This document shows positions 1-64,000 of a DNA stretch of 64,000 nucleotides, piece after piece. The notes below the pieces were generated by a model. It saw only the letters and a program-made list of their open reading frames with translations, had not been told where the DNA came from and made no database searches. This DNA comes from a virus (Duplodnaviria; Heunggongvirae; Uroviricota; Caudoviricetes). Numbering within the stretch: position 1 is the first letter of the stretch; the number at the start of each line of letters is the position of its first letter. The stretch is from IMG/VR virus record IMGVR_UViG_2609460332_000008. One strand, 5' to 3'. A program made the translations under genes and the position numbers.

Positions 1-206
1 TTTATGCTCTTAACCAGGCAGAAGGAGTCGAGTTTGGGACTGTAACGGAAAAAGACGGTGTCTATAGCGCGACAGTAACTTCAAAACGAGCTGGTAAGAT
101 TACTATCGGTGTTAAATCTGATAGTCATGATTTCTCAGGTGTTAAGAAAGAAATCACCTTTATTGAGGACCGGCAGCAGGTTACATTCTCTCAGTTTGAA
201 GCCAGC
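1..206 (+). pseudogene. Host Ig-like-repeat adhesin gene (invasin/intimin-like), upstream segment, interrupted by the Mu-like prophage; gene start lies outside the window
   Basis: Open frame runs to position 206 and resumes in the same frame at 33777 once the prophage and one TSD copy are removed; the TGA at 207-209 is created by the Mu end. Confidence 0.75.
202..206. repeat. 5-bp target-site duplication CCAGC, copy at the Mu right end
   Basis: CCAGC immediately outside the Mu-type terminus TGAAGCGGCGCACGAAAAACGCGAAA; identical pentamer at 33777..33781. Confidence 0.85.
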
Positions 207-320
207 TGAAGCGGCGCACGAAAAACGCGAAAACGTTTCACGATAAATGCGAAAAATTTAATTTTCGCGCTTCAAACGAAACAGCGGCATTAACCGCTGT
301 TTTTTTATTCATTAAGTGGG
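207..320. promoter_or_regulatory. Mu right end (attR) with R1-type transposase-binding sequence
   Basis: Begins TGAAGCGGCGCACGAAAAACGCGAAAACGTTTCACGATAAATGCGAAAA, matching the Mu R1 sequence as I recall it. Confidence 0.8.
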
Positions 321-321
321 A

Positions 322-1059
322 TCACTTCGGGTAGGGCTGAATCCTGAATAGCTTAGTGTTTAGGCGCTTTTTTGCGCGCTTGTTCAGGAATCTGATGTAG
401 CGATACTGATTAAATTTGTGTACCACGGCCCGCTCCTTATTAGCCCGCAAATACTCGCCTCGTTGTCCTCCACGCTTAATCGCGTTCATCGTTATCTCGT
501 GATACCACTCGCCGTCCAGCTCGTAGAACGTGCTTTCATGGCTACCAATAAAATCAAAATTCGACGCCTGATACACAACGCCTGCGCGTCCGCAGCGTTC
601 GTCTGCAAAGGACTGAACCCACTCCACTGACGGATACAATAACCTGATGGTTTTTAGCGCATAGCTGATGGCCCGTGATTCAGAGTTGCGGGGCATGTCG
701 TCGTGTAGCCACATGCGGTTCAGTTCCATATAGCCCCGGTTATCCGTTTCCAGCACAACACGACGCCCTGAGTTGGGGTTAAGGGCATATCCCCACTGAA
801 GAACGCCAACCAGATCACGTCCGCTGAATACGCCAAGATGCAGGTAGGAGTTATTCACAAAACGGCGGGAATAGTGTTTTGTCTGAATGATTGTGCGGGC
901 CAGCCAGCAGGATATGGTTTCAACGCGCAGCTCCTTTGAACCATAGCCGACAATCCGGCCTTCATACTCAATAACGCAGGGTTTTGTCAGAATGCGTGAT
1001 TTCTTCTCTTTTCCCACAATACAGCTCCGTGGGATGCTCTTTGGCATTCGATATGACAA
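322..1059 (-). CDS. mom: Mom-like DNA modification protein; true start may be an internal GTG near 1017, giving 231 aa
   Basis: Last gene before the Mu right end, overlapping com upstream as in Mu; start position inferred. Confidence 0.7.
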
Positions 1060-1153
1060 TGTAACGTTTACAGCGAGGGCATTTAATTTCTATATGCTTA
1101 AAACCTCCTTTAAACAGTAATTTATTGCAGTTTTTACAGCGAACAGAGTCCAT
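968..1153 (-). CDS. com: Com, zinc-finger translational activator of mom
   Basis: Translation [33 protein letters not shown]... closely matches Mu Com including the CxxC...CxxC motif; AGGGGG Shine-Dalgarno before the ATG at 1153. Confidence 0.85.
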
Positions 1154-1226
1154 GATTCCCCCTGTGTAATAACCAGACATGACCGCCCGGAGGGCTGGGG
1201 GTATTTAATCACAACTGATGCAAACC

Positions 1227-1254
1227 GACGATCGATATGATGCTATCGATCGTC
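1227..1254. promoter_or_regulatory. Palindrome with two GATC sites upstream of com-mom; candidate Dam/OxyR-type control region
   Basis: GACGATCGATA-tgatgc-TATCGATCGTC, 11-bp perfect arms each carrying a GATC, about 75-100 bp upstream of the com start. Confidence 0.5.
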
Positions 1255-1317
1255 ATAAACTATACAAAATGATTATTTATAAGTACGCTCCACATCCACT
1301 TTTCATGCTGAATTGCT

Positions 1318-3135
1318 TCAGTACCGGATCATACCAACATCCATTTCAGGTGAATCCACTAACCAGAAATTTTCTGGTTTTAGCGTCAGGATTATCCAGG
1401 CTGTGTTTGTTGTTGATGGCCACGGAGGTAGCACATCATAGGTTGGATCATCACATGAATCTCTGTAACCAAACTTATTAAAAAGCGGGGCCATTGCAGC
1501 AATGAGATTCACTGCATTCAGCTCGTTACCCAGTTTGCGCTCAAACAGTGCCACGCCCGCCGTTCCTTCCACCCACACGCCGCGACTGTGACCACTGTAA
1601 CCGTAGTCAGGGTGATACGGTGTATAGCCTGTTGTTTCCCGCGTGCCAAATAAAAAACGCCCCATGTACTTACGACATCTTGCCGCTTTCCCGGTATCTA
1701 TATTGGCTATAAACAATCCACCCCAGGAAGACTGATCCAGTGCTGCCGCATTGTCATAGTGTGCCGGATGCACACCCTGACGGAATCGTCCCTCTTCTTC
1801 CACCCACATCCCCCTGATGATGCTTTGCGCCAGTTTTTCTGCACGTTTGGTGAAACCATCAAATCCGAGTCGCCCCATCAGTTCAAACAAAAACCAGATA
1901 TCAACGTTATGTTCCAGCGCGCACCATTCAGCAACAAAACTGGCGTCAAATTCGCCATTTACATAACGACCAAGACCACCTTTATATAAACCTTCTCTCA
2001 GGTCACCTTCTGTTGTCACAAGGAAAGAATCAAGCCAGACAATGCCGGATAACAACTTTTCCCGAACAATATTTACCTGCGCTCCGTCCGGATATTTCTC
2101 CAGATAAAAGGCCAAAGCATAATAAACCCATGCCGCATTCCCCAGGCGGTAATAGGTACGCGGTGACATGGCCGACAGCCTGTTAACAAAAAACTTTACT
2201 CCACCGTTTTCATCAACAAGCGCACACAAGCCCGCAACGTATCTTTCTACAGCCTCATGTCGCTGAACCATCAACGCCAGTGCTGCCAGCGCCTGGTCAT
2301 ACGTGTAACACCGATCTTTCATCACCCTGATCACTTCGGGGTCTGCGTCCTCCGGCATCCAGTAGCTACGAATGAGCAGTGGAAACTCCAGCGTTGTGAT
2401 CCACGCATTATCCTCAATCCGAATAAGACGAAACTGTTTTGCTCCCGTCCAGCAACGTCTGAAATAGAAAGTTCCGTCACTATTCAAATTAGCGTCGCCG
2501 TTAAAATACTCTCCGGTTGTATAAGCATACATTTCGACTTTATACTTTTCTGGTTCAGAAATATCGCAATATCCGTTAACTGCACCGACATAATTAAAAT
2601 CGATATTTTCTTTTATTTTTAAAGATATTGATGTATCAACAACCTCGGGTTGTTCCAGTTTCAGCATGGCTGTCGTACAACGGCTGAGTATGTCAGTAAA
2701 ATTTTCGTAACGCAGACCGGATATATTCCCGGCTATGTTTTGAATAGCTTCCAGAATCTTTACTGCTTGTTGGGATGATGATGCCGCCGTATCTGCATTT
2801 TCCTGCACCTTGTCTGCCAGTTCTTCGAATCTGCGCAAAGATTCTGGTCGTAAGTCAATTTCAGTTGCTCCCAGAAAATCATTAAGTGAACCATCGCGCG
2901 AATCCATATAGACCCGAATGACCCCGATTTCTGCAAGGCGCTGTGAACTGTGTGTCAGACGAACACTATATACTCCGGGCAGCACGGGGAAATCATATTC
3001 ACCGCTCAGAGTGGTTACGTGACTGTAAACACCTCTCAGGATCCCGGGTTGATTGTGTAGTGAGGTCAGGGTTATTGTTGCTCCGCTCAGCGGTTCTCCC
3101 ACAGGGGATGTAATTATACCTTTAAGCTGCGGCAT
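1318..3135 (-). CDS. Receptor-binding protein: Stf-like N-terminal tail-attachment domain fused to a large glycosidase-like (putative depolymerase) C-terminal domain
   Basis: N-terminal ~100 aa align with the lambda-type Stf at 61398 in this window (shared ...VY.DS..G.LNDFLGA...); the C-terminal ~450 aa are rich in Trp/Tyr/Asp, compatible with an alpha/alpha-toroid hydrolase (fold call inferred). Confidence 0.6.
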   Translation of the reverse strand: MPQLKGIITSPVGEPLSGATITLTSLHNQPGILRGVYSHVTTLSGEYDFPVLPGVYSVRLTHSSQRLAEIGVIRVYMDSRDGSLNDFLGATEIDLRPESLRRFEELADKVQENADTAASSSQQAVKILEAIQNIAGNISGLRYENFTDILSRCTTAMLKLEQPEVVDTSISLKIKENIDFNYVGAVNGYCDISEPEKYKVEMYAYTTGEYFNGDANLNSDGTFYFRRCWTGAKQFRLIRIEDNAWITTLEFPLLIRSYWMPEDADPEVIRVMKDRCYTYDQALAALALMVQRHEAVERYVAGLCALVDENGGVKFFVNRLSAMSPRTYYRLGNAAWVYYALAFYLEKYPDGAQVNIVREKLLSGIVWLDSFLVTTEGDLREGLYKGGLGRYVNGEFDASFVAEWCALEHNVDIWFLFELMGRLGFDGFTKRAEKLAQSIIRGMWVEEEGRFRQGVHPAHYDNAAALDQSSWGGLFIANIDTGKAARCRKYMGRFLFGTRETTGYTPYHPDYGYSGHSRGVWVEGTAGVALFERKLGNELNAVNLIAAMAPLFNKFGYRDSCDDPTYDVLPPWPSTTNTAWIILTLKPENFWLVDSPEMDVGMIRY

Positions 3136-3670
3136 CAGGATGCTCCGGCCAGTTGATGGCGTTATATGTGGCTTTATCTGTGATGGCGCTGAAATCCATT
3201 GCCCGCAGCGATTTCGCGTAAATGCGGTACGATTTCAGCTTCTCCCTCTCTTCGTCGCTGATTAATCCAAGCAGCAGGTCTTTTTCCCATTCACTGGTCA
3301 CGATGCTGACCTGTTTTAACAGTGCATCACGCTCATCTTCCGCTTTAAGTTTGTAGTCAAAAACAAATTCATCATTGCGGTAGAACCAGTAACCCGACGC
3401 ATCAATGCGACGATTGGCGGTAATATCCGGTAGCTCAATCACGCTTTTATTTTCCGGGCAGATTGAGGTGATGTCTTTTCCAACCCAGACCACTTCGCCA
3501 GTTTCAACATAAATAACTTTCAGAGTGTCTGGCTGAAATTTTTCCTGGGCTTCGTGCCATTCCTGACCATCATCGGAGAACAGCCACAATAAAAATTTAT
3601 GCTGTCGCGCCAGCTGGTATTGCTCAATTGTTTTAGGGTTTTGTGCCGTAAGATTTTTTAAGTGCATCAT
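3122..3670 (-). CDS. Tail fibre assembly protein (Tfa/Mu U family)
   Basis: MMHLKNLTAQNPKTIEQYQL... N-terminus typical of Tfa chaperones; immediately downstream of the tail fibre gene. Confidence 0.75.
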   Translation of the reverse strand: MMHLKNLTAQNPKTIEQYQLARQHKFLLWLFSDDGQEWHEAQEKFQPDTLKVIYVETGEVVWVGKDITSICPENKSVIELPDITANRRIDASGYWFYRNDEFVFDYKLKAEDERDALLKQVSIVTSEWEKDLLLGLISDEEREKLKSYRIYAKSLRAMDFSAITDKATYNAINWPEHPDAAA

Positions 3671-3672
3671 GA

Positions 3673-4434
3673 TTACAAACTCGCTACATTTCGCCAGACG
3701 CCATTAATCAGAACCTGCACCGGGCGTGCATTGGCCCAGTCCACACTTTCACCGCCATCAACACCACTCAGTAAATGACCTGATGGCGCATCTCCCCCAC
3801 GTCCAATACCAATGGCGCTGCCCAGACGTATATCCTGCACACCTGTAGCTGTGATGGTGATATCGCTGGTGCCATCAAACAGCACATTATTAATCCTGCG
3901 GGCCGTCTGAAGCCGGGTTGCCGTTCCGGCGTTGCCGCTGATGTTGCTGATGGTGATATCCGAAGACAGGGCCATGCCGTTGACCTTGCGGGTATTCGGT
4001 ACAGCACTGTTGGCTTTATTTACCGTGTCACGTAATGAAAGTACTTCGATAATTTCACCGGCTGTGTTTTTCCCGAGAATACCGCGCACAAAAGCACTGA
4101 GCGGTGTTAATGCCATTGTGTCTTCGCCGGTAAAATACGGGAACGTATTATTCTCACCGGTTAATCCGGCAATGGCACCGGCTGAACCACTGTTCGTAAT
4201 AAACAGTTTTTTCAGTGCCGTCATAATCTGGTCGGTGGTGTTTTTATCCGGTTTGATATTTGCCTGCCGGAGAATTTCCAGCAGTTCAGACTGAATAATA
4301 TTAAACCAGTCCGGCCCCGGATAAGTGGGCGGAATACCGTTCCCGCCTTCGGTGAAATAAAGCGTTGTTTTGCTTAATTCAGCCGCGACAGGTGGCATTA
4401 CCGGTACACCCGTCGGATTATCCACATGAAACAT
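3673..4434 (-). CDS. Tail fibre protein with P2 H-like C-terminal domain
   Basis: ...NTFPYFTGEDTMALTPLSAFVRGILGKN... and C-terminal ...LINGVWRNVASL resemble the P2 H / Mu S conserved regions. Confidence 0.75.
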   Translation of the reverse strand: MFHVDNPTGVPVMPPVAAELSKTTLYFTEGGNGIPPTYPGPDWFNIIQSELLEILRQANIKPDKNTTDQIMTALKKLFITNSGSAGAIAGLTGENNTFPYFTGEDTMALTPLSAFVRGILGKNTAGEIIEVLSLRDTVNKANSAVPNTRKVNGMALSSDITISNISGNAGTATRLQTARRINNVLFDGTSDITITATGVQDIRLGSAIGIGRGGDAPSGHLLSGVDGGESVDWANARPVQVLINGVWRNVASL

Positions 4435-4437
4435 AAA

Positions 4438-5022
4438 TTATTCTCCGGTGTAATAATATTCATATTCCGTGCCCGCCAGCCGGTAATGCTTCAGCAGGCA
4501 TTCCAGCTCGCGGGTGCGTTCGCTGATTAATGGCGTCATAACGTCATCAATACAGGTAAACCGTCCGGCATCTTTGTCCGGGACTTCAACTTTCAGCAGC
4601 CAGCGATACCGGGCCGGATGCAGCGGATACATACAGTCGCGCAGACAGTGGTGCGGCAGAACAGCCGTCACCTTTATGGTGAAGCCCAGCGCCGCCGCAG
4701 CGGCTTCAATCTGCCAGGTTGCCAGCCCGCCTTTGCGGCGGTATTTCTCCACCACGGCCCGGCGGCGGGCTTCCGTTGTGGTGGCGGCAATTCCGCATTC
4801 CGGCAGCGCCAGATATTGCTCCCACTCCGGCAGCAGCTGGAGCGTGGTTTCCGGGCGCATCTCCACATGCAGGCGCGAGGCGTCGTATTCAACGCGGGTT
4901 AAACGCTCTGCAAGCGCCCTTAAAAAACGGTTTAAATCCGCGTCGTTATCACGCGGCCATGCCTTACCCCGAGGCATGACCTGTTGCAGTGCGGTCAGCC
5001 ATTCCGTGACGCTGTGAGCCAT
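4438..5022 (-). CDS. Mu gp48-like baseplate/tail protein
   Basis: Position and size in the Mu-like baseplate cluster. Confidence 0.65.
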   Translation of the reverse strand: MAHSVTEWLTALQQVMPRGKAWPRDNDADLNRFLRALAERLTRVEYDASRLHVEMRPETTLQLLPEWEQYLALPECGIAATTTEARRRAVVEKYRRKGGLATWQIEAAAAALGFTIKVTAVLPHHCLRDCMYPLHPARYRWLLKVEVPDKDAGRFTCIDDVMTPLISERTRELECLLKHYRLAGTEYEYYYTGE

Positions 5023-6083
5023 GTAACCTCCCCGATGGTGATAAGTTCATCCACGTCACAGGTGGTGTCCTCCCCGATGTTGAGGAAGTAGTCTGTGATG
5101 CCGGACGTCATACCGATGGCCGTGCGCAGCGAGGACACCGGCAGCATCTGACCGGGGGTCAGCGTTTTCTGTAATGCGGTCAGGTTTGCCCGGACGGCGT
5201 TCCTGTTCACCTGGCTGTCCGGTGTCAGACGGATGGATAAATGAACTTTAATCAGTCTGACCTGTACCGGCCAGACCTCGATGCCGCCCGGTTTGCCCAC
5301 CATCACGCCGGTGGCCGGGTGTTTGTGGCAGAACAGATACTGCTCCATTGTCTTCAGGTCTTCGCGGGTCGGCACGATGTCTTCCCGGTCATCATAAAGC
5401 CATGCCAGCCCGACTGTGCCGGGGCCGTGCCACGCATCCCACGCCCACGCGCGGCTGACGCCCGGCACTTCACGCGCCCAGATGACGTAATCATGCAGTG
5501 CACCGCCCACCGGGGGATTGCGGCGCACATACAGCAGACGGTCCAGCAGCTCTGCGATGGATTCAATATCTGCGCCGCCGGTAATACCGCTATTCACCAC
5601 TGCACCGGTGCTGCCTGTTCCGGGCAACGGGGACAACAGGGTGAGCACGGCACCGGCAGCAAGATTGCCCGCCACACCGGCTTCTTCAGCCTGCACAATG
5701 ACGGTGACCTCGCCGTCATGTACCTCGCCGGATGTGAGCACCTGATACACCTGATTCGTGTCGGACTGCATCCGGGTTTCTGCCGGAATGGGGGACTGAC
5801 TGGTGAAGGTCACCGGCCCGCTGGCAAAGGTTGCCTGCTTGCGGATAACCCCTTCATACGTTGCTGTTTTGATAATGGTTTCATCATCAGATGCGGTGGA
5901 CGGGATTATCTGGTCCTTAATCCAGCTCTGATGGTCGTATAAATCCCGGACCTGACTGCTGAATGACACGTTCAGCGCCTGCTCAACACTGACAGGCGGC
6001 AGCTTTTGCAGACCGAGTTCATACGCAATATCTTTTTTGCCGTCGGCAATCAGTTTGCCCAGCGTGGGGATTTCATATGGCAT
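4995..6083 (-). CDS. Baseplate J-like protein (Mu gp47)
   Basis: 362 aa, position in the baseplate cluster. Confidence 0.7.
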   Translation of the reverse strand: MPYEIPTLGKLIADGKKDIAYELGLQKLPPVSVEQALNVSFSSQVRDLYDHQSWIKDQIIPSTASDDETIIKTATYEGVIRKQATFASGPVTFTSQSPIPAETRMQSDTNQVYQVLTSGEVHDGEVTVIVQAEEAGVAGNLAAGAVLTLLSPLPGTGSTGAVVNSGITGGADIESIAELLDRLLYVRRNPPVGGALHDYVIWAREVPGVSRAWAWDAWHGPGTVGLAWLYDDREDIVPTREDLKTMEQYLFCHKHPATGVMVGKPGGIEVWPVQVRLIKVHLSIRLTPDSQVNRNAVRANLTALQKTLTPGQMLPVSSLRTAIGMTSGITDYFLNIGEDTTCDVDELITIGEVTWLTASRNG

Positions 6084-6525
6084 TAATGGTGGCCTCCCAT
6101 CGGCGGGTGATTTCGATTGTGAGCGTGGTTTTGTCCGGGCGGGTTAACACCACCTGAAAGGCAATACGGTCAGGGACAATGATTCTGGCCGTGACGGCGG
6201 CATTACGGGCGTAACCGGCCCGCAGCAGCGGTTGCATGGACAGCCGCGCGTAATCTTCCACGCGCAGGCGGACATCTTCCGTCAGCTTTTCACGCTCAAG
6301 CAGCCACAGGCGGGAACCCCACGAAAAATCGCTGTACGTGTCGCCCGGCCAGCCGCGCGGGTCGCCGGAGCCGTCAGGAATGACATCATCGTCATCAGCA
6401 CGGGCATCGGTGAAAAGGCAGATAAGAACCTGAGTGACCAGCCCCTCATCCAGCGAGAGGCCGTTATGGGTGACGGTGATGTCACCCCGTGAGAGCATGT
6501 TATTCCAGTGGATTCCTGTCGTCAT
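6073..6525 (-). CDS. Mu gp46-like baseplate protein
   Basis: Synteny between gp45 and gp47 homologues. Confidence 0.65.
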   Translation of the reverse strand: MTTGIHWNNMLSRGDITVTHNGLSLDEGLVTQVLICLFTDARADDDDVIPDGSGDPRGWPGDTYSDFSWGSRLWLLEREKLTEDVRLRVEDYARLSMQPLLRAGYARNAAVTARIIVPDRIAFQVVLTRPDKTTLTIEITRRWEATINAI

Positions 6526-7058
6526 ACGGGCGGTGATGTATTCTCATTGTCGCCGTCCTTATGAATGTGTTCGATGAATGATTTACCGTTGATTCTGACA
6601 TCTTCAGTAAATTCACAGGGACCGACGAATTTCATTTGTTTACCGATAATATTCAGCAATTCGTCGGCGGTGAGATTTACCGTTTTCCCTGAAACGTTTA
6701 ATTGTTCTCCTGTGATTTCAATGACGCCGTTTTCCTTCAGGGTGATGTGTGATTTGCCGTCCCGGTGATAAAGCCGGACATCGCCGGGGGACAGTCCTTT
6801 CGGGCGACATCGCTTGTCCTCCACCGCAATGGCAACCAGCCCGTCACGCCGCCCGCCAACGGCCAGTACAATGGCTTCAGAACCTTCCGGCGGAACGGAA
6901 GTAAACCCGTAGTTCTGGAAGCGTTCCACGTCGTCATCGGTGGCATCTGCCAGCGTCTGAATCTGAAGGTTCTGCCGCTCCAGACTGTCAGACACCATGC
7001 GGACAATGGCACGGTCAACCATCAGCCGCAGACGGCGAGCAATGGCGTTTAATCCCAT
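6522..7058 (-). CDS. Baseplate assembly protein V-like (Mu gp45)
   Basis: Size and synteny. Confidence 0.65.
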   Translation of the reverse strand: MGLNAIARRLRLMVDRAIVRMVSDSLERQNLQIQTLADATDDDVERFQNYGFTSVPPEGSEAIVLAVGGRRDGLVAIAVEDKRCRPKGLSPGDVRLYHRDGKSHITLKENGVIEITGEQLNVSGKTVNLTADELLNIIGKQMKFVGPCEFTEDVRINGKSFIEHIHKDGDNENTSPPV

Positions 7059-8122
7059 GTTGCCACCGCCTTTGCTGATTTCTTCGTCTTCGCTTTCATT
7101 TCCGGCATATCCAGTGATTCAGGCGGAACCAGCGCCAGAACCGTCATCCTCCCCTGTGCGCCATCCGTCCAGGTCACCCCGGATATCAGCCAGGTGGTTT
7201 TCAGGTTCTGAATGCTGTCGTCGATATCGACAAGGCGGTTGGTCTGCCACAGCGGGCCGCTGTCGCCCTGTTCGCGCCAGCCTGCCACCGTGATTTCCGT
7301 CGTGCGGGATTCCCCCAGCATCCGGGCTTTGTACCATTCTCCGCGAATGCTGGCACCGCCCACGGTCAGACTGTCTTCATTGACCAGAATGCGCGGGCGG
7401 TAACGGTTAATTTCCAGGTCTTCGGTGATGTACTGGCGACCGCCCACCATCGAGGCAGGCTGGCTGTCCCACAGTTTGCCACCGGCACTGGTGGTGCCCT
7501 TGATGATGTACTGGCTGTTACGCTCCCGCCAGCTGAAGCGCCCACGGGCGGCGAGGATATTTTTTCCCAGCACCAGTGACACACCCGCGCGAACGGAAGA
7601 GGCGCGGGTGATAATCAGGTTACCTGCGCCGTCAGACGTCAGCAGAACGCCGCGCTGTTTTGCCAGCCGGTCGAGCAGTTCAAAACCCGTTTCACCCTGT
7701 TCCAGAACGACAGACGCAAACGCCTCCCCGGTCGGGGTTTCCGTAATGACGGTTATCCCGAACGGGCAGCAGACATCAGCCGCCACCTGTTCAATCCGCA
7801 CGCCTTTCCATTTCCCGGACGAATGCACCACAGAGCAGTCAACCAGGTCACCGGTTTTGTCGCGTCCCATGACGCGAATCTCCACGTTATCTGCGTCATA
7901 GCTGGGGATAAAATCATCGATATACCCCGTCAGCACGGTATCCGCGCCCAGCCTGACCGTGCAGGGTTGCCCCTCACGAATCACGCGCGGTGCCGCCGCC
8001 GACCAGCGGGTTGTCACACTGAGATCAAACTCACCGGCAATCGCCTTCAGGGAACGGCTGATGGACATTTCCGTCCAGCCTTCCCACAGTTTGCCGTCAA
8101 CGGTAAGAATCACGGATTCCAT
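7049..8122 (-). CDS. Baseplate hub / late control D-like protein (Mu gp44)
   Basis: 357 aa, downstream of the DNA circularisation gene. Confidence 0.65.
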   Translation of the reverse strand: MESVILTVDGKLWEGWTEMSISRSLKAIAGEFDLSVTTRWSAAAPRVIREGQPCTVRLGADTVLTGYIDDFIPSYDADNVEIRVMGRDKTGDLVDCSVVHSSGKWKGVRIEQVAADVCCPFGITVITETPTGEAFASVVLEQGETGFELLDRLAKQRGVLLTSDGAGNLIITRASSVRAGVSLVLGKNILAARGRFSWRERNSQYIIKGTTSAGGKLWDSQPASMVGGRQYITEDLEINRYRPRILVNEDSLTVGGASIRGEWYKARMLGESRTTEITVAGWREQGDSGPLWQTNRLVDIDDSIQNLKTTWLISGVTWTDGAQGRMTVLALVPPESLDMPEMKAKTKKSAKAVATWD

Positions 8123-9396
8123 CAGTCGGTAATCTCCACAGGTTGCGTTGGCAGGATGAATGACGGATGGCGCAGGCGGTTACGCTGCACGATTTCATCC
8201 CGTCGGCTGGTGTCACCATGCTCGCGCCATGCCAGCAATGCGGCAGATGTGGTTGTGGTCAGCGTCACCTGCCGGGTTTCCGGCAGACGGGCGGCACGCT
8301 TGCGGGCATCCGTAATCACGGCCTGCCGTAAATCGCGCAGCGTTCGCCACAATGCCCGCTGGTTATTTTCCACCGCCGCCACCGCCTGCTCATGCAGTTC
8401 AGCCGCCAGCGTGTCACCGGCAGATAACGCCGCATCACTGGTATCGAACGTCATCGAGGCCACGGCATTTGCCTGTCCCAGCAGGGTTTCCAGCACAACC
8501 ACCTGGCGGAAGTCGTCAATGTTCTTCTGCAGGCTGTCAGATACCGGCTGATAATCCGGTGACAGCCCGATAGCAAAGCCAATTTCGCCGTCTGCCACGC
8601 TGCCGGGCTTCACGGTGATATCTTCCGGCAGTGCGCCGGTGGCAACCTGTCGGGCGCGTTCTCCGGCCCACTGGTTGCGTAATGTCGTGTAAACTGCCAG
8701 TGCTTCGGGTGGTTCCGTCACCAGATCAACCACGCCGTCGATGAACGAGGACAACTCACTGACCAGACGCCCCGGCGTGGCAATGATGGTTCCGGCCATC
8801 TCCTTAAAATGGTTCAGCCTGTCCATCCACTGATTCAGTGCCGTCGGTAACGTGGGCAGGTTGGCCACAAGGTTTTCCATATCGGCCAGAAAGCTGTCGG
8901 CCATCTCACCCAGCCCGTCAGGTGCACCGAACCAGTTGCCATCGTCAATGGCCGCTTTTACCGCATCAATGCCCGTCAGCACTTCCTGCTGCGTGTTATC
9001 CGCCGCAGACGGGAACAGACGCTCGCCTGCCTCAAACACTTCAAATGTGACATACGCAATGCCATCTTCCTCCGTGCTGAGGCGATGGGTGACCTTGCCA
9101 ACCTGTACGGTCTGTATCCCGAACCACGGGTGGATAAGCTCACCGGGACCGGGGGTATTAAGCGCGTCTAAAAGGGCGTTTAAATCATCCTGGAAGTTTT
9201 TACCTGGCAGCTTTGCGTTAATCTGCTGTTGCCCCGGAACGGCCCCGTTATCATCCGTCCAGGCAGTTTCGCGCCGGGGATACGCACGGGGAATGGCACG
9301 ACGGCCACCGGTGCCTTCCGTATCCACCAGAAAGAAAGGGACGCCACGAAACGAGGCGTCGCGCAGCCCGTCCCATTTGCCTTTGCTCGTTGTCAT
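8122..9396 (-). CDS. DNA circularisation protein (Mu N/gp43-like)
   Basis: 424 aa immediately after the tape measure gene. Confidence 0.65.
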   Translation of the reverse strand: MTTSKGKWDGLRDASFRGVPFFLVDTEGTGGRRAIPRAYPRRETAWTDDNGAVPGQQQINAKLPGKNFQDDLNALLDALNTPGPGELIHPWFGIQTVQVGKVTHRLSTEEDGIAYVTFEVFEAGERLFPSAADNTQQEVLTGIDAVKAAIDDGNWFGAPDGLGEMADSFLADMENLVANLPTLPTALNQWMDRLNHFKEMAGTIIATPGRLVSELSSFIDGVVDLVTEPPEALAVYTTLRNQWAGERARQVATGALPEDITVKPGSVADGEIGFAIGLSPDYQPVSDSLQKNIDDFRQVVVLETLLGQANAVASMTFDTSDAALSAGDTLAAELHEQAVAAVENNQRALWRTLRDLRQAVITDARKRAARLPETRQVTLTTTTSAALLAWREHGDTSRRDEIVQRNRLRHPSFILPTQPVEITD

Positions 9397-18564: not shown

Positions 18565-20128
18565 GGCCGGTGTCCCCCAGCGCACGCGCCTTAAAGCACA
18601 CCTCCGCCAGTTGCAGGGCAAAGTCGTCCGCGTTCAGCGTTTCCTGAAGCTCAGGCAGACGTTTCAGAAAGTCATCAAAACTGTCGCATTCCTGCGCCAG
18701 TGTCAGCACCGGGTTCGTGAACACCTCGCCGGTTTTCTGCCAGTCACGCAGGGCATCATCCACCATCAGCGCCAGTTCGTCGGAGTGTTCACGGTTCAGG
18801 GCGACGCGCTCGCGGTTCATCGCCACATCACCTGACATTCCGGCAGACACCGGATGCAGAACATCAGCCCCGTCGTCCGGTTCAGCCAGGCCGAACCGGT
18901 CCCGCAGCTCCGATTCCTGAACCCGCATCCCCCGGTCAATCAGCGGCACCAGAGCATCTGTCAGCGCCTTCAGATCTTCCGCTTCACTGATACGCAGAAC
19001 AACACGGGGGTAGTGCGCCTGTGGCCCGTAGTTGGCCTCGATGTAGGGCCGCACCAGATATTCATTCAGCGTGTTAGCCAGCTGCCGCGCGTCCCAGCGC
19101 ACAATGTCCATGCGCACCTGATTGTGCACGTCCGCCTGTGAACGCGAACTGCCGTTATCCGTGGTCATGGTCTGCCCCAGCACAGCCTTACTGATTTGCG
19201 CATCACACCATTCCGCCATTTCACGGAACAGTGCGCCGCCGTTATTCCGGCTGGCGGTTTCCTTCATTTCCAGTTGCATGGACTGCGGAATGGCACACCC
19301 GGCATCCGAGGCAATGGAAGCAATCGCATCAATCAGCACGCGGATTTGCTCCTCCGTGGCGTTGGGGCCGTATTTCCCCACTGTAACCGGAATGCCGAAC
19401 TTTTCCGCAAATGCCCACCAGTCGCGCACGGTAAAGGATTTCAGCATGTACATCACCGCCACCAGACGGGCCAGACCGTTACGCAGCGGCAGACCGGATT
19501 TCAGGCGCGGCTGGTGAACAATGAATTTTCCCGGTGTCAGCGGTACGCCATCCACCGGTTCATCGTCAGTCAGCAGGCGGAACTGGCGCAGCGTGGTTTT
19601 TTCGGCTTTCAGAAAACGGGGATCAACCCACTCATAATCACGGGGCATCCAGTGGTTTTTGTGGGTATTCCACAGGATTTCACAGACCGCCACGCCTTTT
19701 CCCAGCCCGTCGAGCAAATCAAACATCAGTTCGGGGATTTGCGGGGCTTCCATCAGTGCACGGATGGCGTCCGCCAGTTGCACGTCAGCATCGTCATCAC
19801 TGGCGGCCACCACCACCGGTTCGATACCCGCCACCGTCAGCTTGCGGGTGCGCAGCACCGAGGCGTAATGCAAATCACGTTCTTCCATCTCTTCGGCAAG
19901 GATAAAAAAATCACGCGTGATGCCGTCGGCGGCATTGCGCAGAATGCCTGCCAGCCTGCCGGGATTCAGCCCGGAAGCAATGCTGATGCCCGGCGAGGCC
20001 GAACGTACGCCAGCCTGACGCGGGCGGGCCTGTGCTTCATTGAGCGCCTCTTTTTTCAGGGTGTCGCCCTCGCCGGTTGTCGGGTTCAGCAAATGACGAA
20101 CATCCCCGGTCTGTTGTTTCAGGTTCAC
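18557..20128 (-). CDS. Portal protein (Mu gp29-like)
   Basis: 523 aa directly downstream of the large terminase gene. Confidence 0.8.
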   Translation of the reverse strand: MNLKQQTGDVRHLLNPTTGEGDTLKKEALNEAQARPRQAGVRSASPGISIASGLNPGRLAGILRNAADGITRDFFILAEEMEERDLHYASVLRTRKLTVAGIEPVVVAASDDDADVQLADAIRALMEAPQIPELMFDLLDGLGKGVAVCEILWNTHKNHWMPRDYEWVDPRFLKAEKTTLRQFRLLTDDEPVDGVPLTPGKFIVHQPRLKSGLPLRNGLARLVAVMYMLKSFTVRDWWAFAEKFGIPVTVGKYGPNATEEQIRVLIDAIASIASDAGCAIPQSMQLEMKETASRNNGGALFREMAEWCDAQISKAVLGQTMTTDNGSSRSQADVHNQVRMDIVRWDARQLANTLNEYLVRPYIEANYGPQAHYPRVVLRISEAEDLKALTDALVPLIDRGMRVQESELRDRFGLAEPDDGADVLHPVSAGMSGDVAMNRERVALNREHSDELALMVDDALRDWQKTGEVFTNPVLTLAQECDSFDDFLKRLPELQETLNADDFALQLAEVCFKARALGDTGHA

Positions 20129-21660
20129 AGTAAACCTCCCTCATTTTTCAGGCCGCGTGTCAGCTTCATCTGGCGGCGCGTGTTGCCTTCTTCCGGTTTC
20201 GCCGGGCGGTTCAGGCGGTGCAGCTCGTAACGGTGGCAGTCATCCTTGCTGGCAAGGAAGCCCAGGAAAATGGCCACAGCGGCGTCGCCGTGACGCTTGC
20301 GGCCATCACTACCTTTAGTACGGGCATCGTCAATGCCGGGAACACCACGCAGTAACTGAATGGCCCCGAGGTCATTGATCACGTCTTCATGCTTCGGAAG
20401 GATCAGCTCATCATCTTCAAACGCTGCACGGAAACGGGGCATGTTTTCGCGGTAGAACGCCACGGACAGCATCACCTGTTCCACCTCATCGCCGTACCGC
20501 TCCGCCGCCTGTTCTGCCAGATACTGACCATTCCCCCGTGCATCCATTTTGATACCGTCACGACGGGGCAGACGATCGCAAAGCCAGAACAGCACCTGCT
20601 CCTGCTGTTTAAACGGCACATTGCCAAGCTCAACCAGGAACGGCACCTCGCGGGTGGTGTCATCGTTCACCGTCACCGGGGCCAGTACGGTCAGGTCACC
20701 CGAACGCGCAAAGTCTTCCCCCAGACAGTGGCGCAGGTTCTTCGGGAGTTTTTCCAGCTCGGGACGCACCACTGTTTCCAGCCATTCCCGGATATCTGCC
20801 CGGCGCTGACTTTCCGTCAGTGCGTTAAATTCCGGTGTGCCGGTAAAGCGCAACACTTTTCCGGTGCCACGGGCCGCACGTTCACGCAGTGAGCGGGGGA
20901 TATACGTGCCGCCGCCGTTTTTCGGGACGCAGTAATATTCCTCCAGGGCGTCTTCGCGGGTGGCGGTATTTCGCAGCAGGCCTTCTTTCCATTCCGCTTC
21001 GGCTTCCGGTGACCACACCATGCCGCGCACCTGACAGATACGCCGGTACAGCCCGTCATTGCAGGCGTCATCCAGCGTGATGGTGTGAATGCGGTAATCC
21101 CGTTTTCCTGCGCGGCTTTCCAGAATCAGCTGGTTAAACAGGTTGTCCACGCCGTCATGGGTGGAAATAAGGCGAATTTTTCCGCCCCATGTTTTCAGCG
21201 GCAGCACAGCCTTCAGCAGCTCGTCCAGTTTTTCATGGAACGCGGCCTCGTCGATGGTGACATTCCCCTGCATCCCGCGAATGTTGCTCGGGTTGCTGGA
21301 CAGTGCCTTGACCTTAAAACCGCTGGCGAAGTACACGACGAACGTCAGAATGTCCTTGTCTTCGTCGGTGATCACTTCCTCGCAGATTTCTTCCGCTGCC
21401 GCATTAAACGCTTTCGCCCACATCGCCACGGCGTCGATAAATTCGCGGGCCATCTCCTTATTCGAACCGATATAAAAGTGATCGCGCCCGCCGAATTCCT
21501 TCTTCAGTGATGCAGTCAGTGCCGCATCTGCCGCCTCCGCCCAGGTTAAACCGGTACGGCGGGATTTCTCGGCGATTTTCAGGTCGGCATCATCCGCCAC
21601 CCAGCGTTTCTGATACGGCAGCAGAACATCGGATTCACTGAACGTGTTCATCTGTGTCAT
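20125..21660 (-). CDS. Terminase large subunit (Mu gp28-like)
   Basis: 511 aa between small terminase and portal genes. Confidence 0.8.
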   Translation of the reverse strand: MTQMNTFSESDVLLPYQKRWVADDADLKIAEKSRRTGLTWAEAADAALTASLKKEFGGRDHFYIGSNKEMAREFIDAVAMWAKAFNAAAEEICEEVITDEDKDILTFVVYFASGFKVKALSSNPSNIRGMQGNVTIDEAAFHEKLDELLKAVLPLKTWGGKIRLISTHDGVDNLFNQLILESRAGKRDYRIHTITLDDACNDGLYRRICQVRGMVWSPEAEAEWKEGLLRNTATREDALEEYYCVPKNGGGTYIPRSLRERAARGTGKVLRFTGTPEFNALTESQRRADIREWLETVVRPELEKLPKNLRHCLGEDFARSGDLTVLAPVTVNDDTTREVPFLVELGNVPFKQQEQVLFWLCDRLPRRDGIKMDARGNGQYLAEQAAERYGDEVEQVMLSVAFYRENMPRFRAAFEDDELILPKHEDVINDLGAIQLLRGVPGIDDARTKGSDGRKRHGDAAVAIFLGFLASKDDCHRYELHRLNRPAKPEEGNTRRQMKLTRGLKNEGGLL

Positions 21661-22238
21661 GCGCTAATCCCCAGAAGTTCACGTTTGATGGTGTCAGCCG
21701 CACCGCCTGACAGACCGCCCGTTCTGACCAGTTCTTCGGTTTTCTCTGCCATCTCCTGCGCAAACGCATCGCGGATCGCTTTCTCGCGTTTATGGCTGGT
21801 CATGGCTGCCGCTTCCAGACGTTGGGCAACCAGCGCCAGTTGGCCCAGCGCCTTCGGTGCAACAGGTTTGTCATCTTCTGCCATCGACATGGACGTTTCA
21901 AAGGCCAGCGTTTTTACAAACTCCATCAGCAGCTTGCCGACGTCTGACGTCGGCGCGGAACCCAGCTTTGCCGCCCAGACTTCGGCCATTTCGCGGGAGG
22001 CGCGGATTTTGGCCCCGACTTTTTCCATGCGGATGGCATAGCGGTTTAAGCCCGTCCGGCTTAACTGCATCTCTTCCGGCAGGTTATGTTCGTCAATCAG
22101 GGCGTTGATGGCTTCGCGGATTTCTTCCTGTGTGTGCCGCTTTTCCCGCAGCATCTGATGCAACTGCTCCCGGATGCTGTCCGGGAGTAAATCCACTTTG
22201 GAAAGACGGCCACGGGTGGGGCGTTGTTCATTTTCCAT
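21657..22238 (-). CDS. Terminase small subunit-like protein (Mu gp27-like)
   Basis: AGGAGGG RBS before the ATG at 22238; overlaps the large terminase start. Confidence 0.7.
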   Translation of the reverse strand: MENEQRPTRGRLSKVDLLPDSIREQLHQMLREKRHTQEEIREAINALIDEHNLPEEMQLSRTGLNRYAIRMEKVGAKIRASREMAEVWAAKLGSAPTSDVGKLLMEFVKTLAFETSMSMAEDDKPVAPKALGQLALVAQRLEAAAMTSHKREKAIRDAFAQEMAEKTEELVRTGGLSGGAADTIKRELLGISA

Positions 22239-22675
22239 GTGTGCCCTCCTGTTGCTCACTACGCTGTGAACTTTCGTATGCAGATTTCAGCGCGCCACTC
22301 TGGATTTCACGCCATGTCAGGTTGTGCGCCAGACGGCGGAGTTCATCACGGGACGCTTTACTTATCGGATTCTTTTTACGGTTCACGACGGCCCCCGTCT
22401 TCAGTTCCCGGTGTTTTCAGACCGGCGTATATTTCTTCGCGAACGGAGCGGATATCCTTACCCAGCAGCTTCCACAGCCGCGCACATGCCGGTGATGAAC
22501 GCAGGGCACGTTTCATGGGGGTATCCGGTGCATCCGGGTTCCAGGGCTTTCCGGTCTGTTGTTCGTATGCACGGACAATGGCGTTTTGCTCAATATCTGC
22601 CAGCACAAGGCAGTACGCCAGTTGCCGCACGACGGCCCGTTCTCCGCGACTTAACGGCTTCAGTTTTCGGGCCAT
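22239..22675 (-). pseudogene. Mu gp26-like gene apparently split by a +1 frameshift at a G5 tract
   Basis: The 99-aa ORF (22376..22675) stops just after a GGGGG run (plus-strand CCCCC at 22392..22396); the +1 frame then runs ~60 codons to a stop overlapping the terminase small subunit ATG. Confidence 0.5.
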
Positions 22676-22677
22676 GC

Positions 22678-22971
22678 TCAGTCCCTCGCACGGGGTTTTT
22701 TAACGCCCGGAACGCTGGACAGGCCGTTTGCCACATCCTCGCCGCTGCCGGTGATTTCAGCCACGTAACAGCCGCCCACATCAGACAGACGAACCAGCCC
22801 CTGCTCGCGCAGCCATGCAAGCTGGGTGCGCACCACATCACGGGATACCTTATGACCGTAGGCCTGAAGGCAGGTCTGCAACACGGATTCATTCGCGCTG
22901 TCGCCACAGTCCAGCAGGGAACGCAGCAACACAAGACGACGGTCTTCAGTGAGGATCTCTTTCATCGCCAT
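22678..22971 (-). CDS. Small phage protein, possible winged-helix
   Basis: 97-aa ORF in the late region. Confidence 0.45.
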   Translation of the reverse strand: MAMKEILTEDRRLVLLRSLLDCGDSANESVLQTCLQAYGHKVSRDVVRTQLAWLREQGLVRLSDVGGCYVAEITGSGEDVANGLSSVPGVKKPRARD

Positions 22972-23276
22972 TATTTTTTTTCCTTTAACTCGTTCTCTAA
23001 TAACAAATCGCTGATGCGGGATACCTGGCGGATGGATGGCCCCAGCTCTTTGATTTCTCCCCGCAGGTTGCTGATATCCAGTTGCAGGCGGTGGAACTCA
23101 TCACGGTCGGGTAAATGGTGTACCTGGCTTTCCATCACCGACATGCGGGAACGGAGTGAATCAAACTCTTCGCGTTTGACGTAGGTTTTCGCCAGAATCA
23201 GCTGAAGCAGGTTTATTCCTGTCATCAGCAATGCCCACAGAATGGGCCAGTTGGCTCTGATCATTTCCCAGGACAC
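22971..23276 (-). CDS. Membrane-anchored coiled-coil protein; possible lysis accessory (i-spanin-like or releasin-like)
   Basis: N-terminal hydrophobic segment followed by a predicted helical region. Confidence 0.45.
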   Translation of the reverse strand: MSWEMIRANWPILWALLMTGINLLQLILAKTYVKREEFDSLRSRMSVMESQVHHLPDRDEFHRLQLDISNLRGEIKELGPSIRQVSRISDLLLENELKEKK

Positions 23277-23488
23277 GTTTTCCTCCTGCGTTCCCGCATC
23301 TGCTGACAGTCAATACAGGTCACCACATCCGGCAGCGCCGCAAGGCGCTGTGCCGGAATAACGTTCCCGCAGTCATTGCAGAAGCCCCGGCTGTGGGGCG
23401 CTTCTTTTGCCCGCGTCTGCCAGGCTTTAACGACGCTCTGACGCTCGTTCAGAACCACTTCACTGATGCGGTCGATTTCGTCGGTCAT
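23261..23488 (-). CDS. TraR/DksA-family C4 zinc-finger protein
   Basis: CNDCGNVIPAQR...CIDC motif in a 75-aa protein. Confidence 0.7.
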   Translation of the reverse strand: MTDEIDRISEVVLNERQSVVKAWQTRAKEAPHSRGFCNDCGNVIPAQRLAALPDVVTCIDCQQMRERRRKTCPGK

Positions 23489-24093
23489 TTCGGCCCCGCA
23501 GACATTTTGTGACGGCTCGATTTGCTGTAACGGGCAAAACCGTCAAGGGTTCTTACGCCGAGATAGCCCAGCGCCGGGGTAAGCAACATCAGCGTGATAT
23601 CCCAGTCCGGTGACGGCATATGCAGCGAGATACCTCTGGCACAGGCAATGGCTCCGGCAATCTGGCCGCAGGAGAGCAACAGCACATAGGCCAGACTGCT
23701 GTAACAGGAAAGGCGGGCCAGCAGCGGGCGCGTCTGGCGCACATAGCTGTCCGTGGCGTTGTCACCATTGCGGATGGTTTCCTGCTGTTCGTGGTGTGCG
23801 GCCTGCTGGTCAGCCAGCACCAGCTTCTGCCGTTCCACCTCCAGCTGTTGCAGCTGAATTTTCAGGGTTTCCAGTTGCACCAGTTGCTCCGGTGACAGCA
23901 TCACCAGTTTTTGTTCCAGAATGCGTTGCTGTTCAGCAACGGGAAGGCTTTCCCGGACGCTTTCCACCATACCGGCCACCGAGTCAGCGGCGGCAGATGT
24001 ACTGCCACCAAACCAGCGCCCGACGGAACGAATCAGCCCCGGCCCGGCTTTCAGCAGAACAGAGGCGATGCCTGAAAGGGTTAACGGATCCAC
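23485..24093 (-). CDS. Putative holin-like membrane protein; start inferred at an internal GTG
   Basis: C-terminal hydrophobic segments; GGAGG RBS 7 nt before the GTG overlapping the upstream stop. Confidence 0.5.
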   Translation of the reverse strand: MDPLTLSGIASVLLKAGPGLIRSVGRWFGGSTSAAADSVAGMVESVRESLPVAEQQRILEQKLVMLSPEQLVQLETLKIQLQQLEVERQKLVLADQQAAHHEQQETIRNGDNATDSYVRQTRPLLARLSCYSSLAYVLLLSCGQIAGAIACARGISLHMPSPDWDITLMLLTPALGYLGVRTLDGFARYSKSSRHKMSAGPK

Positions 24094-24494
24094 GGGAAAC
24101 CTCCATACAGATAACGCTGAAGACAGAGCAGACCGCCGCAACTGCCACCACACAGCCAGAACACCGGATGCACCGGTGACATCATCATCAGCGTGCTGAA
24201 GACGCAGCAGAAATATCCCAGCGCCCAGACCACCCATGACCACACGATGATGTGGCGACCAAAAGCCCGGTAACGGACCTCAGGCAGCAGGCGAAATGGC
24301 ACATTCCCGAGGCTTGCGCTGTATGAAAACAACACCACCCCGGCAAAGGACAACAACATCAACACGAACGATCGCCAGCCACATAACATGCTGATGATGA
24401 ACATGCAGAGTGTCAGTCCGGCCAGCGGCCATGGGGTTCTCATCAGTCGGGAACAAAGCAGCCAGTCACACAGTTTTAAAATTTTGTTCATTAC
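24081..24494 (-). CDS. Multi-pass membrane protein in the lysis cassette
   Basis: Several hydrophobic helices; AAGG RBS before MNKILKL... Confidence 0.5.
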   Translation of the reverse strand, partial: VMNKILKLCDWLLCSRLMRTPWPLAGLTLCMFIISMLCGWRSFVLMLLSFAGVVLFSYSASLGNVPFRLLPEVRYRAFGRHIIVWSWVVWALGYFCCVFSTLMMMSPVHPVFWLCGGSCGGLLCLQRYLYGGFPWIR

Positions 24495-24717
24495 CTTTTT
24501 CCACATTGAATTTTTCCCTGTACTTCTGGCACTGCCAGAAAATGTCCCGTGTATCCACGGAGTTCCAGCCACGCATGTAGTAGCTGGCGTGTGTGCCGTC
24601 ATGGCCGGTATAGTCCAGCGGTTTCGGGGGCGGACCTCCGGCCATGCGGTGCAGAACCTCCTGACGCAGGCGGTCACGCCGCCCGGCTTTCAGTGAGGCA
24701 TCCCAGCCTTTGCCCAT
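24466..24717 (-). CDS. Hypothetical protein coupled to the endolysin gene
   Basis: ATG one nt after the endolysin stop (TGAtATG). Confidence 0.4.
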   Translation of the reverse strand: MGKGWDASLKAGRRDRLRQEVLHRMAGGPPPKPLDYTGHDGTHASYYMRGWNSVDTRDIFWQCQKYREKFNVEKGNEQNFKTV

Positions 24718-24718
24718 A

Positions 24719-25315
24719 TCACCCCCGCGTGGCGGACATGATGCCCAGAGGGGTATCGATGATTTCCAGACAGGCGTCGGTCAGTTTTTCCATGCGGTTA
24801 AACCAGCCGTTCAGGTATTTACCCTGGGCGGGTTTTGACTTGATGATGTCGGCATAAAAGCGGGAACGACGGACAATGCAGCGGGCCAGCAACCAGTCCG
24901 GGGTGAACAGACTCACGGCCTTACGGGTACGTGGGCCGATGATGCCGTCAGCATCCACATCAGCGGCTTCCTGCAAAATTTTGATGGCTTTTTTAACGCC
25001 ATGCTGAACCGCTGCATCGAACACAAACATCGCCACGCCATCAGGCCACTGGTCACATCCGGCAGGCAGCCAGTAATCGCGCCAGTAAATCTGCGCGACC
25101 TGTTCGCGGGTTAAATCCTTAATGCGGGTATCCGGTTTGCCGTCGCCGTTGACATCGGTTTTGCCGTCAATCACACCGTCGCGGCGGTCAGAAATGCCGT
25201 ATTTGGTTTCGCCGCCACGGTCAGTGGGGTCATTGACATAGACGCCTTCGATATCGGGACGCAGAATGAAATTCAGCGCATGCTCAAAGGCCGGGGAGAA
25301 TTTTTGATTTTCCAT
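24719..25315 (-). CDS. Endolysin, GH108-type muramidase with peptidoglycan-binding domain
   Basis: ...DPTDRGGETKYGIS... N-terminal motif typical of GH108 followed by a PG-binding-like region. Confidence 0.7.
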   Translation of the reverse strand: MENQKFSPAFEHALNFILRPDIEGVYVNDPTDRGGETKYGISDRRDGVIDGKTDVNGDGKPDTRIKDLTREQVAQIYWRDYWLPAGCDQWPDGVAMFVFDAAVQHGVKKAIKILQEAADVDADGIIGPRTRKAVSLFTPDWLLARCIVRRSRFYADIIKSKPAQGKYLNGWFNRMEKLTDACLEIIDTPLGIMSATRG

Positions 25316-25370
25316 AAAAGCACCTGTGAAGCAGATTTAAACGTGGTCTGCTTCATGGTGCCGGAGGCAT

Positions 25371-25396
25371 AAAAAAAGCCGGATTTACCGGCTTCA
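25371..25396 (-). promoter_or_regulatory. Dyad element, copy 2, about 60 bp upstream of the endolysin gene and just after mor
   Basis: Identical to 17636..17661; minus strand reads AAGCCGGTAAATCCGGCTTTTTTT. Confidence 0.6.
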
Positions 25397-25400
25397 TTGA

Positions 25401-25850
25401 TTAAGGGCGTCGTGGCGGACGACGAACGGGGTGAGGCAGGTTCGGGGAGGGGTAAAACAAATCCGGCTGGTATTTATTGCGCTCCAGACGTCGCATCCGT
25501 TTGATGGCCTTGTAGACGGTTTTATACGTCACCCCGTAACGCTGAACCAGTTCAGGAATATTATGGCCGTTAAAATCACGCCAGATACGCATATCCCGGA
25601 CAAGATTCTCCAGAATATTCCCCCTCGGAACATAAACCTGCATCCCGCCGATATGGCGACAAATCGCCACAACCAGCTCAAGGGAATGGGCAGGGTCTGC
25701 ACCAATCCGGGCCAGTTCTTTACGCAGCAGTGCGTTCAGTTCAGAAAGTAACGCCGGATAAGCGGTGTTTTCCTGGTAATCATGAAGATATTCCAGAACG
25801 CTGTCGTCCCGAAGGTCTTCGAATAAATCCTGCTCTTTCATCTGTTTCAT
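25401..25850 (-). CDS. mor: Mor/C-family transcription activator
   Basis: Matches the Mor/C family as I recall it (DLFEDLRDD..., ...GVTYKTVYKAIKRMRRL... HTH); sits directly after gemA. Confidence 0.8.
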   Translation of the reverse strand: MKQMKEQDLFEDLRDDSVLEYLHDYQENTAYPALLSELNALLRKELARIGADPAHSLELVVAICRHIGGMQVYVPRGNILENLVRDMRIWRDFNGHNIPELVQRYGVTYKTVYKAIKRMRRLERNKYQPDLFYPSPNLPHPVRRPPRRP

Positions 25851-26398
25851 ACAGCAATTCTCCCGCTGTTTCGTGCGCGGGCATACGCACTGGTCAGTGC
25901 ATCATAGCCGCGCAGCTCCCGCCCGGTTTCGCTCACAGGTAAAGGCACACCATGTCGGGCAAAGGCTTCCCGGATGCAGCGCATATGCCACTGTTTGAGC
26001 GTTTCGAGCACAATCTGCAACGATTCCCCGTGACACCATGCCAGCGTGGAAACACCCTGACCGCCATTACGTCTGGCCGTCAGGCGTTCAACGTATTTGT
26101 CCAGCGCGGCGTCGCTGATATCGGAAACGAAACCATCAAGGAACATCTGCTGCCAGATTTTGTAAATCTTCTCGCGCGGTGTGACATGCCCCTTAAAGCG
26201 ACGGCGGGGATGTTTTTTCTGCTTCTTAAAACCGCGCTCTTTCATGGCATCGAGCACCTGTTCCAGTTGTGCGACAGTCAGCTCGCGGCAACTGGTCTTG
26301 CCTGTGCACTGCACCAGAAAGGCGCGGTAAGTGTCATCGTCGAGTTGTAGATCACGACGGGCGACATGAATTAATTTAATCAGGGATGTGCGATTCAT
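25847..26398 (-). CDS. gemA: GemA-like protein (Mu gp16)
   Basis: GGAGG RBS before the ATG at 26398; position before mor. Confidence 0.65.
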   Translation of the reverse strand: MNRTSLIKLIHVARRDLQLDDDTYRAFLVQCTGKTSCRELTVAQLEQVLDAMKERGFKKQKKHPRRRFKGHVTPREKIYKIWQQMFLDGFVSDISDAALDKYVERLTARRNGGQGVSTLAWCHGESLQIVLETLKQWHMRCIREAFARHGVPLPVSETGRELRGYDALTSAYARARNSGRIAV

Positions 26399-26471
26399 TA
26401 TCGTACCTCCAGAAAAGGGGGCGGTGCGGCAACACCGCCAGAATCCACTCACTAAACAGAGGAAGCTTTTT

Positions 26472-26738
26472 ATGAAAAACAGTGAACAACCTTATGATGT
26501 TGCAGGGTATACCATTGCCTCAAGGTTGCTGATACTCCTTGTCAGAAAGGGGCTGATTACCGCAGAGGAAGGAAAAACAATCCTCAAATCCGCTGCAGTC
26601 GTAGCTGCAGAGGCTCCGGTATTGAGAACAACGAATGATTCCGCCCTGCAAATATCGCAGCTAATCACTGAAACCATCAGTTTGTTAGACCAAGATCCTG
26701 ATGAATATCAAAAGCCTCAGCCATCTGAGCATCCGTAA
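26472..26738 (+). CDS. Hypothetical 88-aa protein on the opposite strand to the surrounding operon; AT-rich
   Basis: GAGGA RBS 9 nt before the ATG; rare codons; 3' end overlaps the convergent gene 26677..26991 by ~60 bp. Confidence 0.45.
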   Translation: MKNSEQPYDVAGYTIASRLLILLVRKGLITAEEGKTILKSAAVVAAEAPVLRTTNDSALQISQLITETISLLDQDPDEYQKPQPSEHP

Positions 26739-26991
26739 GAATATCTTTATTTGATAGCCCCAGCCTGCGACGAATGTATTCCTCGCGGGCTGCTTCATTT
26801 TGTAGCGCCACGGCAGCTTCCACCTGGTTCATTTCACGGTTAATAATGCTCCGGACTTCTCTGGCGGTGAGGTCATGCTCAATACCATATTTAACGATAT
26901 CGTGCATACGTTCCAGCATCTTTAAATTAGCCATGACGCCATCAATATCAACTGGTGTGAATTTCATTTCTTTATTCTCTGGTTTATTCAT
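26677..26991 (-). CDS. Hypothetical 104-aa helical protein, AT-rich accessory gene
   Basis: GAGG RBS before the ATG at 26991. Confidence 0.5.
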   Translation of the reverse strand: MNKPENKEMKFTPVDIDGVMANLKMLERMHDIVKYGIEHDLTAREVRSIINREMNQVEAAVALQNEAAREEYIRRRLGLSNKDILTDAQMAEAFDIHQDLGLTN

Positions 26992-27166
26992 TTCGTAATA
27001 CCTCTTCGCAATAAAAGATTTCACTGGGATAACGTTTTTGTATGCGCTCCATCACCTGCATACATGCCTGTTCTGTGGGCCAGATTTTTTCCGTTACCGG
27101 AATGGCATCGCAGGCATCATTCCCACAGGTGCCAACCAGCAGGACAAAGCCAATTGACTTAATCAT
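26984..27166 (-). CDS. Small Cys-containing protein with hydrophobic N-terminus
   Basis: 60 aa, four Cys; start overlaps the upstream stop (ATGATTAA). Confidence 0.45.
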   Translation of the reverse strand: MIKSIGFVLLVGTCGNDACDAIPVTEKIWPTEQACMQVMERIQKRYPSEIFYCEEVLRNE

Positions 27167-27698
27167 GCTCGCTGATTTCCTGTGTTTCCGCCGGAACCGG
27201 TGAATAATCAAGAATGAGATAGCGCAGGACGTGGTCGGTGATATTCCAGCCACTGGAACCACAAATAAAGCGCCCCAGCCGGATATCGATATACGCCATC
27301 ACAAAACGGGGCATCCCCTGTTTGCACATCTCGTCATCCACTTCAGCAACGATGTAAACCGACTCGCAGGTCAGTACGCCTGTCGCAAATTCTTTTGCCA
27401 GTGCCGGAATTGCATTGCCTTCCAGCCAGGGCAAAGAGCGGCGGAACGCACACCATTGAGCATCATCAACAGCGGGGTGCTCCGTTGCGTTTCGTCTTAC
27501 AGGAGGCGTCGGACGAGGGCGCGGAACATCATAAAATCCGTTGCATTCTGTCAGCATTCCGGCATCAACCGCATCACGCAGGAAATACACCATTGACGAG
27601 GGAGGCATCTTCATTTTTTCAGCCAGAACGCCACAGGTCAGACGCCCGTAAGCCCGTAATAATGTGCTGACACCGTTCAGAACTTTTGCATCAACCAT
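27159..27698 (-). CDS. Hypothetical protein with helix-turn-helix-like N-terminus and Pro-rich linker
   Basis: AAGGA RBS; 179 aa; preceded by a 98-bp AT-rich gap after gam. Confidence 0.55.
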   Translation of the reverse strand: MVDAKVLNGVSTLLRAYGRLTCGVLAEKMKMPPSSMVYFLRDAVDAGMLTECNGFYDVPRPRPTPPVRRNATEHPAVDDAQWCAFRRSLPWLEGNAIPALAKEFATGVLTCESVYIVAEVDDEMCKQGMPRFVMAYIDIRLGRFICGSSGWNITDHVLRYLILDYSPVPAETQEISEHD

Positions 27699-27796
27699 TT
27701 TTTATTCCTTAGTAGTTTGTTTCAGGCGCGAGCAATCCCCTGACGCATCGCGCCATAATTAAAAGAAAGTGAATTAATTAAATATTCGTGGTGGTA

Positions 27797-28321
27797 TTAA
27801 ATACCGGCTTCCTGTTCAAACGGAATAATAGAAAAATCTTCAATGCCCGATTTAACTGTAATTCCGGCAACACCTGCGACCGCTTTCGGTTCCAGTAAAA
27901 TCGCTTCCTTGTTGATTTCCTGTTTCGTGCGAATAAAACGTTGCAGGCCAAGACGCTCCAGCGTTTCCATCACCGCATCCACACCGCGAATACTTACCGA
28001 TGGCGGGCGCTGACGCCATGACACATCGCCGGTTACCAGGTTTGCCGTCTTCACCTTGCCACCGTTCGTCAGTTCGTCGCGGTTCGCTTCACACCATCCC
28101 TGAACGCCTTTTGAAAGGGTTTCAATACTGGTTTTAAGTGGCGCAATCTGTGAGGCGTATTTCTCCGTAATATCAGCGATAGCGTCATTCATTTCCGTTT
28201 CAAGTCGTGCTGCTTCGCGTTGCAGGTCCCCAATCCGGCGGATATCACATACCACGGCATCGCGGGATTGCGGAACATAAGCCGCTGCGGCGTTCTTGAT
28301 TCGTTTTGCTGGTTTAGCCAT
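27797..28321 (-). CDS. gam: Gam, host-nuclease inhibitor (Ku-like DNA end binding)
   Basis: Near-identical to Mu Gam as recalled (MAKPAKRIK...VKTANLVTGDVSWR...FIRTKQEINKEAILLEPKAVAGVAGITVKSGIEDFSIIPFEQEAGI). Confidence 0.9.
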   Translation of the reverse strand: MAKPAKRIKNAAAAYVPQSRDAVVCDIRRIGDLQREAARLETEMNDAIADITEKYASQIAPLKTSIETLSKGVQGWCEANRDELTNGGKVKTANLVTGDVSWRQRPPSVSIRGVDAVMETLERLGLQRFIRTKQEINKEAILLEPKAVAGVAGITVKSGIEDFSIIPFEQEAGI

Positions 28322-28341
28322 ATAAATAAAGCTCCTGTTAA

Positions 28342-28632
28342 TTAATATTCACTGTATACAATGCTGGATACAGCACGATTGCTTAATTCCATCTTTTGGG
28401 CTATCACATGAATAGCTAGCCCTTCTTTATAAAGTTCACGACACAAATATTTGTCGTGCTCACTGATTCGGTAAACACACAACGATATTCCGTGCCTTCT
28501 GGCATGTGCCCGGAGAGCGGTTGTGGCAACTTTCAGTTTTTTCGCCATTTCTTCGACGGTCATTTTTCCGACATTGGCTTCGATAAATTCCCGGTCTTCG
28601 CGTGACCATCTTTTGCGAGGGATTATCATCAT
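28342..28632 (-). CDS. Small early protein with two HTH-like segments
   Basis: 96-aa ORF between B and gam. Confidence 0.5.
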   Translation of the reverse strand: MMIIPRKRWSREDREFIEANVGKMTVEEMAKKLKVATTALRAHARRHGISLCVYRISEHDKYLCRELYKEGLAIHVIAQKMELSNRAVSSIVYSEY

Positions 28633-28643
28633 GCCTCCTGCAA

Positions 28644-28913
28644 TTAATGTTTAGCTGCATCCGGGTTATACCGGAATAACTCGCCTTCGGCTTCCAGCCC
28701 AAGTTCTCTGGCTGACTTCAACAACTCCTGGGTTGCTTTTTCAATAATTTCAGGAGCCATGCTCTTGATAATGCCTGCCATCACGTCATGCGGTCCGATT
28801 TGCTCCTTAGGAGACTGTTCTTCCAGTTGCACACTCATTCCTACAAAGAAACCTCCTTTTTTCTGAAACTCAACATCTTCCATGCGGTTAAATTCAAAGA
28901 TTACTTTTTCCAT
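28644..28913 (-). CDS. Small early protein
   Basis: AAGGAG RBS before the internal ATG (MEKVIFEF...). Confidence 0.5.
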   Translation of the reverse strand: MEKVIFEFNRMEDVEFQKKGGFFVGMSVQLEEQSPKEQIGPHDVMAGIIKSMAPEIIEKATQELLKSARELGLEAEGELFRYNPDAAKH

Positions 28914-28954
28914 TTTGTTTCTCCTTTCAAATATCATTTGTCATATAGCAGGAT

Positions 28955-29236
28955 TTATTTACGTCTTACGCCTGCCTTACGTGGACGTGTAACCCTGAAT
29001 CTGACATCACGACAAAACTTAATTAATGCCTTTTGTGCCAGTCGCTGATTTGGCGCTTCCGGGATACCCGGAACCAGCAATTGCACCGGAGCTGTTCGGG
29101 AATGTCGCGCGAGTACTTCAATTGCATCTTTTACCGCTTTTTCTTCGCCGCTGATGACTGGTAAGGCACCATCAGGAACCTTATCGCCAAACTCAATCAG
29201 GCCACTGGCCCAGACATAAGCCGTAATTTTTTTCAT
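28955..29236 (-). CDS. Small early protein
   Basis: GGAG RBS; 93 aa. Confidence 0.5.
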   Translation of the reverse strand: MKKITAYVWASGLIEFGDKVPDGALPVISGEEKAVKDAIEVLARHSRTAPVQLLVPGIPEAPNQRLAQKALIKFCRDVRFRVTRPRKAGVRRK

Positions 29237-29239
29237 CTT

Positions 29240-29466
29240 TCATCTCCAGATAATCTGACAACCATTAAGGCGGGCCGTCCATACTGAACGGGCAACCCCT
29301 GATTTATGCTCCATAATTCTGATGGCGTTCCTGACCAGCTCCGGTGGCGGGCAGGTAATTTCAAGCACCGGGCGGGCTACGCCCAGCCAAGATTCGTTGA
29401 CGTGGCTGCCGCGCTCCTGTAACCAGGTCTTTACTTCCGTCGCCATTTTGATATTCCGTGACATCA
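29240..29466 (-). CDS. Small early protein following B
   Basis: AGGAGA RBS overlapping the B stop; tandem ATG ATG start. Confidence 0.5.
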
Positions 29467-29480
29467 TGATTTCGCTCTCC

Positions 29481-30419
29481 TTACGTGCGCAGCAGGGTTG
29501 AAATATCAACGTCCAGGTCTAATTCACGGAAAGCCTGACGCAGATAATCTTCATTAACACGTTCACCTTTGCCGTGGGCAGTCATGGCCGCAAGGCGCAG
29601 CGAGTGGTTCAGGATGCGAAGCGCACCTGGTTTTTGTGCAATCTGCTGTAATAATTCCCGCTCGTTTTCGCCGGTAATTTGCCAGGCATCCGCAATGGCT
29701 TTTACATCGTCAATTTTTGTTTTATTAATTGCCGTCCGCTTTGCAATACGGGAAAACAGGCGGGCAAATTCAACTGTTCTGTTACCACCGGTCATGTTTG
29801 AATAAACACGGTGATTCCCCATCAGAACAAGGCCAATACGGGCGGATTCCTGCAACAGGCGGAGTTCTTCCAGAACTTCAGCGCCAAGATGATCAGCTTC
29901 GTCGATAATGACCAGCCCCTGCGTACCTTCAAGGCGGCGTCGCAAAGCGCGGGAGAGCGGCCCTTTGCGGCGCGGTGCGTCATTCATTCCCAGTTCATAA
30001 GCCAGTTCAGTGAGACATTCCAGAACACTGGCGCAGGATGGGGTAATGGTGATCATCCAAACATTGTTATTGGTGCGACGAAATTCGCGGGCTGCTTCAG
30101 TTTTTCCCACACCTGGATTACCGCAGATAACAGAAATACTTTCAGTCAGACTGGCAAAACGCATACTCGTCCAGATTTGGCGTGCTGTTCTGGTTTCCAC
30201 AAAACGCGGTGGTTCTGGCAGCTCTGCGGCACGGTGATAGTTCTCCAGCCAGCGTTCCAGCGTCTGCGCAACACGTTCATTGTCGCCGTTGTACTTGTTA
30301 TTCACGAATGCGCTTAACGTTCCTGCGGCCACGCCGGACTCGCGGGCAATTTGTGCATAAGTGGCTTTTTCACTTTCTACAAGCGTGCGCAGTCCTGCGC
30401 GAATATCGGAAATATTCAT
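29481..30419 (-). CDS. B: MuB, ATP-dependent target-DNA activator
   Basis: 312 aa with Walker A GNPGVGKT; immediately after the transposase gene. Confidence 0.9.
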
Positions 30420-30456
30420 CTGAATAACCTCGTAATTAAATTTGTTTAAACGTTAA

Positions 30457-32448
30457 TTAAATGGCTTTTTTACGTCTGTTCTGTTCCAGAATATCCAGTG
30501 AATGATTCAGATATTCATCACGATCAGTTTCATATTCATCATCGGGGTCCTGGTATTTCACCTGCACCGTGTTACCGGAAGGCCGGAAAATACCAACAAC
30601 CCTTGATTCTGGCGCTGCTGGTTCGGCTATCTGCGGCAGCAGTTCAGCAACTTCCAGCGCGTCCATTTGCTTCTGCGCCTTAATGGCTGCTTTAGTTGCA
30701 GATTTCAGTTGCTTCTGGCGGCGGCGATATTCACGGCCTGCCGCAGCATCATTAAACGCAACAGGTGCCAGACATTCCGCTTCACATATAAACCGACCCT
30801 CCAGGGTGTAGCAATAAACTGTGCTGTGTAGCTGCTGCGGATCAAACCTGACCACAACTTTTTTCACTCCGGCATTCATTAACGCCATGTTGTAATAAAC
30901 GTTTTTCGCGCCTTTAAGGGAGCCGCCAACTTTAAGCGTAAACTCGCCTTTGCGTGAAACGTTCACCGCTTCGGCAGGCAGTAACAGCATCCGTTTTTGT
31001 TCTTCGGTTGGCTTACGCACAATCGTTCTGACGTATTCACGCTCGAAAACATCATCAAACGAGAGTTTGCCCCCGCACATTTCTGTTTCACGGCCTGTTC
31101 TGGCATTGAACATCGCAACACCTTCAGCAAGGGTTTTCAGAAACAGCTCTGCATCAACAGCACGGTCGCCATAGTTATCAGGTTTTGCCTGCGGATTTGG
31201 CCCCGTATATGCGCCAGCCAGTGCCGGATGCTTATCAACGTATTCCTCAAGCCCACCAACACCGAAAGCACGTTCAACAGGTTTTGCCTGGCCCCAGCCT
31301 TTACCGGCAACAACGCTTGTCCAGTGCATTTTTGCGCCCATCAGTAAAAACAGCCCCTTTGGATCGTCCTCTTTTACCTTAAAGCGGTAACGATTGGGCG
31401 CGCCCCCCGTCAGCCATTTATTCGCTGCACCACGGGTGTTATCAATGGTGATGTGAAAATCCTCCGGGATACCGTAGCGAGTCACAACATCCATGAACGA
31501 GAGGCGAATTGAATCAATGTTCTCGCTCACATCGCAGCGCCAGCCCAGGATTTTTCGGGTTTTCACATCCTGCCAGAACCATGTTTTCGGGCGGATCACA
31601 TCACCGTTAAACCAGCGTACAAAGACGTTATGCAGATAACCGTCGCCGTTGATCCACTGCATGGCGTCCAGGTGTTCCACAGTTCGCTGCTGTGCAGGTA
31701 TCAGATGCATCAGTGCATGTTCACCTTCACGGCAGGCAACAACCATTGCCTCGTCCAGTTGCTGAATCCGGCGAAAGGCCGTGGCACGGGAGGGAATATT
31801 CCAGCCATGCTCACGTGCTGCCAGTTCCAGACGCTCATAACATTTGCGAAAGGCGGGTTTTTCCGGTCGCAGATAATCTGCAATCAGAAACTGCCAGGCA
31901 TCCTCGTCAAATTCACTTTTGTGAACGTTGCGACGGGATGCACCACGTCCATCAACAAGCGCAGCCGCCCAGTCAGGCTTCGCAAACTTCTGTACCTGGT
32001 AATATTTGTCTCGCAAAGTGGATGCGCTGACCTGGTAATGTCCTGCAACGGTCGCAAATGCCGTTTTCGTTGAAATCCCCTGGTTCAGCATTTCGTCTGC
32101 AGCCTGAACCGCAGGCAACCATTTTTCAGCAAGTTTGCGCTGGGAATCGCTGGCGTTATCCCATTTGCTCCACAGTGCCTCACGATCATAATCATGGGCT
32201 TCCAGCGTGGGGCGGGCGATTTCAAAACGGCCCTGGCTTGTTTCAATCTCTCCTTGTCTAAGCAATAACGCCGCTTTCGCTTCAACAGGTAAAGAGTTAG
32301 CATTGTATTCAATTGCTTTACCTCCTTTGACACCTGCTCTAGTGCGGTTTTGCCATCCTTGCTTCTTAGCGACATAAATCACACCAGCTGATGTTTTCGG
32401 CAAGCCAGGAAGATTTGCACACTCTTTCGGTGACACCCAAAGTTCCAT
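30457..32448 (-). CDS. A: MuA DDE transposase
   Basis: 663 aa from the ATG at 32448 (AGGTGA RBS), the length I recall for MuA; follows ner. Confidence 0.9.
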
Positions 32449-32449
32449 A

Positions 32450-32677
32450 TTATTCACCTGCTTGATATCGGCTAGGCCAGATGACTTCCGGTTTAGTTTC
32501 AAGGGCGTTAGCAATAATCTGTTCGCCCTTTGGCCAGTGCCGTTCTAGCGCATTAGCTAATGTTGTTGGCGCATAACCAAACTGCCGAGAAAGAGCTGAT
32601 AAAGAGAGCTTTCTTTTCTTAAGTCCCGCAATCACATCAGCACGATGCCAATCACGGACCTTTTCGTTGGAACACAT
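32450..32677 (-). CDS. ner: Ner, DNA-binding negative regulator of early transcription
   Basis: 75 aa with the Ner HTH region; directly upstream of A. Confidence 0.85.
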
Positions 32678-32845
32678 TTAAAAACCCTCCTAAGTTTTGT
32701 AATCTATAAAGTTAGCAATTTAACTAAGTGCAAAAACTTAGTTTACTTGCCAAAAAGATAAATACTGAAAAGTCTTTTGTAAAGTGACTTTTTAGTATTG
32801 TTGATCATGTTTTGTGTATTATGTTGAAAAATAAGGGTTTAAATT
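32678..32845. promoter_or_regulatory. Operator/early promoter region between ner and c
   Basis: 168-bp AT-rich divergent intergenic region with repeated CTGAAAAGT-like motifs. Confidence 0.65.
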
Positions 32846-33436
32846 TTGAAAAGTAACTTTATAGAATCTGGTGATACTGAAAAGTCAATCTGGTGTACGC
32901 CGCAAGAAATTATGGCTGCTGATGGTATGCCTGGATCTGTTGCAGGTGTTCACTATCGGGCAAATGTTCAAGGCTGGACAAAGCGAAAAAAGGAAGGTGT
33001 GAAGGGGGGTAAAGCAGTTGAATACGATGTGATGTCTATGCCCACCAAAGAACGAGAGCAAGTTATTGCACACCTAGGTCTGTCTATTCCTGGCACTGCT
33101 GCTCAAGCTAATGAGCAGCAGGATTCTTCGGAGCTGATAAACAAATTAACCACAACCTTAATCAATATGATTGAAGAACTGGAACCAGATGAAGCACGTA
33201 AGGCACTGAAACTATTAAGCAAAGGTGGGCTACTGGCGTTAATGCCACTTGTATTTAATGAACAGAAACTTTACAGCTTTATAGGATTTTCACAGCAAAG
33301 TATCCAGACGTTGATGATGCTAGATGCATTACCTGAAGAAAAACGCAAAGAGATTTTGTCAAAGTATGGGATTAATGAACAGGAGAGTCTTGTAGCTCCT
33401 TTGCAGGATCCACAAGATGTAAAAAAAGCCGTATAA
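32846..33436 (+). CDS. c: Mu-type repressor c
   Basis: 196 aa, divergent from ner/A/B as in Mu. Confidence 0.85.
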   Translation: MKSNFIESGDTEKSIWCTPQEIMAADGMPGSVAGVHYRANVQGWTKRKKEGVKGGKAVEYDVMSMPTKEREQVIAHLGLSIPGTAAQANEQQDSSELINKLTTTLINMIEELEPDEARKALKLLSKGGLLALMPLVFNEQKLYSFIGFSQQSIQTLMMLDALPEEKRKEILSKYGINEQESLVAPLQDPQDVKKAV

Positions 33437-33599
33437 CAACCAGGAATCTAGCTAAAACACGCACTTTCCCTCAAGTAACCTAGAGGGTAAGATACTGAAA
33501 CAACAAAACCTGTTTTTGATATACGTCATTCGCCAGAAGCCTGGTTGTTATCGGGTTTGAAGCGTTTTTGAAGCTGCAATTGAAATAATGCGTGAAGCA

Positions 33600-33776
33600 A
33601 TTGCTTTTCGTATGTTTAATGAAACAAAAGCCATTTCTAACAATCTTTCGCGTTTCAATGCTTAACGGCTAAAATTTGCTCTACAGGCTTGCAAGCCCCA
33701 CCAAATCTAATCCCGTCAAATCCCGAATAATCCAATATCCTCCCGGTTTTTTTCGTACTTCTCGTGAATCAATACA
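33600..33776. promoter_or_regulatory. Mu left end (attL) with L1-type transposase-binding sequence
   Basis: Reverse complement reads TGTATTGATTCACGAGAAGTACGAAAAAAACCGGGAGGATATTGGATTATTCGGGATTTGACGGG..., ~93% identical to the Mu left end as recalled. Confidence 0.8.
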
Positions 33777-33781
33777 CCAGC
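33777..33781. repeat. 5-bp target-site duplication CCAGC, copy at the Mu left end
   Basis: Identical to 202..206. Confidence 0.85.
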
Positions 33782-35323
33782 CAAAATAATGCATTGGCTG
33801 ATGGAAAACAGAGAAATATGGTAACTGTAAGCCTTGCGGACCGTTTCGGCAATGTTGTTCCTGGTTATGCTGTCACATTGTCTTTACCAGCAGGGATAAC
33901 TCAAGTTGGTGGTGAACATGCTGTTTCAACTGACGAAAATGGTAATGCTATTTTTGCGTTAATAAGCTCCACTCCGGGGTCTTACGTGATTACAGCTCAT
34001 GCTGGTTCTCAGATGTCTACTGAGTTAACAGTGACCTTTGCATCAAATATGACCGGAGCTTCACTGTCACTGACGCCTGAAAGCAGTAGTTTAATTTCCA
34101 ATATTCCTGCTAATGGTAAGGATGCAGCGGTATTAGATGTGCAGCTGACAAATACGAATGCGTCGGTCAATGGGCAAAAGATTCAGCTCATCACCTCATC
34201 TGAAGGATTATCTGTACCAACAAATATCGTGACTGATTCAACAGGGCATGTTTCTGTTCCGCTTACAACGGTGAAAGCTGGTGAGTACACGGTGACTGCA
34301 CGGGTGACTGACGGTTCCCATAGCGTGGAATCTGGCAGCGTTAAGTTAACTTTTGTGCCCGATGTTGCTTCTGCAGAACTGAATATGAGTGTATCAAAAC
34401 AGGAGATTGTGGCCGATGGCAGTGAAAACGCAACAGTAAACATTCAGTTGGTTGATGCGAATAACAATGCGTTTACAGGCGAGGTGGATTTAACGATTAC
34501 ACCATCGACGGGAGCATCATTGACCAGTAGTAATCTGCAACTGGATGCTCATGGACAGGCAACAACGCAGTTCACTGCATCGAAATCAGGCCAGTACACA
34601 ATTCAGGCCGAGTATGTTCTGGATGGGAAACGCATAACCGCAAGCCAGAATATTGATGCCGTGACGGATGTGAAGGGGGCTGTGTTGGAGATCACATCAT
34701 CTGCATCTTCGGCTGTAGTGAGCGATACCAACAATCTGGTATTTACGTTACTGTTGAAAAGTAAGTCAGGCGAAGCATTAAGTGGTCGAGCATTGAATGT
34801 TAAGACATCTGGGCCGTCTAAATATGGTGCGTTGGTGGTTGATAAAACCACAGTAACGACTGATGAGAACGGTCAGGCTACGGTAAGCGTACATGGTCGA
34901 ACGGTTGGTTCGTATAAATTAACGGCGACCTTAAACGAACTTGGCAGTGATGTTAGCGCGGTGAAATCATTCTCCCTGTACGCTGATGACGCAAATGGAG
35001 TATTGACTCTAACAAAAGATCCTGGTTATGAGACAAACGATGGATCTCCAGTAGGTATTTATGCTCGATTTGTCGATCATTTTGGAAACCCATTATCTGG
35101 TACGGTTGAGTTTTCTGCTGGTAGTGAAGATAGTCCAGACTCTCAACGGGTCAAAATGGAGCCTGCTACAGTAACGTTACACTGGACAGGTAATGCAGCT
35201 TCGGAATTCAGCACCTATGAAAGTGGTTATCACTGGATTAAGGCCAAAATAACGAATAGCAAAAATACATATGAGAAAACAATAAGGACTTATGTTGTAA
35301 AACTACCTGAAAAGGATAGTTAA
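33777..35323 (+). pseudogene. Host Ig-like-repeat adhesin gene, downstream segment after the Mu-like insertion
   Basis: Repeated ~90-aa beta-rich segments typical of bacterial Ig-like domains; in frame with 1..206 across the insertion. Confidence 0.7.
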
Positions 35324-35333
35324 CAAAATTGAA

Positions 35334-35360
35334 TGGGGAGGGCTTAGCCCTCCCTCTTTT
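35334..35360. terminator. Bidirectional rho-independent terminator between convergent adhesin and esterase genes
   Basis: GGGAGGGC-tta-GCCCTCCC followed by TCTTTTT on the plus strand and a T-rich run on the minus strand. Confidence 0.7.
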
Positions 35361-36403
35361 TACAGGTTAGCGTTTGGGTTTTGTTGTTGGGGAGCTGTTT
35401 TTATAGGCGCTCCCAGGTTTTTAGTAAACCACTCAACGACTCTGTTTATAATAATTGGCTGATACCATGTCTTATCGCCATGCTCGGCCCCTTCTACCAG
35501 CACGTACTCAGCGTTATCACCGTTCTTCTTCAACATCCTGAATAGTTTGGCGCTTTGCTCAGGTGAAACCAGAGTGTCTTTGCTACCATGCATAATAAGA
35601 AATGGGGGTTTTACTCCTTTCATATGTCCGATTGGACTGGCGTTTAGCGCTTTTTCTTTTGACGCTGTGATGGGGGCTCCCGCAAAATTTCTGAATGCAG
35701 GGCCATTGATCATTAAGGCTTCGGTTACGGCAGGAGAGCGATGAACCTCCTGCACTGATTCAGGGAACCCCTCGCCAATATTCAACAAGTCAGAAATCCC
35801 ATAAAGTGTGGCAACTGCCTGAACATCTGAGGATTGCTGAAGAAAGTCACCTTTATCAAAGGTTTTGTCACCATTTGTAGTTCCCATCATCTGGGCAAGC
35901 CATCCACCGGCAGAGTCACCCAGAACTCCGATTCTTTGAGGATCAATCCCATAATTGCTGGCATGCTCTCTCAGGTAACGTATTGCAGCTTTTCCATCCT
36001 CAACTGGTGCTGGAAATGTATCAGGAATTGTTCTGTATTCTACAGCGGCCACAACAAAACCAGCTTCTGCCAGAGCCATTCTCATTTCAATAAATTTGTC
36101 ATGTTCAGAAGACATGAATCCGCCGCCGGGATAATAAATAATGGCTGGTTTTAAATCATTTGTTCGCGGGACAAGAACTGACATGTGAAGCTGTCTGACA
36201 GAACGAGTTCCTTTTATCTGGGAATAAACAACATCACCAATGAGATCGACCTGGTTTCTGGTCGGTGAAACACTAATGATATCTGCACCCGGGGTGTAAC
36301 CAGGAAGATTAGTCTGGACAGGTGTTGCACAACTCCCGACCGACATGGCCATTGACATACCATACAATAGTGTTGCAGATGATAATATCTTGTTAATTTT
36401 CAT
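35360..36403 (-). CDS. Alpha/beta-hydrolase fold esterase/lipase, probable lipoprotein
   Basis: Signal peptide with lipobox ...MSVGSC; oxyanion-hole-like YYPGGGF and nucleophile-elbow GDSAGG motifs. Confidence 0.75.
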   Translation of the reverse strand: MKINKILSSATLLYGMSMAMSVGSCATPVQTNLPGYTPGADIISVSPTRNQVDLIGDVVYSQIKGTRSVRQLHMSVLVPRTNDLKPAIIYYPGGGFMSSEHDKFIEMRMALAEAGFVVAAVEYRTIPDTFPAPVEDGKAAIRYLREHASNYGIDPQRIGVLGDSAGGWLAQMMGTTNGDKTFDKGDFLQQSSDVQAVATLYGISDLLNIGEGFPESVQEVHRSPAVTEALMINGPAFRNFAGAPITASKEKALNASPIGHMKGVKPPFLIMHGSKDTLVSPEQSAKLFRMLKKNGDNAEYVLVEGAEHGDKTWYQPIIINRVVEWFTKNLGAPIKTAPQQQNPNANL

Positions 36404-36850
36404 GTTTTACATGCCTTGACTTATCGGATGAAATTCTCTTACTAAATTTAACGGCAGTTTAATAGCCGTACAACTCGTGGTAGCCAGGGAAATATCCCAG
36501 TCGTGGTTAAGGTTGTACTTGACGGCTATTATTTCAACAATGCTTAAAGTGAGAGCTTAAGGTTATGCGTATGTTTTACAGTCCGAGTAGATTCTGACCA
36601 ATAGCTTCTTTGTATAATTCTGTCAGAAATAAATCTTGGCTTGCATGAAGTTTGAGACCTTATCTTGTTTGATTATGAATAATCAATTCGCCATAATTGT
36701 ATCACCGGAGCCTGAACAACTCCGGTGACTTCTGCGCTAAACGGGGACGTTTATGCGCACACACAATCCAAACTCTCTTCTCCCTTCACAGATGCAGAAA
36801 TGCACCTGCGTTTTTTTGCATCTAGCGTCTGACCTCTGTGGAGGTGAAGC

Positions 36851-37306
36851 GTGAACCTACCACAAGATGGCATCAAACTGCATCGCGGTAACTTCATCGC
36901 TATCGGCCAGCAGATCCAGCCTTATCTGGAGAACGGAAAATGCTTTCGCATGGTGCTTAAACCGTGGCGTGAGAAACGCAGTCTTTCCCAGAATGCACTC
37001 AGCCACATGTGGTACAGCGAAATCAGTGAATACCTCATCAGCAGGGGGAAATCGTTCGCTACCGCAGCATGGGTAAAAGATGCTCTCAAACACACATACC
37101 TCGGTTATGAAACCAAGGACCTGGTTGATGTCGTAACCGGCGAAATCACTACTATCCAGTCGTTACGCCATACCTCCGATCTCGATACCGGAGAGATGTA
37201 TGTCTTCCTGTGTAAGGTTGAAGCCTGGGCGGTGAATATTGGCTGCCACCTGACTATTCCGCAGAGCTGCGAGTTCCAGCTGCTGCGCGACAAGCAGGAG
37301 GCGTAA
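36851..37306 (+). CDS. ninB: NinB/Orf-family recombination protein
   Basis: ...[26 protein letters not shown]... matches the NinB family (DLP12 ybcN-like); GTG start with GGAGGTGA RBS. Confidence 0.8.
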
Positions 37307-37476
37307 TGGCTACACCGCTTATTCGTGTCATGAACGGACACATCTACAGAGTACCAAATCGTCGTAAGCGTAAGCCTGAGCTGAAACCATCCGAAATACC
37401 AACACTGCTCGGATATACCGCCAGCCTGGTTGATAAAAAATGGTTGCGACTGGCAGCAAGGAGGAATCATGGCTGA
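37306..37476 (+). CDS. ninE: NinE-like small protein (56 aa; missed by the 60-aa ORF cut-off)
   Basis: ATG overlaps the ninB stop (TAATG); translation [27 protein letters not shown]... Confidence 0.7.
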   Translation: MATPLIRVMNGHIYRVPNRRKRKPELKPSEIPTLLGYTASLVDKKWLRLAARRNHG

Positions 37477-37759
37477 CTTGAGAAAAGCAGCGCGTGGTCG
37501 GGAATGCCAGGTAAGAATCCCTGGCGTATGTAATGGCAATCCTGAAACGTCAGTACTGGCACATATCCGGCTGGCTGGATTGTGCGGTACCGGTATCAAA
37601 CCGCCAGACCTGATTGCCACCATTGCATGTTCTGCCTGCCACGACGAAATCGACCGTCGCACGCATTTTGTTGACGCTGGATATGCAAAAGAATGTGCGC
37701 TGGAAGGTATGGCGAGAACACAGGTTATCTGGCTGAAAGAGGGGGTAATTAAGGCGTGA
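37469..37759 (+). CDS. ybcO-like lambdoid nin-region protein
   Basis: [34 protein letters not shown]...; AGGAGG RBS. Confidence 0.7.
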
Positions 37760-38118
37760 ATACTTACTGCATCACACTACCCTGGCCGCCGAGCAATAAT
37801 CGCTATTACCGCCATAATCGCGGACGCACGCATATCAGCGCAGAGGGGCAGGCATACCGCGATAATGTCGCCCGAATCATTAAAAACGCAATGCTGGATA
37901 TCGGCCTGGCTATTCCTGTGAAAATCAGCATTGAGTGCCACATGCCGGATCGCCGTCGCCGTGACCTTGATAATCTGCAAAAGGCCGCTTTTGACGCACT
38001 CACCAAAGCAGGTTTCTGGCTGGATGATGCTCAGGTCGTTGATTACCGCGTTGTGAAGATGCCCGTTACCAAAGGTGGGAAGCTGGAGCTGACTATCACT
38101 GAACTGGGAGATGAATGA
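37756..38118 (+). CDS. rusA: RusA Holliday-junction resolvase
   Basis: 120 aa, [18 protein letters not shown]... matches RusA as recalled. Confidence 0.9.
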
Positions 38119-38255
38119 TGTTTGAGTCTTATATGGCAGAACGTCTTCGCCGCCGCTGGGTGCGCCTGCGCTTATATCGTTTTCCTAGTTCTGTTTTGAC
38201 CGATTACCGGATACTGAAGAATTACGCCAAAACACTGAAAGGAGCTGCCGCATGA
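38118..38255 (+). CDS. ylcG: YlcG-like small protein (45 aa; below the ORF-track cut-off)
   Basis: [45 protein letters not shown]; overlaps the rusA stop and the Q start. Confidence 0.7.
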   Translation: MFESYMAERLRRRWVRLRLYRFPSSVLTDYRILKNYAKTLKGAAA

Positions 38256-38941
38256 ATACCCAATATTTACAGTATGTCCGCGAGCAACTCATTGTGGCTA
38301 CCGCTGATTTGAGCGGAGCAACGAAAGGACAGCTTGAAGCCTGGCTGGAGCATGCACAATTTGATACTGGTACATACAAACGAAAGAAGCCGCGCATTCT
38401 GGATGAGGTAACTGGCAGGATGATTACGCTGGATAATCCGCCGATTTCCGGTAAGCAGTTGTACGCAAAAGGTTCATCCATTGCACTGGTCAGCCAGGTT
38501 GAGTTCTCAACCTCGTCATGGCGCCGCGCGGTTCTGTCTCTCGAAGAACATCAGAAAGCGTGGTTGCTGTGGAGTTACAGCGAAAGTGTTCGCTGGGAAC
38601 ATCAGGTCACCATAACGCAGTGGGCATGGAGCGAGTTTAAGACTCTGTTGGGTACCAGGAAAATTGCAGGTAAAACACTGGAACGTTTGAAGAAGTTGAT
38701 CTGGCTGGCGGCACAGGATGTGAAGAACGAGCTGGCAGGGCGTAAGACCTATGAATACCAGGAGCTGGCATCACTGGTGGGAGTGACATCAAAAAACTGG
38801 TCTGAGACATTTACTGAACGCTGGGTTGCAATGAAGCACATTTTTCTACAGCTTGATAGCCAAGCTTTATTGCTTTTAACGAAAACACGTTCAAAACAAA
38901 AGACCATATTTTCACAGCAAGATATTGCAAAACTGGATTAA
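38252..38941 (+). CDS. Late-gene antiterminator Q-like protein (not lambda Q type)
   Basis: 229 aa in the Q position between the nin region and the lysis cassette. Confidence 0.6.
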   Translation: MNTQYLQYVREQLIVATADLSGATKGQLEAWLEHAQFDTGTYKRKKPRILDEVTGRMITLDNPPISGKQLYAKGSSIALVSQVEFSTSSWRRAVLSLEEHQKAWLLWSYSESVRWEHQVTITQWAWSEFKTLLGTRKIAGKTLERLKKLIWLAAQDVKNELAGRKTYEYQELASLVGVTSKNWSETFTERWVAMKHIFLQLDSQALLLLTKTRSKQKTIFSQQDIAKLD

Positions 38942-39122
38942 AAATCATATATTTTATGTAAATCTGATATTTTGCCAATGTTGTACGCACTGGCAGTAAT
39001 CCAAATTCAAGCCCGAGGTTTAAAGCCTTGGGCTTTTCTGTTTCTGAACGGTGAGTAGCCTTCCAACCTACCCCAGCCAGGGTGTCTTCAGCTGTTGAGT
39101 TGATATTGCTTAACCCTCTGTT

Positions 39123-39148
39123 GCCAGCTACATGCTGGCTTTTTTATT
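39123..39148 (+). terminator. Rho-independent terminator, candidate tR' of the late leader
   Basis: GCCAGC-tacat-GCTGGC followed by TTTTTTATT; a second hairpin at 39009..39035 is an alternative. Confidence 0.6.
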
Positions 39149-39262
39149 CCAGGCTTGCGGGGAGCATCAACTCCGTGCTTTGTCGTTAAATTACCCCGTG
39201 AGCCTGATTTCTGACATTTAACGTCCCGGCCTTTTGTCGGCGGCGAAACATTGGCTATTCAT

Positions 39263-39568
39263 ATGCACGAAAAAGAGAGCCTTGCCGGAGCGTTCTGGCT
39301 CGTTTTGCTGATCATCGCAGGTTGGGGCGGTCTGGTCCGCTACCTGATAGATGTGAAGCAGAGTAAAGCAACGTGGAGTTGGATAAATGCTCTGGCTCAA
39401 ATAGTGGTATCAGGATTCACCGGTGTTATTGGTGGCCTGATCAGCATCGAAAGTGGATTCAGTATTTACATGATTCTCGCGACAGCGGGGATTAGTGGTG
39501 CGATGGGTTCGGTTGCACTGACGTACTTCTGGGAACGACTGACAGGGGTGAAAAATGCAAAATCTTAA
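39263..39568 (+). CDS. Holin (possible dual-start holin/antiholin)
   Basis: Hydrophobic helices; directly upstream of and overlapping R; upstream in-frame TTG at 39251. Confidence 0.7.
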   Translation: MHEKESLAGAFWLVLLIIAGWGGLVRYLIDVKQSKATWSWINALAQIVVSGFTGVIGGLISIESGFSIYMILATAGISGAMGSVALTYFWERLTGVKNAKS

Positions 39569-40031
39569 TCCTCAGCGTAAAGCCTTCCTCGATATGTTGG
39601 CGTGGTCAGAAGGAACGGATAACGGGCGACAACCGACACGTAACCACGGTTATGATGTTATTGTTGGCGGCGAACTGTTTACTGATTACTCCGATCACCC
39701 TCGCAAACTTGTCACGCTACACCCCAAACTCAAATCAACAGCCGCCGGACGTTATCAGCTTCTTTCACGCTGGTGGGATGCTTACCGTAAACAGCTTGGT
39801 TTGAAAGACTTCTCCCCCAAAAGCCAGGACGCAGTGGCATTACAGCAGATTAAAGAGCGTGGTGCTTTACCGATGATTGATCGCGGTGATATCCGTCAGG
39901 CAATCGACCGTTGCAGCAATATCTGGGCTTCACTGCCGGGCGCTGGTTATGGTCAGTTCGAGCATAAGGCTGACAGCCTGATTGCAAAATTCAAAGAAGC
40001 TGGCGGAACGCTCAGAGAGAGTGAGGTATGA
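39555..40031 (+). CDS. R: Endolysin R (lambda-type lytic transglycosylase)
   Basis: ...[20 protein letters not shown]...[26 protein letters not shown]... near-identical to lambda R as recalled. Confidence 0.9.
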
Positions 40032-40489
40032 GCAGAATAACCGCGATTATCTCCGCTCTGGTTATCTGCGTCATCGTCTGCCTTTCATGGGCGGTTAATC
40101 ATTACCGCGATAACGCGATTACCTACAAAGCCCAGCGCGACAAAAATGCCAGAGAACTGACGCTGGCGAACGCGGCAATTACTGACATACAGATGCGTCA
40201 GCGTGATGTTGCTGCGCTCGATGCAAAATACACGAAGGAGTTAGCTGATGCGAAAGCTGAAAATGATGCTCTGCGTGATGATGTTGCCGCTGGTCGTCGT
40301 CGGTTGCACATCAAAGCAGTCTGTCAGTCAGTGCGTGAAGCCACCACCGCCTCCGGCGTGGATAATGCAGCCTCCCCCCGACTGGCAGACACCGCTGAAC
40401 GGGATTATTTCACCCTCAGAGAGAGGCTGATCACTATGCAAAAACAACTGGAAGGAACCCAGAAGTATATTAATGAGCAGTGCAGATAG
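40028..40489 (+). CDS. Rz: Rz i-spanin
   Basis: N-terminal TM segment plus coiled-coil periplasmic domain; matches lambda Rz. Confidence 0.9.
40248..40430 (+). CDS. Rz1: Rz1 o-spanin lipoprotein embedded in Rz (+1 frame)
   Basis: [60 protein letters not shown] matches lambda Rz1. Confidence 0.9.
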
Positions 40490-40520
40490 AGCTGCCCATA
40501 TCGATGGGCAACTCATGCAA

Positions 40521-40814
40521 TTATTGTGAGCAATACACACGCGCTTCCAGCGGAGTATAAATGCCTAAAGTAATAAAACCGAGCAATCCATTTACGAATG
40601 TTTGCTGGGTTTCTGTTTTAACAACATTTTCTGCACCACCACAAATTTTTGCTGCATCGACAGTTTTCTTCTGCCCAATTCCCGAAACGAAGAAATGATG
40701 GGTGATGGTTTCCTTTGGTGTTACTGCTGTAGGTTTGTTTCCAACAGTAAACGTCTGTTGAGCACATCCTGTAATAAGCATTGCCAGAGCGGCAGAAAAC
40801 AACATTTTTTTCAT
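40521..40814 (-). CDS. bor: Bor serum-resistance lipoprotein
   Basis: MKKMLFSAALAMLITGCAQQTFTV... matches lambda Bor; opposite strand between Rz and cos as in lambda. Confidence 0.9.
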   Translation of the reverse strand: MKKMLFSAALAMLITGCAQQTFTVGNKPTAVTPKETITHHFFVSGIGQKKTVDAAKICGGAENVVKTETQQTFVNGLLGFITLGIYTPLEARVYCSQ

Positions 40815-41294
40815 CTTATTATCCTGCATTGTTAAAAACGGCAGAATCCTATGTGACAACAATTAAACGATAGTTAAATGGATTGATGAAAATTAAAACT
40901 ACACAGGTGGGCTCAGACTATTGGAGGAAGTTGGGGACACTCAGAATCCTGTGGAATGAAATAAACCGGTCTATCCGTCCATTACCCTTTTAGCTGCGCT
41001 GTATCGTCGCCGTATTCCCGCATTAACCATGACCGTAGCCCGACGGGGAATTCCTTCTGCGTGAGTGTGCGGGAATAATTAAAAACGATGCACACCGGGT
41101 TTTTACCGCGTTAATGATTCGCGGGTTTATCCCGGTGCGATGGTGGAAGAAACAGGAAGCTGTATTACAGAAAGTGCTACTACTGTATCCCGATGCGATG
41201 TATGTAATGTGAGTCAGATAATGGCACAGGATGTGGTGATGTGGCAGTCTGGAACACAGGATATATTGTCAGAATAAGACCCGTAGGAATAAAA

Positions 41295-41621
41295 ATGAAA
41301 AGACGCCTTTTACTACTTTTTCTGTTATCTGTCCTGGCAGTGGGATGCTCGCAGCAAAAAGCTGATGAGCCCCGGCAATTAGTGACGGTGTATCCACGAT
41401 ATCCGGAATATGCTGCAGCAAATTATATCAAGGGGCTGGTTGAGGTTAAGTTCGATATTGGTGCTGATGGGACTGTGACACGGATCGTTTTTCTCCGCTC
41501 AGAGCCTCATAATTTGTTTCGTGATGAAGTGGTGAAGGCCATGGCGAAATGGCGATTTGAAAAGAATCGCCCCTGTCAGGGAGTGAAGAGACAATTTATC
41601 TTTACGCCGTCACGTCCTTGA
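41295..41621 (+). CDS. Lipoprotein with TonB-C-terminal-like domain (moron)
   Basis: Lipobox LAVGC; ...VYPRYPEYAAANYIKGLVEVKFDIGADGTVTRIVFL...AMAKWRFEKNRP fits the TonB C-terminal pattern. Confidence 0.6.
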   Translation: MKRRLLLLFLLSVLAVGCSQQKADEPRQLVTVYPRYPEYAAANYIKGLVEVKFDIGADGTVTRIVFLRSEPHNLFRDEVVKAMAKWRFEKNRPCQGVKRQFIFTPSRP

Positions 41622-41743
41622 TGCTTCCAGGTAGAGAGGGGCTGGAAGCAGGAGAAAAATGAAAGAGCCAGCGGTTATATTTTTGTCATGGCTGACGAGG
41701 AATGATGGAAGAAGGCGTTGTATGCCACACAACGCCTCACTGT

Positions 41744-41923
41744 TCATTTCTTCTTTTTCTCTGGTGGAACCCGATGAATAAGAGTTGCACTGGTTTCCGA
41801 TGAGATGGCGATATACTCGGGCAAAGTATGCTGGCAGTTTTCCAACTGGTCAAAAATACCTGCTCTCGTCTGTTGCAATGCCTGCAGCATGCGGCGGCAA
41901 TGCGCCTTGCTTTTACTAACCAT
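41744..41923 (-). CDS. Hypothetical 59-aa protein (start chosen at the ATG with a strong RBS)
   Basis: GAGGAAGGAAAG directly upstream of ATG (MVSKSKAHCRRMLQ...). Confidence 0.45.
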   Translation of the reverse strand: MVSKSKAHCRRMLQALQQTRAGIFDQLENCQHTLPEYIAISSETSATLIHRVPPEKKKK

Positions 41924-41984
41924 CTTTCCTTCCTCTATCAGTCGCTGCGTGAACTCATCATGGAATACCAGGTAAATGCGGATG

Positions 41985-42236
41985 TTATCGGTTTTGGCTA
42001 CGCAGCATAGTACAAAACGGACAGGTGCATCCCGGGACGGGGGAGGCGTCACATGTCCCTGTGATGGTTGTTCCGGGTAATGTACTGTGTGGGGCATAAA
42101 AATGTCCGATAATTTTACTTTCTACCGCAGTTAGTTGATTCGTTGGTCCTGGTAGCACATTGGGCGAGGATTTAAATGCCAGGCAACTGAAGGATGATGT
42201 CGCAAGGGAGATAGCGAGAATATTTCTGATTTTCAT
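41985..42236 (-). CDS. Small secreted Cys-rich peptide (83 aa)
   Basis: N-terminal signal-peptide-like MKIRNILAISLATSSFSCLA; C-terminal ...GTCDASPVPGCTCPFC... cysteine cluster. Confidence 0.45.
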   Translation of the reverse strand: MKIRNILAISLATSSFSCLAFKSSPNVLPGPTNQLTAVESKIIGHFYAPHSTLPGTTITGTCDASPVPGCTCPFCTMLRSQNR

Positions 42237-42384
42237 TTGATGATGCCTCTGTGTGAAATGACGGTAAACGACGCACTTGTGCCGGCACATAATAGCAAGC
42301 ACCATAATAGATCAGATTCGATTCTTGCTGTAAGTGATAATTATTCTCGTTTTCGGGTCCTTTCCGTCGATCCAACAGGTTACG

Positions 42385-42396
42385 GGGCGGCGACCT
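42385..42396 (+). other. cos: cosN cohesive-end site (GGGCGGCGACCT)
   Basis: ...AGGTTACG|GGGCGGCGACCTCGCGGGTTTTCGCTATTTATGAAAATTTTCCGG... matches the lambda cos junction; about 180 bp upstream of nu1. Confidence 0.85.
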
Positions 42397-42573
42397 CGCG
42401 GGTTTTCGCTATTTATGAAAATTTTCCGGTTTAAGGCGTTTCCGTTCTTCTTCGCCGTAACTTAATGTTTTTATTTAAAACACTCCCTGAAAAGAAAGGA
42501 AACGACAGGTGCTGAAAACGGGCTTTTTGGCCTCTGTCGTTTCCTTTCTCTGTTTTTGTCCGTGGAATGAACA

Positions 42574-43093
42574 ATGGAAGTCAACAAAAAGCAGCTGGCT
42601 GACATTTTCGGCGCGAGTATCCGTACTATTCAGAACTGGCAGGAGCAGGGAATGCCCGTTCTGCGAGGCGGTGGGAAGGGTAATGAGGTGCTTTATGACT
42701 CTGCCGACGTCATAAAATGGTATGCCGAAAGGGATGCTGAAATTGAGAACGAAAAGCTGCGCCGGGAGGTTGAAGAACTGCGACAGGCCAGCGAGACAGA
42801 TCTCCAGCCAGGGACTATTGAGTACGAACGCCATCGACTTACGCGTGCGCAGGCCGACGCACAGGAGCTGAAAAATGCCAGAGACTCCGCTGAAGTGGTG
42901 GAAACCGCATTCTGTACTTTCGTGCTGTCGCGGATCGCAGGTGAAATTGCCAGTATTCTCGACGGGATCCCCCTGTCGGTGCAGCGGCGTTTTCCGGAAC
43001 TGGAAAACCGACATGTTGATTTCCTGAAACGGGATATCATCAAAGCCATGAACAAAGCAGCCGCGCTGGATGAACTGATACCGGGGTTGCTGA

Positions 43094-43119
<26 letters not shown>
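42574..43119 (+). CDS. nu1: Terminase small subunit Nu1
   Basis: MEVNKKQLADIFGASIRTIQNWQEQGMPV... near-identical to lambda Nu1. Confidence 0.95.
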
Positions 43120-46810
<3,691 letters not shown>

Positions 46811-46820
<10 letters not shown>

Positions 46821-48120
46821 TCTCCCGCATATTGCCAGTATGGCCTTTAATGAGCCGCTGATGCTTGAACCCGCCTATGCGCGGGTTTTCTTTTGTGCGC
46901 TTGCAGGCCAGCTTGGGATCAGCCGCCTGACGGATGCGGTATCCGGCGACAGCCTGACTGCCGGAGAGGCACCCGCGGCGCTGGCGTTATCCGTTGATGA
47001 TGACGGACCACGACAGGCCCGCAGTTATCAGGTCATGAACGGCATCGCCGTGCTGCCGGTGTCCGGCACGCTGGTCAGTCGGACGCGAGCGCTGCAGCCG
47101 TATTCGGGGATGACCGGTTACAACGGCATTATCGCCCGTCTGCAACAGGCTGCCAGCGACCCGATGGTGGACGGCATTCTGCTCGATATGGATACGCCAG
47201 GCGGGATGGTGGCAGGGGCATTTGACTGCGCTGACATCATCGCCCGTGTGCGTGACATAAAGCCGGTATGGGCGCTGGCCAACGACATGAACTGCAGTGC
47301 AGGTCAGTTGCTTGCCAGCGCCGCCTCCCGACGTCTGGTCACGCAGACCGCCCGGACAGGCTCCATCGGCGTCATGATGGCTCACAGTAATTACGGTGCT
47401 GCGCTGGAGAAACAGGGCGTGGAAATCACGCTGATTTACAGCGGCAGCCATAAGGTGGATGGCAACCCCTACAGCCATCTACCGGATGATGTCCGGGAAA
47501 CACTGCAGTCCCGGATGGATGCAACCCGCCGGATGTTTGCACAGAAGGTGTCGGCATATACCGGCCTGTCCGTGCAGGCTGTGCTGGATACCGAGGCTGC
47601 AGTGTACAGCGGTCAGGAGGCCATTGATGCCGGACTGGCTGATGAACTTGTTAACAGTACCGATGCGATCACCGTCATGCGTGATGCACTGGATGCACGT
47701 AAATCCCGTCTCTCAGGAGGGCGAATGACCAAAGAGACTCAATCAACAACTGTTTCAGCCACTGCTTCGCAGGCTGACGTTACTGGCGTGGTGCCAGCGA
47801 CGGAGGGCGAGAACGCCAGCGCTGCGCAGCCGGACGTGAACGCGCAGATCACCGCAGCGGTTGCGGCAGAAAACAGTCGCATTATGGGGATCCTCAACTG
47901 TGAGGAAGCTCACGGACGCGAAGAACAGGCACGCGTGCTGGCCGAAACCCCTGGTATGACCGTGGAAACGGCCCGCCGCATTCTGGCAGTTGCACCACAG
48001 AGTGCACAGGCGCGCAGTGACACTGCGCTGGATCGTCTGATGCAGGGGGCACCGGCACCGCTGGCTGCAGGTAACCTGGCATCTGATGCCGTTAACGATT
48101 TGCTGAACACACCAGTGTAA
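46811..48120 (+). CDS. C: Prohead protease / minor capsid protein C (GTG start)
   Basis: GGAGGAGAAGA then GTG-ACA-GCA-GAG (VTAELRNLPHIAS...); ClpP-like region. Confidence 0.85.
47725..48120 (+). CDS. nu3: Scaffold protein Nu3, nested in-frame in the 3' end of C
   Basis: In-frame ATG at 47725 (MTKETQSTTV...); arrangement as in lambda. Confidence 0.65.
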   Translation: MTKETQSTTVSATASQADVTGVVPATEGENASAAQPDVNAQITAAVAAENSRIMGILNCEEAHGREEQARVLAETPGMTVETARRILAVAPQSAQARSDTALDRLMQGAPAPLAAGNLASDAVNDLLNTPV

Positions 48121-48129
48121 GGGATGTTT

Positions 48130-48462
48130 ATGACGAGCAAAGAAACCTTTACCCATTACCAGCCGCTGGGCAACAGTGACCCGGCTCATACCGCAACCGC
48201 GCCCGGCGGATTGAGTGCGAAAGCGCCTGCAATGACCCCGCTGATGCTGGACACCTCCAGCCGTAAGCTGGTTGCGTGGGATGGCACCACCGACGGTGCT
48301 GCCGTTGGCATTCTTGCGGTTGCTGCTGACCAGACCAGCACCACGCTGACGTTCTACAAGTCCGGCACGTTCCGTTATGAGGATGTGCTCTGGCCGGAGG
48401 CTGCCAGCGACGAGACGAAAAAACGGACCGCGTTTGCCGGAACGGCAATCAGCATCGTTTAA
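48130..48462 (+). CDS. D: Head decoration protein D
   Basis: [27 protein letters not shown]... matches lambda gpD. Confidence 0.95.
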
Positions 48463-48517
48463 CTTTACCCTTCATCACTAAAGGCCGCCTGTGCGGCTTT
48501 TTTTACGGGATTTTTTT

Positions 48518-49543
48518 ATGTCGATGTACACAACCGCCCAGCTGCTGGCGGCAAATGAGCAGAAATTTAAGTTTGATCCGCTGTTTCTGCGTCTCTTTTT
48601 CCGTGAGAGCTATCCCTTCACCACGGAGAAAGTCTATCTCTCACAAATTCCGGGACTGGTAAACATGGCGCTGTACGTTTCGCCGATTGTTTCCGGTGAG
48701 GTTATCCGTTCCCGTGGCGGCTCCACCTCTGAATTTACGCCGGGATATGTCAAGCCGAAGCATGAAGTGAATCCGCAGATGACCCTGCGTCGCCTGCCGG
48801 ATGAAGATCCGCAGAATCTGGTGGACCCGGCTTACCGCCGCCGTCGCATCATCATGCAGAACATGCGTGACGAAGAGCTGGCCATTGCTCAGGTCGAAGA
48901 GATGCAGGCAGTTTCTGCCGTGCTTAAGGGCAAATACACCATGACCGGTGAAGCCTTCGATCCGGTTGAGGTGGATATGGGCCGCAGTGAGGAGAATAAC
49001 ATCACGCAGTCCGGCGGCACGGAGTGGAGCAAGCGTGACAAGTCCACGTATGACCCGACCGACGATATCGAAGCCTACGCGCTGAACGCCAGCGGTGTGG
49101 TGAATATCATCGTGTTCGATCCGAAAGGCTGGGCGCTGTTCCGTTCCTTCAAAGCCGTCAAGGAGAAGCTGGATACCCGTCGTGGTTCTAATTCCGAGCT
49201 GGAGACAGCGGTGAAAGACCTGGGTAAAGCGGTGTCCTATAAGGGGATGTATGGCGATGTGGCCATCGTCGTGTATTCCGGACAGTACGTGGAAAACGGC
49301 GTCAAAAAGAACTTCCTGCCGGACAACACGATGGTGCTGGGGAACACTCAGGCACGCGGTCTGCGCACCTATGGCTGCATTCAGGATGCGGACGCACAGC
49401 TCGAAGGCATTAACGCCTCTGCCCGTTACCCGAAAAACTGGGTGACCACCGGCGATCCGGCGCGTGAGTTCACCATGATTCAGTCAGCACCGCTGATGCT
49501 GCTGGCTGACCCTGATGAGTTCGTGTCCGTACAACTGGCGTAA
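48518..49543 (+). CDS. E: Major capsid protein E
   Basis: MSMYTTAQLLAANEQKFKFDPLFLRLFF... matches lambda gpE. Confidence 0.95.
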   Translation: MSMYTTAQLLAANEQKFKFDPLFLRLFFRESYPFTTEKVYLSQIPGLVNMALYVSPIVSGEVIRSRGGSTSEFTPGYVKPKHEVNPQMTLRRLPDEDPQNLVDPAYRRRRIIMQNMRDEELAIAQVEEMQAVSAVLKGKYTMTGEAFDPVEVDMGRSEENNITQSGGTEWSKRDKSTYDPTDDIEAYALNASGVVNIIVFDPKGWALFRSFKAVKEKLDTRRGSNSELETAVKDLGKAVSYKGMYGDVAIVVYSGQYVENGVKKNFLPDNTMVLGNTQARGLRTYGCIQDADAQLEGINASARYPKNWVTTGDPAREFTMIQSAPLMLLADPDEFVSVQLA

Positions 49544-49584
49544 TCATGGCCCTTCGGGGCCATTGTTTCTCTGTGGAGGAGTCC

Positions 49585-49983
49585 ATGACGAAAGATGAAC
49601 TGATTGCCCGTCTCCGCTCGCTGGGTGAACAACTGAACCGTGATGTCAGCCTGACGGGGACGAAAGAAGAACTGGCGCTCCGTGTGGCAGAGCTGGAAGA
49701 GGAGCTTGATGACACGGATGAAACTGCCGGTCAGGACACCCCTCTCAGCCGGGAAAATGTGCTGACCGGACATGAAAATGAGGTGGGATCAGCGCAGCCG
49801 GATACCGTGATTCTGGATACGTCTGAACTGGTCACGGTCGTGGCACTGGTGACGCTGCATACTGATGCACTTCACGCCACGCGGGATGAACCTGTGGCAT
49901 TTGTGCTTCCGGGAACGGCGTTCCGTGTCTCTGCCGGTGTGGCAGCCGAAATGACAGAACGTGGCCTGGCCAGAATGCAATAA
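49585..49983 (+). CDS. FI: DNA packaging protein FI
   Basis: MTKDELIARLRSLGEQLNRD...; position after E. Confidence 0.85.
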   Translation: MTKDELIARLRSLGEQLNRDVSLTGTKEELALRVAELEEELDDTDETAGQDTPLSRENVLTGHENEVGSAQPDTVILDTSELVTVVALVTLHTDALHATRDEPVAFVLPGTAFRVSAGVAAEMTERGLARMQ

Positions 49984-49994
49984 CGGGAGGCGCT

Positions 49995-50348
49995 GTGGCT
50001 GATTTCGATAACCTGTTCGATGCTGCCATTGTCCGCGCCGATGAAACGATACGCGGGTACATGGGAACGTCAGCCACCATGACATCCGGTGAGCAGTCCG
50101 GCGCAGTAATACGTGGTGTTTTTGATGACCCTGAAAATATCAGCTATGCCGGACAGGGCGTGCGCGTTGAAGGCTCCAGCCCGTCCCTGTTTGTCCGGAC
50201 TGATGATGTGCGGCAGCTGCGGCGCGGCGACACGCTGACCATCGGTGAGGAAAACTTCTGGATAGACCGGATTTCGACGGATGATGGCGGAAGCTGTCAT
50301 CTCTGGCTTGGGCGTGGCGTGCCGCCTGCCGTTAACCGTCGTCGCTGA
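49995..50348 (+). CDS. FII: Head-tail connector protein FII
   Basis: 117 aa, MADFDNLFDAAI... Confidence 0.9.
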   Translation: MADFDNLFDAAIVRADETIRGYMGTSATMTSGEQSGAVIRGVFDDPENISYAGQGVRVEGSSPSLFVRTDDVRQLRRGDTLTIGEENFWIDRISTDDGGSCHLWLGRGVPPAVNRRR

Positions 50349-50359
50349 AGGGGGGATGT

Positions 50360-50938
50360 ATGGCCATAAAAGGTCTTGAGCAGGCCGTTGAAAACCTCAG
50401 CCGTATCAGCAGAACGGCGGTGCCCGGTGCCGCCGCAATGGCCATTAACCGCGTTGCTTCATCCGCGATATCGCAGTCGGCGTCACAGGTTGCCCGTGAG
50501 ACAAAGGTACGCCGGAAACTGGTAAAGGAAAGGGCCAGGCTGAAAAGGGCCACGGTCAAAAATCCGCAGGCCAGAATCAAGGTTAACCGGGGGGATTTGC
50601 CCGTAATCAGGCTGGGTAACGCGCGGGTTGTCCTGTCCCGACGCAGGCGTCGTAAAAAGGGGCAGCGTTCATCCCTGAAAGGTGGCGACAGCGTGCTTGT
50701 GGTGGGAAACCGTCGTATTCCCGGCGCGTTTATTCAGCAACTGAAAAATGGCCGATGGCATGTCATGCAGCGTGTGGCCGGGAAAAACCGTTACCCCATT
50801 GATGTGGTGAAAATCCCGATGGCAGTGCCGCTGACCACGGCGTTTAAACAGAATATTGAGCGGATACGGCGTGAACGTCTTCCGAAAGAGCTGGGCTATG
50901 CGCTGCAGCATCAACTGAGGATGGTAATAAAGCGATGA
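50360..50938 (+). CDS. Z: Tail completion protein Z
   Basis: 192 aa, position and length as lambda Z. Confidence 0.85.
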   Translation: MAIKGLEQAVENLSRISRTAVPGAAAMAINRVASSAISQSASQVARETKVRRKLVKERARLKRATVKNPQARIKVNRGDLPVIRLGNARVVLSRRRRRKKGQRSSLKGGDSVLVVGNRRIPGAFIQQLKNGRWHVMQRVAGKNRYPIDVVKIPMAVPLTTAFKQNIERIRRERLPKELGYALQHQLRMVIKR

Positions 50939-51330
50939 AACATACAGAACTCCGTGCAGCCGTACTGGATGCACTGGAAAAACATGACACCGGGGCGACG
51001 CTTTTTGATGGTCGCCCCGCTGTTTTTGATGAGGAGGATTTTCCGGCAGTTGCCGTTTATCTCACCGGCGCTGAATACACGGGCGAAGAGCTGGACAGCG
51101 ATACCTGGCAGGCGGAGCTGCATATTGAAGTTTTCCTGCCTGCTCAGGTGCCGGATTCAGAGCTGGATTCGTGGATGGAGTCCCGGATTTATCCGGTGAT
51201 GAGCGATGTCCCGGCACTGTCAGATTTGATCACCAGTATGGTGGCCAGTGGCTATGACTACCGGCGCGACGATGATGCGGGCCTGTGGAGTTCAGCCGAT
51301 CTGACTTATGTCATTACCTATGAAATGTGA
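50935..51330 (+). CDS. U: Tail terminator protein U
   Basis: 131 aa, [17 protein letters not shown]... Confidence 0.9.
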
Positions 51331-51337
51331 GGACGAT

Positions 51338-52078
51338 ATGCCTGTACCAAATCCAGTAATGCCGGTGAAAGGGGCCGGGACCACCCTGTGGGTTTATAAG
51401 GGGAACGGTGACCCTTATGCGAACCCGCTTTCAGACGTTGACTGGTCGCGTCTGGCTAAAGTTAAAGACCTGACGCCCGGCGAACTGAGCGCTGAGTCCT
51501 ATGACGACAGCTATCTCGATGATGAAGATGCGGACTGGACTGCGACCGGGCAGGGGCAGAAATCTGCCGGAGATACCAGCTTCACGCTGGCGTGGATGCC
51601 CGGAGAGCAGGGGCAGCAGGCGCTGCTGGCGTGGTTTAATGAAGGGGATACCCGTGCCTATAAAATCCGCTTCCCGAACGGCACGGTCGATGTGTTCCGC
51701 GGCTGGGTCAGCAGTATCGGTAAGGCGGTGACGGCGAAGGAAGTGATCACCCGCACGGTGAAAGTCACCAACGTGGGACGTCCGTCGATGGCAGAAGATC
51801 GCAGCACGGTGACGGCGACAACCGGCATGACGGTGACACCCGCCAGTGCTTCCGTAGTGAAAGGGCAGAGCACTACGCTGACCGTGGCATTCCAGCCGGA
51901 GGGCGCAACCGACAAGAGCTTCCGTGCGGTGTCTGCGGATAAAACAAAAGCCACCGTGTCGGTCAGCGGTATGACCATCACCGTGAACGGCGTTGCTGCA
52001 GGCAAGGTCAACATTCCGGTTGTATCCGGTAATGGTGAGTTTGCTGCGGTTGCAGAAATCACCGTCACCGCCAGTTAA
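51338..52078 (+). CDS. V: Major tail protein V
   Basis: [22 protein letters not shown]...; C-terminal Ig-like part. Confidence 0.9.
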
Positions 52079-52093
52079 TCCGGAGAGTCAGCG

Positions 52094-52516
52094 ATGTTCC
52101 TGAAAACCGAATCATTTGAATATAACGGCGTGACCGTCACGCTTTCTGAACTGTCAGCCCTGCAGCGTATTGAGCATCTTGCCCTGATGAAACGGCAGGC
52201 AGAACCGGCGGGATCCGACAGCAACCGGCAGGTTACTGTGGAAGACGTCATCAGAACCGGCGCGTTTCTGGTGGCGATGTCCCTGTGGCATAACCATCCG
52301 AAGAAGACGCAGATGCCGTCCATGAATGAAGCCGTTAAACAGATTGAGCAGGAAGTGCTTACCACCTGGCCCACAGAGGCAATTTCTCATGCTGAAAACG
52401 TGGTGTACCGGCTGTCCGGTATGTATGAGTTTGTGGTGAATAATGCCCCCGAACAGGCAGAGGACGCCGGGCCTGCAGAGCCTGTTTCTGCGGGAAAGTG
52501 TTCGACGGTGAGCTGA
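52094..52516 (+). CDS. G: Tail assembly chaperone G
   Basis: 140 aa; ends just after the slippery heptamer G-GGA-AAG (~52490..52496). Confidence 0.9.
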   Translation: MFLKTESFEYNGVTVTLSELSALQRIEHLALMKRQAEPAGSDSNRQVTVEDVIRTGAFLVAMSLWHNHPKKTQMPSMNEAVKQIEQEVLTTWPTEAISHAENVVYRLSGMYEFVVNNAPEQAEDAGPAEPVSAGKCSTVS

Positions 52517-52932
52517 GTTTTGCCCTGAAACTGGCGCGTGAGATGGGGCGACCCGACTGGCGTGCCATGCTTGCCGGGATGTCATCCACGGAGTATGCCG
52601 ACTGGCACCGCTTTTACAGTACCCATTATTTTCATGATGTTCTGCTGGATATGCACTTTTCCGGGCTGACGTACACCGTGCTCAGCCTGTTTTTCAGCGA
52701 TCCGGATATGCATCCGCTGGATTTCAGTCTGCTGAACCGGCGCGAGGCTGACGAAGAGCCTGAAGATGATGTGCTGATGCAGAAAGCGGCAGGGCTTGCC
52801 GGAGGTGTCCGCTTTGGCCCGGACGGGAATGAAGTTATCCCCGCTTCCCCGGATGTGGCGGACATGACGGAGGATGACGTAATGCTGATGACAGTATCAG
52901 AAGGGATCGCAGGAGGAGTCCGGTATGGCTGA
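52094..52932 (+). CDS. T: Tail assembly chaperone G-T fusion made by programmed -1 frameshift
   Basis: Slippery G GGA AAG near the end of G; T frame open 52498..52932. Confidence 0.8.
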
Positions 52933-55486
52933 ACCGGTAGGCGATCTGGTCGTTGATTTGAGTCTGGATGCGGCCAGATTTGACGAGCAGATGGCCAGAG
53001 TCAGGCGTCATTTTTCCGGTACGGAAAGTGATGCGAAAAAAACAGCGGCAGTCGTTGAACAGTCGCTGAGCCGACAGGCGCTGGCTGCACAGAAAGCGGG
53101 GATTTCCGTCGGGCAGTATAAAGCCGCCATGCGTATGCTGCCTGCACAGTTCACCGACGTGGCCACGCAGCTTGCAGGCGGGCAAAGTCCGTGGCTGATC
53201 CTGCTGCAACAGGGGGGGCAGGTGAAGGACTCCTTCGGCGGGATGATCCCCATGTTCAGGGGGCTTGCCGGTGCGATCACCCTGCCGATGGTGGGGGCCA
53301 CCTCGCTGGCGGTGGCGACCGGTGCGCTGGCGTATGCCTGGTATCAGGGCAACTCAACCCTGTCCGATTTCAACAAAACGCTGGTCCTTTCCGGCAATCA
53401 GGCGGGTCTGACGGCAGATCGTATGCTGGTCCTGTCCAGAGCCGGGCAGGCGGCAGGGCTGACGTTTAACCAGACCAGCGAGTCACTCAGCGCACTGGTT
53501 AAGGCGGGGGTAAGCGGTGAGGCTCAGATTGCGTCCATCAGCCAGAGTGTGGCGCGTTTCTCCTCTGCATCCGGCGTGGAGGTGGACAAGGTCGCTGAAG
53601 CCTTCGGGAAGCTGACCACAGACCCGACGTCGGGGCTGACGGCGATGGCACGCCAGTTCCATAACGTGACGGCGGAGCAGATTGCGTATGTTGCTCAGTT
53701 GCAGCGTTCCGGCGATGAAGCCGGGGCATTGCAGGCGGCGAACGAGGCCGCAACGAAAGGGTTTGATGACCAGACCCGCCGCCTGAAAGAGAACATGGGC
53801 ACGCTGGAGACCTGGGCAGACAGGACTGCGCGGGCATTCAAATCCATGTGGGATGCGGTGCTGGATATTGGTCGTCCTGATACCGCGCAGGAGATGCTGA
53901 TTAAGGCAGAGGCTGCGTTTAAGAAAGCAGACGACATCTGGAATCTGCGCAAGGATGATTATTTTGTTAACGATGAAGCGCGGGCGCGTTACTGGGATGA
54001 TCGTGAAAAGGCCCGTCTTGCGCTTGAAGCCGCCCGAAAGAAGGCTGAACAGCAGAGTCAACAGGACAAAAATGCGCAGCAGCAGAGCGATACCGAAGCG
54101 TCACGGCTGAAATATACCGAAGAGGCGCAGAAGGCTTACGAACGGCTGCAGACGCCGCTGGAGAAATATGCCGCCCGTCAGGAAGAACTGAATAAGGCCC
54201 TGAAAGACGGAAAAATCCTGCAGGCAGATTACAACACGCTGATGGCGGCAGCGAAAAAGGACTATGAAACGACACTGAAAAAGCCGAAGCAGTCCGGCGT
54301 GAAGGTGTCTGCGGGCGATCGTCAGGAAGACAGTGCTCATGCTGCCCTGCTGACGCTTCAGGCTGAACTCCGGACGCTGGAGAAGCATGCCGGAGCAAAT
54401 GAGAAAATCAGCCAGCAGCGCCGGGATTTGTGGAAGGCGGAGAGTCAGTTCGCGGTACTGGAGGAGGCGGCGCAACGTCGCCAGCTGTCTGTACAGGAGA
54501 AATCCCTGCTGGCGCATAAAGATGAGACGCTGGAGTACAAACGCCAGCTGGCTGCACTTGGCGACAAGGTTACGTATCAGGAGCGCCTGAACGCGCTGGC
54601 GCAGCAGGCGGATAAATTCGCACAGCAGCAACGGGCAAAACGGGCCGCCATTGATGCGAAAAGCCGGGGGCTGACTGACCGGCAGGCAGAACGGGAAGCC
54701 ACGGAACAGCGCCTGAAGGAACAGTATGGCGATAATCCGCTGGCGCTGAATAACGTCATGTCAGAGCAGAAAAAGACCTGGGCGGCTGAAGACCAGCTTC
54801 GCGGGAACTGGATGGCAGGCCTGAAGTCCGGCTGGAGTGAGTGGGAAGAGAGCGCCACGGACAGTATGTCGCAGGTAAAAAGTGCAGCCACGCAGACCTT
54901 TGATGGTATTGCACAGAATATGGCGGCGATGCTGACCGGCAGTGAGCAGAACTGGCGCAGCTTCACCCGTTCCGTGCTGTCCATGATGACAGAAATTCTG
55001 CTTAAGCAGGCAATGGTGGGGATTGTCGGGAGTATCGGCAGCGCCATTGGCGGGGCTGTTGGTGGCGGCGCATCCGCGTCAGGCGGTACAGCCATTCAGG
55101 CCGCTGCGGCGAAATTCCATTTTGCAACCGGAGGATTTACGGGAACCGGCGGCAAATATGAGCCAGCGGGGATTGTTCACCGTGGTGAGTTTGTCTTCAC
55201 GAAGGAGGCAACCAGCCGGATTGGCGTGGGGAATCTTTACCGGCTGATGCGCGGCTATGCCACCGGCGGTTATGTCGGTACACCGGGCAGCATGGCAGAC
55301 AGCCGGTCGCAGGCGTCCGGGACGTTTGAGCAGAATAACCATGTGGTGATTAACAACGACGGCACGAACGGGCAGATAGGTCCGGCTGCTCTGAAGGCGG
55401 TGTATGACATGGCCCGCAAGGGTGCCCGTGATGAAATTCAGACACAGATGCGTGATGGTGGCCTGTTCTCCGGAGGTGGACGATGA
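52925..55486 (+). CDS. H: Tail tape measure protein H
   Basis: 853 aa, the lambda gpH length. Confidence 0.9.
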   Translation: MAEPVGDLVVDLSLDAARFDEQMARVRRHFSGTESDAKKTAAVVEQSLSRQALAAQKAGISVGQYKAAMRMLPAQFTDVATQLAGGQSPWLILLQQGGQVKDSFGGMIPMFRGLAGAITLPMVGATSLAVATGALAYAWYQGNSTLSDFNKTLVLSGNQAGLTADRMLVLSRAGQAAGLTFNQTSESLSALVKAGVSGEAQIASISQSVARFSSASGVEVDKVAEAFGKLTTDPTSGLTAMARQFHNVTAEQIAYVAQLQRSGDEAGALQAANEAATKGFDDQTRRLKENMGTLETWADRTARAFKSMWDAVLDIGRPDTAQEMLIKAEAAFKKADDIWNLRKDDYFVNDEARARYWDDREKARLALEAARKKAEQQSQQDKNAQQQSDTEASRLKYTEEAQKAYERLQTPLEKYAARQEELNKALKDGKILQADYNTLMAAAKKDYETTLKKPKQSGVKVSAGDRQEDSAHAALLTLQAELRTLEKHAGANEKISQQRRDLWKAESQFAVLEEAAQRRQLSVQEKSLLAHKDETLEYKRQLAALGDKVTYQERLNALAQQADKFAQQQRAKRAAIDAKSRGLTDRQAEREATEQRLKEQYGDNPLALNNVMSEQKKTWAAEDQLRGNWMAGLKSGWSEWEESATDSMSQVKSAATQTFDGIAQNMAAMLTGSEQNWRSFTRSVLSMMTEILLKQAMVGIVGSIGSAIGGAVGGGASASGGTAIQAAAAKFHFATGGFTGTGGKYEPAGIVHRGEFVFTKEATSRIGVGNLYRLMRGYATGGYVGTPGSMADSRSQASGTFEQNNHVVINNDGTNGQIGPAALKAVYDMARKGARDEIQTQMRDGGLFSGGGR

Positions 55487-55812
55487 AGACCTTCCGCTGG
55501 AAAGTGAAACCCGGTATGGATGTGGCTTCGGTCCCTTCTGTAAGAAAGGTGCGCTTTGGTGATGGCTATTCTCAGCGAGCGCCTGCCGGGCTGAATGCCA
55601 ACCTGAAAACGTACAGCGTGACGCTTTCTGTCCCCCGTGAGGAGGCCACGGTACTGGAGTCGTTTCTGGAAGAGCACGGGGGCTGGAAATCCTTTCTGTG
55701 GACGCCGCCTTATGAGTGGCAGCAGATAAAGGTGACCTGCGCAAAATGGTCGTCGCGGGTCAGTATGCTGCGTGTTGAGTTCAGCGCAGAGTTTGAACAG
55801 GTGGTGAACTGA
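55483..55812 (+). CDS. M: Tail tip protein M
   Basis: 109 aa, MKTFRWKVKPGMDVASVPSVRKVRFGDGYSQRAPAGLNANLKTYSV... Confidence 0.9.
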   Translation: MKTFRWKVKPGMDVASVPSVRKVRFGDGYSQRAPAGLNANLKTYSVTLSVPREEATVLESFLEEHGGWKSFLWTPPYEWQQIKVTCAKWSSRVSMLRVEFSAEFEQVVN

Positions 55813-56509
55813 TGCAGGATATCCGGCAGGAAACACTGAATGAATGCACCCGTGCGGAGCAGTCGGCCAGCGTGGTGCTCTGGGAAATCGACCTGACAGA
55901 GGTCGGTGGAGAACGTTATTTTTTCTGTAATGAGCAGAACGAAAAAGGTGAGCCGGTCACCTGGCAGGGGCGACAGTATCAGCCGTATCCCATTCAGGGG
56001 AGCGGTTTTGAACTGAATGGCAAAGGCACCAGTACGCGCCCCACGCTGACGGTTTCTAACCTGTACGGTATGGTCACCGGGATGGCGGAAGATCTGCAGA
56101 GTCTGGTCGGCGGAACGGTGGTCCGGCGTAAGGTTTACGCCCGTTTTCTGGATGCGGTGAACTTCGTCAACGGAAACAGTTATGCCGATCCGGAGCAGGA
56201 GGTGATCAGCGCTGGCGCATTGAGCAGTGCAGCGAACTGAGCGCGGTGAGTGCCTCCTTTGTACTGTCCACGCCGACGGAAACGGATGGCGCTGTTTTTC
56301 CGGGACGTATCATGCTGGCCAACACCTGCACCTGGACCTATCGCGGTGACGAGTGCGGTTATAGCGGTCCGGCTGTCGCGGATGAATATGACCAGCCAAC
56401 GTCCGATATCACGAAGGATAAATGCAGCAAATGCCTGAGCGGTTGTAAGTTCCGCAATAACGTCGGCAACTTTGGCGGCTTCCTTTCCATTAACAAACTT
56501 TCGCAGTAA
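55812..56509 (+). pseudogene. L: Tail tip protein L, disrupted by a 1-nt deletion frameshift (two ORFs: 55812..56240 and 56246..56509)
   Basis: First ORF matches the gpL N-terminus, second (different frame, no ATG) matches the gpL C-terminus with Cys cluster; break near 56208..56212, where lambda reads ATCAGCCGCTGG by memory and this reads ATCAGCGCTGG. Confidence 0.75.
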
Positions 56510-56513
56510 TCCC

Positions 56514-57257
56514 ATGACACAGACAGAATCAGCGATTCTGGCGCACGCCCGGCGATGTGCGCCAGCGGAGTCGTGTGGCTTCGTGGTGAGAACGCCGAAG
56601 GGGGAAAGATATTTTCCCTGCGTGAATATCTCCGGTGAGCCGGAGGCGTATTTCCGGATGTCGCCGGAGGACTGGCTGCGGGCAGAGATGCAGGGTGAGA
56701 TTGTGGCGCTGGTCCACAGCCACCCCGGTGGTCTGCCCTGGCTGAGTGAGGCTGACAGGCGGCTGCAGGTGCAGAGCGATTTGCCGTGGTGGCTGGTCTG
56801 CCGGGGTGAGATTCATAAATTCCGCTGTGTGCCGCATCTTACCGGGCGGTGCTTTGAGCACGGGGTGACGGACTGTTACACGCTGTTCCGGGATGCTTAT
56901 CATCTGGCGGGGATTGAGATGCCGGATTTTCATCGCGGGGATGACTGGTGGCGTCACGGTCAGAATCTCTATCTGGATAATCTGGAGGCCACAGGGCTGT
57001 ATCAGGTGCCGTTGTCATCAGCACAACCGGGCGATGTGCTGCTGTGCTGTTTTGGTTCATCGGTGCCGAATCATGCCGCCATTTACTGTGGTGATGGCGA
57101 GCTGCTGCACCATATTCCTGAACAACTGAGCAAACGAGAGAGGTATACCGACAAATGGCAGCGACGCACACACTCCCTCTGGCGTCACCGGGCATGGCGC
57201 GCATCTGCCTTTACGGGGATTTACAACGATTTGGCCGCCGCATCGACCTTCGTGTGA
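56514..57257 (+). CDS. K: Tail tip assembly protein K (JAB/MPN plus NlpC/P60-like)
   Basis: MTQTESAILAHARRCAPAESCGFVV... with HSHP metal-site motif. Confidence 0.9.
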   Translation: MTQTESAILAHARRCAPAESCGFVVRTPKGERYFPCVNISGEPEAYFRMSPEDWLRAEMQGEIVALVHSHPGGLPWLSEADRRLQVQSDLPWWLVCRGEIHKFRCVPHLTGRCFEHGVTDCYTLFRDAYHLAGIEMPDFHRGDDWWRHGQNLYLDNLEATGLYQVPLSSAQPGDVLLCCFGSSVPNHAAIYCGDGELLHHIPEQLSKRERYTDKWQRRTHSLWRHRAWRASAFTGIYNDLAAASTFV

Positions 57258-57796
57258 AAACGGGGGCTGAAGCCATCCGGGCGCTGGCCACACAGCTCCC
57301 GGCGTTTCGTCAGAAACTGAGCGACGGCTGGTATCAGGTACGGATTGCCGGGCGTGATACAGGTGAAACGGAATTATCAGCCCGTCTTAATGAACCGCTG
57401 GCAAATGGTGCTGTGATCCATATCGTGCCGCGTCTGGCAGGAGCCAAAAGTGGCGGTGTGTTTCAGGCTGTGCTGGGGGCGGCTGTTATGGCGGTTGCTA
57501 TATGGATGCCGGGGGTAGGAATTATGGCGAGTAATCTGCTGTTTTCTCTCGGTGCCAGTATGACGCTTGGCGGTGTTGCACAGATGCTGGCCCCTAAACC
57601 CAGAACCCCCCGCACACAGACAACGGATAACGGCAAACAGAACACCTATTTTTCTTCACTGGATAATATGGTTGCCCAGGGCAATGTTCTGCCCGTTCTG
57701 TACGGTGAAATGCGCGTGGGATCACGTGTGGTATCTCAGGAGATCAGCACAGCAGATGAAGGTGATGGTGGTCAGGTTGTGGTGATTGGTCGCTGA
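57155..57796 (+). CDS. I: Tail tip assembly protein I
   Basis: MAATHTLPLASPGMARICLYGDLQRFG...; overlaps the K 3' end as in lambda. Confidence 0.85.
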   Translation: MAATHTLPLASPGMARICLYGDLQRFGRRIDLRVKTGAEAIRALATQLPAFRQKLSDGWYQVRIAGRDTGETELSARLNEPLANGAVIHIVPRLAGAKSGGVFQAVLGAAVMAVAIWMPGVGIMASNLLFSLGASMTLGGVAQMLAPKPRTPRTQTTDNGKQNTYFSSLDNMVAQGNVLPVLYGEMRVGSRVVSQEISTADEGDGGQVVVIGR

Positions 57797-57856
57797 TGAA
57801 AAACGTTTTATGTGAAACCGCCTCCGGGCGGTTTTATCGTTTATGGAGCATGACGA

Positions 57857-60800
57857 ATGGGTAAAGGCAGCAGTAAGGGGCATACCCCGCGCGAAGCGAA
57901 GGACAACCTGAAGTCCACGCAGCTGCTGAGTGTGATCGATGCCATCAGCGAAGGGCCGGTTGAAGGTCCGGTGGATGGATTAAAAAGCGTGCTGCTGAAC
58001 AGTACGCCGGTGCTGGACAGTGAGGGGAATACCAATATATCCGGCGTCACGGTGGTGTTCCGGGCCGGTGAGCAGGAGCAGTCACCGCCGGAGGGATTTG
58101 AATCCTCCGGCTCCGAGACGGTGCTGGGTACGGAAGTGAAATATGACACGCCGATCACCCGGACCATCACGTCGGCAAACATCGACCGTCTGCGCTTTAC
58201 CTTCGGTGTACAGGCACTGGTGGAAACCACCTCAAAGGGAGACAGGAATCCGTCGGAAGTTCGCCTGCTGGTTCAGATACAGCGTAACGGTGGCTGGGTG
58301 ACGGAAAAAGACATCACCATTAAGGGCAAAACCACCTCGCAGTATCTGGCCTCGGTGGTGGTGGATAACCTGCCGCCGCGCCCGTTTAATATCCGGATGC
58401 GCAGGATGACGCCGGACAGCACCACAGACCAGCTGCTGAACAAAACGCTCTGGTCGTCATACACCGAAATCATCGATGTGAAACAGTGCTACCCGAACAC
58501 GGCACTGGTTGGCGTGCAGGTGGACTCGGAGCAGTTCGGCAGCCAGCAGGTGAGCCGTAATTATCATCTTCGCGGGCGCATTCTGCAGGTGCCGTCGAAC
58601 TATAACCCGCAGACGCGGCAATACAGCGGTATCTGGGACGGAACGTTAAAACCGGCATACAGCAACAACATGGCCTGGTGTCTGTGGGATATGCTGACCC
58701 ATCCGCGCTACGGCATGGGGAAACGTCTTGGTGCGGCGGATGTGGATAAATGGGCGCTGTATGTCATCGGCCAGTACTGCGACCAGTCGGTGCCGGACGG
58801 CTTTGGCGGCACGGAGCCGCGCATTACCTGTAATGCGTACCTGACCACACAGCGCAAGGCGTGGGATGTGCTCAGTGATTTCTGCTCGGCGATGCGCTGT
58901 ATGCCGGTATGGAACGGGCAGACGCTGACGTTCGTGCAGGACCGACCATCAGATAAGGTGTGGACCTATAACCGCAGTAATGTGGTGATGCCGGATGATG
59001 GCGCGCCGTTCCGCTACAGCTTCAGCGCCCTGAAGGACCGCCATAATGCCGTTGAGGTGAACTGGATTGACCCGGATAACGGCTGGGAGACGGCGACAGA
59101 GCTCGTGGAGGATACGCAGGCCATTGCCCGTTACGGCCGTAACGTCACGAAGATGGATGCCTTTGGCTGTACCAGCCGGGGGCAGGCACACCGCGCCGGG
59201 CTGTGGCTGATTAAAACGGAGCTGCTGGAAACGCAGACCGTGGACTTCAGCGTGGGTGCTGAAGGGCTTCGCCATGTACCGGGGGATGTCATTGAAATCT
59301 GCGATGATGACTATGCCGGTATCAGCACCGGTGGTCGTGTGCTGGCGGTGAACAGCCAGACCCGGACGCTGACGCTCGACCGTGAAATCACGCTGCCATC
59401 CTCCGGTACCACGCTGATAAGCCTGGTTGACGGAAGTGGCAATCCGGTCAGCGTGGAGGTTCAGTCCGTCACCGACGGCGTGAAGGTGAAAGTGAGCCGT
59501 GTTCCTGACGGTGTTGCTGAATACAGCGTATGGGGGCTGAAGCTGCCGACGCTGCGCCAGCGACTGTTCCGCTGCGTGAGTATCCGTGAAAACGACGACG
59601 GCACGTATGCCATCACCGCCGTGCAGCATGTGCCGGAAAAAGAGACCATCGTGGATAACGGGGCGCACTTTGACGGCGAACAGAGTGGCACGGTGAATGG
59701 TGTCACGCCGCCCGCGGTGCAGCACCTGACCGCAGAAGTCACCGCAGACAGCGGGGAATATCAGGTGCTGGCGCGATGGGACACACCGAAGGTGGTGAAG
59801 GGGGTGAGCTTTATGCTTCGCCTGACCGTGGCAGCGGATGACGGCAGTGAGCGGCTGGTCAGCACGGCCAGGACGACGGAAACCACATACCGCTTCAGGC
59901 AACTGGCGCTGGGGAACTACAGGCTGACAGTCCGGGCGGTAAATGCGTGGGGGCAGCAGGGGGATCCGGCGTCGGTATCGTTCCGGATTGCCGCACCGGC
60001 AGCGCCATCGCGGATTGAGCTGACGCCGGGCTATTTTCAGATAACCGCAACGCCGCATCTTGCCGTTTATGATCCGACGGTACAGTTTGAGTTCTGGTTC
60101 TCGGAAAAGCGGATTGCGGATATCAGGCAGGTTGAAGCCAGCGCGCGTTATCTTGGTACGGCGCTGTACTGGATAGCCGCCAGTATCAATATCAAACCGG
60201 GCCATGATTATTATTTTTACATTCGCAGTGTGAACACCGTTGGCAAATCGGCATTTGTGGAGGCTGTTGGCCAGCCGAGTGATGATGCATCCGGCTATCT
60301 GGATTTTTTCAAAGGAGAGATAGGGAAAACCCATCTGGCTCAGGAGTTGTGGACGCAGATTGATAACGGTCAGCTTGCGCCTGACCTGGCTGAAATCAGG
60401 ACGTCCATTACGGATGTCAGCAATGAAATCACGCAGACCGTCAATAAGAAACTGGAAGACCAGAGTGCAGCGATCCAGCAGATACAGAAGGTTCAGGTTG
60501 ATACAAATAATAACCTGAACAGCATGTGGGCTGTGAAGCTGCAGCAGATGCAGGACGGACGCCTTTATATCGCGGGTATTGGTGCCGGTATTGAGAATAC
60601 CCCTGACGGTATGCAGAGTCAGGTGCTGCTGGCGGCGGACAGGATTGCGATGATTAATCCTGCGAATGGCAATACAAAGCCGATGTTTGTTGGGCAGGGC
60701 GATCAGATATTCATGAACGAAGTGTTCCTGAAATATCTGACGGCTCCCACCATTACCAGCGGTGGCAATCCCCCAACGTTTTCACTGACACCTGATGGTC

Positions 60801-61339
60801 GACTTTCTGCGAGAAATGCGGATATCAGCGGTAACGTGAATGCGAACTCCGGGACGCTCAATAATGTCACGATTAACCAGAACTGTCGGATTCTGGGAAA
60901 ACTGTCAGCTAACCAGATTGAAGGTGATATTGTCAAAACGGTGGGAAAAGCCTTTCCGAGAAATGGCAGTTATGCCAGCGGTACAATAACGGTCACTGTG
61001 TACGATGACCAGGCTTTTGACCGTCAGATAGTCGTCCCCCCCGTTCTGTTTCGCGGTGGTAAGCATGAAAACTTCAACAGCAACAACCAACAGTCATACT
61101 GGTATTCAACCTGTAAGCTGCAGGTGCTGAAGAACGGACAGGAAATCTTTCAGCAACCCGCGACGGATGTCAGCAGGGTATTTTCATCAGTCATTGATAT
61201 GCCTGCCGGACACGGCCATGTCACCCTGACTTTCAATGTTTCTTCATATGGTGCAAATAACTGGACGCCAACGACCAGTATCAGCGACCTTCTTGTTGTC
61301 GTGATGAAGAAATCAACAGCCGGCATCAGTATCAGTTGA
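57857..61339 (+). CDS. J: Central tail fibre / host-specificity protein J, with divergent C-terminal receptor-binding region
   Basis: 1160 aa; N-terminal ~1000 aa lambda-J-like; last ~150 aa differ from lambda J as I recall it. Confidence 0.85.
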
Positions 61340-61397
61340 ATTTTAAAACCCAAATTCGGGCACCAGAAATGGTGCCTTTTTTATTTGTGGAGTGAAT

Positions 61398-63419
61398 ATG
61401 GCAGTACAGATTTCAGGTGTGCTGAAAGACGGTGCAGGAAAACCGATACAGAACTGCACCATTCAGCTCAAAGCAAAACGTAACAGCACCACAGTTGTGG
61501 TGAACACGGTGGCCTCAGAAAATCCGGATGAAGCCGGACGTTACAGCATGGATGTTGAGTATGGCCAGTACAGCGTCGCCCTGCTGGTTGAAGGTTTTCC
61601 GCCTTCACATGCCGGGACCATCACCGTGTATGAGGATTCTAAGCCGGGGACATTGAATGATTTTCTGGGCGCTGCAACAGAAGATGATGTTTGTCCGGAG
61701 GCACTGTATCGTTTTGAAAAGATGGTGGAAGAGGCGGCACGCAACGCTGAAGCCGCCTCTCAGAGCGCAGCGGCAGCAAAGAAATCAGAAACAGCAGCGG
61801 CATCGTCCAGGAACGCGGCGAAAACATCAGAGACGAATGCAGGTAACAGCGCGAAAGCGGCAGCTTCTTCAAAAACAGCCGCACAAAACGCAGCAACAGC
61901 GGCAGAACGTTCAGAGACAAATGCCCGTGCGTCAGAAGAAGCCTCCGCAGACAGTGAAGAGGCTTCCCGCCGTAATGCAGAGTCAGCCGCTGAAAATGCC
62001 GGAGTCGCCACCACAAAAGCGCGGGAGGCCGCAGCAGACGCAACAAAGGCCGGGCAGAAAAAGGATGAGGCTCTGTCGGCAGCGACACGAGCTGAAAAGG
62101 CGGCAGACCGCGCAGAAGCCGCAGCGGAAGTGACTGCAGAGCCCTGTGCGAATATAGTGCCGCCGCTGCCTGATGTGTGGATACCGTTTAACGATTCACT
62201 GGATATGATTACGGGTTTTTCGCCATCTTATAAAAAGATAGTTATTGGTGACGATGAAATAACAATGCCAGGCGACAAGATTGTTAAGTTTAAACGTGCT
62301 TCAACAGCAACGTATATTAATAAGTCCGGCCAACTCAAGCTTGCTGAAGTTGACGAACCGCGATTTGAGCGCGATGGCTTATTGATTGAAGGACAGAGGA
62401 CAAATTATCTGAGGAACTCAAATAAACCAGACTCATGGACTGTTCATTCCGCACTGAATAAAACATTTGGCACTGATAAACAGGGGTTCAATTATGCCAC
62501 GGTGACACCCACGGAAAGTATAGTGGGAACAACAGGTGGCTATACTGTGCATGGTGTGGTTGCAGCAGACAGATTCCCGCTGGCAAGTGGTGAATGTTTC
62601 ACTTTTTCGTGCCGGGTTAAAGGCGCTAAAGCACGATGCAGGTTAAGAGTTTCAGTTATTATTGGTGGAACAGATACCTTCTCTGCTGACTCTTATCTTG
62701 ATCTGGATACCCGGATCGCAACAGTAAGCGGTAATACATCCCTTATAACAGCCAAAGCTGAACAACAGGGCGAGTGGACCTACTATGAGGCCACTTATAC
62801 AGCTAATACGGACATTGATACCGTTAACTGTGCTTTTTATATGACAAATAAAATAAGTAATGAGACATTCTATGATGACTCAACATTAACCATGACGACG
62901 CCGCAAATTGAACTGGGCAATACGGCATCGTCATTTATTGTAACTACAATGCCAACAACACGCGCAAGTGATGTAGTTACTATCCCATCGCAGAATAACC
63001 TGTCAACACGGCCTTTTACGGTATTGTGCGAAGTAAGCAGGAACTGGAGTACACCGCCCAATGTTGCGCCAAGGATATTTGATGTTGGAGGGCACAGTAT
63101 TGATGATAATTATTTATCGCTGGGGTTTGTTGCAACAGGAAAGATAAGCGCCAACGTAGGAATGGTTCAGCCACAAATTGCCTCAGATGGAGAAAGGTTC
63201 ATTGTGGGTGTGAGAGCTAAATCTGATTTATCAGTAAATGCAATATGCAATGGTAATTATACAACAAACCTTAATGGTAAAATATTTGGAGTTACAGCAA
63301 CATCGTACCGGTTTGGTGGGCAGACCGCAGCAGGAACGCGTCATTTGTTTGGACACATCAGAAATTTCAGAGTCTGGTTTAAAGAATTAAATGACAGGCA
63401 AATCAAGGAGGCAGTATGA
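61398..63419 (+). CDS. stf: Side tail fibre Stf with variant, low-GC C-terminal domain
   Basis: MAVQISGVLKDGAGKPIQNCTIQLKA... lambda Stf N-terminus, Ala/Ser-rich shaft, then a ~420-aa divergent AT-richer distal domain. Confidence 0.8.
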   Translation: MAVQISGVLKDGAGKPIQNCTIQLKAKRNSTTVVVNTVASENPDEAGRYSMDVEYGQYSVALLVEGFPPSHAGTITVYEDSKPGTLNDFLGAATEDDVCPEALYRFEKMVEEAARNAEAASQSAAAAKKSETAAASSRNAAKTSETNAGNSAKAAASSKTAAQNAATAAERSETNARASEEASADSEEASRRNAESAAENAGVATTKAREAAADATKAGQKKDEALSAATRAEKAADRAEAAAEVTAEPCANIVPPLPDVWIPFNDSLDMITGFSPSYKKIVIGDDEITMPGDKIVKFKRASTATYINKSGQLKLAEVDEPRFERDGLLIEGQRTNYLRNSNKPDSWTVHSALNKTFGTDKQGFNYATVTPTESIVGTTGGYTVHGVVAADRFPLASGECFTFSCRVKGAKARCRLRVSVIIGGTDTFSADSYLDLDTRIATVSGNTSLITAKAEQQGEWTYYEATYTANTDIDTVNCAFYMTNKISNETFYDDSTLTMTTPQIELGNTASSFIVTTMPTTRASDVVTIPSQNNLSTRPFTVLCEVSRNWSTPPNVAPRIFDVGGHSIDDNYLSLGFVATGKISANVGMVQPQIASDGERFIVGVRAKSDLSVNAICNGNYTTNLNGKIFGVTATSYRFGGQTAAGTRHLFGHIRNFRVWFKELNDRQIKEAV

Positions 63420-63694
63420 AAGATTTAACTTTGAAATTTCCTGGTAACAGAGAGTTTAAATCCTTCCTGTCATCTCTTGACTGGGAGGAGGATGAAGACC
63501 TCCAGAATAAACTGTTAGTCGATGAAATTGGTTTCACCTACACAGAAACAGGGGTAACAGAAGAGGGAGAACCTGTCTGTGTCCGGAATGACGGTTATTT
63601 TGTCAACATTCGCATTCTTGATGACTTGTTTGATGTTTCTGTATTCTCTGATTATGTCGTGGAGCTGGAAACACCGCTTCGGGAATGGAGCTGA
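63416..63694 (+). CDS. Acidic 92-aa protein coupled to stf; possible fibre chaperone or accessory
   Basis: ATG overlaps the stf stop (ATGA); not Tfa-like. Confidence 0.45.
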   Translation: MKDLTLKFPGNREFKSFLSSLDWEEDEDLQNKLLVDEIGFTYTETGVTEEGEPVCVRNDGYFVNIRILDDLFDVSVFSDYVVELETPLREWS

Positions 63695-63706
63695 AAGGAG
63701 GAAATA

Positions 63707-64000
63707 ATGGATATAAGCCCCTTACTTCATGCACTTTGTGCTGTGGCTGCGCAGATACTGGTTGGTCTTTTTACCGGAAACTGGGCTTACGGAGCGATAG
63801 CCGGTTGTACGTTCTTCATTGCGCGTGAACATACCCAGGCAGAATATCGCTGGATTGAAATGTTCGGGCATGGCAAGCGAATGAATATGCCGTGGTGGGG
63901 CGGTTTTGATCCGCGAGCTTGGGATGTGGCAAGCCTGATGGATTTTGCTGTGCCGGTGGTGGCGTGTCTGCTGGTCTGGCTGTTGGTTAATCGTGGGTGA
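63707..64000 (+). CDS. Membrane protein, truncated by the window end
   Basis: AGGAGG RBS; hydrophobic helices at both ends of the visible 97 aa; no stop within the window. Confidence 0.45.
   Translation: MDISPLLHALCAVAAQILVGLFTGNWAYGAIAGCTFFIAREHTQAEYRWIEMFGHGKRMNMPWWGGFDPRAWDVASLMDFAVPVVACLLVWLLVNRG

Follow-up and report, generated by a model that had tools for sequence, protein, structure and literature searches.

The window analyzed here, a stretch of 64,000 nucleotides of E. coli prophage DNA (virus record IMGVR_UViG_2609460332_000008), contains a Mu-family transposable prophage of 33,570 bp (207..33776, minus strand) that interrupts an adhesin gene carried by a lambdoid prophage. We hold the following explanation with high confidence: a complete Mu-family phage would have integrated by MuA/MuB-type DDE transposition, with both phage ends joined to staggered cuts 5 bp apart whose repair would give rise to a CCAGC duplication. 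The target would have been an adhesin gene of 1,421 codons, which a lambdoid prophage adjacent to icd carries as cargo; the product of this gene would now end after residue 908 at a TGA supplied by the phage end, its distal 513 residues being split off. The phage itself would be a mosaic: Mu-type ends, immunity, transposition and early genes and the com-mom operon are combined with head, tail and lysis genes that appear to derive from another Mu-like lineage, while the invertible G segment would be replaced by fixed tail fibres, and Mor and C by one activator of the Mor family. The locus is a clean natural case of Mu-type transposition: the ends are exact, 5 bp are duplicated and sister genomes provide a perfectly matching empty site. 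It leaves the current understanding of transposable phages unchanged, and the element adds one more ordinary member to a known phage type.

Both boundaries were read from the window sequence. The termini are TG at 207-208 and CA at 33775-33776, and they are flanked by perfect CCAGC copies at 202..206 and 33777..33781, as the earlier note had described; the same pentanucleotide is present as a single copy in empty-site genomes, and five nucleotides would match at random with a probability of about 1/1024. The prophage lies inverted with respect to the standard Mu map, so that its repressor end is on the right-hand side of the window. Alignment to Mu and SfMu placed the mom-side end (Mu attR, with the R1-R3 transposase-binding region) at 207..290 on the plus strand, where it opens with TGAAGCGGCGCACGAAAAACGCGAAA and is identical to both phages at 48 of 50 positions. 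The repressor-side end (Mu attL, with the L1-L3 region; 33600..33776, minus strand) closes with CAATACA and agrees with Mu at 94 and with SfMu at 97 of 100 positions and with the prophage of E. coli KFu019 at 100%. The TG...CA termini carry multiple transposase-binding sites at each end, with the positions of L1-L3 and R1-R3 assigned as in Mu. The outermost 100 nt of the repressor end match Mu DNA at 94% and the outermost 50 nt of the mom end at 96%; identity drops to 89-91% over the terminal 0.9-4.5 kb, which makes the previous estimate of about 93% a fair one. Alignment to Mu and D108, which had been proposed as a check, gave matches of the ends through the transposase-binding regions, and conserved blocks at both ends are common to Mu, SfMu and D108. 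At other loci, relatives with identical termini are flanked by 5-bp duplications of a different sequence: ATGGT flanks the KFu019 prophage and ATAGC the relative inside flhA of ETEC1734. Mu prefers targets of the form N-Y-(G/C)-R-N, as compared to which A is the central base in two of these three duplications.

Furthermore, removal of the element and one copy of the duplication, i.e., joining 1..206 to 33782 onward, restores a single open frame that reads SQFEAS up to the junction and QNNALADGKQRN beyond it and runs to a stop at 35323, as had been claimed. The search for the uninterrupted gene in related genomes was decisive for the insertion, since it is independent of the 1/1024 figure: the rebuilt 395-nt empty site was identical at 100% over its full length in all 25 genomes listed, and 503 records matched it at 99% or more. 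The flanks of the element showed no mismatch to strain 4/1-1 over 206 + 12,189 nt and, beyond that, one gap over 8,524 nt. The occupied junction was found in none of the 5,426 complete E. coli genomes searched and in none of the metagenome contigs (0 matches), and it was present in at least one draft assembly (2083/2083 identity), a lower bound given that the carrier search covered 24 of 153 index blocks. No finding speaks against the insertion as such, the observation is confirmed to the base, and the insertion is recent, as proposed before, and strain-specific. The reading of the prophage as an immobile domesticated remnant or as an old, vertically inherited insertion instead of a recent active hop is improbable. 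It draws on the facts that present-day inducibility, like the chemistry of transposition, is something that we infer and that some relatives (ETEC1734) carry frameshifted sheath and tail-assembly genes; against it stand the perfect duplication, the flanks identical to empty-site strains over 12.4 kb and the absence of the junction from the complete genomes. Moreover, all ORFs of the element are intact and agree in length and order with those of the KFu019 copy (CP091700), which is 99.2% identical over 24.8 kb, has identical ends and is located at ltnD-ygbI, and relatives occupy many different sites: besides the one in flhA, others lie next to kefC, fic, opp and permease genes. Integration sites are thus numerous and unrelated, without att specificity, and 207..33776 contains no integrase-like ORF, as judged by the genes that PGAP lists for the KFu019 copy.

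In addition to this recent transposition, the gene content places the element in the Mu family, as judged by blastn and tblastn against Mu, Pfam and PHROGs domain scans and the PGAP names in KFu019. The immunity region (32450..33436) comprises an operator gap between ner (32450-32677, minus strand, as are all genes given below unless stated otherwise; 99% amino acid identity to Mu Ner) and the repressor gene c (32846-33436, plus strand; 94% to Mu c, with the Pfam Mu DNA-binding domain), which reads outward toward the adhesin remnant. The DDE transposase of MuA architecture (30457-32448) is 98% identical to MuA over 663 aa, and Pfam recognized HTH_Tnp_Mu_1, HTH_Tnp_Mu_2, DDE_2 and Mu-transpos_C on the identical transposase in L012; directly downstream lies the MuB-type AAA+ target-capture ATPase (29481-30419; 90% over 311 aa). 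The semi-essential early region (25847..29467; Mu protein search and domain scans) encodes GemA (81% to Mu), Gam (27797-28321; 92%) and gp14/gp15-like, gp11-like, gp9-like and Kil-like proteins. It is followed by the sole Mor/C-family transcription activator (25401..25850; Pfam Mor, 3.6e-30), which is 63% identical to Mu Mor and 32% to Mu C, and by small late ORFs and the lysis region (22228..25315), with a GH108 endolysin (24719-25315) directly after mor, a DksA/TraR zinc-finger protein (23261-23488), DUF2730 and three ORFs of unknown function. The block at 4438..22259 has the gene order of Mu and encodes baseplate, DNA-circularisation protein, tape measure, tube, sheath, connectors, major head (15722-16624), protease (16624-17586), minor head (17800-18564), portal (18557-20128), large terminase (20125-21660) and a Gp27-like small terminase. 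The host-range module (1318..4434) consists of a short S-like fibre (3673-4434), a U-like assembly protein (3122-3670) and a lambda-Stf-type fibre of 605 aa (1318-3135). At the Mu map's right end, the DNA-modification operon (322..1153) holds com (968-1153; 73% amino acid identity) and mom (322-1017; 96%), which overlap as in Mu.

The overall order of early genes, lysis, head, tail, fibres and com-mom, the TG...CA ends and the 5-bp duplication are likewise those of Mu (Muvirus mu; NC_000929). By contrast, the head, tail and lysis genes are 27-50% identical to their Mu counterparts or unrelated, and the element lacks the G segment, Gin, the C activator and the Mu endolysin, while it has the GH108 endolysin and the extra lambda-Stf-type fibre. 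No Gin homologue was found by tblastn in the element and no inverted repeats bracket a segment in 207-6000, and the fibre genes are all on one strand. Mu lys and gp23 gave no match in the element, C matched only the mor ORF, and Pfam and PHROGs detected no second Mor-family ORF between mor and the terminase genes; the three-tier cascade with separate Mor and C is therefore not encoded. The possibility that the element is Mu proper (genus Muvirus) that lost the G segment and gin by deletion is very unlikely and, as far as alignment can tell, refuted: the ends, c, ner, A, B and mom do share 90-99% protein identity with Mu, and at 33.6 kb as compared to 36.7 kb the element is about 3.1 kb shorter, but Mu DNA covers only about 27% of it by blastn, and its whole-genome similarity, calculated as twice the identical bases over the summed genome lengths, is about 0.22. 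The ICTV guideline for a genus is about 70% nucleotide similarity over the whole genome. The large terminase is closer to those of Mu-like phages of Klebsiella, Shewanella and Vibrio (68-71%) than to that of Mu, and the GC content is 48% in the early and 56% in the late region; it is on the 27% coverage, the 27-50% identity of the late proteins, the terminase affinities and this difference in GC content that our mosaic reading is based. The earlier note was right that this is a Mu relative and not Mu itself and that the G segment is absent, but it understated the distance, because the whole head, tail and lysis module belongs to another lineage and C is missing as well.

Prophages of the same lineage are found in E. 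coli KFu019, SA53-3, STEC388, ETEC1734, STEC1575 and others, and near-identical copies of the element are already in public genomes: the late (head-packaging) genes recur in about 47 of 5,426 complete E. coli genomes, with some 45-51 complete genomes containing at least 80% of the late region. These relatives differ in insertion site, duplication and tail-fibre module, that of ETEC1734 having a 1,037-aa fibre and a DUF4376 protein. The DNA of the host-range module is 87-94% identical to the fibre genes of phiSTEC1575-Stx2k and phiP27, and the lineage exchanges fibre genes with lambdoid Stx phages. SfMu and D108, which like KFu019 were compared with the element by alignments and annotation tables, share its end architecture; however, they are true Muvirus members with G segment and gin, and D108 differs in its repressor (element c is 29% identical to D108 c) and also in its mom-side end. 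Sp18 of E. coli O157:H7 Sakai is likewise a Mu-like prophage (PMC2669165) with mom-type genes at its right end (PMC3299994); contrary to the fixed fibres found here, it has an invertible host-specificity region (PMC2669165). An Sp18-type late module was rejected, as O157 genomes matched the terminase-portal DNA of the element at 69% over 13% of the query. The deposited phages nearest to the late module of the element are Klebsiella Kp4866-3 (in a 6-kb stretch of head genes, a part amounting to 15% of the query has about 73% DNA identity), Shewanella MuM16-2 and Vibrio martha 12B12, which infect other hosts; Mu-grade similarity to these three phages was not found for c, A, B or mom.

Taken together, the element represents an unnamed E. 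coli lineage in which Mu-grade transposition, immunity and mom functions are combined with a non-Mu virion module, without Gin/G and C. Tentatively, it may be a working natural hybrid, in which Mu transposition, immunity and com-mom would function with the foreign head, tail and lysis genes, and the one activator of the Mor family would drive late expression, including that of mom, through a cascade of two tiers that lacks C. If true, regulatory and structural modules of Mu would be freely exchangeable in nature. Upstream of com, comparison with the Mu Pmom/C-binding region gave a score of 39.5, not above that of shuffled sequences (30 ± 5); a pair of GATC sites is the sole feature shared with it. 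Downstream of mor, the comparison with Mu Pm showed only the terminator hairpin to be clearly conserved. The gap at 17587-17799 was considered as a Mu-like strong gyrase site and rejected for lack of convincing sequence similarity; it is located at 48% of the genome as compared to 49% for the Mu gyrase site, an analogy in position only.

The target was correctly recognized before as an Ig-repeat adhesin. The upstream piece (1..206, plus strand; codons 840-908) corresponds to nt 2519-2724 of a 4,266-nt inverse-autotransporter gene that starts upstream of the window, and it is an exact match to the WP_022645049.1 gene of 4/1-1; the downstream piece (33782..35323, plus strand), identified by its reading frame, the 4/1-1 flank match and Pfam, covers codons 909-1421 with the stop and encodes the distal Ig-like domains. 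The intact protein of 1,421 aa has the type Ve organization, i.e., an N-terminal IAT beta-barrel (PF11924, residues 57-334, E = 5.6e-101) followed by a tandem Ig-like passenger, with Big_1 and Invasin_D3 matching in 5 and 7 stretches. It could not be assigned to the named E. coli inverse autotransporters intimin, FdeC, YeeJ, IatA-D or SinH, and it scored below all NCBIfam cutoffs for IatC, intimin, SinH, Ilp, YrIlm, Inv and YchO. In size it is unlike IatA-D and YeeJ, and it occupies another locus than all six in PMC6714894; FdeC, with 1,415 aa, is similar in size. SinH/IatB was rejected in view of its 725 aa and a NCBIfam SinH score far under the cutoff. The insertion point lies between codons 908 and 909, and since the phage end gives an immediate TGA, the inactivation amounts to loss of the distal 513 residues. 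The term in-frame insertion is thus a misnomer, although joining the flanks does restore the frame. Clean inactivation, like the phenotypic effect on adhesin and host prophage, would be inferred: cells might still produce a truncated protein of 908 aa that retains the beta-barrel and about six Ig-like domains. For strain biology, this means that the distal half of a surface adhesin is removed. The adhesin is present in roughly 9% of complete E. coli genomes, and IS insertions and frameshifts were seen in it in other strains, due to which recurrent selection for loss of this prophage-borne adhesin is a weaker second possibility. An artefact of assembly, in which a contig of a Mu-like prophage was chimerically joined to the adhesin locus, hardly merits consideration: the junction occurs in only one other record, a draft assembly from which the window itself may stem, but a misjoin would not duplicate precisely 5 bp on either side of exact transposon termini, the insertion site is contiguous elsewhere and both junctions lie in unique sequence.

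The gene order in 4/1-1 identifies the adhesin as cargo of a lambdoid prophage of about 48 kb adjoining icd in E. coli, positioned between the replication genes and the nin/Q region. The Mu-like phage is therefore a prophage within a prophage, a context missed by the earlier note, and one prophage disrupts a cargo gene of another. What remains of the window (35.3-64 kb) is part of this host prophage as well: the nin region, Q, lysis genes, terminase, head, tail, J and fibres (35360..64000) follow the order of the icd-adjacent prophage of 4/1-1. The gene at 35360-36403 (minus strand) was considered as the integrase of a second prophage and rejected, as it encodes an alpha/beta hydrolase of the lambdoid prophage and the downstream genes are of the same prophage. 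The host prophage also carries iss (40521-40814, minus strand) and sitABCD. With the insertion it grows from about 48 kb to about 81.5 kb and, judged by lambda packaging limits, is probably too large to package. It may have been defective already before the insertion, since in 4/1-1 its fibre genes are annotated as partial by PGAP and tail gene L has a 1-nt deletion in the window.

By sequence inspection, the Mu-like element begins with TG at 207-208 and ends with CA at 33775-33776, corresponding to a length of 33,570 bp, and CCAGC flanks it on both sides, at 202-206 and 33777-33781. When the element and one copy of the duplication were removed by joining 1..206 to 33782 onward, a single open frame was obtained (...VTFSQFEAS joined to QNNALADGKQRN...) with its stop at 35323. 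A 5-nt repeat by itself has a probability of about 1/1,024 by chance; the insertion is settled independently of this figure by the match to the empty site. The reconstructed site of 395 nt was found at full length and 100% identity in 25/25 complete E. coli genomes among the matches listed, and 503 records match at at least 99%. Moreover, the flanks show 0 mismatches over 206 + 12,189 nt to E. coli strain 4/1-1, in which the adhesin gene is uninterrupted, and in the next 8,524 nt there is only one gap, of 1 nt. These results confirm what the earlier note had observed, namely Mu-type TG...CA ends, a perfect CCAGC duplication and a reading frame restored by excision, and support its interpretation with refinements: an unnamed Mu-family lineage, already represented among sequenced genomes, has inserted here in textbook fashion.

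Compared with the standard Mu map, the element has the opposite orientation in the window, with the mom end at 207 and the repressor end at 33776. Both ends align with those of Mu, SfMu and D108, in blocks which we take to be those holding the L1-L3 and R1-R3 transposase-binding sites, with 94/100 positions of the repressor end and 48/50 of the mom end identical to Mu. With every Mu protein as tblastn query, identities were obtained for the repressor c (94%), Ner (99%), MuA (98%), MuB (90%), Kil (84%), Gam (92%), GemA (81%), Mor (63%), Com (73%) and Mom (96%). The four MuA Pfam domains were recognized on a product from another assembly that is identical to the transposase of the element. The D108 repressor, by contrast, is just 29% identical to that of the element, which argues for immunity of the Mu type.

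The similarity to Mu is confined to parts of the element: blastn covers only 27% of it, namely the early region as far as mor, at 74-91% identity, and com-mom, at 89%, and whole-genome similarity is ~0.22, in line with the earlier view of a Mu relative rather than Mu itself. The order of the head and tail genes is the same as in Mu, whereas the encoded proteins are merely 27-50% identical; together with the low blastn coverage, this rules out that the element is Mu minus G. The G segment is indeed missing, as had been claimed, since tblastn with the Mu proteins gave no match in the element for Gin or G, and no inverted repeats bracketing a segment were found at its fibre end. The same search gave no match for the Mu endolysin, gp23, gp35, gp37, gp38 and several small early proteins. 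The large terminase is closest to those of Mu-like phages of Klebsiella, Shewanella and Vibrio (68-71% amino acid identity), as compared to ~50% for that of Mu, and the early region of the element has 48% GC, against 56% for the late region. Judged from its sequence, the element is thus a mosaic.

Close relatives occupy other sites. The prophage in E. coli KFu019, located between ltnD and ygbI with ATGGT on both flanks, is 99.2% identical to the element over 24.8 kb, and its ends are the same; in E. coli ETEC1734, flhA is interrupted by a relative with ATAGC on either side, and further copies adjoin kefC, fic, an opp gene and a permease gene. Among 5,426 complete genomes, ~45-51 contain 80% or more of the late region, and ~47 have the terminase-portal segment at an identity of at least 90%. 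O157 genomes carrying Sp18, a published Mu-like prophage, match the element weakly, and Sp18 differs from it in having an invertible segment (PMC2669165). The ORFs of the element all agree with those of the KFu019 copy in length and order, so that it looks intact. The occupied junction was found in none of the 5,426 complete genomes and in no metagenome contig; among the matches listed, a single draft assembly, GCA_000529615.1, carries it (2083/2083 identity), and the window itself probably derives from this assembly. Taken together with the perfect duplication and flanks equal to those of empty-site strains, these features point to a strain-specific hop that is recent, as the earlier note had proposed.

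The product of the interrupted gene is an inverse autotransporter of 1,421 aa in which Ig-like repeats (Big_1/Invasin_D3) follow an IAT beta-barrel (residues 57-334); this bears out its description as an Ig-like-repeat adhesin. It scored below the curated cutoffs of every named family tested (IatC, intimin, SinH and others) and is distinct, by size or by locus, from the E. coli inverse autotransporters listed in PMC6714894. The element sits precisely at the boundary of codons 908 and 909, ~6 residues inside an Ig-like domain beginning near residue 902, and the phage end supplies an immediate TGA directly after AGC. Clean inactivation had been claimed; this holds for the distal 513 residues, which would be lost, but a 908-aa product with signal sequence, barrel and ~6 Ig-like domains could still be made. 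Any product of the 3' remnant would lack an export signal. An open frame runs from inside the phage end through this remnant (33764-35323; GTG at 33764, ATG at 33818). The repressor gene c reads outward toward the remnant, which might therefore be transcribed in lysogens. The adhesin gene is also broken independently in other public assemblies (L008, L009, L010 and L011): in L008, one nucleotide of codon 918 is deleted (2990-3000), the ATG start of the fragment being codon 921, and in L011 an IS element ends ~14 nt upstream of the Mu site, in addition to IS66 (2860-2960). This suggests that the gene is often lost; the look-up was biased to breaks near the Mu insertion position and hence gives no evidence of a hotspot.

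In strain 4/1-1, the adhesin gene lies between the replication genes O/P and an alpha/beta hydrolase gene followed by the nin/Q region, all parts of a lambdoid prophage integrated at icd. This island carries iss and sitABCD, the latter just before the duplicated icd fragment at which it ends ~48 kb away. The adhesin gene and the adjacent hydrolase gene are therefore prophage cargo, a context beyond the view of the earlier note, and the Mu-like phage is nested inside another prophage. From the gene order in 4/1-1, the window from 35.3 to 64 kb, including iss (40521-40814, minus strand), is the late half of this same host prophage and not a second neighbour. The insertion would have enlarged the host prophage to ~81.5 kb, probably too large to package by lambda cos packaging as known. 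The host prophage may have been impaired already, since a 1-base deletion relative to 4/1-1 at ~56210 (AGCCGC to AGCGC) shortens the homologue of the lambdoid minor tail protein L from 232 to 142 aa; either a genuine mutation or an error in the draft assembly could account for this.

The host-range module of the element consists of three genes on the same strand, encoding a short fibre resembling S, a U-like assembly protein, and a fibre of 605 aa whose N-terminus is of the lambda-Stf type. The tail-fibre module (1318-3843, compared with 12571-16274 of the ETEC1734 locus L006) differs among relatives otherwise 95-99% identical, and ETEC1734 encodes a 1,037-aa fibre and a DUF4376 protein instead of the 605-aa fibre. 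Parts of the module show 87-94% DNA identity to fibre genes of the lambdoid Stx phages phiSTEC1575-Stx2k and phiP27. The variation and this identity suggest that host range changes through module exchange and not G inversion.

With regard to late control, just one Mor/C-family activator, of 149 aa, is present within 22228-25850, and the C gene is absent; a Mu-grade com-mom operon is nonetheless retained. Mu C matched only the mor ORF by tblastn, at 32%, and no second Mor-family protein was revealed when the ORFs lying between mor and the genes for the terminase were scanned with Pfam and PHROGs. A GH108 endolysin gene directly follows mor, and a DksA/TraR zinc-finger ORF is located at 23261-23488. 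Upstream of com, 1154-1317 contains a Mu-like pair of GATC sites, CGATCGAT...ATCGATCG, outside of which the alignment to the Mu mom promoter was not above shuffled controls. The central intergenic gap (17587-17799), in which no sequence similarity to the strong gyrase site of Mu was found, is positioned at 48% of the element, as compared to 49% of Mu for that site. The terminator hairpin AAGCCGGTAAATCCGGCTTTTT, found after mor as in Mu (25316-25400), recurs in this gap.

What the first reader, a model, noticed from the sequence alone, without database searches (positions are those of the whole stretch)
1154..1317. GATC-bearing palindrome upstream of com-mom
The com-mom pair is intact, and Mom is a known anti-restriction DNA modification function. 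An 11-bp perfect inverted repeat with a GATC in each arm lies upstream of com, reminiscent of the Dam-methylation and OxyR-sensitive control of Mu mom. The likely mom start, an internal GTG near 1017 giving 231 aa, lies inside com.
Basis: partly seen in the sequence, partly recalled or inferred. Interest (0 to 1): 0.35.

Follow-up and report, generated by a model that had tools for sequence, protein, structure and literature searches.

The report
Dam-site palindrome upstream of com-mom
The palindrome is real and conserved, and is most likely this Mu-like prophage's version of the known Dam-methylation/OxyR control site in front of the phage Mu anti-restriction gene mom, here with two GATC sites instead of three and in a phage that lacks Mu's late activator C.

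Summary
Observation confirmed. GACGATCGATA-N6-TATCGATCGTC lies at 1254-1227 on the com strand, 74-101 nt upstream of the com ATG (1153). It is one of only two such repeats in 64 kb.

It is not chance. Across 17 distinct relatives its arms vary in 1 of 22 columns, against 48 of 107 in the rest of the non-coding block. All 18 exact matches in IMG/VR lie on contigs that carry this com-mom type.

BLAST finds no similarity to Mu upstream of com. An anchored comparison shows the Mu element: ATAG-N7-CGATCGA, then TCGATCG 18 bp on (Mu GATC I and II). E. coli agn43, the other known OxyR/Dam operator, shares this layout. Mu's third GATC is an invariant CATC here, and the pair sits about 11 bp closer to com.

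The host is a complete 33.6-kb Mu-type prophage that is mosaic. It has one Mor orthologue, no C and no gin, and no C or Mor site upstream of com.

Best reading (about 0.6): a Dam-sensitive OxyR operator for com-mom that works without C. OxyR binding and the promoter position remain unresolved.

The GTG mom start at 1017 (231 aa) matches the curated Mu record.

A new variant of a known kind; modest interest.

The parts
1227..1254 (-). 28-bp palindrome GACGATCGATA-GCATCA-TATCGATCGTC with two Dam sites: GATC I at 1251-1248 and GATC II at 1233-1230 on the com strand. Proposed core of a methylation-sensitive operator.
   Evidence: perfect inverted repeat, rarity. (1 of 22 arm columns variable against 48 of 107 elsewhere, p=2e-4). 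(all 18 exact matches in IMG/VR are on contigs with this com-mom type). (same sequence and spacing as Mu GATC I and II).
1248..1263 (-). ATAG-N7-CGATC (ATAGTTTATGACGATC): distal OxyR-like half-site ending in GATC I.
   Evidence: 8/10 to ATAGnTnnnAnCTAT in the same frame as Mu (7/10) and agn43 (8/10). ATAG is invariant in the window-type relatives.
1217..1220 (-). CATC at the exact position of Mu GATC III, 13 bp after GATC II. It cannot be methylated by Dam.
   Evidence: invariant CATC in the window-type sequences, where Mu and agn43 have GATC.
1154..1282 (-). Conserved regulatory block that travels with com whatever gene lies upstream. Besides the palindrome it holds the conserved TGnTTAAAT (1211-1203), a GCCC-N3-GGGC hairpin (1195-1185) and the com SD GGGGGAA (1162-1156).
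   Evidence: similarity in 46 E. coli genomes ends at about 1280-1282 when the upstream gene differs..
968..1153 (-). com, 61 aa, zinc-ribbon translational activator of mom.
   Evidence: PF10122. (73% identical to Mu Com).
322..1017 (-). mom, 231 aa from GTG 1017, SD GGAG at 1028-1025. SD and GUG lie in the CCCACGG...UGUGGG hairpin (1033-1013).
   Evidence: PF25680, 6e-76. (225/231 identical to Mu Mom with the same start). (hairpin). (Mu annotation).
207..260 (+). Mu-type right end (attR) with transposase-binding repeats. The prophage spans 207-33776 with a 5-bp target duplication CCAGC.
25401..25850 (-). The only Mor/C-family activator gene of the prophage, a Mor orthologue. There is no C.
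   Evidence: PF08765. (63% to Mu Mor, 32% to C). (no second copy by tblastn).
25376..25394 (-). Mor-type dyad AAGCCGGTAAATCCGGCTT followed by T7, upstream of lys. A second identical copy is at 17641-17659 upstream of the I-like protease gene. There is none upstream of com.
   Evidence: exactly two copies. (Mu Pm has AAGCCGGTTAATCCGGCTT).

Best explanation
The palindrome is the core of a Dam-methylation-sensitive operator for the host regulator OxyR. It controls transcription of the com-mom operon of a Mu-type prophage.

It descends from the same element as GATC sites I and II of the phage Mu mom upstream region. It has the same plan as the E. coli agn43 operator: ATAG-N7-CGATC, then a second GATC 18-19 bp further on.

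Proposed working, all inferred:
- When the two GATCs are unmethylated, OxyR binds across 1263-1217 and keeps com-mom off.
- When Dam has methylated them, OxyR cannot bind and the operon can be transcribed.
- Com then opens the hairpin over the mom SD and GUG start, and Mom modifies the phage DNA.

This phage has no C activator, no C site and no Mor site upstream of com. The operator therefore cannot work as in Mu, where it sits upstream of a C-dependent promoter. It probably overlaps or directly abuts a sigma-70 promoter, as in agn43, and/or acts on read-through from the tail-fibre operon.

Shown here: the sequence, its conservation, its homology to Mu and agn43, and the absence of C. Inferred: OxyR binding, methylation sensitivity and the promoter position.
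For: - Identical flanks and spacing to Mu GATC I and II, with ATAG 12 bp upstream of GATC I.
- The agn43 operator from K-12 has ATAG-N7-CGATC and GATC spacing 19+13, against 18+13 in Mu. Window, Mu and agn43 are about equally similar to one another: 34-37 of 56 anchored positions.
- The 18-bp GATC I-II spacing is kept in divergent com-mom lineages whose downstream promoter regions differ: Mu, D108, L045, L004, L046, L003 and the window type. A shared host factor plus Dam explains this more simply than phage-specific proteins.
- The arms are the most conserved part of the non-coding block: 1/22 against 48/107 variable columns, p=2e-4.
- The palindrome is found only upstream of com: 18/18 matches in IMG/VR.
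- The 37-bp OxyR consensus scores 12/20 in the same frame as Mu (12/20). Only 22 positions in 64 kb reach 12.
- Literature: three GATCs in 43 bp upstream of Mu mom, whose methylation prevents OxyR binding (Sun and Hattman 1996, as cited in PMC7549136). The two Mu PvuI sites are 18 bp apart (PMC3378877). OxyR/Dam switches at agn43 and P22 gtr, where GATC to CATC changes were chosen because they leave the OxyR consensus intact (PMC2909390).
- C-independence: one Mor orthologue only. Mor dyads only at lys and I. In IMG/VR, 7/7 long Mu-type contigs carry C and 0/8 long window-type contigs do.
Against: - Nothing shows that OxyR binds.
- The two proximal half-sites score only 5/10, against 7-8/10 in Mu and agn43. 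The OxyR consensus is loose.
- The third GATC is missing.
- A perfect 28-bp dyad is more symmetric than known OxyR sites, so it could serve another dimeric protein.
- No promoter can be placed with confidence. The tool scan finds none. My PWM candidates score no better than the best candidate in 11% of random 155-nt stretches, and equally good ones occur on the opposite strand. These candidates are -35 TTGTAT with -10 TAGCAT in the palindrome centre, TGATTAAAT at 1211-1203, and TAGTTT at the agn43-equivalent position.
- Without C it is unclear what confines a toxic gene to late infection.
- The relatives are close (at least about 90% identical), so the conservation test has limited depth.
Confidence: 0.6

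Rival explanations
1. The palindrome is an operator for a different dimeric DNA-binding protein, phage-encoded or host, for example a repressor that keeps com-mom silent in this C-less lineage. The GATCs would be inherited from the Mu-type ancestor or would serve only as a methylation sensor for that protein.
For: The dyad symmetry is perfect over 11+11 bp, which is more than OxyR sites need. The proximal OxyR half-sites are weak. The lineage has lost C and its site, so the regulation has been rebuilt. L004 has a near-perfect 12-bp-arm version as well.
Against: There is only one copy per phage, with no second operator anywhere in the window or in the related contigs. The same GATC pair and ATAG element occur in Mu and agn43, where the binder is reported to be OxyR (literature). 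No candidate regulator gene is linked to the module, because the block travels with com only.
Confidence: 0.15
2. The palindrome acts as an RNA hairpin in read-through transcripts from the tail-fibre operon. It would be a terminator, attenuator or processing signal that insulates com-mom from late transcription.
For: It lies 24-64 nt after the stop codon of the upstream late gene, in the same orientation. The hairpin is stable: -18.8 kcal/mol, z=-4.9. No other terminator separates the tail-fibre genes from com.
Against: There is no U tract (GGUUUGCAUC follows), so it is not an intrinsic terminator. The scan calls none on this strand. The stem is conserved by identity, with no compensatory change. 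Across lineages only the GATC-bearing parts and their spacing are kept, and Mu's version would be a weak 7-bp stem with a 10-nt loop at -8.5 kcal/mol. That pattern fits a DNA site and not an RNA stem.
Confidence: 0.1
3. Dam acts directly, without OxyR. The methylation state of the two GATCs changes RNA polymerase or SeqA binding at a promoter that overlaps the palindrome, which couples com-mom expression to replication.
For: Candidate -10 hexamers lie between the GATCs, and TAnnAT is kept in all 19 window-type loci. Hemimethylated copies are abundant during replicative transposition (general knowledge).
Against: The GATCs would fall outside the -10 and -35 hexamers of every candidate. The promoter candidates are not statistically distinguishable from chance. 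The conserved ATAG-N7 element upstream is not explained.
Confidence: 0.1
4. A non-functional relic or a chance palindrome.
For: Close GATC pairs are not rarer than expected in the window.
Against: 0.23 such palindromes are expected per 64 kb. The arms are the most conserved non-coding stretch. The association with com is exclusive.
Confidence: 0.05

Closest known systems
Phage Mu / D108 mom upstream region (GATC sites I-III; OxyR = MomR operator; Dam-dependent transcription)
   Same: - Position upstream of com-mom.
- ATAG-N7-(G)ACGATCGA, then TCGATCG 18 bp further on, identical in sequence and spacing.
- The downstream Com/Mom translational control hairpin is conserved.
- Mom is 97% and Com 73% identical.
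   Different: - Two GATCs, not three. Site III is CATC.
- The arms are extended to a perfect 11-bp inverted repeat.
- The pair lies at -98/-80 from the com ATG, against -109/-91/-78 in Mu, about one helical turn closer.
- There is no C binding site (TTAT-N6-ATAA), no T6 run plus TAAGAT promoter, no C gene and no gin upstream.
- BLAST similarity to Mu stops about 10 nt inside com.
E. coli agn43 (flu) OxyR/Dam phase-variation operator
   Same: - ATAG-N7-CGATC followed by a second GATC 19 bp on, against 18 here.
- GATCs embedded in TATCGATCGT and CGATCGATA contexts, identical to the two arms.
- The operator is likely to overlap the promoter or transcript start, and no phage activator is needed.
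   Different: - agn43 has three GATCs (19+13) and a defined promoter (TTGTCC-17-TAGAAT, with the annotated isrC/flu 5' end at GATC I).
- Here the promoter is not defined and the third GATC is absent.
- Phase variation has not been shown for any mom.
Salmonella phage P22 gtr OxyR/Dam switch
   Same: A phage-borne modification operon controlled by GATCs inside OxyR half-sites. CATC substitutions are compatible with the OxyR consensus (PMC2909390).
   Different: gtr has four GATCs in two pairs 13 bp apart and three half-sites that give alternative activating and repressing positions. Here there is one pair, 18 bp apart.
Mu Pm / Mor-dependent promoters
   Same: A dyad-symmetric element upstream of a phage gene. 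The phage's only activator is a Mor orthologue.
   Different: The Mor dyad of this phage is AAGCCGGTAAATCCGGCTT followed by T7 (two copies, at lys and I). It is unrelated in sequence to the com palindrome and absent from the com region.

Membership tests
Mu-type com-mom operon | Mom (GNAT-like DNA-modifying enzyme) preceded by an overlapping com zinc-ribbon ORF | tested here: met
   PF25680 at 6e-76 and PF10122. Mom 97% and Com 73% identical to Mu. com 968-1153 overlaps mom 322-1017 by 50 nt.
Mu-type com-mom operon | mom SD and GUG start sequestered in a hairpin downstream of the Com target | tested here: met
   The CCCACGG...UGUGGG hairpin is predicted. The stem is identical to Mu and the loop differs.
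Mu mom Dam/OxyR operator | Cluster of GATC sites upstream of com with the Mu I-II context and 18-bp spacing | tested here: met
   GACGATCGA-N10-TCGATCG in both. The 18-bp PvuI fragment in Mu is reported in PMC3378877.
Mu mom Dam/OxyR operator | Three GATC sites within about 43 bp | tested here: not met
   Two GATCs only. The third position is an invariant CATC.
Mu mom Dam/OxyR operator | Match to the OxyR binding consensus ATAGnTnnnAnCTAT-N7-ATAGnTnnnAnCTAT | tested here: inconclusive
   12/20 in the same frame as Mu (12/20). The distal half-site scores 8/10 and the proximal half-sites 5/10, against 7-8/10 in Mu and agn43.
Mu mom Dam/OxyR operator | Operator lies upstream of a C-activated promoter (C site centred near -43.5, T6 run, TAAGAT) | tested here: not met
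   There is no C gene. There is no TTAT-N6-ATAA or CATAAYC element at the Mu spacing from any -10-like hexamer (by inspection).
Mu mom Dam/OxyR operator | Transcription depends on Dam and is repressed by OxyR on unmethylated DNA | not testable with these tools
   Needs reporter assays, EMSA or footprinting.
agn43-type OxyR/Dam switch | ATAG-N7-CGATC half-site followed by further GATCs inside the OxyR site | tested here: met
agn43-type OxyR/Dam switch | Operator overlaps the core promoter or transcript start | tested here: inconclusive
   Candidate promoters overlap the palindrome, but they are no better than the best candidate in 11% of random stretches. The tool scan finds none.
Intrinsic (rho-independent) terminator | GC-rich hairpin followed by a U tract | tested here: not met
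   Stable hairpin but no U tract. Not called by the scan.
Mor/C activator binding site | Same dyad as the phage's other activator-dependent promoters | tested here: not met
   The Mor dyad occurs only at 25376-25394 and 17641-17659. It has no similarity to the com palindrome.

The most novel reading that the evidence does not exclude
In a family of Mu-type phages that have lost the late activator C, com-mom would be controlled by an agn43-like epigenetic switch.

- The two-GATC palindrome would overlap a constitutive sigma-70 promoter.
- OxyR would hold the unmethylated prophage copy off, heritably.
- Replicative transposition would titrate OxyR and let Dam methylate the new copies. Mom would then turn on late, or phase-variably in lysogens, with no phage activator.
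Probability: 0.2. Interest if true: 0.55.

Novelty: new variant of a known kind. Interest (0 to 1): 0.3.

Why it matters
Mu mom is the textbook case of layered control of a toxic anti-restriction function: Dam, OxyR, C, Fis and Com.

This lineage keeps the Dam-site element and the Com layer but has dropped C and the third GATC. It is present in 46 of 5426 complete E. coli genomes and on 18 IMG/VR contigs.

It is therefore a natural experiment on two questions:
- Which parts of the Mu scheme are essential?
- Can an OxyR/Dam operator alone time, or phase-vary, a DNA-modification gene?

In practice it is a simple and testable case, with two GATCs, one palindrome and no activator. The likely outcome is confirmation of a known mechanism in a slightly different layout.

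Tried and rejected
- BLAST of the intergenic region against phages, in distant mode with E up to 10, found nothing. The homology to Mu appeared only in an alignment anchored on the GATCs.
- I looked for the Mu C-site geometry (ATAAYC 22 nt before a -10). In the window that spacing lands on TCTGGT, so this was rejected.
- TATTAC (1171-1166) as a -10 was rejected. It would leave a leader of about 6 nt without the SD, and it is disrupted in L016.
- I compared the com region with the other upstream regions of the prophage. There is no shared motif with com. The comparison did show the Mor dyads at lys and I.
- I tested GCCC-N3-GGGC as a Mor-like dyad. The spacing is 4 nt too short, so this was rejected.
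- RNAalifold on the com leader showed no compensatory changes.
- Rfam search of 1-3000 gave no hit.
- Sigma-70 PWM scans (hexamer frequencies from memory) on both strands gave candidates that are no better than background.
- The classic papers were not held in the library: Bolker and Kahmann 1989, Sun and Hattman 1996, Hattman and Sun 1997. Footprint coordinates and the roles of individual GATCs in Mu are therefore taken only from secondary citations or my own memory, and I do not rely on them.
- Aeromonas phage pAEv1818 mom has no com and no GATC cluster. It sits behind a Q antiterminator gene and a terminator-like hairpin with a T run. The element is therefore specific to the enterobacterial com-mom module.

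Full report
**1. The observation**

On the strand that encodes com and mom (the minus strand), the intergenic region reads ...TTTTGTATAGTTTAT GACGATCGATA GCATCA TATCGATCGTC GGTTTGCATCAGTTGTGATTAAATACCCCCAGCCCTCCGGGCGGTCATGTCTGGTTATTACACAGGGGGAATC ATG.

The repeat finder reports a perfect 11-bp inverted repeat at 1227-1237 / 1244-1254 with a 6-bp spacer. Each arm has one GATC inside a CGATCG.

In the whole 64-kb window only two loci have a perfect inverted repeat of at least 11 bp with a spacer of 10 or less. Shuffled sequence gives 0.23 on average.

The closeness of two GATCs is not remarkable in itself. There are four pairs at 18 bp or less, about as expected, even though GATC overall is two-fold under-represented.

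**2. com and mom**

Both genes are intact.
- Mom matches PF25680 (6e-76) and is 225/231 identical to Mu Mom.
- Com matches PF10122 and is 73% identical to Mu Com.
- com most likely starts at ATG 1153, with SD GGGGGAA. The ATG at 1180 is lost in relatives.
- The GTG at 1017, 7 nt after GGAG, is the start used in the curated Mu record. It lies in the conserved CCCACGG...UGUGGG hairpin.
- PMC7261163 numbers Mu Mom to residue 231 and reports a mass of 27,050 Da.
- PGAP prefers ATG 1047, giving 241 aa.

**3. Context**

The window holds a complete Mu-type prophage at 207-33776.
- It has Mu-like ends and a 5-bp target duplication CCAGC.
- It is a mosaic. The early region is about 91% identical to Mu and com-mom-attR is 89% identical. 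The late region has no megablast match in the phage collection.
- There is no gin or G segment. A 605-aa protein with a tail-fibre N-terminal domain precedes com.
- The prophage has a single Mor/C-family gene (25401-25850). It is 63% identical to Mu Mor and 32% to C.
- A dyad almost identical to the Mor site of Mu Pm occurs exactly twice, upstream of lys and upstream of the I-like protease gene. It reads AAGCCGGTAAATCCGGCTT plus T7, against Mu AAGCCGGTTAATCCGGCTT. It does not occur near com.

**4. Relation to Mu**

BLAST similarity to Mu, D108 and SfMu ends about 10 nt inside com (window 1143). The intergenic region alone finds nothing.

Reading the Mu sequence and anchoring on the GATCs shows the common element:
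- Mu: TATAGAAAACGACGATCGAATCAATTAAATCGATCGGTAATACAGATCGATTATG
- Window: TATAGTTTATGACGATCGATAGCATCATATCGATCGTCGGTTTGCATCAGTTGTG

ATAG, the 9-mer GACGATCGA, the 7-mer TCGATCG and the 18-bp GATC spacing are all identical. The PvuI digest in PMC3378877 reports the same 18 bp for Mu.

Mu's third GATC, 13 bp after the second, is CATC in the window. This CATC is invariant in all window-type relatives.

Relative to the com ATG the GATCs lie at -98/-80, against -109/-91/-78 in Mu. The pair is therefore about one helical turn closer to com.

**5. Relation to agn43**

The K-12 agn43 operator is the other known OxyR/Dam target. It reads AATAGAATAAAACGATCAATATCTATTTTATCGATCGTTTATATCGATCGATAAG.

It has the same ATAG-N7-CGATC, with GATC spacing 19+13. 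It contains TATCGATCGT and CGATCGATA, the sequences of the two arms.

Window, Mu and agn43 are about equally similar pairwise, at 34-37 of 56 anchored positions.

**6. Conservation**

Mom-based searches returned 44 IMG/VR loci and 3 GTDB loci.

Nineteen loci (the window included) carry the window-type upstream region, giving 17 distinct sequences. In their alignment the arms vary in 1 of 22 columns, against 48 of 107 columns in the rest of the block 1154-1282 (Fisher p=2e-4).

The block is shared by 46 of 5426 complete E. coli genomes. Similarity ends at about 1280 when the upstream gene differs.

A pattern scan of 2.9 million viral contigs for CGATCGATA-N6-TATCGATCG found 18 contigs. All are window-type com-mom loci, with one copy each.

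Across more distant lineages the 18-bp I-II spacing is kept while the sequence between the GATC cluster and com diverges. These lineages are L045, L004, L046 and L003 from Scandinavium. L003 also has only two GATCs, at -97/-79.

**7. OxyR motif**

Against ATAGnTnnnAnCTAT-N7-ATAGnTnnnAnCTAT the window scores 12/20 in the frame where Mu scores 12/20. Only 22 positions in 64 kb reach 12.

By half-site, the distal one (ATAG...CGAT) scores 8/10, against 7 in Mu and 8 in agn43. The two proximal ones score 5/10, against 7-8. This result is compatible with OxyR binding but does not decide it.

**8. Absence of the Mu promoter**

The C site (TTAT-N6-ATAA), the T6 run and TAAGAT are missing. This agrees with the absence of C.

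In IMG/VR, 7 of 7 long contigs with the Mu-type region carry C. None of 8 long contigs with the window-type region does, and all 8 carry the window-type Mor. The search method finds only fairly close relatives of C.

**9. Where transcription starts**

This is unresolved. The consensus scan finds no promoter.

A simple PWM ranks TTGTAT-16-TAGCAT first. Its -10 lies in the palindrome centre, and TAnnAT is kept in all 19 loci. The conserved TGnTTAAAT comes later.

Eleven percent of random 155-nt stretches score as well, and the opposite strand gives equal candidates. Read-through from the tail-fibre operon is also possible, because no terminator intervenes.

**10. Rival explanations**

- As RNA, the palindrome would form a hairpin of -18.8 kcal/mol with no U tract. 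Its conservation is by identity and not by compensation, which favours a DNA site.
- It is not the phage's Mor site.
- A different dimeric binder cannot be excluded.

**11. Verdict**

The element is a two-GATC, fully palindromic variant of the Mu/agn43-type Dam/OxyR operator. It sits in a Mu-type phage lineage that lacks C. Function remains to be tested.

Interest is modest.

Noticed in passing
window 207-33776: Complete Mu-type prophage with Mu-like ends and a 5-bp target duplication CCAGC (202-206 and 33777-33781). It is inserted in an Ig-like adhesin ORF. It is a mosaic: the early region (about 91%) and com-mom-attR (89%) are Mu-like, while the late region has no megablast match in the phage collection. 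There is no gin or G segment.
   Followed up: partly
window 25376-25394 and 17641-17659 (minus strand): Two identical copies of AAGCCGGTAAATCCGGCTT plus T7, nearly identical to the Mor site of the Mu middle promoter. They lie upstream of lys and of the I-like protease gene. The phage has one Mor orthologue and no C, so Mor-type promoters appear to drive the late genes directly.
   Followed up: partly
window 11289-11317: Perfect 13-bp-stem hairpin (-26.3 kcal/mol) without a U tract, in the gap upstream of the tape-measure gene. It is the only other long perfect inverted repeat in the window.
   Followed up: no
window 1154-1211 (minus strand): The region between the palindrome and com holds a conserved GCCC-N3-GGGC hairpin (1195-1185). 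It also holds a CCCCC run (1201-1197) that could pair with the com SD GGGGG (1162-1158). No compensatory changes are seen among relatives.
   Followed up: partly
window 1318-3135 (minus strand): 605-aa protein with a prophage tail-fibre N-terminal domain and an unassigned C-terminal 470 aa. It occupies the place of gin and the G segment. In most relatives a DUF4376 protein lies directly upstream of com instead.
   Followed up: no
window 1017 versus 1047: RefSeq (PGAP) annotates mom from ATG 1047 (241 aa) in identical prophages. The curated Mu record and the biochemistry use the GTG start (231 aa).
   Followed up: partly
window about 38000-64000: A second, lambdoid-looking prophage region on the plus strand, judged from ORF sizes only: terminase-sized, tape-measure-sized and J-sized ORFs.
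   Followed up: no
L159 (Aeromonas phage pAEv1818) 1540-1900: A mom homologue without com and without a GATC cluster. It lies directly downstream of a Q antiterminator gene and a GC-rich hairpin followed by a T run, so its regulatory logic appears different.
   Followed up: partly
L158 (E. coli plasmid pPS1T_138kb): A remnant of the window-type module (partial DUF4376 gene, com, truncated mom) sits among IS elements on a 138-kb plasmid.
   Followed up: no

What the first reader, a model, noticed from the sequence alone, without database searches (positions are those of the whole stretch)
22678..25315. Non-Mu-type lysis cassette in the Mu-like prophage
The endolysin is a GH108-type muramidase with a PG-binding domain, not the Mu lysozyme type. 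It is followed by a coupled 83-aa unknown, a multi-pass membrane protein, a protein with C-terminal hydrophobic segments, a TraR-like zinc finger and a membrane-anchored coiled-coil protein. No clear Rz/Rz1-type nested spanin pair is visible; the coiled-coil membrane protein could be an i-spanin-like or releasin-like component.
Basis: inference. Interest (0 to 1): 0.4.

Follow-up and report, generated by a model that had tools for sequence, protein, structure and literature searches.

The report
Mu-like prophage holin–endolysin lysis module
This is the cell-bursting gene block of an intact Mu-like prophage in E. coli: it keeps Mu's gene backbone, swaps Mu's own lysis enzymes for a soluble muramidase plus a gene-transfer-agent-type holin, has no recognisable outer-membrane "spanin", and belongs to a widespread lineage whose outline is already published.

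Summary
The window is 100% identical to E. coli KFu019. The prophage spans 207–33776, with Mu-type ends and a 5-bp target duplication.

"Non-Mu-type" is only half right.
- **Shared with Mu:** the 83-aa protein is a Mu gp18 homologue (69% identity), and the coiled-coil membrane protein is DUF2730, the family of Mu gp25 releasin. gp26, gp27, Mor and the hairpin between mor and gp18 are also Mu-like.
- **Different from Mu:** a soluble GH108/PG_binding_3 muramidase replaces Mu's SAR lysozyme. A 202-aa protein sits where Mu has gp20, C, lys and gp23/23.1.

The 202-aa protein is a divergent GTA_holin_3TM member, the family of RcGTA rcc00556 and ICP1 TeaA, and is my best holin candidate.

No spanin exists. 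Only three proteins in the prophage have transmembrane segments, and lipobox scans that recover Mu gp23.1 find nothing conserved here or in about 90 related cassettes.

The same architecture occurs in 46 of 5,426 complete E. coli genomes, in other Enterobacterales, and in plaque-forming Vibrio Mu-like phages. The GH108–DUF2730 pairing is already tabulated by Chamblee et al. 2022. I rate it a new member of a known kind, of modest interest.

The parts
25401..25850 (-). Mor-family transcription activator (149 aa), the only Mor/C-family gene in the prophage
   Evidence: PF08765 3.6e-30. 63% identical to Mu Mor and 32% to Mu C. PGAP annotates a single Mor-family gene.
25316..25400 (-). Intergenic control region. 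Hairpin GAAGCCGGTAAATCCGGCTTT plus a T7 run at 25375-25395, the counterpart of the Mu sequence between mor and gp18. Inferred early terminator and Mor-dependent promoter for the lysis genes.
   Evidence: The terminator scan finds the hairpin. The alignment with Mu and three divergent E. coli cassettes conserves about 35 nt. An exact second copy lies at 17641-17659 upstream of the protease/scaffold gene, with 0 copies expected by chance. The promoter function is inferred from my recollection of the Mu middle promoter (Pm) literature and was not tested.
24719..25315 (-). Soluble endolysin: GH108 muramidase domain plus PG_binding_3 domain (198 aa)
   Evidence: PF05838 1e-23, PF09374 1.2e-16. phrog_315 endolysin 3e-55. 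PDB 2IKB 1e-19. No TMD. It is the only muralytic gene annotated in the prophage.
24466..24717 (-). Mu gp18 homologue (83 aa, soluble, three predicted helices); function unknown
24081..24491 (-). Fast-evolving 136-aa protein with 3-4 TMDs at the position of Mu gp19, with a possible dual start (ATG at 24506 and at 24491). Role unknown; possibly a holin modulator.
   Evidence: TMD scan. phrog_12596. Only close homologues are found by sequence. Positional orthologues in nine loci are 18-40% identical. hhalign against Mu gp19 gives probability 23%, E 9e-4, with a shared F-C-G-W-R motif. The gene is absent from the Vibrio and Shewanella cassettes.
23485..24093 (-). 202-aa divergent GTA_holin_3TM-family protein, the inferred holin
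   Evidence: PF11351 scores 19 bits, below the 24.8 cut-off. Of 77 remote homologues, 33 hit PF11351, best 8.4e-9. AF2 pLDDT 91, all-helical. The top Foldseek BFVD hit is 'Holin of 3TMs', E 4e-7. hhalign to ICP1 ORF137 gives probability 87%. Three conserved hydrophobic segments lie at 1-25, 125-153 and 161-181.
23261..23488 (-). TraR/DksA-type C4 zinc-finger protein (75 aa) at the position of Mu gp24
   Evidence: PF01258 7e-11. TIGR02419 61.5 bits against a cut-off of 59.7. Present in all relatives. Mu gp24 has a CxxC...CxxC motif, but no significant match was found.
22971..23276 (-). DUF2730 protein (101 aa; Mu gp25 releasin family): N-terminal TMD and cytoplasmic coiled coil
   Evidence: PF10805 1e-30 over the whole profile. 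28% identical to Mu gp25 and 39% to the Vibrio and Shewanella DUF2730 proteins. TMD at residues 11-29.
22678..22965 (-). Mu gp26 homologue (VpaChn25_0724 family, winged-helix-like).
   Evidence: 61% identity to Mu gp26. NF050184 7e-36.

Best explanation
This is the lysis module of an intact Mu-like myovirus prophage. It is built on the Mu middle/late backbone but uses a holin-endolysin pair instead of Mu's SAR-endolysin, releasin and spanin system.

**Proposed sequence of events**
1. The single Mor-family activator turns on a promoter at the hairpin element just upstream of the endolysin gene. This step is inferred.
2. One tightly coupled transcript then encodes, in order: a soluble GH108/PG_binding_3 muramidase that accumulates in the cytoplasm; a Mu gp18 homologue; a poorly conserved 4-TMD protein at the gp19 position; a 202-aa GTA_holin_3TM-type protein; a TraR-type zinc finger; DUF2730; gp26; and the terminase genes.
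3. The 202-aa protein is the holin. It inserts with a weak N-terminal TMD and a C-terminal TMD hairpin, with its long acidic helical domain in the cytoplasm. At a set time it permeabilises the inner membrane and lets the muramidase reach the wall.
4. There is no spanin. Outer-membrane rupture either follows passively or uses an unidentified factor.
5. DUF2730 cannot act as in Mu, because there is no SAR endolysin to release. Its most likely role is to modulate the membrane step, that is, the holin.

**Shown:** gene content, homologies, synteny, absence of a spanin.
**Inferred:** holin activity, promoter function, membrane topology, and any role for gp18, the 4-TMD protein or DUF2730.
For: - **Endolysin.** Domain hits are above the cut-offs and there is no TMD.
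- **202-aa protein.** Homology to GTA_holin_3TM is transitive: 33 of 77 homologues hit the family, best 8.4e-9. Foldseek gives E 4e-7 to a 'Holin of 3TMs' protein. hhalign to ICP1 ORF137 gives probability 87%. Three hydrophobic segments are conserved across the family, with positive charge before TM2 and after TM3.
- **Experimental support for the family.** RcGTA rcc00556 is required for release (PMC5026251). ICP1 TeaA collapses the PMF and is triggered by DNP (10.1101/790493).
- **Relatives with fewer candidates.** In plaque-forming Vibrio Mu-like phages and in Shewanella MuM16-2, the same cassette lacks the 4-TMD gene. The ~200-aa protein is then the only multi-TMD candidate next to the soluble GH108.
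- **Conserved architecture.** Mor-GH108-gp18-(4TM)-holin-TraR-DUF2730-gp26 occurs in 63 of 80 IMG/VR loci; the remaining 17 have the same order minus one or more genes, many at contig ends. None contains Mu lys or gp23.
- **Mu homologies and the Pm-like hairpin.**
- **The prophage is intact.** Mu-type ends and a 5-bp duplication.
- **No spanin.**, with Mu gp23.1 recovered as a positive control.
Against: - This protein itself scores below Pfam's gathering threshold for PF11351 (19 against 24.8 bits). The hhalign match to ICP1 ORF137 covers only 49 N-terminal columns, and I assumed rather than verified that ORF137 is TeaA.
- The N-terminal segment is only weakly hydrophobic (mean KD about 1.0-1.3), so the 3-TMD topology is uncertain.
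- In the Janthinobacterium phage Donnerlittchen, a homologue follows a separately annotated holin and an endolysin. The family therefore need not always be the primary holin.
- The 4-TMD protein, with a possible lambda-S-like dual start, is an alternative holin.
- No experiment exists for any member of this Mu-like subfamily.
- My TMD and lipobox scans are simple rule-based scripts, not TMHMM or LipoP.
Confidence: 0.6

Rival explanations
1. The 136-aa 4-TMD protein is the real holin, perhaps with a holin/antiholin pair from its two in-frame starts (MWKKVM...). The 202-aa protein would then be an accessory factor or antiholin.
For: It is a small multi-TMD protein two genes downstream of the endolysin. 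It has two in-frame ATGs five codons apart with lysines between them, and the L002 orthologue has MHRM. The Janthinobacterium phage shows that a 202-aa homologue can coexist with another annotated holin.
Against: The gene is absent from the otherwise identical cassettes of plaque-forming Vibrio phages and Shewanella MuM16-2, and it is not detected in 8 of the IMG/VR loci that extend upstream of the 202-aa gene. It occupies the Mu gp19 position and shares a motif with gp19. Mu gp19 showed no holin activity and is dispensable for lysis (PMC9239132). It is poorly conserved (18-40% identity) and matches no holin family.
Confidence: 0.2
2. The DUF2730 protein, or the 202-aa coiled-coil protein, is an i-spanin-like component that spans the periplasm, so the cassette has an unconventional spanin.
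For: Both proteins combine a membrane anchor with long helices. In the Janthinobacterium phage, the 202-aa homologue lies after the endolysin, where spanins often sit.
Against: Charge distribution places both coiled coils in the cytoplasm. Chamblee et al. describe all phage DUF2730 proteins as N-out/C-in and call gp25 a membrane-tethered cytoplasmic protein. No lipoprotein partner exists in any frame here or in about 90 related cassettes, while the same scan finds Mu gp23.1. No protein combines a lipobox with a C-terminal TMD and a periplasm-length domain.
Confidence: 0.04
3. Only the endolysin and one membrane protein act in lysis. gp18-like, the 4-TMD protein, TraR, DUF2730 and gp26-like are conserved Mu middle/late genes with non-lysis roles (regulation, packaging) that merely sit beside the lysis genes.
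For: In Mu, genes 18-21 were deleted from a lysis-proficient plasmid, and genes 19 and 20 can be inactivated without effect on lysis (PMC9239132). gp26-like and TraR look like nucleic-acid or RNA-polymerase binders. The E. coli WS1933D hybrid keeps GH108 and gp18 next to a complete Mu lys/spanin/gp25 set. This rival overlaps the best explanation and differs from it only on DUF2730.
Against: DUF2730 is required for lysis in Mu, and in all 34 phages surveyed it lies within five genes downstream of the endolysin gene (PMC9239132). In the loci examined, the DUF2730 subtype follows the neighbouring membrane/endolysin module: Mu-type with the SAR lysozyme, this type with the GTA-type holin. Linkage alone could explain that pattern.
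Confidence: 0.3

Closest known systems
Phage Mu middle/late region, genes mor-18-19-20-C-lys(22)-23/23.1-24-25-26-27 (Chamblee et al. 2022, PMC9239132)
   Same: Homologues: Mor (63% identity), the hairpin after mor, gp18 (69%), DUF2730/gp25 (28%), gp26 (61%) and gp27 (47%), all in the same order. A multi-TMD protein sits at the gp19 position and a C4 zinc-finger protein at the gp24 position. Membrane proteins are confined to this region.
   Different: This prophage has no C gene, no GH24 SAR endolysin, no gp20 and no gp23/23.1 spanin. It has a soluble GH108 endolysin inserted between the hairpin and gp18, and a GTA_holin_3TM-type protein where Mu has gp20-C-lys-gp23. Mu lacks a holin; this element most probably depends on one.
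Mu-like Vibrio myophages of the Nahant collection (e.g. 1.028.O, MG592412) and Martha 12B12; Shewanella phage vB_SspM_MuM16-2
   Same: Same cassette order: Mor, secreted moron, GH108/PG_binding_3, gp18-like, ~200-aa holin-like protein (40% identity), TraR, DUF2730 (39%), gp26-like, small terminase. No spanin was found. The GH108-DUF2730 pairing is already listed in Table S1 of PMC9239132.
   Different: They have no 4-TMD gene between the gp18-like and holin-like genes. They carry a moron between Mor and the endolysin that this prophage lacks. Their hosts are marine.
RcGTA lysis pair rcc00555/rcc00556 and ICP1 TeaA (GTA_holin_3TM, PF11351)
   Same: Family-level relationship of the 202-aa protein. 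It has three hydrophobic segments with a long helical domain between the first and second, and it is paired with a muramidase. NCBIfam's 'holin-associated N-acetylmuramidase' model gives a partial hit, 73 bits.
   Different: The sequence is very divergent and scores below the Pfam threshold. It sits in a transposable-phage context and is accompanied by DUF2730, gp18 and a 4-TMD protein. No antiholin homologous to ArrA was identified.
Spanin-less phages and the phiKT gp28 disruptin (10.1101/515445)
   Same: There is no i-spanin/o-spanin pair and no u-spanin. About 15% of phages of Gram-negative hosts are reported to share this state.
   Different: No small cationic amphipathic peptide is conserved in the cassette. 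The 52-aa ORF at 22228-22386 is missing from close relatives.

Membership tests
GH108 / PG_binding_3 endolysin | Glyco_hydro_108 and PG_binding_3 domains above Pfam thresholds | tested here: met
   84.0 bits (cut-off 21.2) and 61.1 bits (cut-off 24.6). PDB 2IKB 1e-19.
GH108 / PG_binding_3 endolysin | Conserved E-G-x-Y-x-N-D-P-x-D-x-G-G-x-T motif with the catalytic Glu | tested here: met
   The sequence IEGVYVNDPTDRGGETKYGI aligns to HEGGYANHPKDPGGETNWGI of 2IKB. The identity of the catalytic residue is from my own knowledge of the family.
GH108 / PG_binding_3 endolysin | Soluble (no signal peptide or SAR domain), and therefore holin-dependent | tested here: met
   The hydropathy scan finds no hydrophobic segment. 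The N-terminus MENQKFSPAFEHALNF is polar.
GTA_holin_3TM (PF11351) | Score at or above Pfam's gathering threshold | tested here: not met
   19.0 bits, E 2e-3, against a cut-off of 24.8.
GTA_holin_3TM (PF11351) | Homology supported through intermediate sequences or structure | tested here: met
   33 of 77 family representatives hit PF11351, best 8.4e-9. The top Foldseek hit is 'Holin of 3TMs', E 4e-7, probability 1.00. hhalign to ICP1 ORF137 gives probability 87%.
GTA_holin_3TM (PF11351) | Three hydrophobic segments: one N-terminal and two C-terminal | tested here: met
   Family-averaged hydropathy peaks at residues 1-25, 125-153 and 161-181. The first peak is weak.
GTA_holin_3TM (PF11351) | Holin activity: PMF collapse, triggering by energy poison, endolysin release | not testable with these tools
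   Known only for RcGTA rcc00556 and ICP1 TeaA.
DUF2730 / Mu gp25 releasin | Full-length match to PF10805, including the N-terminal TMD | tested here: met
   106.2 bits, profile positions 1-102 of 102. This is a better match than Mu gp25 itself gives (50.4 bits).
DUF2730 / Mu gp25 releasin | Encoded in a transposable phage within five genes downstream of the endolysin | tested here: met
   It is the fifth gene after the endolysin. Transposase, MuB-like ATPase, GemA and Mor are present. The criterion is from PMC9239132.
DUF2730 / Mu gp25 releasin | Partner is a SAR endolysin whose release it promotes | tested here: not met
   The only endolysin has no SAR or TMD segment. This is a family member, but releasin function in the Mu sense cannot apply.
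Two-component spanin (Rz/Rz1 type) | o-spanin: a small lipoprotein ORF with a lipobox, embedded in, overlapping or adjacent to the i-spanin gene | tested here: not met
   All-frame, all-start scans of the prophage and of about 90 related cassettes give no conserved candidate. The same scan recovers Mu gp23.1 and WS1933D LysC.
Two-component spanin (Rz/Rz1 type) | i-spanin: N-in TMD followed by a periplasmic coiled-coil domain | tested here: not met
   Only three proteins in the prophage have TMDs. Charge bias places both coiled coils in the cytoplasm. No Mu gp23 homologue is present.
Unimolecular spanin (T1 gp11 type) | N-terminal lipobox plus a C-terminal TMD in one protein of periplasm-spanning length | tested here: not met
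   The only lipobox-plus-TMD pattern is an internal in-frame start of the 202-aa gene (23742), which would leave about 20 periplasmic residues. Its Cys is absent from the ECONIH5 orthologue.
Phage_Mu_gp18 (PF26867) | Sequence homology to Mu gp18 | tested here: met
   69% identity over 72 aa, E 2e-34. 19 of the 20 homologues found carry PF26867, named Phage_Mu_gp18. This model is not in the local Pfam copy, which gave no hit.
Mu gp19 | Sequence homology to Mu gp19 | tested here: inconclusive
   hhalign probability 23%, E 9e-4 over 40 columns. Same position, similar size and TMD pattern, shared F-C-G-W-R motif. The two fall in different PHROGs.
TraR/DksA C4 zinc finger | CxxC-N17-CxxC motif and a family HMM score above the cut-off | tested here: met
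   PF01258 42.3 bits (cut-off 24.9). TIGR02419 61.5 bits (cut-off 59.7).
Mu middle promoter Pm / early terminator element | Sequence correspondence with the Mu mor-gp18 intergenic hairpin | tested here: met
   The shared sequence is AAGCCGGT(A/T)AATCCGGCTTTTTTTA. It is found as a terminator-like site.
Mu middle promoter Pm / early terminator element | Mor-dependent transcription initiation | not testable with these tools
   Inference only. The sigma-70 scan finds no consensus promoter there, as expected for an activator-dependent promoter.

The most novel reading that the evidence does not exclude
In this lineage, DUF2730 has a function different from Mu's releasin: it regulates or triggers a GTA-type holin, acting on a membrane protein rather than on a SAR endolysin. 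The phage would also breach the outer membrane with neither a spanin nor a known disruptin, through one of the conserved unknowns (gp18-like or the 4-TMD protein) or through the holin-endolysin pair alone. An intact copy sits in E. coli, so the question Chamblee et al. left open would become directly testable: what DUF2730 does next to endolysins that lack SAR domains.
Probability: 0.2. Interest if true: 0.6.

Novelty: new member of a known kind. Interest (0 to 1): 0.3.

Why it matters
The finding shows that Mu-like phages exchange the inner-membrane, cell-wall and outer-membrane parts of their lysis system as modules on a fixed backbone (Pm hairpin, gp18, gp19 position, zinc finger, DUF2730, gp26, gp27).

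It also identifies the likely holin in the whole group of Mu-like phages that pair DUF2730 with a soluble GH108 endolysin. In the parts of Chamblee et al. 2022 that I read, this group is listed but no holin or spanin is assigned to it.

The element is intact and lives in E. coli. It is therefore a convenient system for two open questions:
- What does DUF2730 do when there is no SAR endolysin?
- How do spanin-less phages open the outer membrane?

Beyond that, it is an ordinary prophage module.

Tried and rejected
1. **Embedded ORF 24188-24304** (38 aa, 'VATSSC' lipobox-like, inside the 4-TMD gene). The mature part would be only 17 aa. It occurs only in near-identical relatives and not in L002 or L003. 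Rejected as an o-spanin.
2. **Internal GTG start at 23742 of the 202-aa gene** ('LLLSC' followed by a C-terminal TMD, u-spanin-like). It is in frame with TM2 of the holin-like protein, the Cys is absent from the ECONIH5, Vibrio and Shewanella orthologues, and the periplasmic part would be too short. Rejected.
3. **The 52-aa ORF 22228-22386 as a disruptin-like peptide.** It is basic but not amphipathic or hydrophobic, and it is missing from L002 and L003. Rejected.
4. **The long ORFs of 198 aa (24081-24677) and 252 aa (23485-24243).** Orthologue alignments and PGAP support the shorter 136-aa and 202-aa forms.
5. **Homology between the 4-TMD and 202-aa families**, suggested by the composite phrog_2121. 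hhalign probability is 0.3%. Rejected.
6. **PADLOC defence families** for seven cassette proteins: no hits.
8. **Foldseek against afdb50** was not available.
9. **Mu gp24 as a TraR homologue.** No significant BLAST or Pfam match; only a shared CxxC...CxxC pattern and position.
10. **Secreted or membrane 'moron' between Mor and the endolysin in relatives** as a possible outer-membrane factor. It is highly variable, has no lipobox, lies upstream of the hairpin, and is absent from this window.
11. **Megablast against cultured phages** found only a 291-bp match, in Yersinia Mu-like phages.


Full report
**Source and context**

The window is 100% identical to the E. coli KFu019 chromosome, NZ_CP091700.1. 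PGAP annotation shows a complete Mu-like myovirus prophage between ygbI and ltnD. It has a repressor, Ner-like protein, transposase, MuB-like ATPase, Gam, GemA, one Mor-family activator, the cassette in question, terminase, portal, head, tail, and Com/Mom.

I located the ends of the prophage. The sequence TGAAGCGGCGCACGAAAAACGCG... begins at 207 and ...CGTGAATCAATACA ends at 33776. Both are flanked by the 5-bp duplication CCAGC at 202-206 and 33777-33781. These ends resemble the Mu attR and attL sequences as I recall them. The element therefore looks like an intact, fairly recent transposition insert. The rest of the window is core chromosome: mutS, hyp, hyc, asc, nor.

**Checking the observation**

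| Coordinates | Size | Identity |
|---|---|---|
| 24719-25315 | 198 aa | GH108 + PG_binding_3 endolysin |
| 24466-24717 | 83 aa | starts one nucleotide after the endolysin stop |
| 24081-24491 | 136 aa | membrane protein with 3-4 TMDs |
| 23485-24093 | 202 aa | C-terminal hydrophobic segments |
| 23261-23488 | 75 aa | TraR/DksA zinc finger |
| 22971-23276 | 101 aa | one N-terminal TMD and a coiled coil |

From the endolysin to gp27, neighbouring genes overlap or are at most 5 nt apart, so they form one translationally coupled block. The two long ORFs in the mechanical list (198 and 252 aa) are over-extensions. Orthologues and PGAP support 136 and 202 aa.

**How Mu-like the cassette is**

Direct comparison with phage Mu, NC_000929, gives these identities:

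| This prophage | Mu counterpart | Identity |
|---|---|---|
| Mor | Mor | 63% |
| 83-aa protein | gp18 | 69% (E 2e-34) |
| 101-aa protein | gp25 | 28% (E 5e-10) |
| 95-aa protein | gp26 | 61% |
| small terminase | gp27 | 47% |

- Homologues of the 83-aa protein carry the recent Pfam model PF26867, Phage_Mu_gp18. That model is not in the local Pfam copy, which explains the empty result.
- The 101-aa protein matches PF10805 (DUF2730) end to end at 1e-30. This is better than Mu gp25 itself scores.
- The 136-aa membrane protein lies exactly where Mu gp19 lies. It has a similar size and TMD pattern and shares an F-C-G-W-R motif after TM1. However, profile comparison is weak: probability 23%, E 9e-4. 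I leave that homology open.
- The TraR zinc finger sits at the gp24 position. Mu gp24 also has CxxC...CxxC, but I could not show homology.
- The 85-bp gap between mor and the endolysin contains the hairpin GAAGCCGGTAAATCCGGCTTT plus T7. It is almost identical to the Mu sequence between mor and gp18, and it is conserved in E. coli cassettes that are only 68% identical overall.

From my recollection of the Mu literature, that region holds the early terminator and the Mor-dependent middle promoter Pm. I did not verify this in a paper. An exact second copy of the 19-nt dyad, with about 38 nt of shared sequence, lies upstream of the protease/scaffold gene at 17641-17659, with none expected by chance. 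The prophage has only one Mor/C-family gene. This suggests that a single activator drives both the lysis and the head operons.

**What differs from Mu**

- Mu's block gp20-C-lys(SAR GH24)-gp23/23.1 is absent.
- The soluble GH108 enzyme is inserted directly after the hairpin.
- The 202-aa protein fills the place of the missing block.

A natural hybrid in E. coli WS1933D has Mor-GH108-gp18-C-Mu lys-gp23/LysC-gp24-gp25. This shows that the parts are exchanged as modules.

**The 202-aa protein**

On its own it scores only 19 bits against PF11351 GTA_holin_3TM, below the 24.8 cut-off. Further evidence supports the assignment:

- An exhaustive HMMER search of 1.84 billion representatives found 133 relatives.
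- Of 77 full-length relatives, 33 hit PF11351, best 8.4e-9, and no other family recurs.
- AlphaFold with that alignment gives a confident all-helical model: pLDDT 91, pTM 0.70.
- The model's best match among viral structures is annotated 'Holin of 3TMs, for gene-transfer release', E 4e-7.
- hhalign to ICP1 ORF137 gives 87% probability over the N-terminal WFGG region. I take ORF137 to be TeaA.
- Family-averaged hydropathy shows three conserved hydrophobic segments: 1-25 (weak), 125-153 and 161-181. Positive charge precedes TM2 and follows TM3, and the central helical domain is acidic. That domain is therefore predicted to be cytoplasmic.

Family members have experimental support as holins. RcGTA rcc00556 is needed for particle release. 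ICP1 TeaA collapses the PMF and is triggered by DNP.

**Relatives**

- The cassette covers at least 80% of the query in 46 of 5,426 complete E. coli genomes.
- It recurs with the same order in Klebsiella, Edwardsiella, Pectobacterium, Yersinia and Brenneria prophages.
- Of 80 IMG/VR contigs with this DUF2730 subtype, 63 have the full order Mor-GH108-gp18-4TM-holin-TraR-DUF2730-gp26. The other 17 have the same order minus one or more genes, many at contig ends. None has Mu lys or gp23.
- Plaque-forming Vibrio Mu-like phages, Martha 12B12 and Shewanella MuM16-2 have the same cassette at about 40% identity but lack the 4-TMD gene. In those phages the ~200-aa protein is the only multi-TMD protein beside a soluble GH108. 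This is the main reason I prefer it over the 4-TMD protein as the holin.
- The GH108-DUF2730 pairing in those Vibrio phages is already listed in Table S1 of Chamblee et al. 2022. The authors state that the role of DUF2730 beside non-SAR endolysins remains to be determined.

**Spanin**

- In the whole prophage, only the three cassette proteins have TMDs.
- All-frame, all-start lipobox scans found nothing credible in the prophage.
- They also found nothing conserved in eleven related cassettes, in a complete Vibrio phage genome or in 80 IMG/VR loci.
- The same script recovers Mu gp23.1 and the WS1933D LysC as positive controls.
- Both coiled-coil membrane proteins are predicted to have cytoplasmic coiled coils, so neither fits an i-spanin.

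The lineage is therefore spanin-less by these criteria. About 15% of phages are reported to share this state, and the phiKT disruptin is the one known alternative. I found no disruptin-like candidate that is conserved.

**Mechanism**

My best explanation has confidence 0.6. Mor activates the hairpin-associated promoter. The soluble muramidase accumulates in the cytoplasm. The GTA_holin_3TM-type protein permeabilises the inner membrane and releases the muramidase. Outer-membrane rupture has no dedicated known factor.

DUF2730 is a true family member, but it cannot work as in Mu because there is no SAR domain to release. It may modulate the holin, or it may have no lysis role. The gp18-like and gp19-position proteins may not be lysis proteins at all, since Mu lyses without genes 18-21. 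Rival explanations and refuting results are given in the structured fields.

**Verdict**

This is a new member of a known, widespread kind of Mu-like lysis module. What this analysis adds is the holin assignment, the homologies to Mu gp18 and the Pm region, and the consistent absence of a spanin. Interest is modest. The main value is a tractable E. coli system for the open DUF2730 and spanin-less questions.

Noticed in passing
window 17641-17659 and 25376-25394 (minus strand): The 19-nt dyad AAGCCGGTAAATCCGGCTT plus a T-run occurs twice exactly: upstream of the endolysin gene and upstream of the protease/scaffold gene. About 38 nt are shared, and none is expected by chance. The prophage has one Mor-family gene and no C gene, so one activator may serve both operons.
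   Followed up: partly
window 202-206, 207, 33776, 33777-33781: The prophage has intact Mu-type termini (TGAAGCGGCGCACGAAAAACGCG... and ...GAATCAATACA) and a 5-bp target-site duplication, CCAGC. It is inserted between ygbI and ltnD.
   Followed up: yes
window about 25130-25170 (endolysin residues about 49-61): The GH108 domain carries an insertion, DGKTDVNGDGKPD, that is absent from the Neisseria structure 2IKB and from the Vibrio and Shewanella homologues. It looks like an EF-hand or dockerin-type calcium-binding loop.
   Followed up: no
window 25316-25420; L002 4506-4985, L003 5233-5742, L004 4605-5102, L009-L015: Most relatives carry a highly variable extra gene between Mor and the hairpin. 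It encodes either a secreted 150-175-aa protein or a ~105-aa protein with 2-3 TMDs, and is probably a lysogenic-conversion or exclusion moron. It is absent here, and Mor has a different, longer C-terminus.
   Followed up: partly
L017 (E. coli WS1933D, NZ_CP035836.1): A hybrid Mu prophage with the order Mor, GH108 (75% identical), gp18, C, Mu SAR lysozyme, gp23/LysC spanin, gp24, gp25. It carries two muralytic enzymes and no GTA-type holin. Yersinia phages vB_YpM_5 and vB_YpM_6 also share 291 bp (82.5% identity) with the GH108 gene.
   Followed up: partly
window 24491-24506: The 4-TMD gene has two in-frame ATG codons (MWKKVMNK...), and an orthologue has MHRM. This resembles the lambda S107/S105 dual-start motif.
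   Followed up: no
window 23485-24717 (PHROG hits): phrog_2121, a 284-column profile, is hit strongly by three unrelated neighbouring proteins (gp18-like, 4-TMD, 202-aa) at different columns. It appears to be a composite profile. hhalign shows no homology between the 4-TMD and 202-aa families.
   Followed up: yes
L002 2591-3199 (WP_032239570.1): PGAP names an orthologue of the 202-aa protein 'twin-arginine translocase TatA/TatE family subunit'. This is probably a spurious label caused by the N-terminal hydrophobic helix followed by an amphipathic helix.
   Followed up: no
L008 (Janthinobacterium phage Donnerlittchen) 1708-2962: In a non-Mu siphophage, a 179-aa homologue of the 202-aa protein follows an annotated 'holin protein III' and an LD-endopeptidase endolysin, at the place where spanins usually sit. 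No spanin is annotated there.
   Followed up: no
window 22228-22675: Two small ORFs (99 aa, phrog_8988; and 52 aa) lie between gp26-like and gp27. They have no counterpart in Mu. The 52-aa ORF is missing from several close relatives.
   Followed up: partly

What the first reader, a model, noticed from the sequence alone, without database searches (positions are those of the whole stretch)
25316..25400. Second copy of the dyad module, directly upstream of the endolysin gene
An 85-bp gap between mor and the endolysin gene contains the identical 26-mer (25371..25396) plus a second hairpin GAAGCAG...CTGCTTC next to the lys RBS. The sequence shows only one Mor/C-family activator in the whole prophage, so late genes may be driven by a two-step cascade (early transcript to Mor to late promoters) rather than Mu's Mor-to-C-to-late three-step scheme.
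Basis: inference. Interest (0 to 1): 0.55.

Follow-up and report, generated by a model that had tools for sequence, protein, structure and literature searches.

The report
Mor-activated late promoter fused to terminator
The repeated "dyad module" in this E. coli Mu-like prophage is a copy of phage Mu's Mor-activated middle promoter overlapping a transcription terminator. Here it sits directly in front of the lysis and head genes of a phage lineage that has no C activator, so one activator probably switches on the late genes.

Summary
The 85-bp mor–lys gap (25316–25400) holds a 26-mer that is identical at 17636–17661, upstream of the head protease gene I, and a second hairpin lies next to the lys ribosome-binding site.

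Read on the coding (−) strand, the module aligns base for base with phage Mu's middle promoter Pm. It has the 16-bp Mor-binding site (14–15 of 16 identical), a T-run, and a −10 hexamer at the same spacing. The hairpin plus T-run is also a canonical intrinsic terminator, as annotated in Mu.

Only one Mor/C gene exists in the 64-kb window. The same holds for 69 related loci from other Enterobacterales, where the module always precedes lys and I. At gene I many relatives have lost the T-run but keep the Mor site and the −10. A third site, without a hairpin, lies inside a baseplate gene. So the module is an activator site as well as a terminator.

The second hairpin is conserved as a structure. 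It hides the ribosome-binding site only in read-through RNA, because its 5′ arm lies upstream of the predicted start, as in T4 gene e.

The two-step cascade is supported by inference, not by experiment. I rate it a new variant of a known kind, of moderate interest.

The parts
25401..25850 (-). mor, the only Mor/C-family activator gene in the window. It is 63% identical to Mu Mor and 32% to Mu C.
25383..25398 (-). lys copy: 16-bp Mor-type binding site AATGAAGCCGGTAAAT, predicted positions −51 to −36. It starts 3 nt after the mor stop codon, as in Mu.
25371..25395 (-). lys copy: intrinsic-terminator-like hairpin GAAGCCGG/TAAAT/CCGGCTTT followed by a T-run (25377–25371). Invariant in all 69 related lys copies.
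25355..25360 (-). lys copy: −10-like hexamer CACCAT, 22 nt after the Mor site, the same spacing as TATCCT in Mu Pm. No −35 element.
25347..25347 (-). Predicted transcription start of the Mor-dependent lys transcript. It is placed by homology to the mapped +1 of Mu Pm, ±1–2 nt, and has not been mapped.
   Evidence: inference
25319..25365 (-). Read-through-only hairpin. The inner stem is UGAAGCAGA / UCUGCUUCA. In the outer stem GGCACC (part of the −10) pairs with GGUGCU, which covers the Shine-Dalgarno sequence at 25321–25325. The whole 5′ half lies upstream of the predicted +1.
24719..25315 (-). GH108 endolysin gene (Glyco_hydro_108 + PG_binding_3), first gene of the operon. It is followed by homologues of Mu middle genes E18 and E19.
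17648..17663 (-). gene-I copy: Mor-type site AGTGAAGCCGGTAAAT.
17636..17660 (-). gene-I copy: terminator-like hairpin plus T-run.
17620..17625 (-). gene-I copy: −10 hexamer CATACT, with predicted +1 near 17612. The core CCTTCCGCATACTGAC aligns with Mu PI's CCTCCCGCAAACTGAC.
17595..17617 (-). gene-I copy: hairpin CCGUCG/CGACGG. Its 3′ arm overlaps the Shine-Dalgarno GGAG (17596–17593) and its 5′ arm lies at or before the predicted +1.
16624..17586 (-). Head protease/scaffold gene I, first gene after the second module.
6646..6690 (-). Candidate third Mor-type promoter inside the baseplate-V (Mu gp45-like) gene. The site is AGGGAAAACGGTAAAT (6690–6675) and the −10 is TATTAT (6651–6646). It has no hairpin and no T-run.

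Best explanation
The module is a compact terminator–promoter cassette of the phage Mu Pm type.

As RNA, on the − strand, GAAGCCGG-UAAAU-CCGGCUUU followed by U7 ends transcription coming from the upstream operon. For the lys copy that is the early operon ending in mor; for the I copy it is the lysis/packaging operon ending in F.

As DNA, the 3–4 nt before the hairpin, its 5′ arm and its loop form the 16-bp binding site for the prophage's single Mor protein, centred about 43.5 bp upstream of the start. Mor replaces the missing −35 contact and recruits sigma-70 RNA polymerase to a weak −10 hexamer (CACCAT or CATACT) placed 22 nt downstream. Transcription then starts about 30 nt before lys and about 26 nt before I.

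The prophage has no C gene, and the same Mor-type site stands before lys, before I, and probably inside the baseplate gene. So Mor itself is the late-gene activator: a two-tier cascade of early promoter Pe → Mor → late operons.

The second hairpin adds a safety catch. Its 5′ half (the −10 region and the bases up to +1) is present only in RNA that leaked through the terminator. In that RNA it pairs with the Shine-Dalgarno region and blocks translation. Mor-initiated RNA lacks the 5′ half and can be translated.

Shown here: the sequence and spacing homology to the mapped Mu Pm, the single Mor/C gene, the conservation pattern, and the folding contrast. Inferred: Mor binding, the start site, termination efficiency and translational gating.
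For: 1. Homology to a mapped promoter. Mu Pm was calibrated from published mutant tables: −57 to −52 is GTAAAC, the Mor dyad is −51 to −36 and the Mor footprint is −56 to −36 (PMC4390567; PMC4287176). This puts the Mor site at Mu 9173–9188 (AGTAAAGCCGGTTAAT), the −10 TATCCT at 9211–9216 and +1 at 9224. The window copies align without gaps, with 14 and 15 of 16 site bases identical, the same T-run, and a hexamer with A2/T6 at the same offset. In both Mu and the window the site starts 3 nt after the mor stop codon.

2. Overlap in Mu. The Mu GenBank record annotates a predicted terminator at 9179–9200 inside Pm (9163–9233).

3. Single activator. Only mor matches a Mor/C profile in the window or Pfam PF08765. 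69 related loci (10 from GTDB genomes, 59 of the 60 from IMG/VR; the 60th, L073, carries a frameshifted mor scored as two hits) also have one Mor/C gene within ±10 kb, whereas Mu and Yersinia phage vB_YpM_5 have two.

4. Conservation. All 69 lys-upstream and all 62 I-upstream regions carry the site. The hairpin loop T[A/T]AAT and the bases A1, GAA (4–6) and CGGT (9–12) are invariant or nearly so. A terminator alone does not explain that, because its loop sequence is free to vary.

5. Separation of the two functions. All 33 unique lys variants keep the hairpin and at least 7 T. Only 12 of 33 unique I variants keep the T-run, and stem pairs are broken in up to 36% of them, yet the site and a [C/G]A[C/T]ACT hexamer stay at a spacing of 22–23 nt.

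6. Third site. A site with a position-weight score of 23.0 (true sites score 21.9–25.4) followed by TATTAT lies inside a coding region and has no hairpin. It is conserved in relatives down to about 60% protein identity and ranks 3rd of 518 windows in that gene.

7. No −35. No sigma-70 −35/−10 consensus pair is found in either gap.

8. Gating. The cost of opening −13 to +3 around the start codon is 12.7 kcal/mol in read-through RNA against 5.7 from the predicted +1 for lys (41 unique sequences). For gene I it is 12.2 against 2.8 (42 unique sequences). All 83 differ by at least 2 kcal/mol. Native values exceed shuffled 5′ parts, median z 3.9 and 3.4 (window folds). The arms differ in sequence between loci but the pairing is kept. 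Mu Pm/E18 shows the same contrast, 10.7 against 2.5.
Against: There is no experimental start site, footprint or expression data for this prophage or its relatives, so everything rests on homology to Mu and on conservation.

The −10 hexamers are weak (3–4 of 6 matches).

The window site differs from Mu's at positions 4 and 13, which breaks the formal dyad. Position 13 does not co-vary between the two copies within a genome (Fisher p = 0.13).

In I copies the stem shows compensatory swaps (pair 8–20 CG↔GC, pair 7–21 GC↔AT) even where the T-run is gone. The hairpin or full palindrome may therefore have a role I have not captured.

No Mor-type site precedes com/mom, so the one-activator scheme does not account for every Mu-type late unit.

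RNAalifold on a MAFFT alignment of the leaders found no consensus structure. The gating evidence is per-sequence thermodynamics and depends on the assumed +1.
Confidence: 0.75

Rival explanations
1. The module is only a Rho-independent terminator, duplicated or homogenised at the ends of two operons. Late transcription would start elsewhere or arise by read-through.
For: Both copies have the canonical shape: 8-bp GC-rich stem, 5-nt loop, then 7 T on the coding strand. Hairpin energy is about −12.6 kcal/mol. The Mu record annotates the homologous hairpin as a predicted terminator. Stem covariation is seen in I copies.
Against: The loop sequence and bases upstream of the stem are as conserved as the stem itself. 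21 of 33 unique I variants have lost the T-run, and some have lost stem pairs, yet they keep the 16-mer and a −10 at fixed spacing. A third site has no hairpin. The homologous Mu sequence is the experimentally defined Mor site. No other promoter candidate is found in either gap.
Confidence: 0.07
2. Mor activates only the first (lys) operon. A non-Mor/C regulator encoded there, such as the TraR/DksA-type zinc-finger protein or the gp26-like winged-helix protein, then activates I and the tail genes. This would be a three-step cascade with an unrelated third factor.
For: A TraR/DksA C4 zinc-finger protein and a homologue of the Mu gp26 winged-helix protein are encoded downstream of lys. com/mom has no Mor-type site.
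Against: The I copy carries the same site as the lys copy: 15 of 16 bases in the window, present in 62 of 62 loci, with the same spacing to the −10. The same protein is therefore expected to act at both. Nothing marks a separate operator at I.
Confidence: 0.1
3. The 49-nt repeat is a small mobile or repetitive element (REP- or MITE-like) that landed twice by chance in intergenic gaps.
For: It is an exact 26-mer with inverted-repeat structure, found in intergenic DNA.
Against: There are only two strong copies in 64 kb and none outside the prophage. The copies sit at the same two gene junctions in 69 and 62 related loci from six or more genera. Rfam gives only sub-threshold sroD hits, 25 and 22 bits against a gathering score of 50.
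Confidence: 0.02

Closest known systems
Phage Mu middle promoter Pm with the overlapping hairpin just after mor (Mor-dependent, sigma-70, site centred at −43.5)
   Same: It has the same position, 3 nt after the mor stop codon. The 16-bp site is 14–15 of 16 identical. The CCGGCTTTTTTT segment is identical. The −10 is at the same spacing and there is no −35. The leader has an inverted repeat whose 5′ arm lies before +1. The activator is 63% identical to Mu Mor.
   Different: In Mu, Pm is unique and drives the middle operon E18-E19-gp20-C. Here C is absent. The promoter drives a GH108 endolysin followed by E18/E19 homologues and the late genes, and it is present in two to three copies at late-operon starts.
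[quoted passage not shown]
   Same: The genomic positions match: before the lysis genes, before I, and inside a baseplate-region gene. The −10 core of the window's I promoter is homologous to that of Mu PI. The logic is the same: a weak −10, no −35, and a Mor/C-family site at −43.5 (PMC2582627).
   Different: The activator box is of the Mor type (GAAGCCGGTAAAT), not the C type (ATAACCCC). No C gene exists. Mu Mor and C are reported not to cross-activate (PMC4287176).
Yersinia phage vB_YpM_5 (Muvirus)
   Same: It has mor, then a Pm identical in core to Mu's, then a GH108 gene about 75% identical at the DNA level to the window's lys.
   Different: It still has C and a Mu-type lysozyme further downstream, so it has two Mor/C genes. 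It looks like an intermediate arrangement.
T4 gene e (lysozyme), soc, 49 and I-TevI: the ribosome-binding site is hidden in long early transcripts, and a late promoter lies inside the 5′ arm of the hairpin
   Same: The ribosome-binding site is sequestered only in upstream-initiated RNA. The stage-specific promoter is embedded in the 5′ strand of the structure. A lysis enzyme is protected from premature synthesis (PMC3014915).
   Different: The promoter class differs: sigma-70 plus Mor here, gp55 in T4. The module also includes a terminator, and the same device is used at the head protease gene. It is not demonstrated experimentally here.

Membership tests
Mor-dependent Pm-type promoter (phage Mu) | A Mor/C-family activator is encoded by the same element. 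| tested here: met
   mor at 25401–25850 matches PF08765 at E = 3.6e-30 and is 63% identical to Mu Mor.
Mor-dependent Pm-type promoter (phage Mu) | A 16-bp Mor site (AGTAA-AGCCGG-TTAAT in Mu) centred 43.5 bp upstream of +1. | tested here: met
   AATGAAGCCGGTAAAT and AGTGAAGCCGGTAAAT align without gaps to Mu −51 to −36. The centring assumes the start site, which is predicted.
Mor-dependent Pm-type promoter (phage Mu) | A recognisable −10 hexamer and no −35 hexamer. | tested here: met
   CACCAT and CATACT lie 22 nt after the site; A2 and T6 are conserved across relatives. No −35/−10 consensus pair is found in the gaps.
Mor-dependent Pm-type promoter (phage Mu) | Transcription requires Mor (genetic or in vitro evidence). 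| not testable with these tools
   This needs reporter fusions, in vitro transcription or a footprint.
Intrinsic (Rho-independent) terminator | A GC-rich hairpin immediately followed by a U-run on the transcribed strand. | tested here: met
   8 pairs (5 GC), 5-nt loop, then 7 T at both copies. The hairpin forms in the minimum-free-energy and centroid folds.
Intrinsic (Rho-independent) terminator | 3′ ends of upstream transcripts map to the U-run. | not testable with these tools
   This needs 3′-end mapping (Term-seq).
Mu C-dependent late promoter | The C protein is present. | tested here: not met
   No second Mor/C gene was found in six-frame ORFs or by Pfam.
Mu C-dependent late promoter | A C-type box (ATAACCCC-like) at −43.5. 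| tested here: not met
   Neither copy has it. ATAMCCCC hits in the window are at chance level and none lies at these sites.
T4 gene e-type transcript-dependent translational gating | The Shine-Dalgarno sequence and/or start codon is paired in upstream-initiated RNA. | tested here: met
   The minimum-free-energy fold pairs GGUGC with GCACC. The opening cost is higher in read-through RNA in 83 of 83 unique sequences.
T4 gene e-type transcript-dependent translational gating | The stage-specific promoter starts inside or after the 5′ arm, so its RNA lacks that arm. | tested here: inconclusive
   This holds only if +1 lies 7–8 nt after the hexamer, as mapped for Mu Pm. The start site is not mapped here.
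Any curated Rfam RNA family | A score at or above the family's gathering threshold. | tested here: not met
   Only sroD, at 25.2 and 22.1 bits against a gathering score of 50.

The most novel reading that the evidence does not exclude
A whole clade of enterobacterial Mu-like prophages may run a two-tier lytic programme using a reusable insulated-operon cassette of about 100 bp. One hairpin would serve as the terminator of the preceding operon in RNA and, in DNA, as the Mor-binding site of the next promoter. That promoter's own −10/discriminator bases would double as an anti-Shine-Dalgarno arm that silences any read-through RNA. On this reading Mu's three-tier Mor→C cascade is a derived elaboration, in which C and C-type boxes replaced Mor-type boxes at PI and Plys.
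Probability: 0.45. Interest if true: 0.6.

Novelty: new variant of a known kind. Interest (0 to 1): 0.5.

Why it matters
Mu is the textbook three-stage cascade of Mor, then C, then late genes. This prophage and at least 69 relatives across Escherichia, Klebsiella, Raoultella, Kluyvera, Serratia, Pluralibacter and Brenneria appear to do the job with Mor alone, by placing Pm-type promoters in front of the late operons.

This offers a natural comparison for how a regulatory tier is gained or lost. It also predicts which bases decide Mor versus C specificity, because homologous PI cores carry different boxes.

The module is also a very compact, portable part for synthetic biology or prophage engineering. 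It combines a terminator, an activator-dependent promoter and a translational guard against read-through in about 100 bp.

Finally, it improves annotation. These intergenic hairpins should not be labelled as terminators only.

Tried and rejected
- RNAalifold on a MAFFT alignment of 21 lys leaders gave no consensus structure. The arms differ too much in sequence and length to align by sequence, so I used per-sequence opening energies with shuffled controls instead.

- I tested whether site position 13 (A or T) is concordant between the lys and I copies of the same genome, as a sign of co-evolution with Mor. It is not significant: 17 distinct combinations, Fisher p = 0.13.

- I looked by eye for a Mu-PP-like promoter inside gene N, 300–450 nt upstream of P. 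Nothing was found. The position-weight scan instead found a site in the gp45-like gene.

- I looked for a Mor-type or Mu C-type box upstream of com. Neither is convincing. The GATC cluster is conserved but the activator-box region has diverged and carries an 11-nt deletion relative to Mu.

- The weak third "copy" reported by the repeat finder at 33404–33434 is just the A-rich end of the repressor gene region, not a module.

- Position-weight hits at 304–289, 29144–29129 and 22664–22649 score 10.9–11.6, far below true sites at 21.9 or more, and were dropped. The one at 304–289 is a separate hairpin after mom, near the prophage end.

- Rfam gave only sub-threshold sroD hits.

- Literature searches found no paper describing C-less Mu-like phages with Pm-type late promoters. 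The library lacks most subscription-journal papers, including Artsimovitch & Howe 1996 and Morgan et al. 2002, so prior mention cannot be excluded.

Full report
**Where this is.** The window is identical to the E. coli KFu019 chromosome. It carries a Mu-like prophage on the − strand, from the repressor near 33.4 kb to com/mom near 0.3–1.2 kb. Around the finding the gene order is gemA/gp16 (25847–26398), mor (25401–25850), an 85-bp gap, then a GH108 endolysin gene (24719–25315).

**Observation.** The 26-mer occurs exactly twice, at 17636–17661 and 25371–25396. None of 100 shuffles gave a match. The similarity extends to 49 nt at 86%. The other copy lies between the F-like minor head gene and protease gene I. 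The second hairpin, GAAGCAG…CTGCTTC, is present 2 nt upstream of the lys Shine-Dalgarno sequence. On the coding strand the repeat reads GAAGCCGG-TAAAT-CCGGCTTTTTTT, and the scanner flags both copies as terminator-like.

**What it is homologous to.** In Mu, mor is followed at once by AAAGCCGG-TTAAT-CCGGCTTTTTTT. The GenBank record annotates a predicted terminator (9179–9200) lying inside the Mor-dependent middle promoter Pm (9163–9233).

I fixed the Pm numbering from published data. Positions −57 to −52 are GTAAAC (Table 3 of PMC4390567). The Mor dyad spans −51 to −36 and the footprint −56 to −36 (PMC4287176). The site is 16 bp, centred at −43.5. This puts the Mor site at Mu 9173–9188 (AGTAAAGCCGGTTAAT), the −10 TATCCT at 9211–9216 and +1 at 9224.

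So the Mor site is not the hairpin's own axis. It consists of 3–4 nt upstream of the stem, the 5′ arm and the loop.

Both window copies align to Pm without gaps. The sites are AATGAAGCCGGTAAAT (25398–25383) and AGTGAAGCCGGTAAAT (17663–17648). The CCGGCTTTTTTT segment is identical. A hexamer with A at position 2 and T at position 6 (CACCAT, CATACT) lies exactly 22 nt after the site. The lys copy begins 3 nt after the mor stop codon, as in Mu.

The window Mor is 63% identical to Mu Mor and 32% to Mu C, with a nearly identical helix-turn-helix region.

**Is there a second activator?** No.
- A profile built from Mu Mor, Mu C and the window Mor, searched against all 1011 stop-to-stop segments of at least 35 aa in six frames of the whole window, finds only mor (E = 1.5e-72; next best E = 6.9).
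- Pfam finds PF08765 only in mor among 20 small prophage proteins.
- Mu has E18, E19, gp20 and C between Pm and Plys. Here Pm is followed by the GH108 gene and then by homologues of E18 and of a multi-pass membrane protein like E19.
- Yersinia phage vB_YpM_5 is intermediate: mor, Pm, GH108, a small gene, C, then a Mu-type lysozyme.

**Comparative evidence.** Searching with the Mor protein returned 10 loci from GTDB genomes (Pluralibacter, Raoultella, Klebsiella, Kluyvera, Serratia, Brenneria) and 60 IMG/VR loci. Every one has a single Mor/C gene within ±10 kb; one (L073) has a frameshifted mor that scored as two hits. Only Mu and vB_YpM_5 have two genes.

Upstream regions could be extracted for 69 lys and 62 I homologues, and all carry the module. 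The two classes differ in an informative way.
- In the 33 unique lys variants, every stem pair and a run of at least 7 T are invariant.
- In the 33 unique I variants, only 12 keep the T-run, and pair 9–19 is broken in 36%.
- In those same I variants, A1, GAA (4–6), CGGT (9–12) and AAT (14–16) stay invariant, and these include the hairpin loop.
- A [C/G]A[C/T]ACT hexamer stays 22–23 nt downstream in the I variants.

A terminator gives no reason for a conserved loop or conserved upstream bases. An activator site gives no reason for a perfectly conserved 3′ arm and U-run. Together the pattern indicates both functions. The terminator function is indispensable only after the early operon.

Some stem covariation persists in I copies (pair 8–20 CG↔GC, pair 7–21 GC↔AT). 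I cannot fully explain this.

**A third site.** A weight matrix built from the 16 distinct site variants scores the two window copies at 24.9 and 24.7. It finds one more site in the true range, 23.0 at 6690–6675: AGGGAAAACGGTAAAT, followed after 23 nt by TATTAT. It lies inside the baseplate-V (Mu gp45-like) gene, on the late-gene strand, with no hairpin or T-run.

In 46 relatives with 48–98% protein identity the 16-mer is the 3rd most conserved of 518 windows in the gene. Part of that conservation could come from the encoded GK(T/S)VN peptide. Positionally the site resembles Mu's PP, which also lies inside a gene.

**The I-promoter core.** It is homologous between Mu and the window (CCTCCCGCAAACTGAC against CCTTCCGCATACTGAC). 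The activator box differs: C type in Mu, Mor type here. This fits the published statement that the Mor and C dyads are related but that the two proteins do not cross-activate.

**The second hairpin.** Every lys and I copy has an inverted repeat that begins at or just after the −10 hexamer and ends at or near the Shine-Dalgarno sequence. The sequences differ between loci but pairing is kept, for example GAAGCAG/CTGCTTC, GGGAAAAG/CTTTCCC, GAGAAGG/CCTTCTTC and TGTCCGTC/GACGGACA.

In the window's read-through RNA, the minimum-free-energy fold also pairs GGCACC, which is part of the −10, with GGUGCU, which covers the Shine-Dalgarno sequence. RNA starting at the predicted +1 has no significant structure: −5.7 kcal/mol with z = −0.5 for lys, and −2.3 kcal/mol for I.

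Across unique sequences, the energy needed to open −13 to +3 around the start codon is as follows.

| Leader | Unique sequences | Read-through RNA (kcal/mol) | RNA from predicted +1 (kcal/mol) | Median z against shuffled 5′ parts |
|---|---|---|---|---|
| lys | 41 | 12.7 | 5.7 | 3.9 |
| gene I | 42 | 12.2 | 2.8 | 3.4 |
| Mu Pm/E18 | 1 | 10.7 | 2.5 | not computed |

All 83 unique lys and I sequences differ by at least 2 kcal/mol. Thirteen lys variants could not be scored automatically.

This is the design documented for T4 gene e and for soc, 49 and I-TevI (PMC3014915). It depends on the assumed start site.

**Mechanism.** I conclude that the module is a Pm-type, Mor-dependent sigma-70 promoter overlapping an intrinsic terminator. 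It is used two or three times, so the single Mor protein switches on the late operons directly. A leader hairpin keeps leaked read-through transcripts untranslated.

**Rivals considered.** I considered three rivals: terminator only, an unrelated third-tier regulator, and a mobile repeat. Each is disfavoured for the reasons given in its own section.

**Open points.**
- No Mor-type site precedes com/mom, although mom is 97% identical to Mu's.
- Nothing here has been verified experimentally.
- I found no paper describing this arrangement, but the searchable library is incomplete.

Noticed in passing
window 1157–1320 (− strand), upstream of com (971–1156) and mom (325–1020): Mom is 97% identical to Mu Mom, far closer than Mor (63%). 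The promoter region keeps Mu's GATC cluster, but the C-box region has diverged (TTGTGATTAAATACCCCCAG against TTATGCCCCAATAACCACAC) and carries an 11-nt deletion. There is no Mor-type site, so it is unclear how com/mom is activated in a phage without C.
   Followed up: partly
window 17676–17760 (− strand), F–I intergenic region upstream of the module: Repeated GTTTTTGAAG / GTTTTGAAGG motifs align with Mu 17905–17945 (GGGATTTTTAAACCGGTATTTAACGG), next to Mu's annotated gyrase cut site (17879/17880), and with AAACGCGCCACGGCGTTTTTGAACGGGGTTTGAAC in many relatives. This is probably the counterpart of Mu's central strong gyrase site region.
   Followed up: partly
window 6646–6690 (− strand), inside the baseplate-V (gp45-like) gene 6525–7061: A third Mor-type site (score 23.0) is followed after 23 nt by TATTAT, and is conserved in relatives. 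It is a candidate internal late promoter for the gp46–gp48 and tail-fibre genes, analogous to Mu PP.
   Followed up: partly
window 25401–25460 (− strand), C-terminus of Mor: The window Mor ends in ...YQPDLFYPSPNLPHPVRRPPRRP. The QPDLF-proline motif resembles the tail of Mu C (HQPDLFSPETPK) rather than that of Mu Mor (YQPSLL), and there is an extra Pro/Arg-rich extension of about 17 aa. Most C-less relatives match only residues 8–132.
   Followed up: no
window 24081–24717 (− strand); L003 14273–15591: The genes after the GH108 endolysin are homologues of Mu middle-operon genes E18 (83 aa, MGKGWDASL...) and of a multi-pass membrane protein like E19. In Yersinia phage vB_YpM_5 the GH108 gene sits in the middle operon before C. 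Mu's middle operon therefore looks like the front end of this lineage's lysis operon.
   Followed up: partly
L004–L013, between the mor stop and the module (about 330–540 nt): In the non-E. coli relatives a small extra ORF, often with a signal-peptide- or membrane-like N-terminus, is inserted between mor and the terminator/promoter module. It resembles a moron at the end of the early operon.
   Followed up: no
window 289–304 (− strand), just downstream of mom near the prophage right end: Hairpin AACAGCGG-TTAAT-GCCGCTGTT with the same TTAAT loop as Mu's Pm hairpin. It scores only 11.6 on the Mor-site matrix and is probably the mom terminator.
   Followed up: no
L062–L064, lys leader: In these loci the lys leader itself contains a second CCGGATTAACCGG hairpin, a near-copy of the module's core in inverted orientation, just downstream of the −10.
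   Followed up: no

What the first reader, a model, noticed from the sequence alone, without database searches (positions are those of the whole stretch)
26472..26991. AT-rich convergent gene pair in the early region, one gene on the opposite strand
Nearly every gene in the element is on the minus strand, but an 88-aa ORF with a good RBS reads on the plus strand, overlapping the 3' end of a minus-strand 104-aa gene by about 60 bp. Both are AT-richer with rare codons, and a short GC hairpin (GGCGGTG...CACCGCC) sits just upstream of the gemA RBS. Small variable genes at this position in transposable phages are typical sites for host-takeover, anti-defence or exclusion functions, and convergent overlap suggests antisense coupling.
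Basis: inference. Interest (0 to 1): 0.55.

Follow-up and report, generated by a model that had tools for sequence, protein, structure and literature searches.

The report
Mu gp15 reverse-strand gene, real
The plus-strand 88-codon reading frame is a genuine, conserved small gene, the counterpart of phage Mu gp15, which sits backwards inside the early operon of a Mu-like prophage with its own ribosome site and terminator; it was already annotated as a hypothetical protein and its function is still unknown.

Summary
An 88-codon plus-strand ORF (26472-26738, AGGA 8 nt upstream) converges on a 104-codon minus-strand gene (26677-26991) with a 62-bp overlap. A GC hairpin (26420-26439) lies upstream of the gemA ribosome site.

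The pair are homologues of phage Mu gp15 (Mup15, 53% aa) and gp14/E15 (71%). They are already annotated as hypothetical proteins in RefSeq.

New points from this work:
- The gp15 frame is the only one of six frames open in all six diverged lineages. The forward-strand Mu_54 that replaced it in GenBank AF083977 is interrupted elsewhere.
- D108 carries an unannotated 119-aa version.
- A hairpin with a U-tract on the gp15 strand, with compensatory changes, sits inside gp14 just after the gp15 stop. It looks like a dedicated one-way terminator.
- gp15 is cleanly deleted in a few phages and is a local divergence hot spot.
- gp15 and the repressor are the only two genes on that strand of the prophage.

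No promoter could be defined. No domain, fold or defence-family match gives a function.

My best reading is a self-contained accessory gene, probably expressed when early transcription is off. That last part is inference. AT-richness and rare codons are not distinctive. Interest is low to moderate.

The parts
26472..26738 (+). gp15-like CDS, 88 aa (homologue of phage Mu Mup15). It has an N-terminal conserved helical core and a variable acidic/proline tail. The last 62 nt overlap gp14.
   Evidence: phrog_8747 E 6e-26 over the full length. 53% aa identity to Mu 7902-8162c. It is the only frame open in six lineages. dN/dS is 0.14-0.39. AF2 pLDDT is 76.5.
26458..26465 (+). Ribosome-binding site of gp15 (AGAGGAAG; AGGA 8 nt before the ATG).
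   Evidence: A purine-rich SD is present at the equivalent place in Mu, the Salmonella L009 lineage, L045, L055 and D108.
26761..26805 (+). Terminator-like hairpin (stem 26761-26792) followed by CUUCAUUUUGUAG on the gp15-sense strand. It is embedded in the gp14 codons for AREEYIRRRLG. No U-tract follows it on the early-operon strand.
   Evidence: Folds (z -2.0 to -3.4). It is conserved in all six lineages, with 92.6% of cells paired against 37-54% in slid controls and 3 pairs with compensatory double changes. The D108 version is a 13-bp stem followed by UUUUUUGUUAU.
26677..26991 (-). gp14/E15-like CDS, 104 aa, part of the early operon. Predicted as three long helices.
   Evidence: phrog_6075 E 2e-42. 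71% identity to Mu gp14. AF2 pLDDT is 74.6. No PDB match.
26420..26439 (.). GC hairpin GGCGGTG/CACCGCC between gp15 and gemA. On the minus (early) strand it is followed by CCCCUUUUCU and then the gemA GGAGG. The stem is invariant and the loop variable in every lineage, including phages that lack gp15.
   Evidence: It lies within the stretch annotated in Mu AF083977 as the 'semi-early promoter'.
25847..26398 (-). gemA (gp16 family), divergent neighbour of gp15. The start codons are 73 nt apart.
   Evidence: PF06252 GemA on the homologue in L009.

Best explanation
The plus-strand ORF is a real protein-coding gene, the orthologue of phage Mu gp15 (Mup15). Together with its Shine-Dalgarno site and a one-way intrinsic terminator hidden in the 3' part of gp14, it forms a self-contained, backwards-facing monocistronic unit. 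This unit is wedged into the only long gap of the early operon, between gp14/E15 and gemA.

The product is a small soluble three-helix protein. It has a conserved N-terminal alpha-hairpin with a sub-threshold SHOCT-like motif (LLVRKGLITAEEGKTIL) and a variable, probably disordered tail that is overprinted on the end of gp14. I infer that it acts by binding another protein rather than as an enzyme or a membrane protein.

It shares its strand only with the repressor, converges on the Pe-driven early transcript, and is dispensable and fast-evolving. For these reasons I think it is most likely made when early transcription is off or low, that is in the lysogen or very early in infection, and is shut down by convergent early transcription after induction. 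That would make it a prophage accessory function.

Shown: it is coding, conserved and syntenic, has an RBS and a terminator-like hairpin, and is dispensable. Inferred: the timing of expression, the mode of action and the biological role.
For: Coding:
- Only the gp15 frame is open in all six lineages, at about 40% nucleotide divergence.
- Random placement of the observed substitutions keeps the frame open in only 14-17% of trials per lineage pair.
- The gp15 frame beats the Mu_54 frame on dN/dS (0.14-0.39 against 0.20-0.48) and on BLOSUM sums (158-180 against 107-131).
- At least 17 distinct alleles are intact with fixed lengths.
- PHROG 8747 matches over the full length. PGAP and RefSeq call the gene in KFu019, SfMu and NC_000929.

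Synteny: the gene is always between gp14 and gemA, always on the opposite strand, always overlaps the 3' end of gp14 by 20-62 nt, and its start codon is 70-73 nt from the gemA start codon where both were located.

Terminator: a hairpin plus U-tract lies on the gp15 strand in all lineages, with compensatory changes.

Accessory and fast-evolving:
- A clean 225-bp deletion occurs in vB_YpM_3 and L039.
- An IS insertion occurs in L013.
- The gp15-specific segment is 9.3% divergent against 0.4-2.3% in its flanks between two near-identical prophages, p 1.5e-7.

Strand: the repressor is the only other gene on that strand.

Fold: AF2 gives a confident small helical protein. A hand-computed Kyte-Doolittle mean of about 0.8 for residues 8-26 argues against a transmembrane helix.
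Against: - No convincing sigma-70 promoter was found for gp15. The consensus scan found none. My weighted scan gave only weak candidates that are not positionally conserved, the best being TTAATC-17-TATCGT at 26376-26404.
- There are no expression data of any kind.
- No domain, fold or defence-library match exists, so the mode of action is a guess.
- The terminator stem lies in the most conserved gp14 codons, so part of its conservation is due to the protein.
- The family is tiny and restricted to E. coli, Salmonella and Shigella Mu-type phages, so the comparative depth is limited.
Confidence: 0.6

Rival explanations
1. gp15 is a lytic-phase host-takeover or anti-defence protein. It would be made soon after infection or induction from a promoter that works despite, or before, convergent Pe transcription.
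For: It lies in the semi-essential early region, where the known host-directed functions (kil, gam, gemA) sit (for the region's content; the rest is general knowledge). It is small, fast-evolving and dispensable, as many anti-defence genes are.
Against: Its orientation is opposite to every lytic gene. A gene needed early in lytic growth would more simply sit in the operon. There is no similarity to any known anti-defence or defence family. No promoter was identified.
Confidence: 0.2
2. The main function is at the RNA or transcription level. Leftward transcription across the gp14-gemA junction would interfere with the early transcript or with the gemA promoter whose annotated position overlaps the gp15 start. 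It could do so by collision, antisense pairing or RNase III cleavage, setting how much gemA-mor is made and thus the timing of middle transcription. The peptide would be secondary.
For: The convergent overlap and the fixed 70-73-nt divergent spacing from gemA are conserved. The Mu record places a 'semi-early promoter' for gemA over the gp15 start, RBS and hairpin. Candidate gemA-sense -10 and -35 elements recur near the same place in five lineages, with the -35 over the gp15 start codon in the window. The gem operon is reported to be expressed in lysogens (cited in PMC3820752).
Against: Selection at the protein level shows that the peptide matters. The terminator restricts the antisense overlap. 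Phages with gp15 deleted (vB_YpM_3) were isolated as infective phages and keep gemA-mor.
Confidence: 0.13
3. The plus-strand ORF is a shadow ORF. The real gene is the forward-strand Mu_54-type ORF (61 codons here, 26492-26677 minus strand), as in the updated GenBank record of Mu.
For: AF083977.1 annotates Mu_54 and not gp15. The Mu_54 frame shares wobble positions with gp15, so codon periodicity cannot separate them. An ATG lies at or next to the gp14 stop in the window and in Mu.
Against: The Mu_54 frame has 1-3 stops in every lineage. Its longest open stretch is only 30-40 codons in the Salmonella, L045 and L055 lineages, at differing positions. It has no PHROG or Pfam hit. Its translations are less conserved. 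The best-conserved stretch (QPYDVAGY) lies partly outside Mu_54 in Mu.
Confidence: 0.04
4. gp14 and gp15 form a functional pair, for example a toxin-antitoxin-like or mutually regulating module, with the convergent overlap coupling their expression.
For: In every intact gp15 locus examined, gp15 lies directly next to a gp14-type gene, and the two families diverge in parallel lineages.
Against: gp14 occurs without gp15 (vB_YpM_3, L039). Linkage alone explains the co-divergence. There are no TA or defence hits. gp15 is not a small hydrophobic type I toxin. In L013 an IS separates the two genes without loss of either.
Confidence: 0.08

Closest known systems
Phage Mu gp15 (Mup15, NP_050619, NC_000929 7896..8162 complement); PHROG 8747
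   Same: Same length (88 aa), 53% identity over the full length. Same position between gp14 and gemA, same opposite orientation, same 62-bp overlap with gp14.
   Different: It is a diverged allele, the third or fourth lineage of six. Nothing is known about the function of Mu gp15. The current GenBank Mu record (AF083977.1) no longer annotates it.
Phage Mu gp14 (formerly E15); PHROG 6075
   Same: 71% identity, same position and strand. The conserved core IINRE...AREEYIRRRLGL is present.
   Different: Four extra N-terminal residues. Function unknown.
Morons / lysogeny-expressed accessory genes of temperate phages (for example lambda rex, lom, bor; the olg1/gene 10 exclusion genes next to the repressor of the Pseudomonas transposable phage Fc02, PMC9936078)
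   Same: A small autonomous unit set against the lytic operon, with its own terminator. Present or absent among close relatives, fast-evolving, and on the same strand as the repressor.
   Different: No promoter was identified and no expression or phenotype data exist. Its composition is not clearly foreign. It is widespread within Muvirus rather than sporadic. It is not homologous to any of those genes.
SHOCT / SHOCT-like domains (Pfam PF22746, PF20612)
   Same: The motif L-x-x-L-V-x-K-G-[LI]-I-[TS]-x-E-E-x-x-x-I forms an alpha-hairpin. Weak hits occur in 5 of 9 family members.
   Different: All scores are below the gathering threshold (16 against 27 bits). Here the motif is N-terminal and central rather than a short C-terminal appendage.

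Membership tests
Mu gp15 family (PHROG 8747 / Mup15) | Full-length sequence similarity to family members | tested here: met
   phrog_8747 E 6.2e-26, residues 1-86 of 88. tblastn to Mu gives 52.9% identity and 99% coverage, E 1e-21.
Mu gp15 family (PHROG 8747 / Mup15) | Position between gp14/E15 and gemA, on the strand opposite to the early operon, overlapping the 3' end of gp14 | tested here: met
Mu gp15 family (PHROG 8747 / Mup15) | Known biochemical or biological function | not testable with these tools
   None is described in the papers searched.
Mu gp14 (E15) family (PHROG 6075) | Full-length sequence similarity and position upstream of gemA in the early operon | tested here: met
   phrog_6075 E 2.4e-42. 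71% identity to Mu gp14. Synteny.
SHOCT / SHOCT-like domain (Pfam PF22746, PF20612) | Score at or above the Pfam gathering threshold | tested here: not met
   16.0 bits against a cutoff of 27. The best family member reaches E 0.0014; 5 of 9 members give weak hits.
Rho-independent (intrinsic) terminator, for 26761-26805 plus strand | GC-rich stem-loop directly followed by a U-rich tract on the transcribed strand, downstream of a stop codon | tested here: met
   A 10-13-bp stem with a U-tract in six lineages, 22-50 nt after the gp15 stop. No U-tract on the other strand.
Rho-independent (intrinsic) terminator, for 26761-26805 plus strand | Structure maintained by compensatory change | tested here: met
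   3 pairs changed on both sides. 92.6% paired against 37-54% when slid. 2-7 of 500 shuffles reach the observed values. The sample is small (9 distinct rows).
Rho-independent (intrinsic) terminator, for 26761-26805 plus strand | Transcripts actually end there | not testable with these tools
   Needs Term-seq or 3'-RACE.
Moron (autonomous accessory unit in a prophage) | Own promoter | tested here: inconclusive
   No consensus match. Only weak, non-conserved candidates.
Moron (autonomous accessory unit in a prophage) | Own terminator | tested here: met
Moron (autonomous accessory unit in a prophage) | Present or absent among close relatives | tested here: met
   Clean deletion in vB_YpM_3 and L039.
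Moron (autonomous accessory unit in a prophage) | Composition distinct from its neighbours | tested here: inconclusive
   GC is 0.45 against 0.51-0.55 for gemA/mor, but equal to other small early genes.
Moron (autonomous accessory unit in a prophage) | Expressed in the lysogen | not testable with these tools
   No transcript data available.
Known anti-phage defence or toxin-antitoxin proteins (PADLOC-DB) | Significant match to a defence-system profile | tested here: not met
   No hit for gp15 (three lineages). gp14 gives only E 0.018 at 12 bits to PRTase_III-A.
Known RNA families (Rfam 15) | Covariance-model match in 26000-27300 | tested here: not met
   No match up to E = 1.

The most novel reading that the evidence does not exclude
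gp15 is the second lysogeny-strand gene of Mu-type phages. It would be expressed from the prophage, switched off by convergent Pe transcription, and would either protect the lysogen (superinfection exclusion or defence) or, through its overlapping divergent promoter and antisense transcript, gate read-through into gemA-mor. In the latter case it would form a previously unrecognised checkpoint between early and middle transcription of the paradigm transposable phage. It could correspond to one of the classical early-region functions never assigned to an ORF (arm, cim, sot). That last link comes from my own recollection of the older Mu literature and was not tested.
Probability: 0.12. Interest if true: 0.6.

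Novelty: new member of a known kind. Interest (0 to 1): 0.3.

Why it matters
Mu is the reference transposable phage, and its two public annotations disagree about this locus. The comparative evidence here says that the reverse-strand gene (gp15) is the one under selection. It also shows that D108 has an unannotated copy and that the gene carries its own terminator inside gp14.

Apart from the repressor, gp15 is the only gene that faces against the whole lytic programme. It sits immediately upstream of gemA-mor, the gateway to middle transcription. A simple genetic test, a start-codon mutation in a stretch that is non-coding on the early-operon strand, could therefore reveal either a lysogen-expressed accessory function or a regulatory role.

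For the window itself the finding is ordinary: a correctly annotated hypothetical protein of a known, uncharacterised family.

Tried and rejected
- Function by homology failed. Pfam, PHROGs, NCBIfam and PADLOC gave nothing beyond unknown-function phage families and sub-threshold SHOCT-like hits. A profile search against PDB sequences gave nothing below E 0.17.
- The exhaustive HMMER search found only 5 true relatives at the 50% cluster level. One further hit was spurious, a repeat-rich surface protein.
- The scan of GTDB species representatives found nothing.
- Rfam gave no match.
- Promoter search failed. The consensus scan found none. My weighted scan gave no positionally conserved gp15-sense promoter, and the candidates ending 14-16 nt before the ATG would cut off the Shine-Dalgarno site, so I rejected them.
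- A transmembrane reading of helix 1 was rejected. The hand-computed hydropathy mean is about 0.8, and charged residues sit inside the helix at varying positions.
- The toxin-antitoxin reading was rejected as the main explanation, because gp14 occurs without gp15 and there are no hits.
- Literature: nothing on gp15 or Mup15 function in the held library. The paper cited for the Mu semi-early promoter (PMID 9454718) is not held.
- Codon periodicity cannot discriminate gp15 from Mu_54, because the two frames share wobble positions. I used ORF integrity and amino-acid-level conservation instead.

Full report
**What the window is.** The 900 bp around the finding are 100% identical to the chromosome of E. 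coli KFu019 and 96-99.9% identical to about 27 other complete E. coli genomes. The element is a Mu-type prophage spanning roughly window 250-33500, between ltnD and ygbI. Its genome reads on the minus strand:
- transposase A and B (B at 29481-30419)
- Gam (27797-28321)
- a gp11-like gene (27159-27698)
- a 60-aa gene (26984-27166)
- the 104-aa gene of the finding (26677-26991)
- gemA (25847-26398)
- mor (25401-25850)
- a GH108 lysin (24719-25315), followed by the late genes

**The observation.**
- The plus-strand ORF runs from ATG 26472 to the stop at 26738 (88 aa). AGAGGAAG lies at 26458-26465.
- The minus-strand gene is 26677-26991, and the overlap is 62 bp.
- The hairpin GGCGGTG-CGGCAA-CACCGCC is at 26420-26439, 9 nt from the gemA GGAGG. 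It forms in the MFE and centroid folds and was flagged as terminator-like on the minus strand, where the tail is CCCTTTTCTG.
- In the PGAP annotation of the identical prophage, only two genes of 53 lie on the plus strand: this ORF and the repressor at 32846-33436.

Two details are weaker than stated.
- GC of the pair is 0.45 and 0.43. That is lower than gemA/mor (0.51-0.55) but the same as several other small early genes (0.43-0.48) and higher than the repressor (0.41).
- The rare-codon fraction (8% and 6%) is within the prophage range of 1-13%.

An antisense ORF of 88 codons also means nothing by itself. Longer ones of 121-168 codons lie opposite gemA, the gp11-like gene and B.

**Identity.** The region aligns at 76% nucleotide identity with phage Mu 7657-8322.
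- The minus-strand gene is the homologue of Mu gp14, formerly E15 (71% aa; phrog_6075, E 2e-42).
- The plus-strand ORF is the homologue of Mu gp15 (53% aa over 87 of 88 residues; phrog_8747, E 6e-26).
- RefSeq NC_000929 annotates Mup15 on the complement strand at 7896..8162. The 1991 left-end record already listed an opposite-strand 'F-134' ORF there.
- The updated GenBank record AF083977.1 has no gp15. It annotates instead a 55-codon forward-strand 'Mu_54' at 7960..8127, plus a 'semi-early promoter' (8151..8217) upstream of gemA.

So the first question is which strand codes.

**Which strand codes.** I collected the locus from six diverged lineages:
- the window type (KFu019; RIVM_C019217)
- Mu/SfMu
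- a Salmonella/E. coli type (L009-L013)
- the type inserted in Stx1 phage JNE122137 (L045-L054)
- L055/L056
- D108

The evidence is as follows.
- The gp15 frame is the only one of six frames without a stop in all lineages. The three best-aligned lineages differ at 76-84 of 201 sites.
- The Mu_54 frame carries 1-3 stops in every lineage. Its longest open stretch ranges from 60 codons down to 30, at different places.
- The Mu_54 frame shares third-codon positions with gp15. It is a classic shadow frame, and codon periodicity cannot tell the two apart.
- At the amino-acid level gp15 wins in every inter-lineage comparison. dN/dS is 0.14-0.39 against 0.20-0.48. Identity is 48-52% against 42-48%. 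BLOSUM62 sums are 158-180 against 107-131.
- Placing the observed number of changes at random keeps the gp15 frame open in only 14-17% of trials per lineage pair.
- Seventeen distinct alleles found in the loci are all intact, with lineage-specific fixed lengths of 88, 86, 79, 79 and 119 aa. The one exception is interrupted by an IS256-family transposase.
- A purine-rich Shine-Dalgarno sequence precedes the ATG in every lineage.

I conclude with high confidence that gp15 is the gene and that Mu_54 is its shadow. D108's record leaves a 376-bp 'gap' between gene 14 and gemA. That gap holds an unannotated 119-aa gp15-type ORF on the reverse strand.

**Anatomy of the unit.**
- *Spacing.* In the six lineages where both start codons were located, the gp15 start codon lies 70-73 nt from the gemA start codon in divergent orientation. 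The invariant GC stem lies between them, with variable loops CGGCAA, CTGCAA, TGACAG and TTACCG.
- *Overlap.* The gp15 3' end overlaps the gp14 3' end by 20-62 nt, depending on lineage.
- *Terminator.* Twenty-two to fifty nucleotides after the gp15 stop, inside the gp14 codons for the conserved AREEYIRRRLG motif, lies a 10-13-bp hairpin. It is followed by a U-rich tract on the gp15-sense strand only.
  - The tail reads CUUCAUUUUGUAG in the window, UUUUUGGUUGU in L009, UUUUUUGUUAUCC in L055 and UUUUUUGUUAUG in D108.
  - The D108 gp14 protein differs here (KKAHNNIVCRELG), yet the hairpin persists with a different stem.
  - Across nine distinct sequences, 92.6% of pair cells are standard pairs, against 37-54% when the partner is slid. 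Three pairs show changes on both sides.
  - The simple scan missed it because its 12-nt nominal loop exceeds the scan's 8-nt limit. In the fold the loop closes further with a short inner stem.
  - TransTermHP flagged the same hairpin in the Mu record.
  - I read it as a one-way intrinsic terminator. It would end the leftward gp15 transcript after about 125 nt of antisense overlap with gp14, while letting the rightward early transcript pass.
- *GC hairpin.* The hairpin upstream of gemA is followed on the early strand by a short T-run in every lineage (3-8 T). That fits a weak terminator or attenuator, or a 5' stabiliser, in front of gemA-mor. Its stem never varies, so covariation cannot be tested.
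- *gemA promoter.* Candidate gemA-sense promoter elements recur just upstream of that hairpin. In the window the -35 would overlap the gp15 start codon. This agrees with the 'semi-early promoter' span in the Mu record and with reports that the gem operon is expressed in lysogens (cited in PMC3820752). I could not read the primary paper.
- *gp15 promoter.* I found no convincing promoter for gp15 itself. This is the main gap.

**Dispensability and evolution.**
- vB_YpM_3, its sibling vB_YpM_23 (as judged by the same two-piece alignment, not inspected directly) and an IMG/VR contig (L039) lack the gene. In vB_YpM_3, the only one aligned, the gap runs from a few bases after the GC hairpin to the gp14 stop codon (window about 26451-26675). 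gp14, the hairpin and gemA are left 51-55 nt apart. These are infective phages (PMC10434027, listed), so gp15 is not essential.
- Between the window and a prophage that is otherwise 97-99.6% identical, the gp15-specific 205 nt differ at 9.3% of sites. The flanks differ at 0.4-2.3% (Fisher p 1.5e-7). Twelve of the 19 changes fall at codon positions 1-2, and they cluster in 26573-26672.
- The gene is therefore a local hot spot, through either allele exchange or diversifying selection.
- The family is tiny. It has five true representatives at the 50% cluster level among 1.8 billion proteins. All named members come from E. coli, Salmonella or Shigella and are called 'hypothetical'.

**The proteins.**
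- *gp15.* AlphaFold2 gives gp15 a mean pLDDT of 76.5. The model has a short N-terminal strand, helices at 10-25, 31-47 and 61-73, and a low-confidence acidic, proline-rich tail.
  - The conserved core is Y-D-V-A-G-Y-x-[IV]-A-S-x-L-x-x-L-L-V-x-K-x-[IL]-I-T-x-x-E-G-x-x-I.
  - It gives weak SHOCT-like Pfam hits in five of nine members, all below threshold.
  - By my hand-computed hydropathy estimate it is not a membrane protein.
- *gp14.* It is predicted as three long helices (pLDDT 74.6) and has no structural match.
- Neither protein hits PADLOC, NCBIfam or PDB sequences. Rfam finds nothing in the interval.

**How it most likely works.**
- *Shown:* a conserved, translatable, dispensable, fast-evolving small gene with its own RBS and terminator, set against the early operon in the only long gap of that operon.
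- *Inferred:* convergent transcription from the strong early promoter should suppress it after induction, and its only strand-mate is the repressor. It is therefore most plausibly made in the lysogen, or before early transcription becomes heavy, as a small protein-binding accessory factor.

I put the gene itself at above 0.9, the autonomous terminated unit at about 0.7, lysogen-biased expression at about 0.4, and any specific role (exclusion, defence, host modulation or control of gemA-mor) at no more than 0.2 each. The rivals are a lytic anti-defence gene, a mainly RNA-level regulator of gemA-mor, the Mu_54 reading, and a gp14-gp15 module. They are listed with their tests.

**Comparison with the known, and novelty.** This is a member of the Mu gp15 and gp14 families, both annotated but uncharacterised. 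In design it resembles a moron or a lysogeny-strand accessory gene. The overlapping exclusion genes next to the repressor of the Pseudomonas transposable phage Fc02 are one example (PMC9936078), but there is no homology and no expression evidence here. I did not file it under SHOCT, defence or TA families because the tests were not met. As a finding in this window it is a new member of a known kind.

The useful by-products are at annotation level:
- gp15 rather than Mu_54 in Mu
- an unannotated copy in D108
- a dedicated terminator inside gp14
- the divergence hot spot

**Verdict.** The function is unknown. Interest is 0.3.

Noticed in passing
Phage Mu AF083977.1 7896-8162 (L001 1661-1927) against NC_000929.1: The two public Mu annotations disagree. 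RefSeq has reverse-strand Mup15, while the updated GenBank record has forward-strand Mu_54 (7960..8127). Comparative data favour Mup15.
   Followed up: yes
L059 584-943 minus strand (D108 GQ357916, about 7853-8212): There is an unannotated 119-aa reverse-strand gp15-type ORF in the 376-bp 'gap' between D108 gene 14 and gemA. It has its own SD and a very good terminator hairpin (13-bp stem followed by UUUUUUGUUAU).
   Followed up: yes
L005 (vB_YpM_3) 891-941; L039: In vB_YpM_3 a clean deletion of about 225 bp removes exactly the gp15 RBS and the non-overlapping part of the ORF, leaving gp14 and gemA 51-55 nt apart. L039 shows the same 55-nt spacing and retains only the last 20 gp15 codons.
   Followed up: yes
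L013 4236-5444; L051/L052 about 2480: An IS256-family transposase is inserted in the 3' end of gp15 in a Salmonella Aberdeen prophage. In two IMG/VR contigs the first ~20 codons of the gp15-type ORF are replaced by unrelated sequence.
   Followed up: partly
window 26573-26672 against L006 (RIVM_C019217): The gp15-specific segment is 9.3% divergent, against 0.4-2.3% in the flanks, between two otherwise near-identical prophages. dN/dS is about 0.7.
   Followed up: partly
L009/L010 3052-3387 plus strand: In the Salmonella-type lineage a second reverse-strand gene (111 aa, no Pfam hit) sits between a 63-aa gene downstream of gemA and gemA itself. It is absent from the sister loci L011/L012.
   Followed up: no
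window 24719-25850: In this prophage mor is followed directly by a GH108-type lysin. No separate C-type late activator or Mu E18-E20 homologues are annotated between mor and the lysis genes, unlike in Mu.
   Followed up: no
window 26984-27166 minus strand: The 60-aa gene upstream of gp14 (phrog_16556) is not a homologue of the cysteine-rich Mu gp13 that occupies this place in Mu, L045 and L055.
   Followed up: no
window 27066-27090 plus strand: A second terminator-like site on the plus strand (GCCTGTTCTGTGGGC followed by CAGATTTTTT) lies antisense to the 60-aa gene, about 330 nt downstream of the gp15 stop.
   Followed up: no
P0011 (154 aa): One gp14 homologue is fused at its C-terminus to about 55 extra basic residues that carry a Pfam PF25680 hit. 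This is probably a local rearrangement.
   Followed up: no
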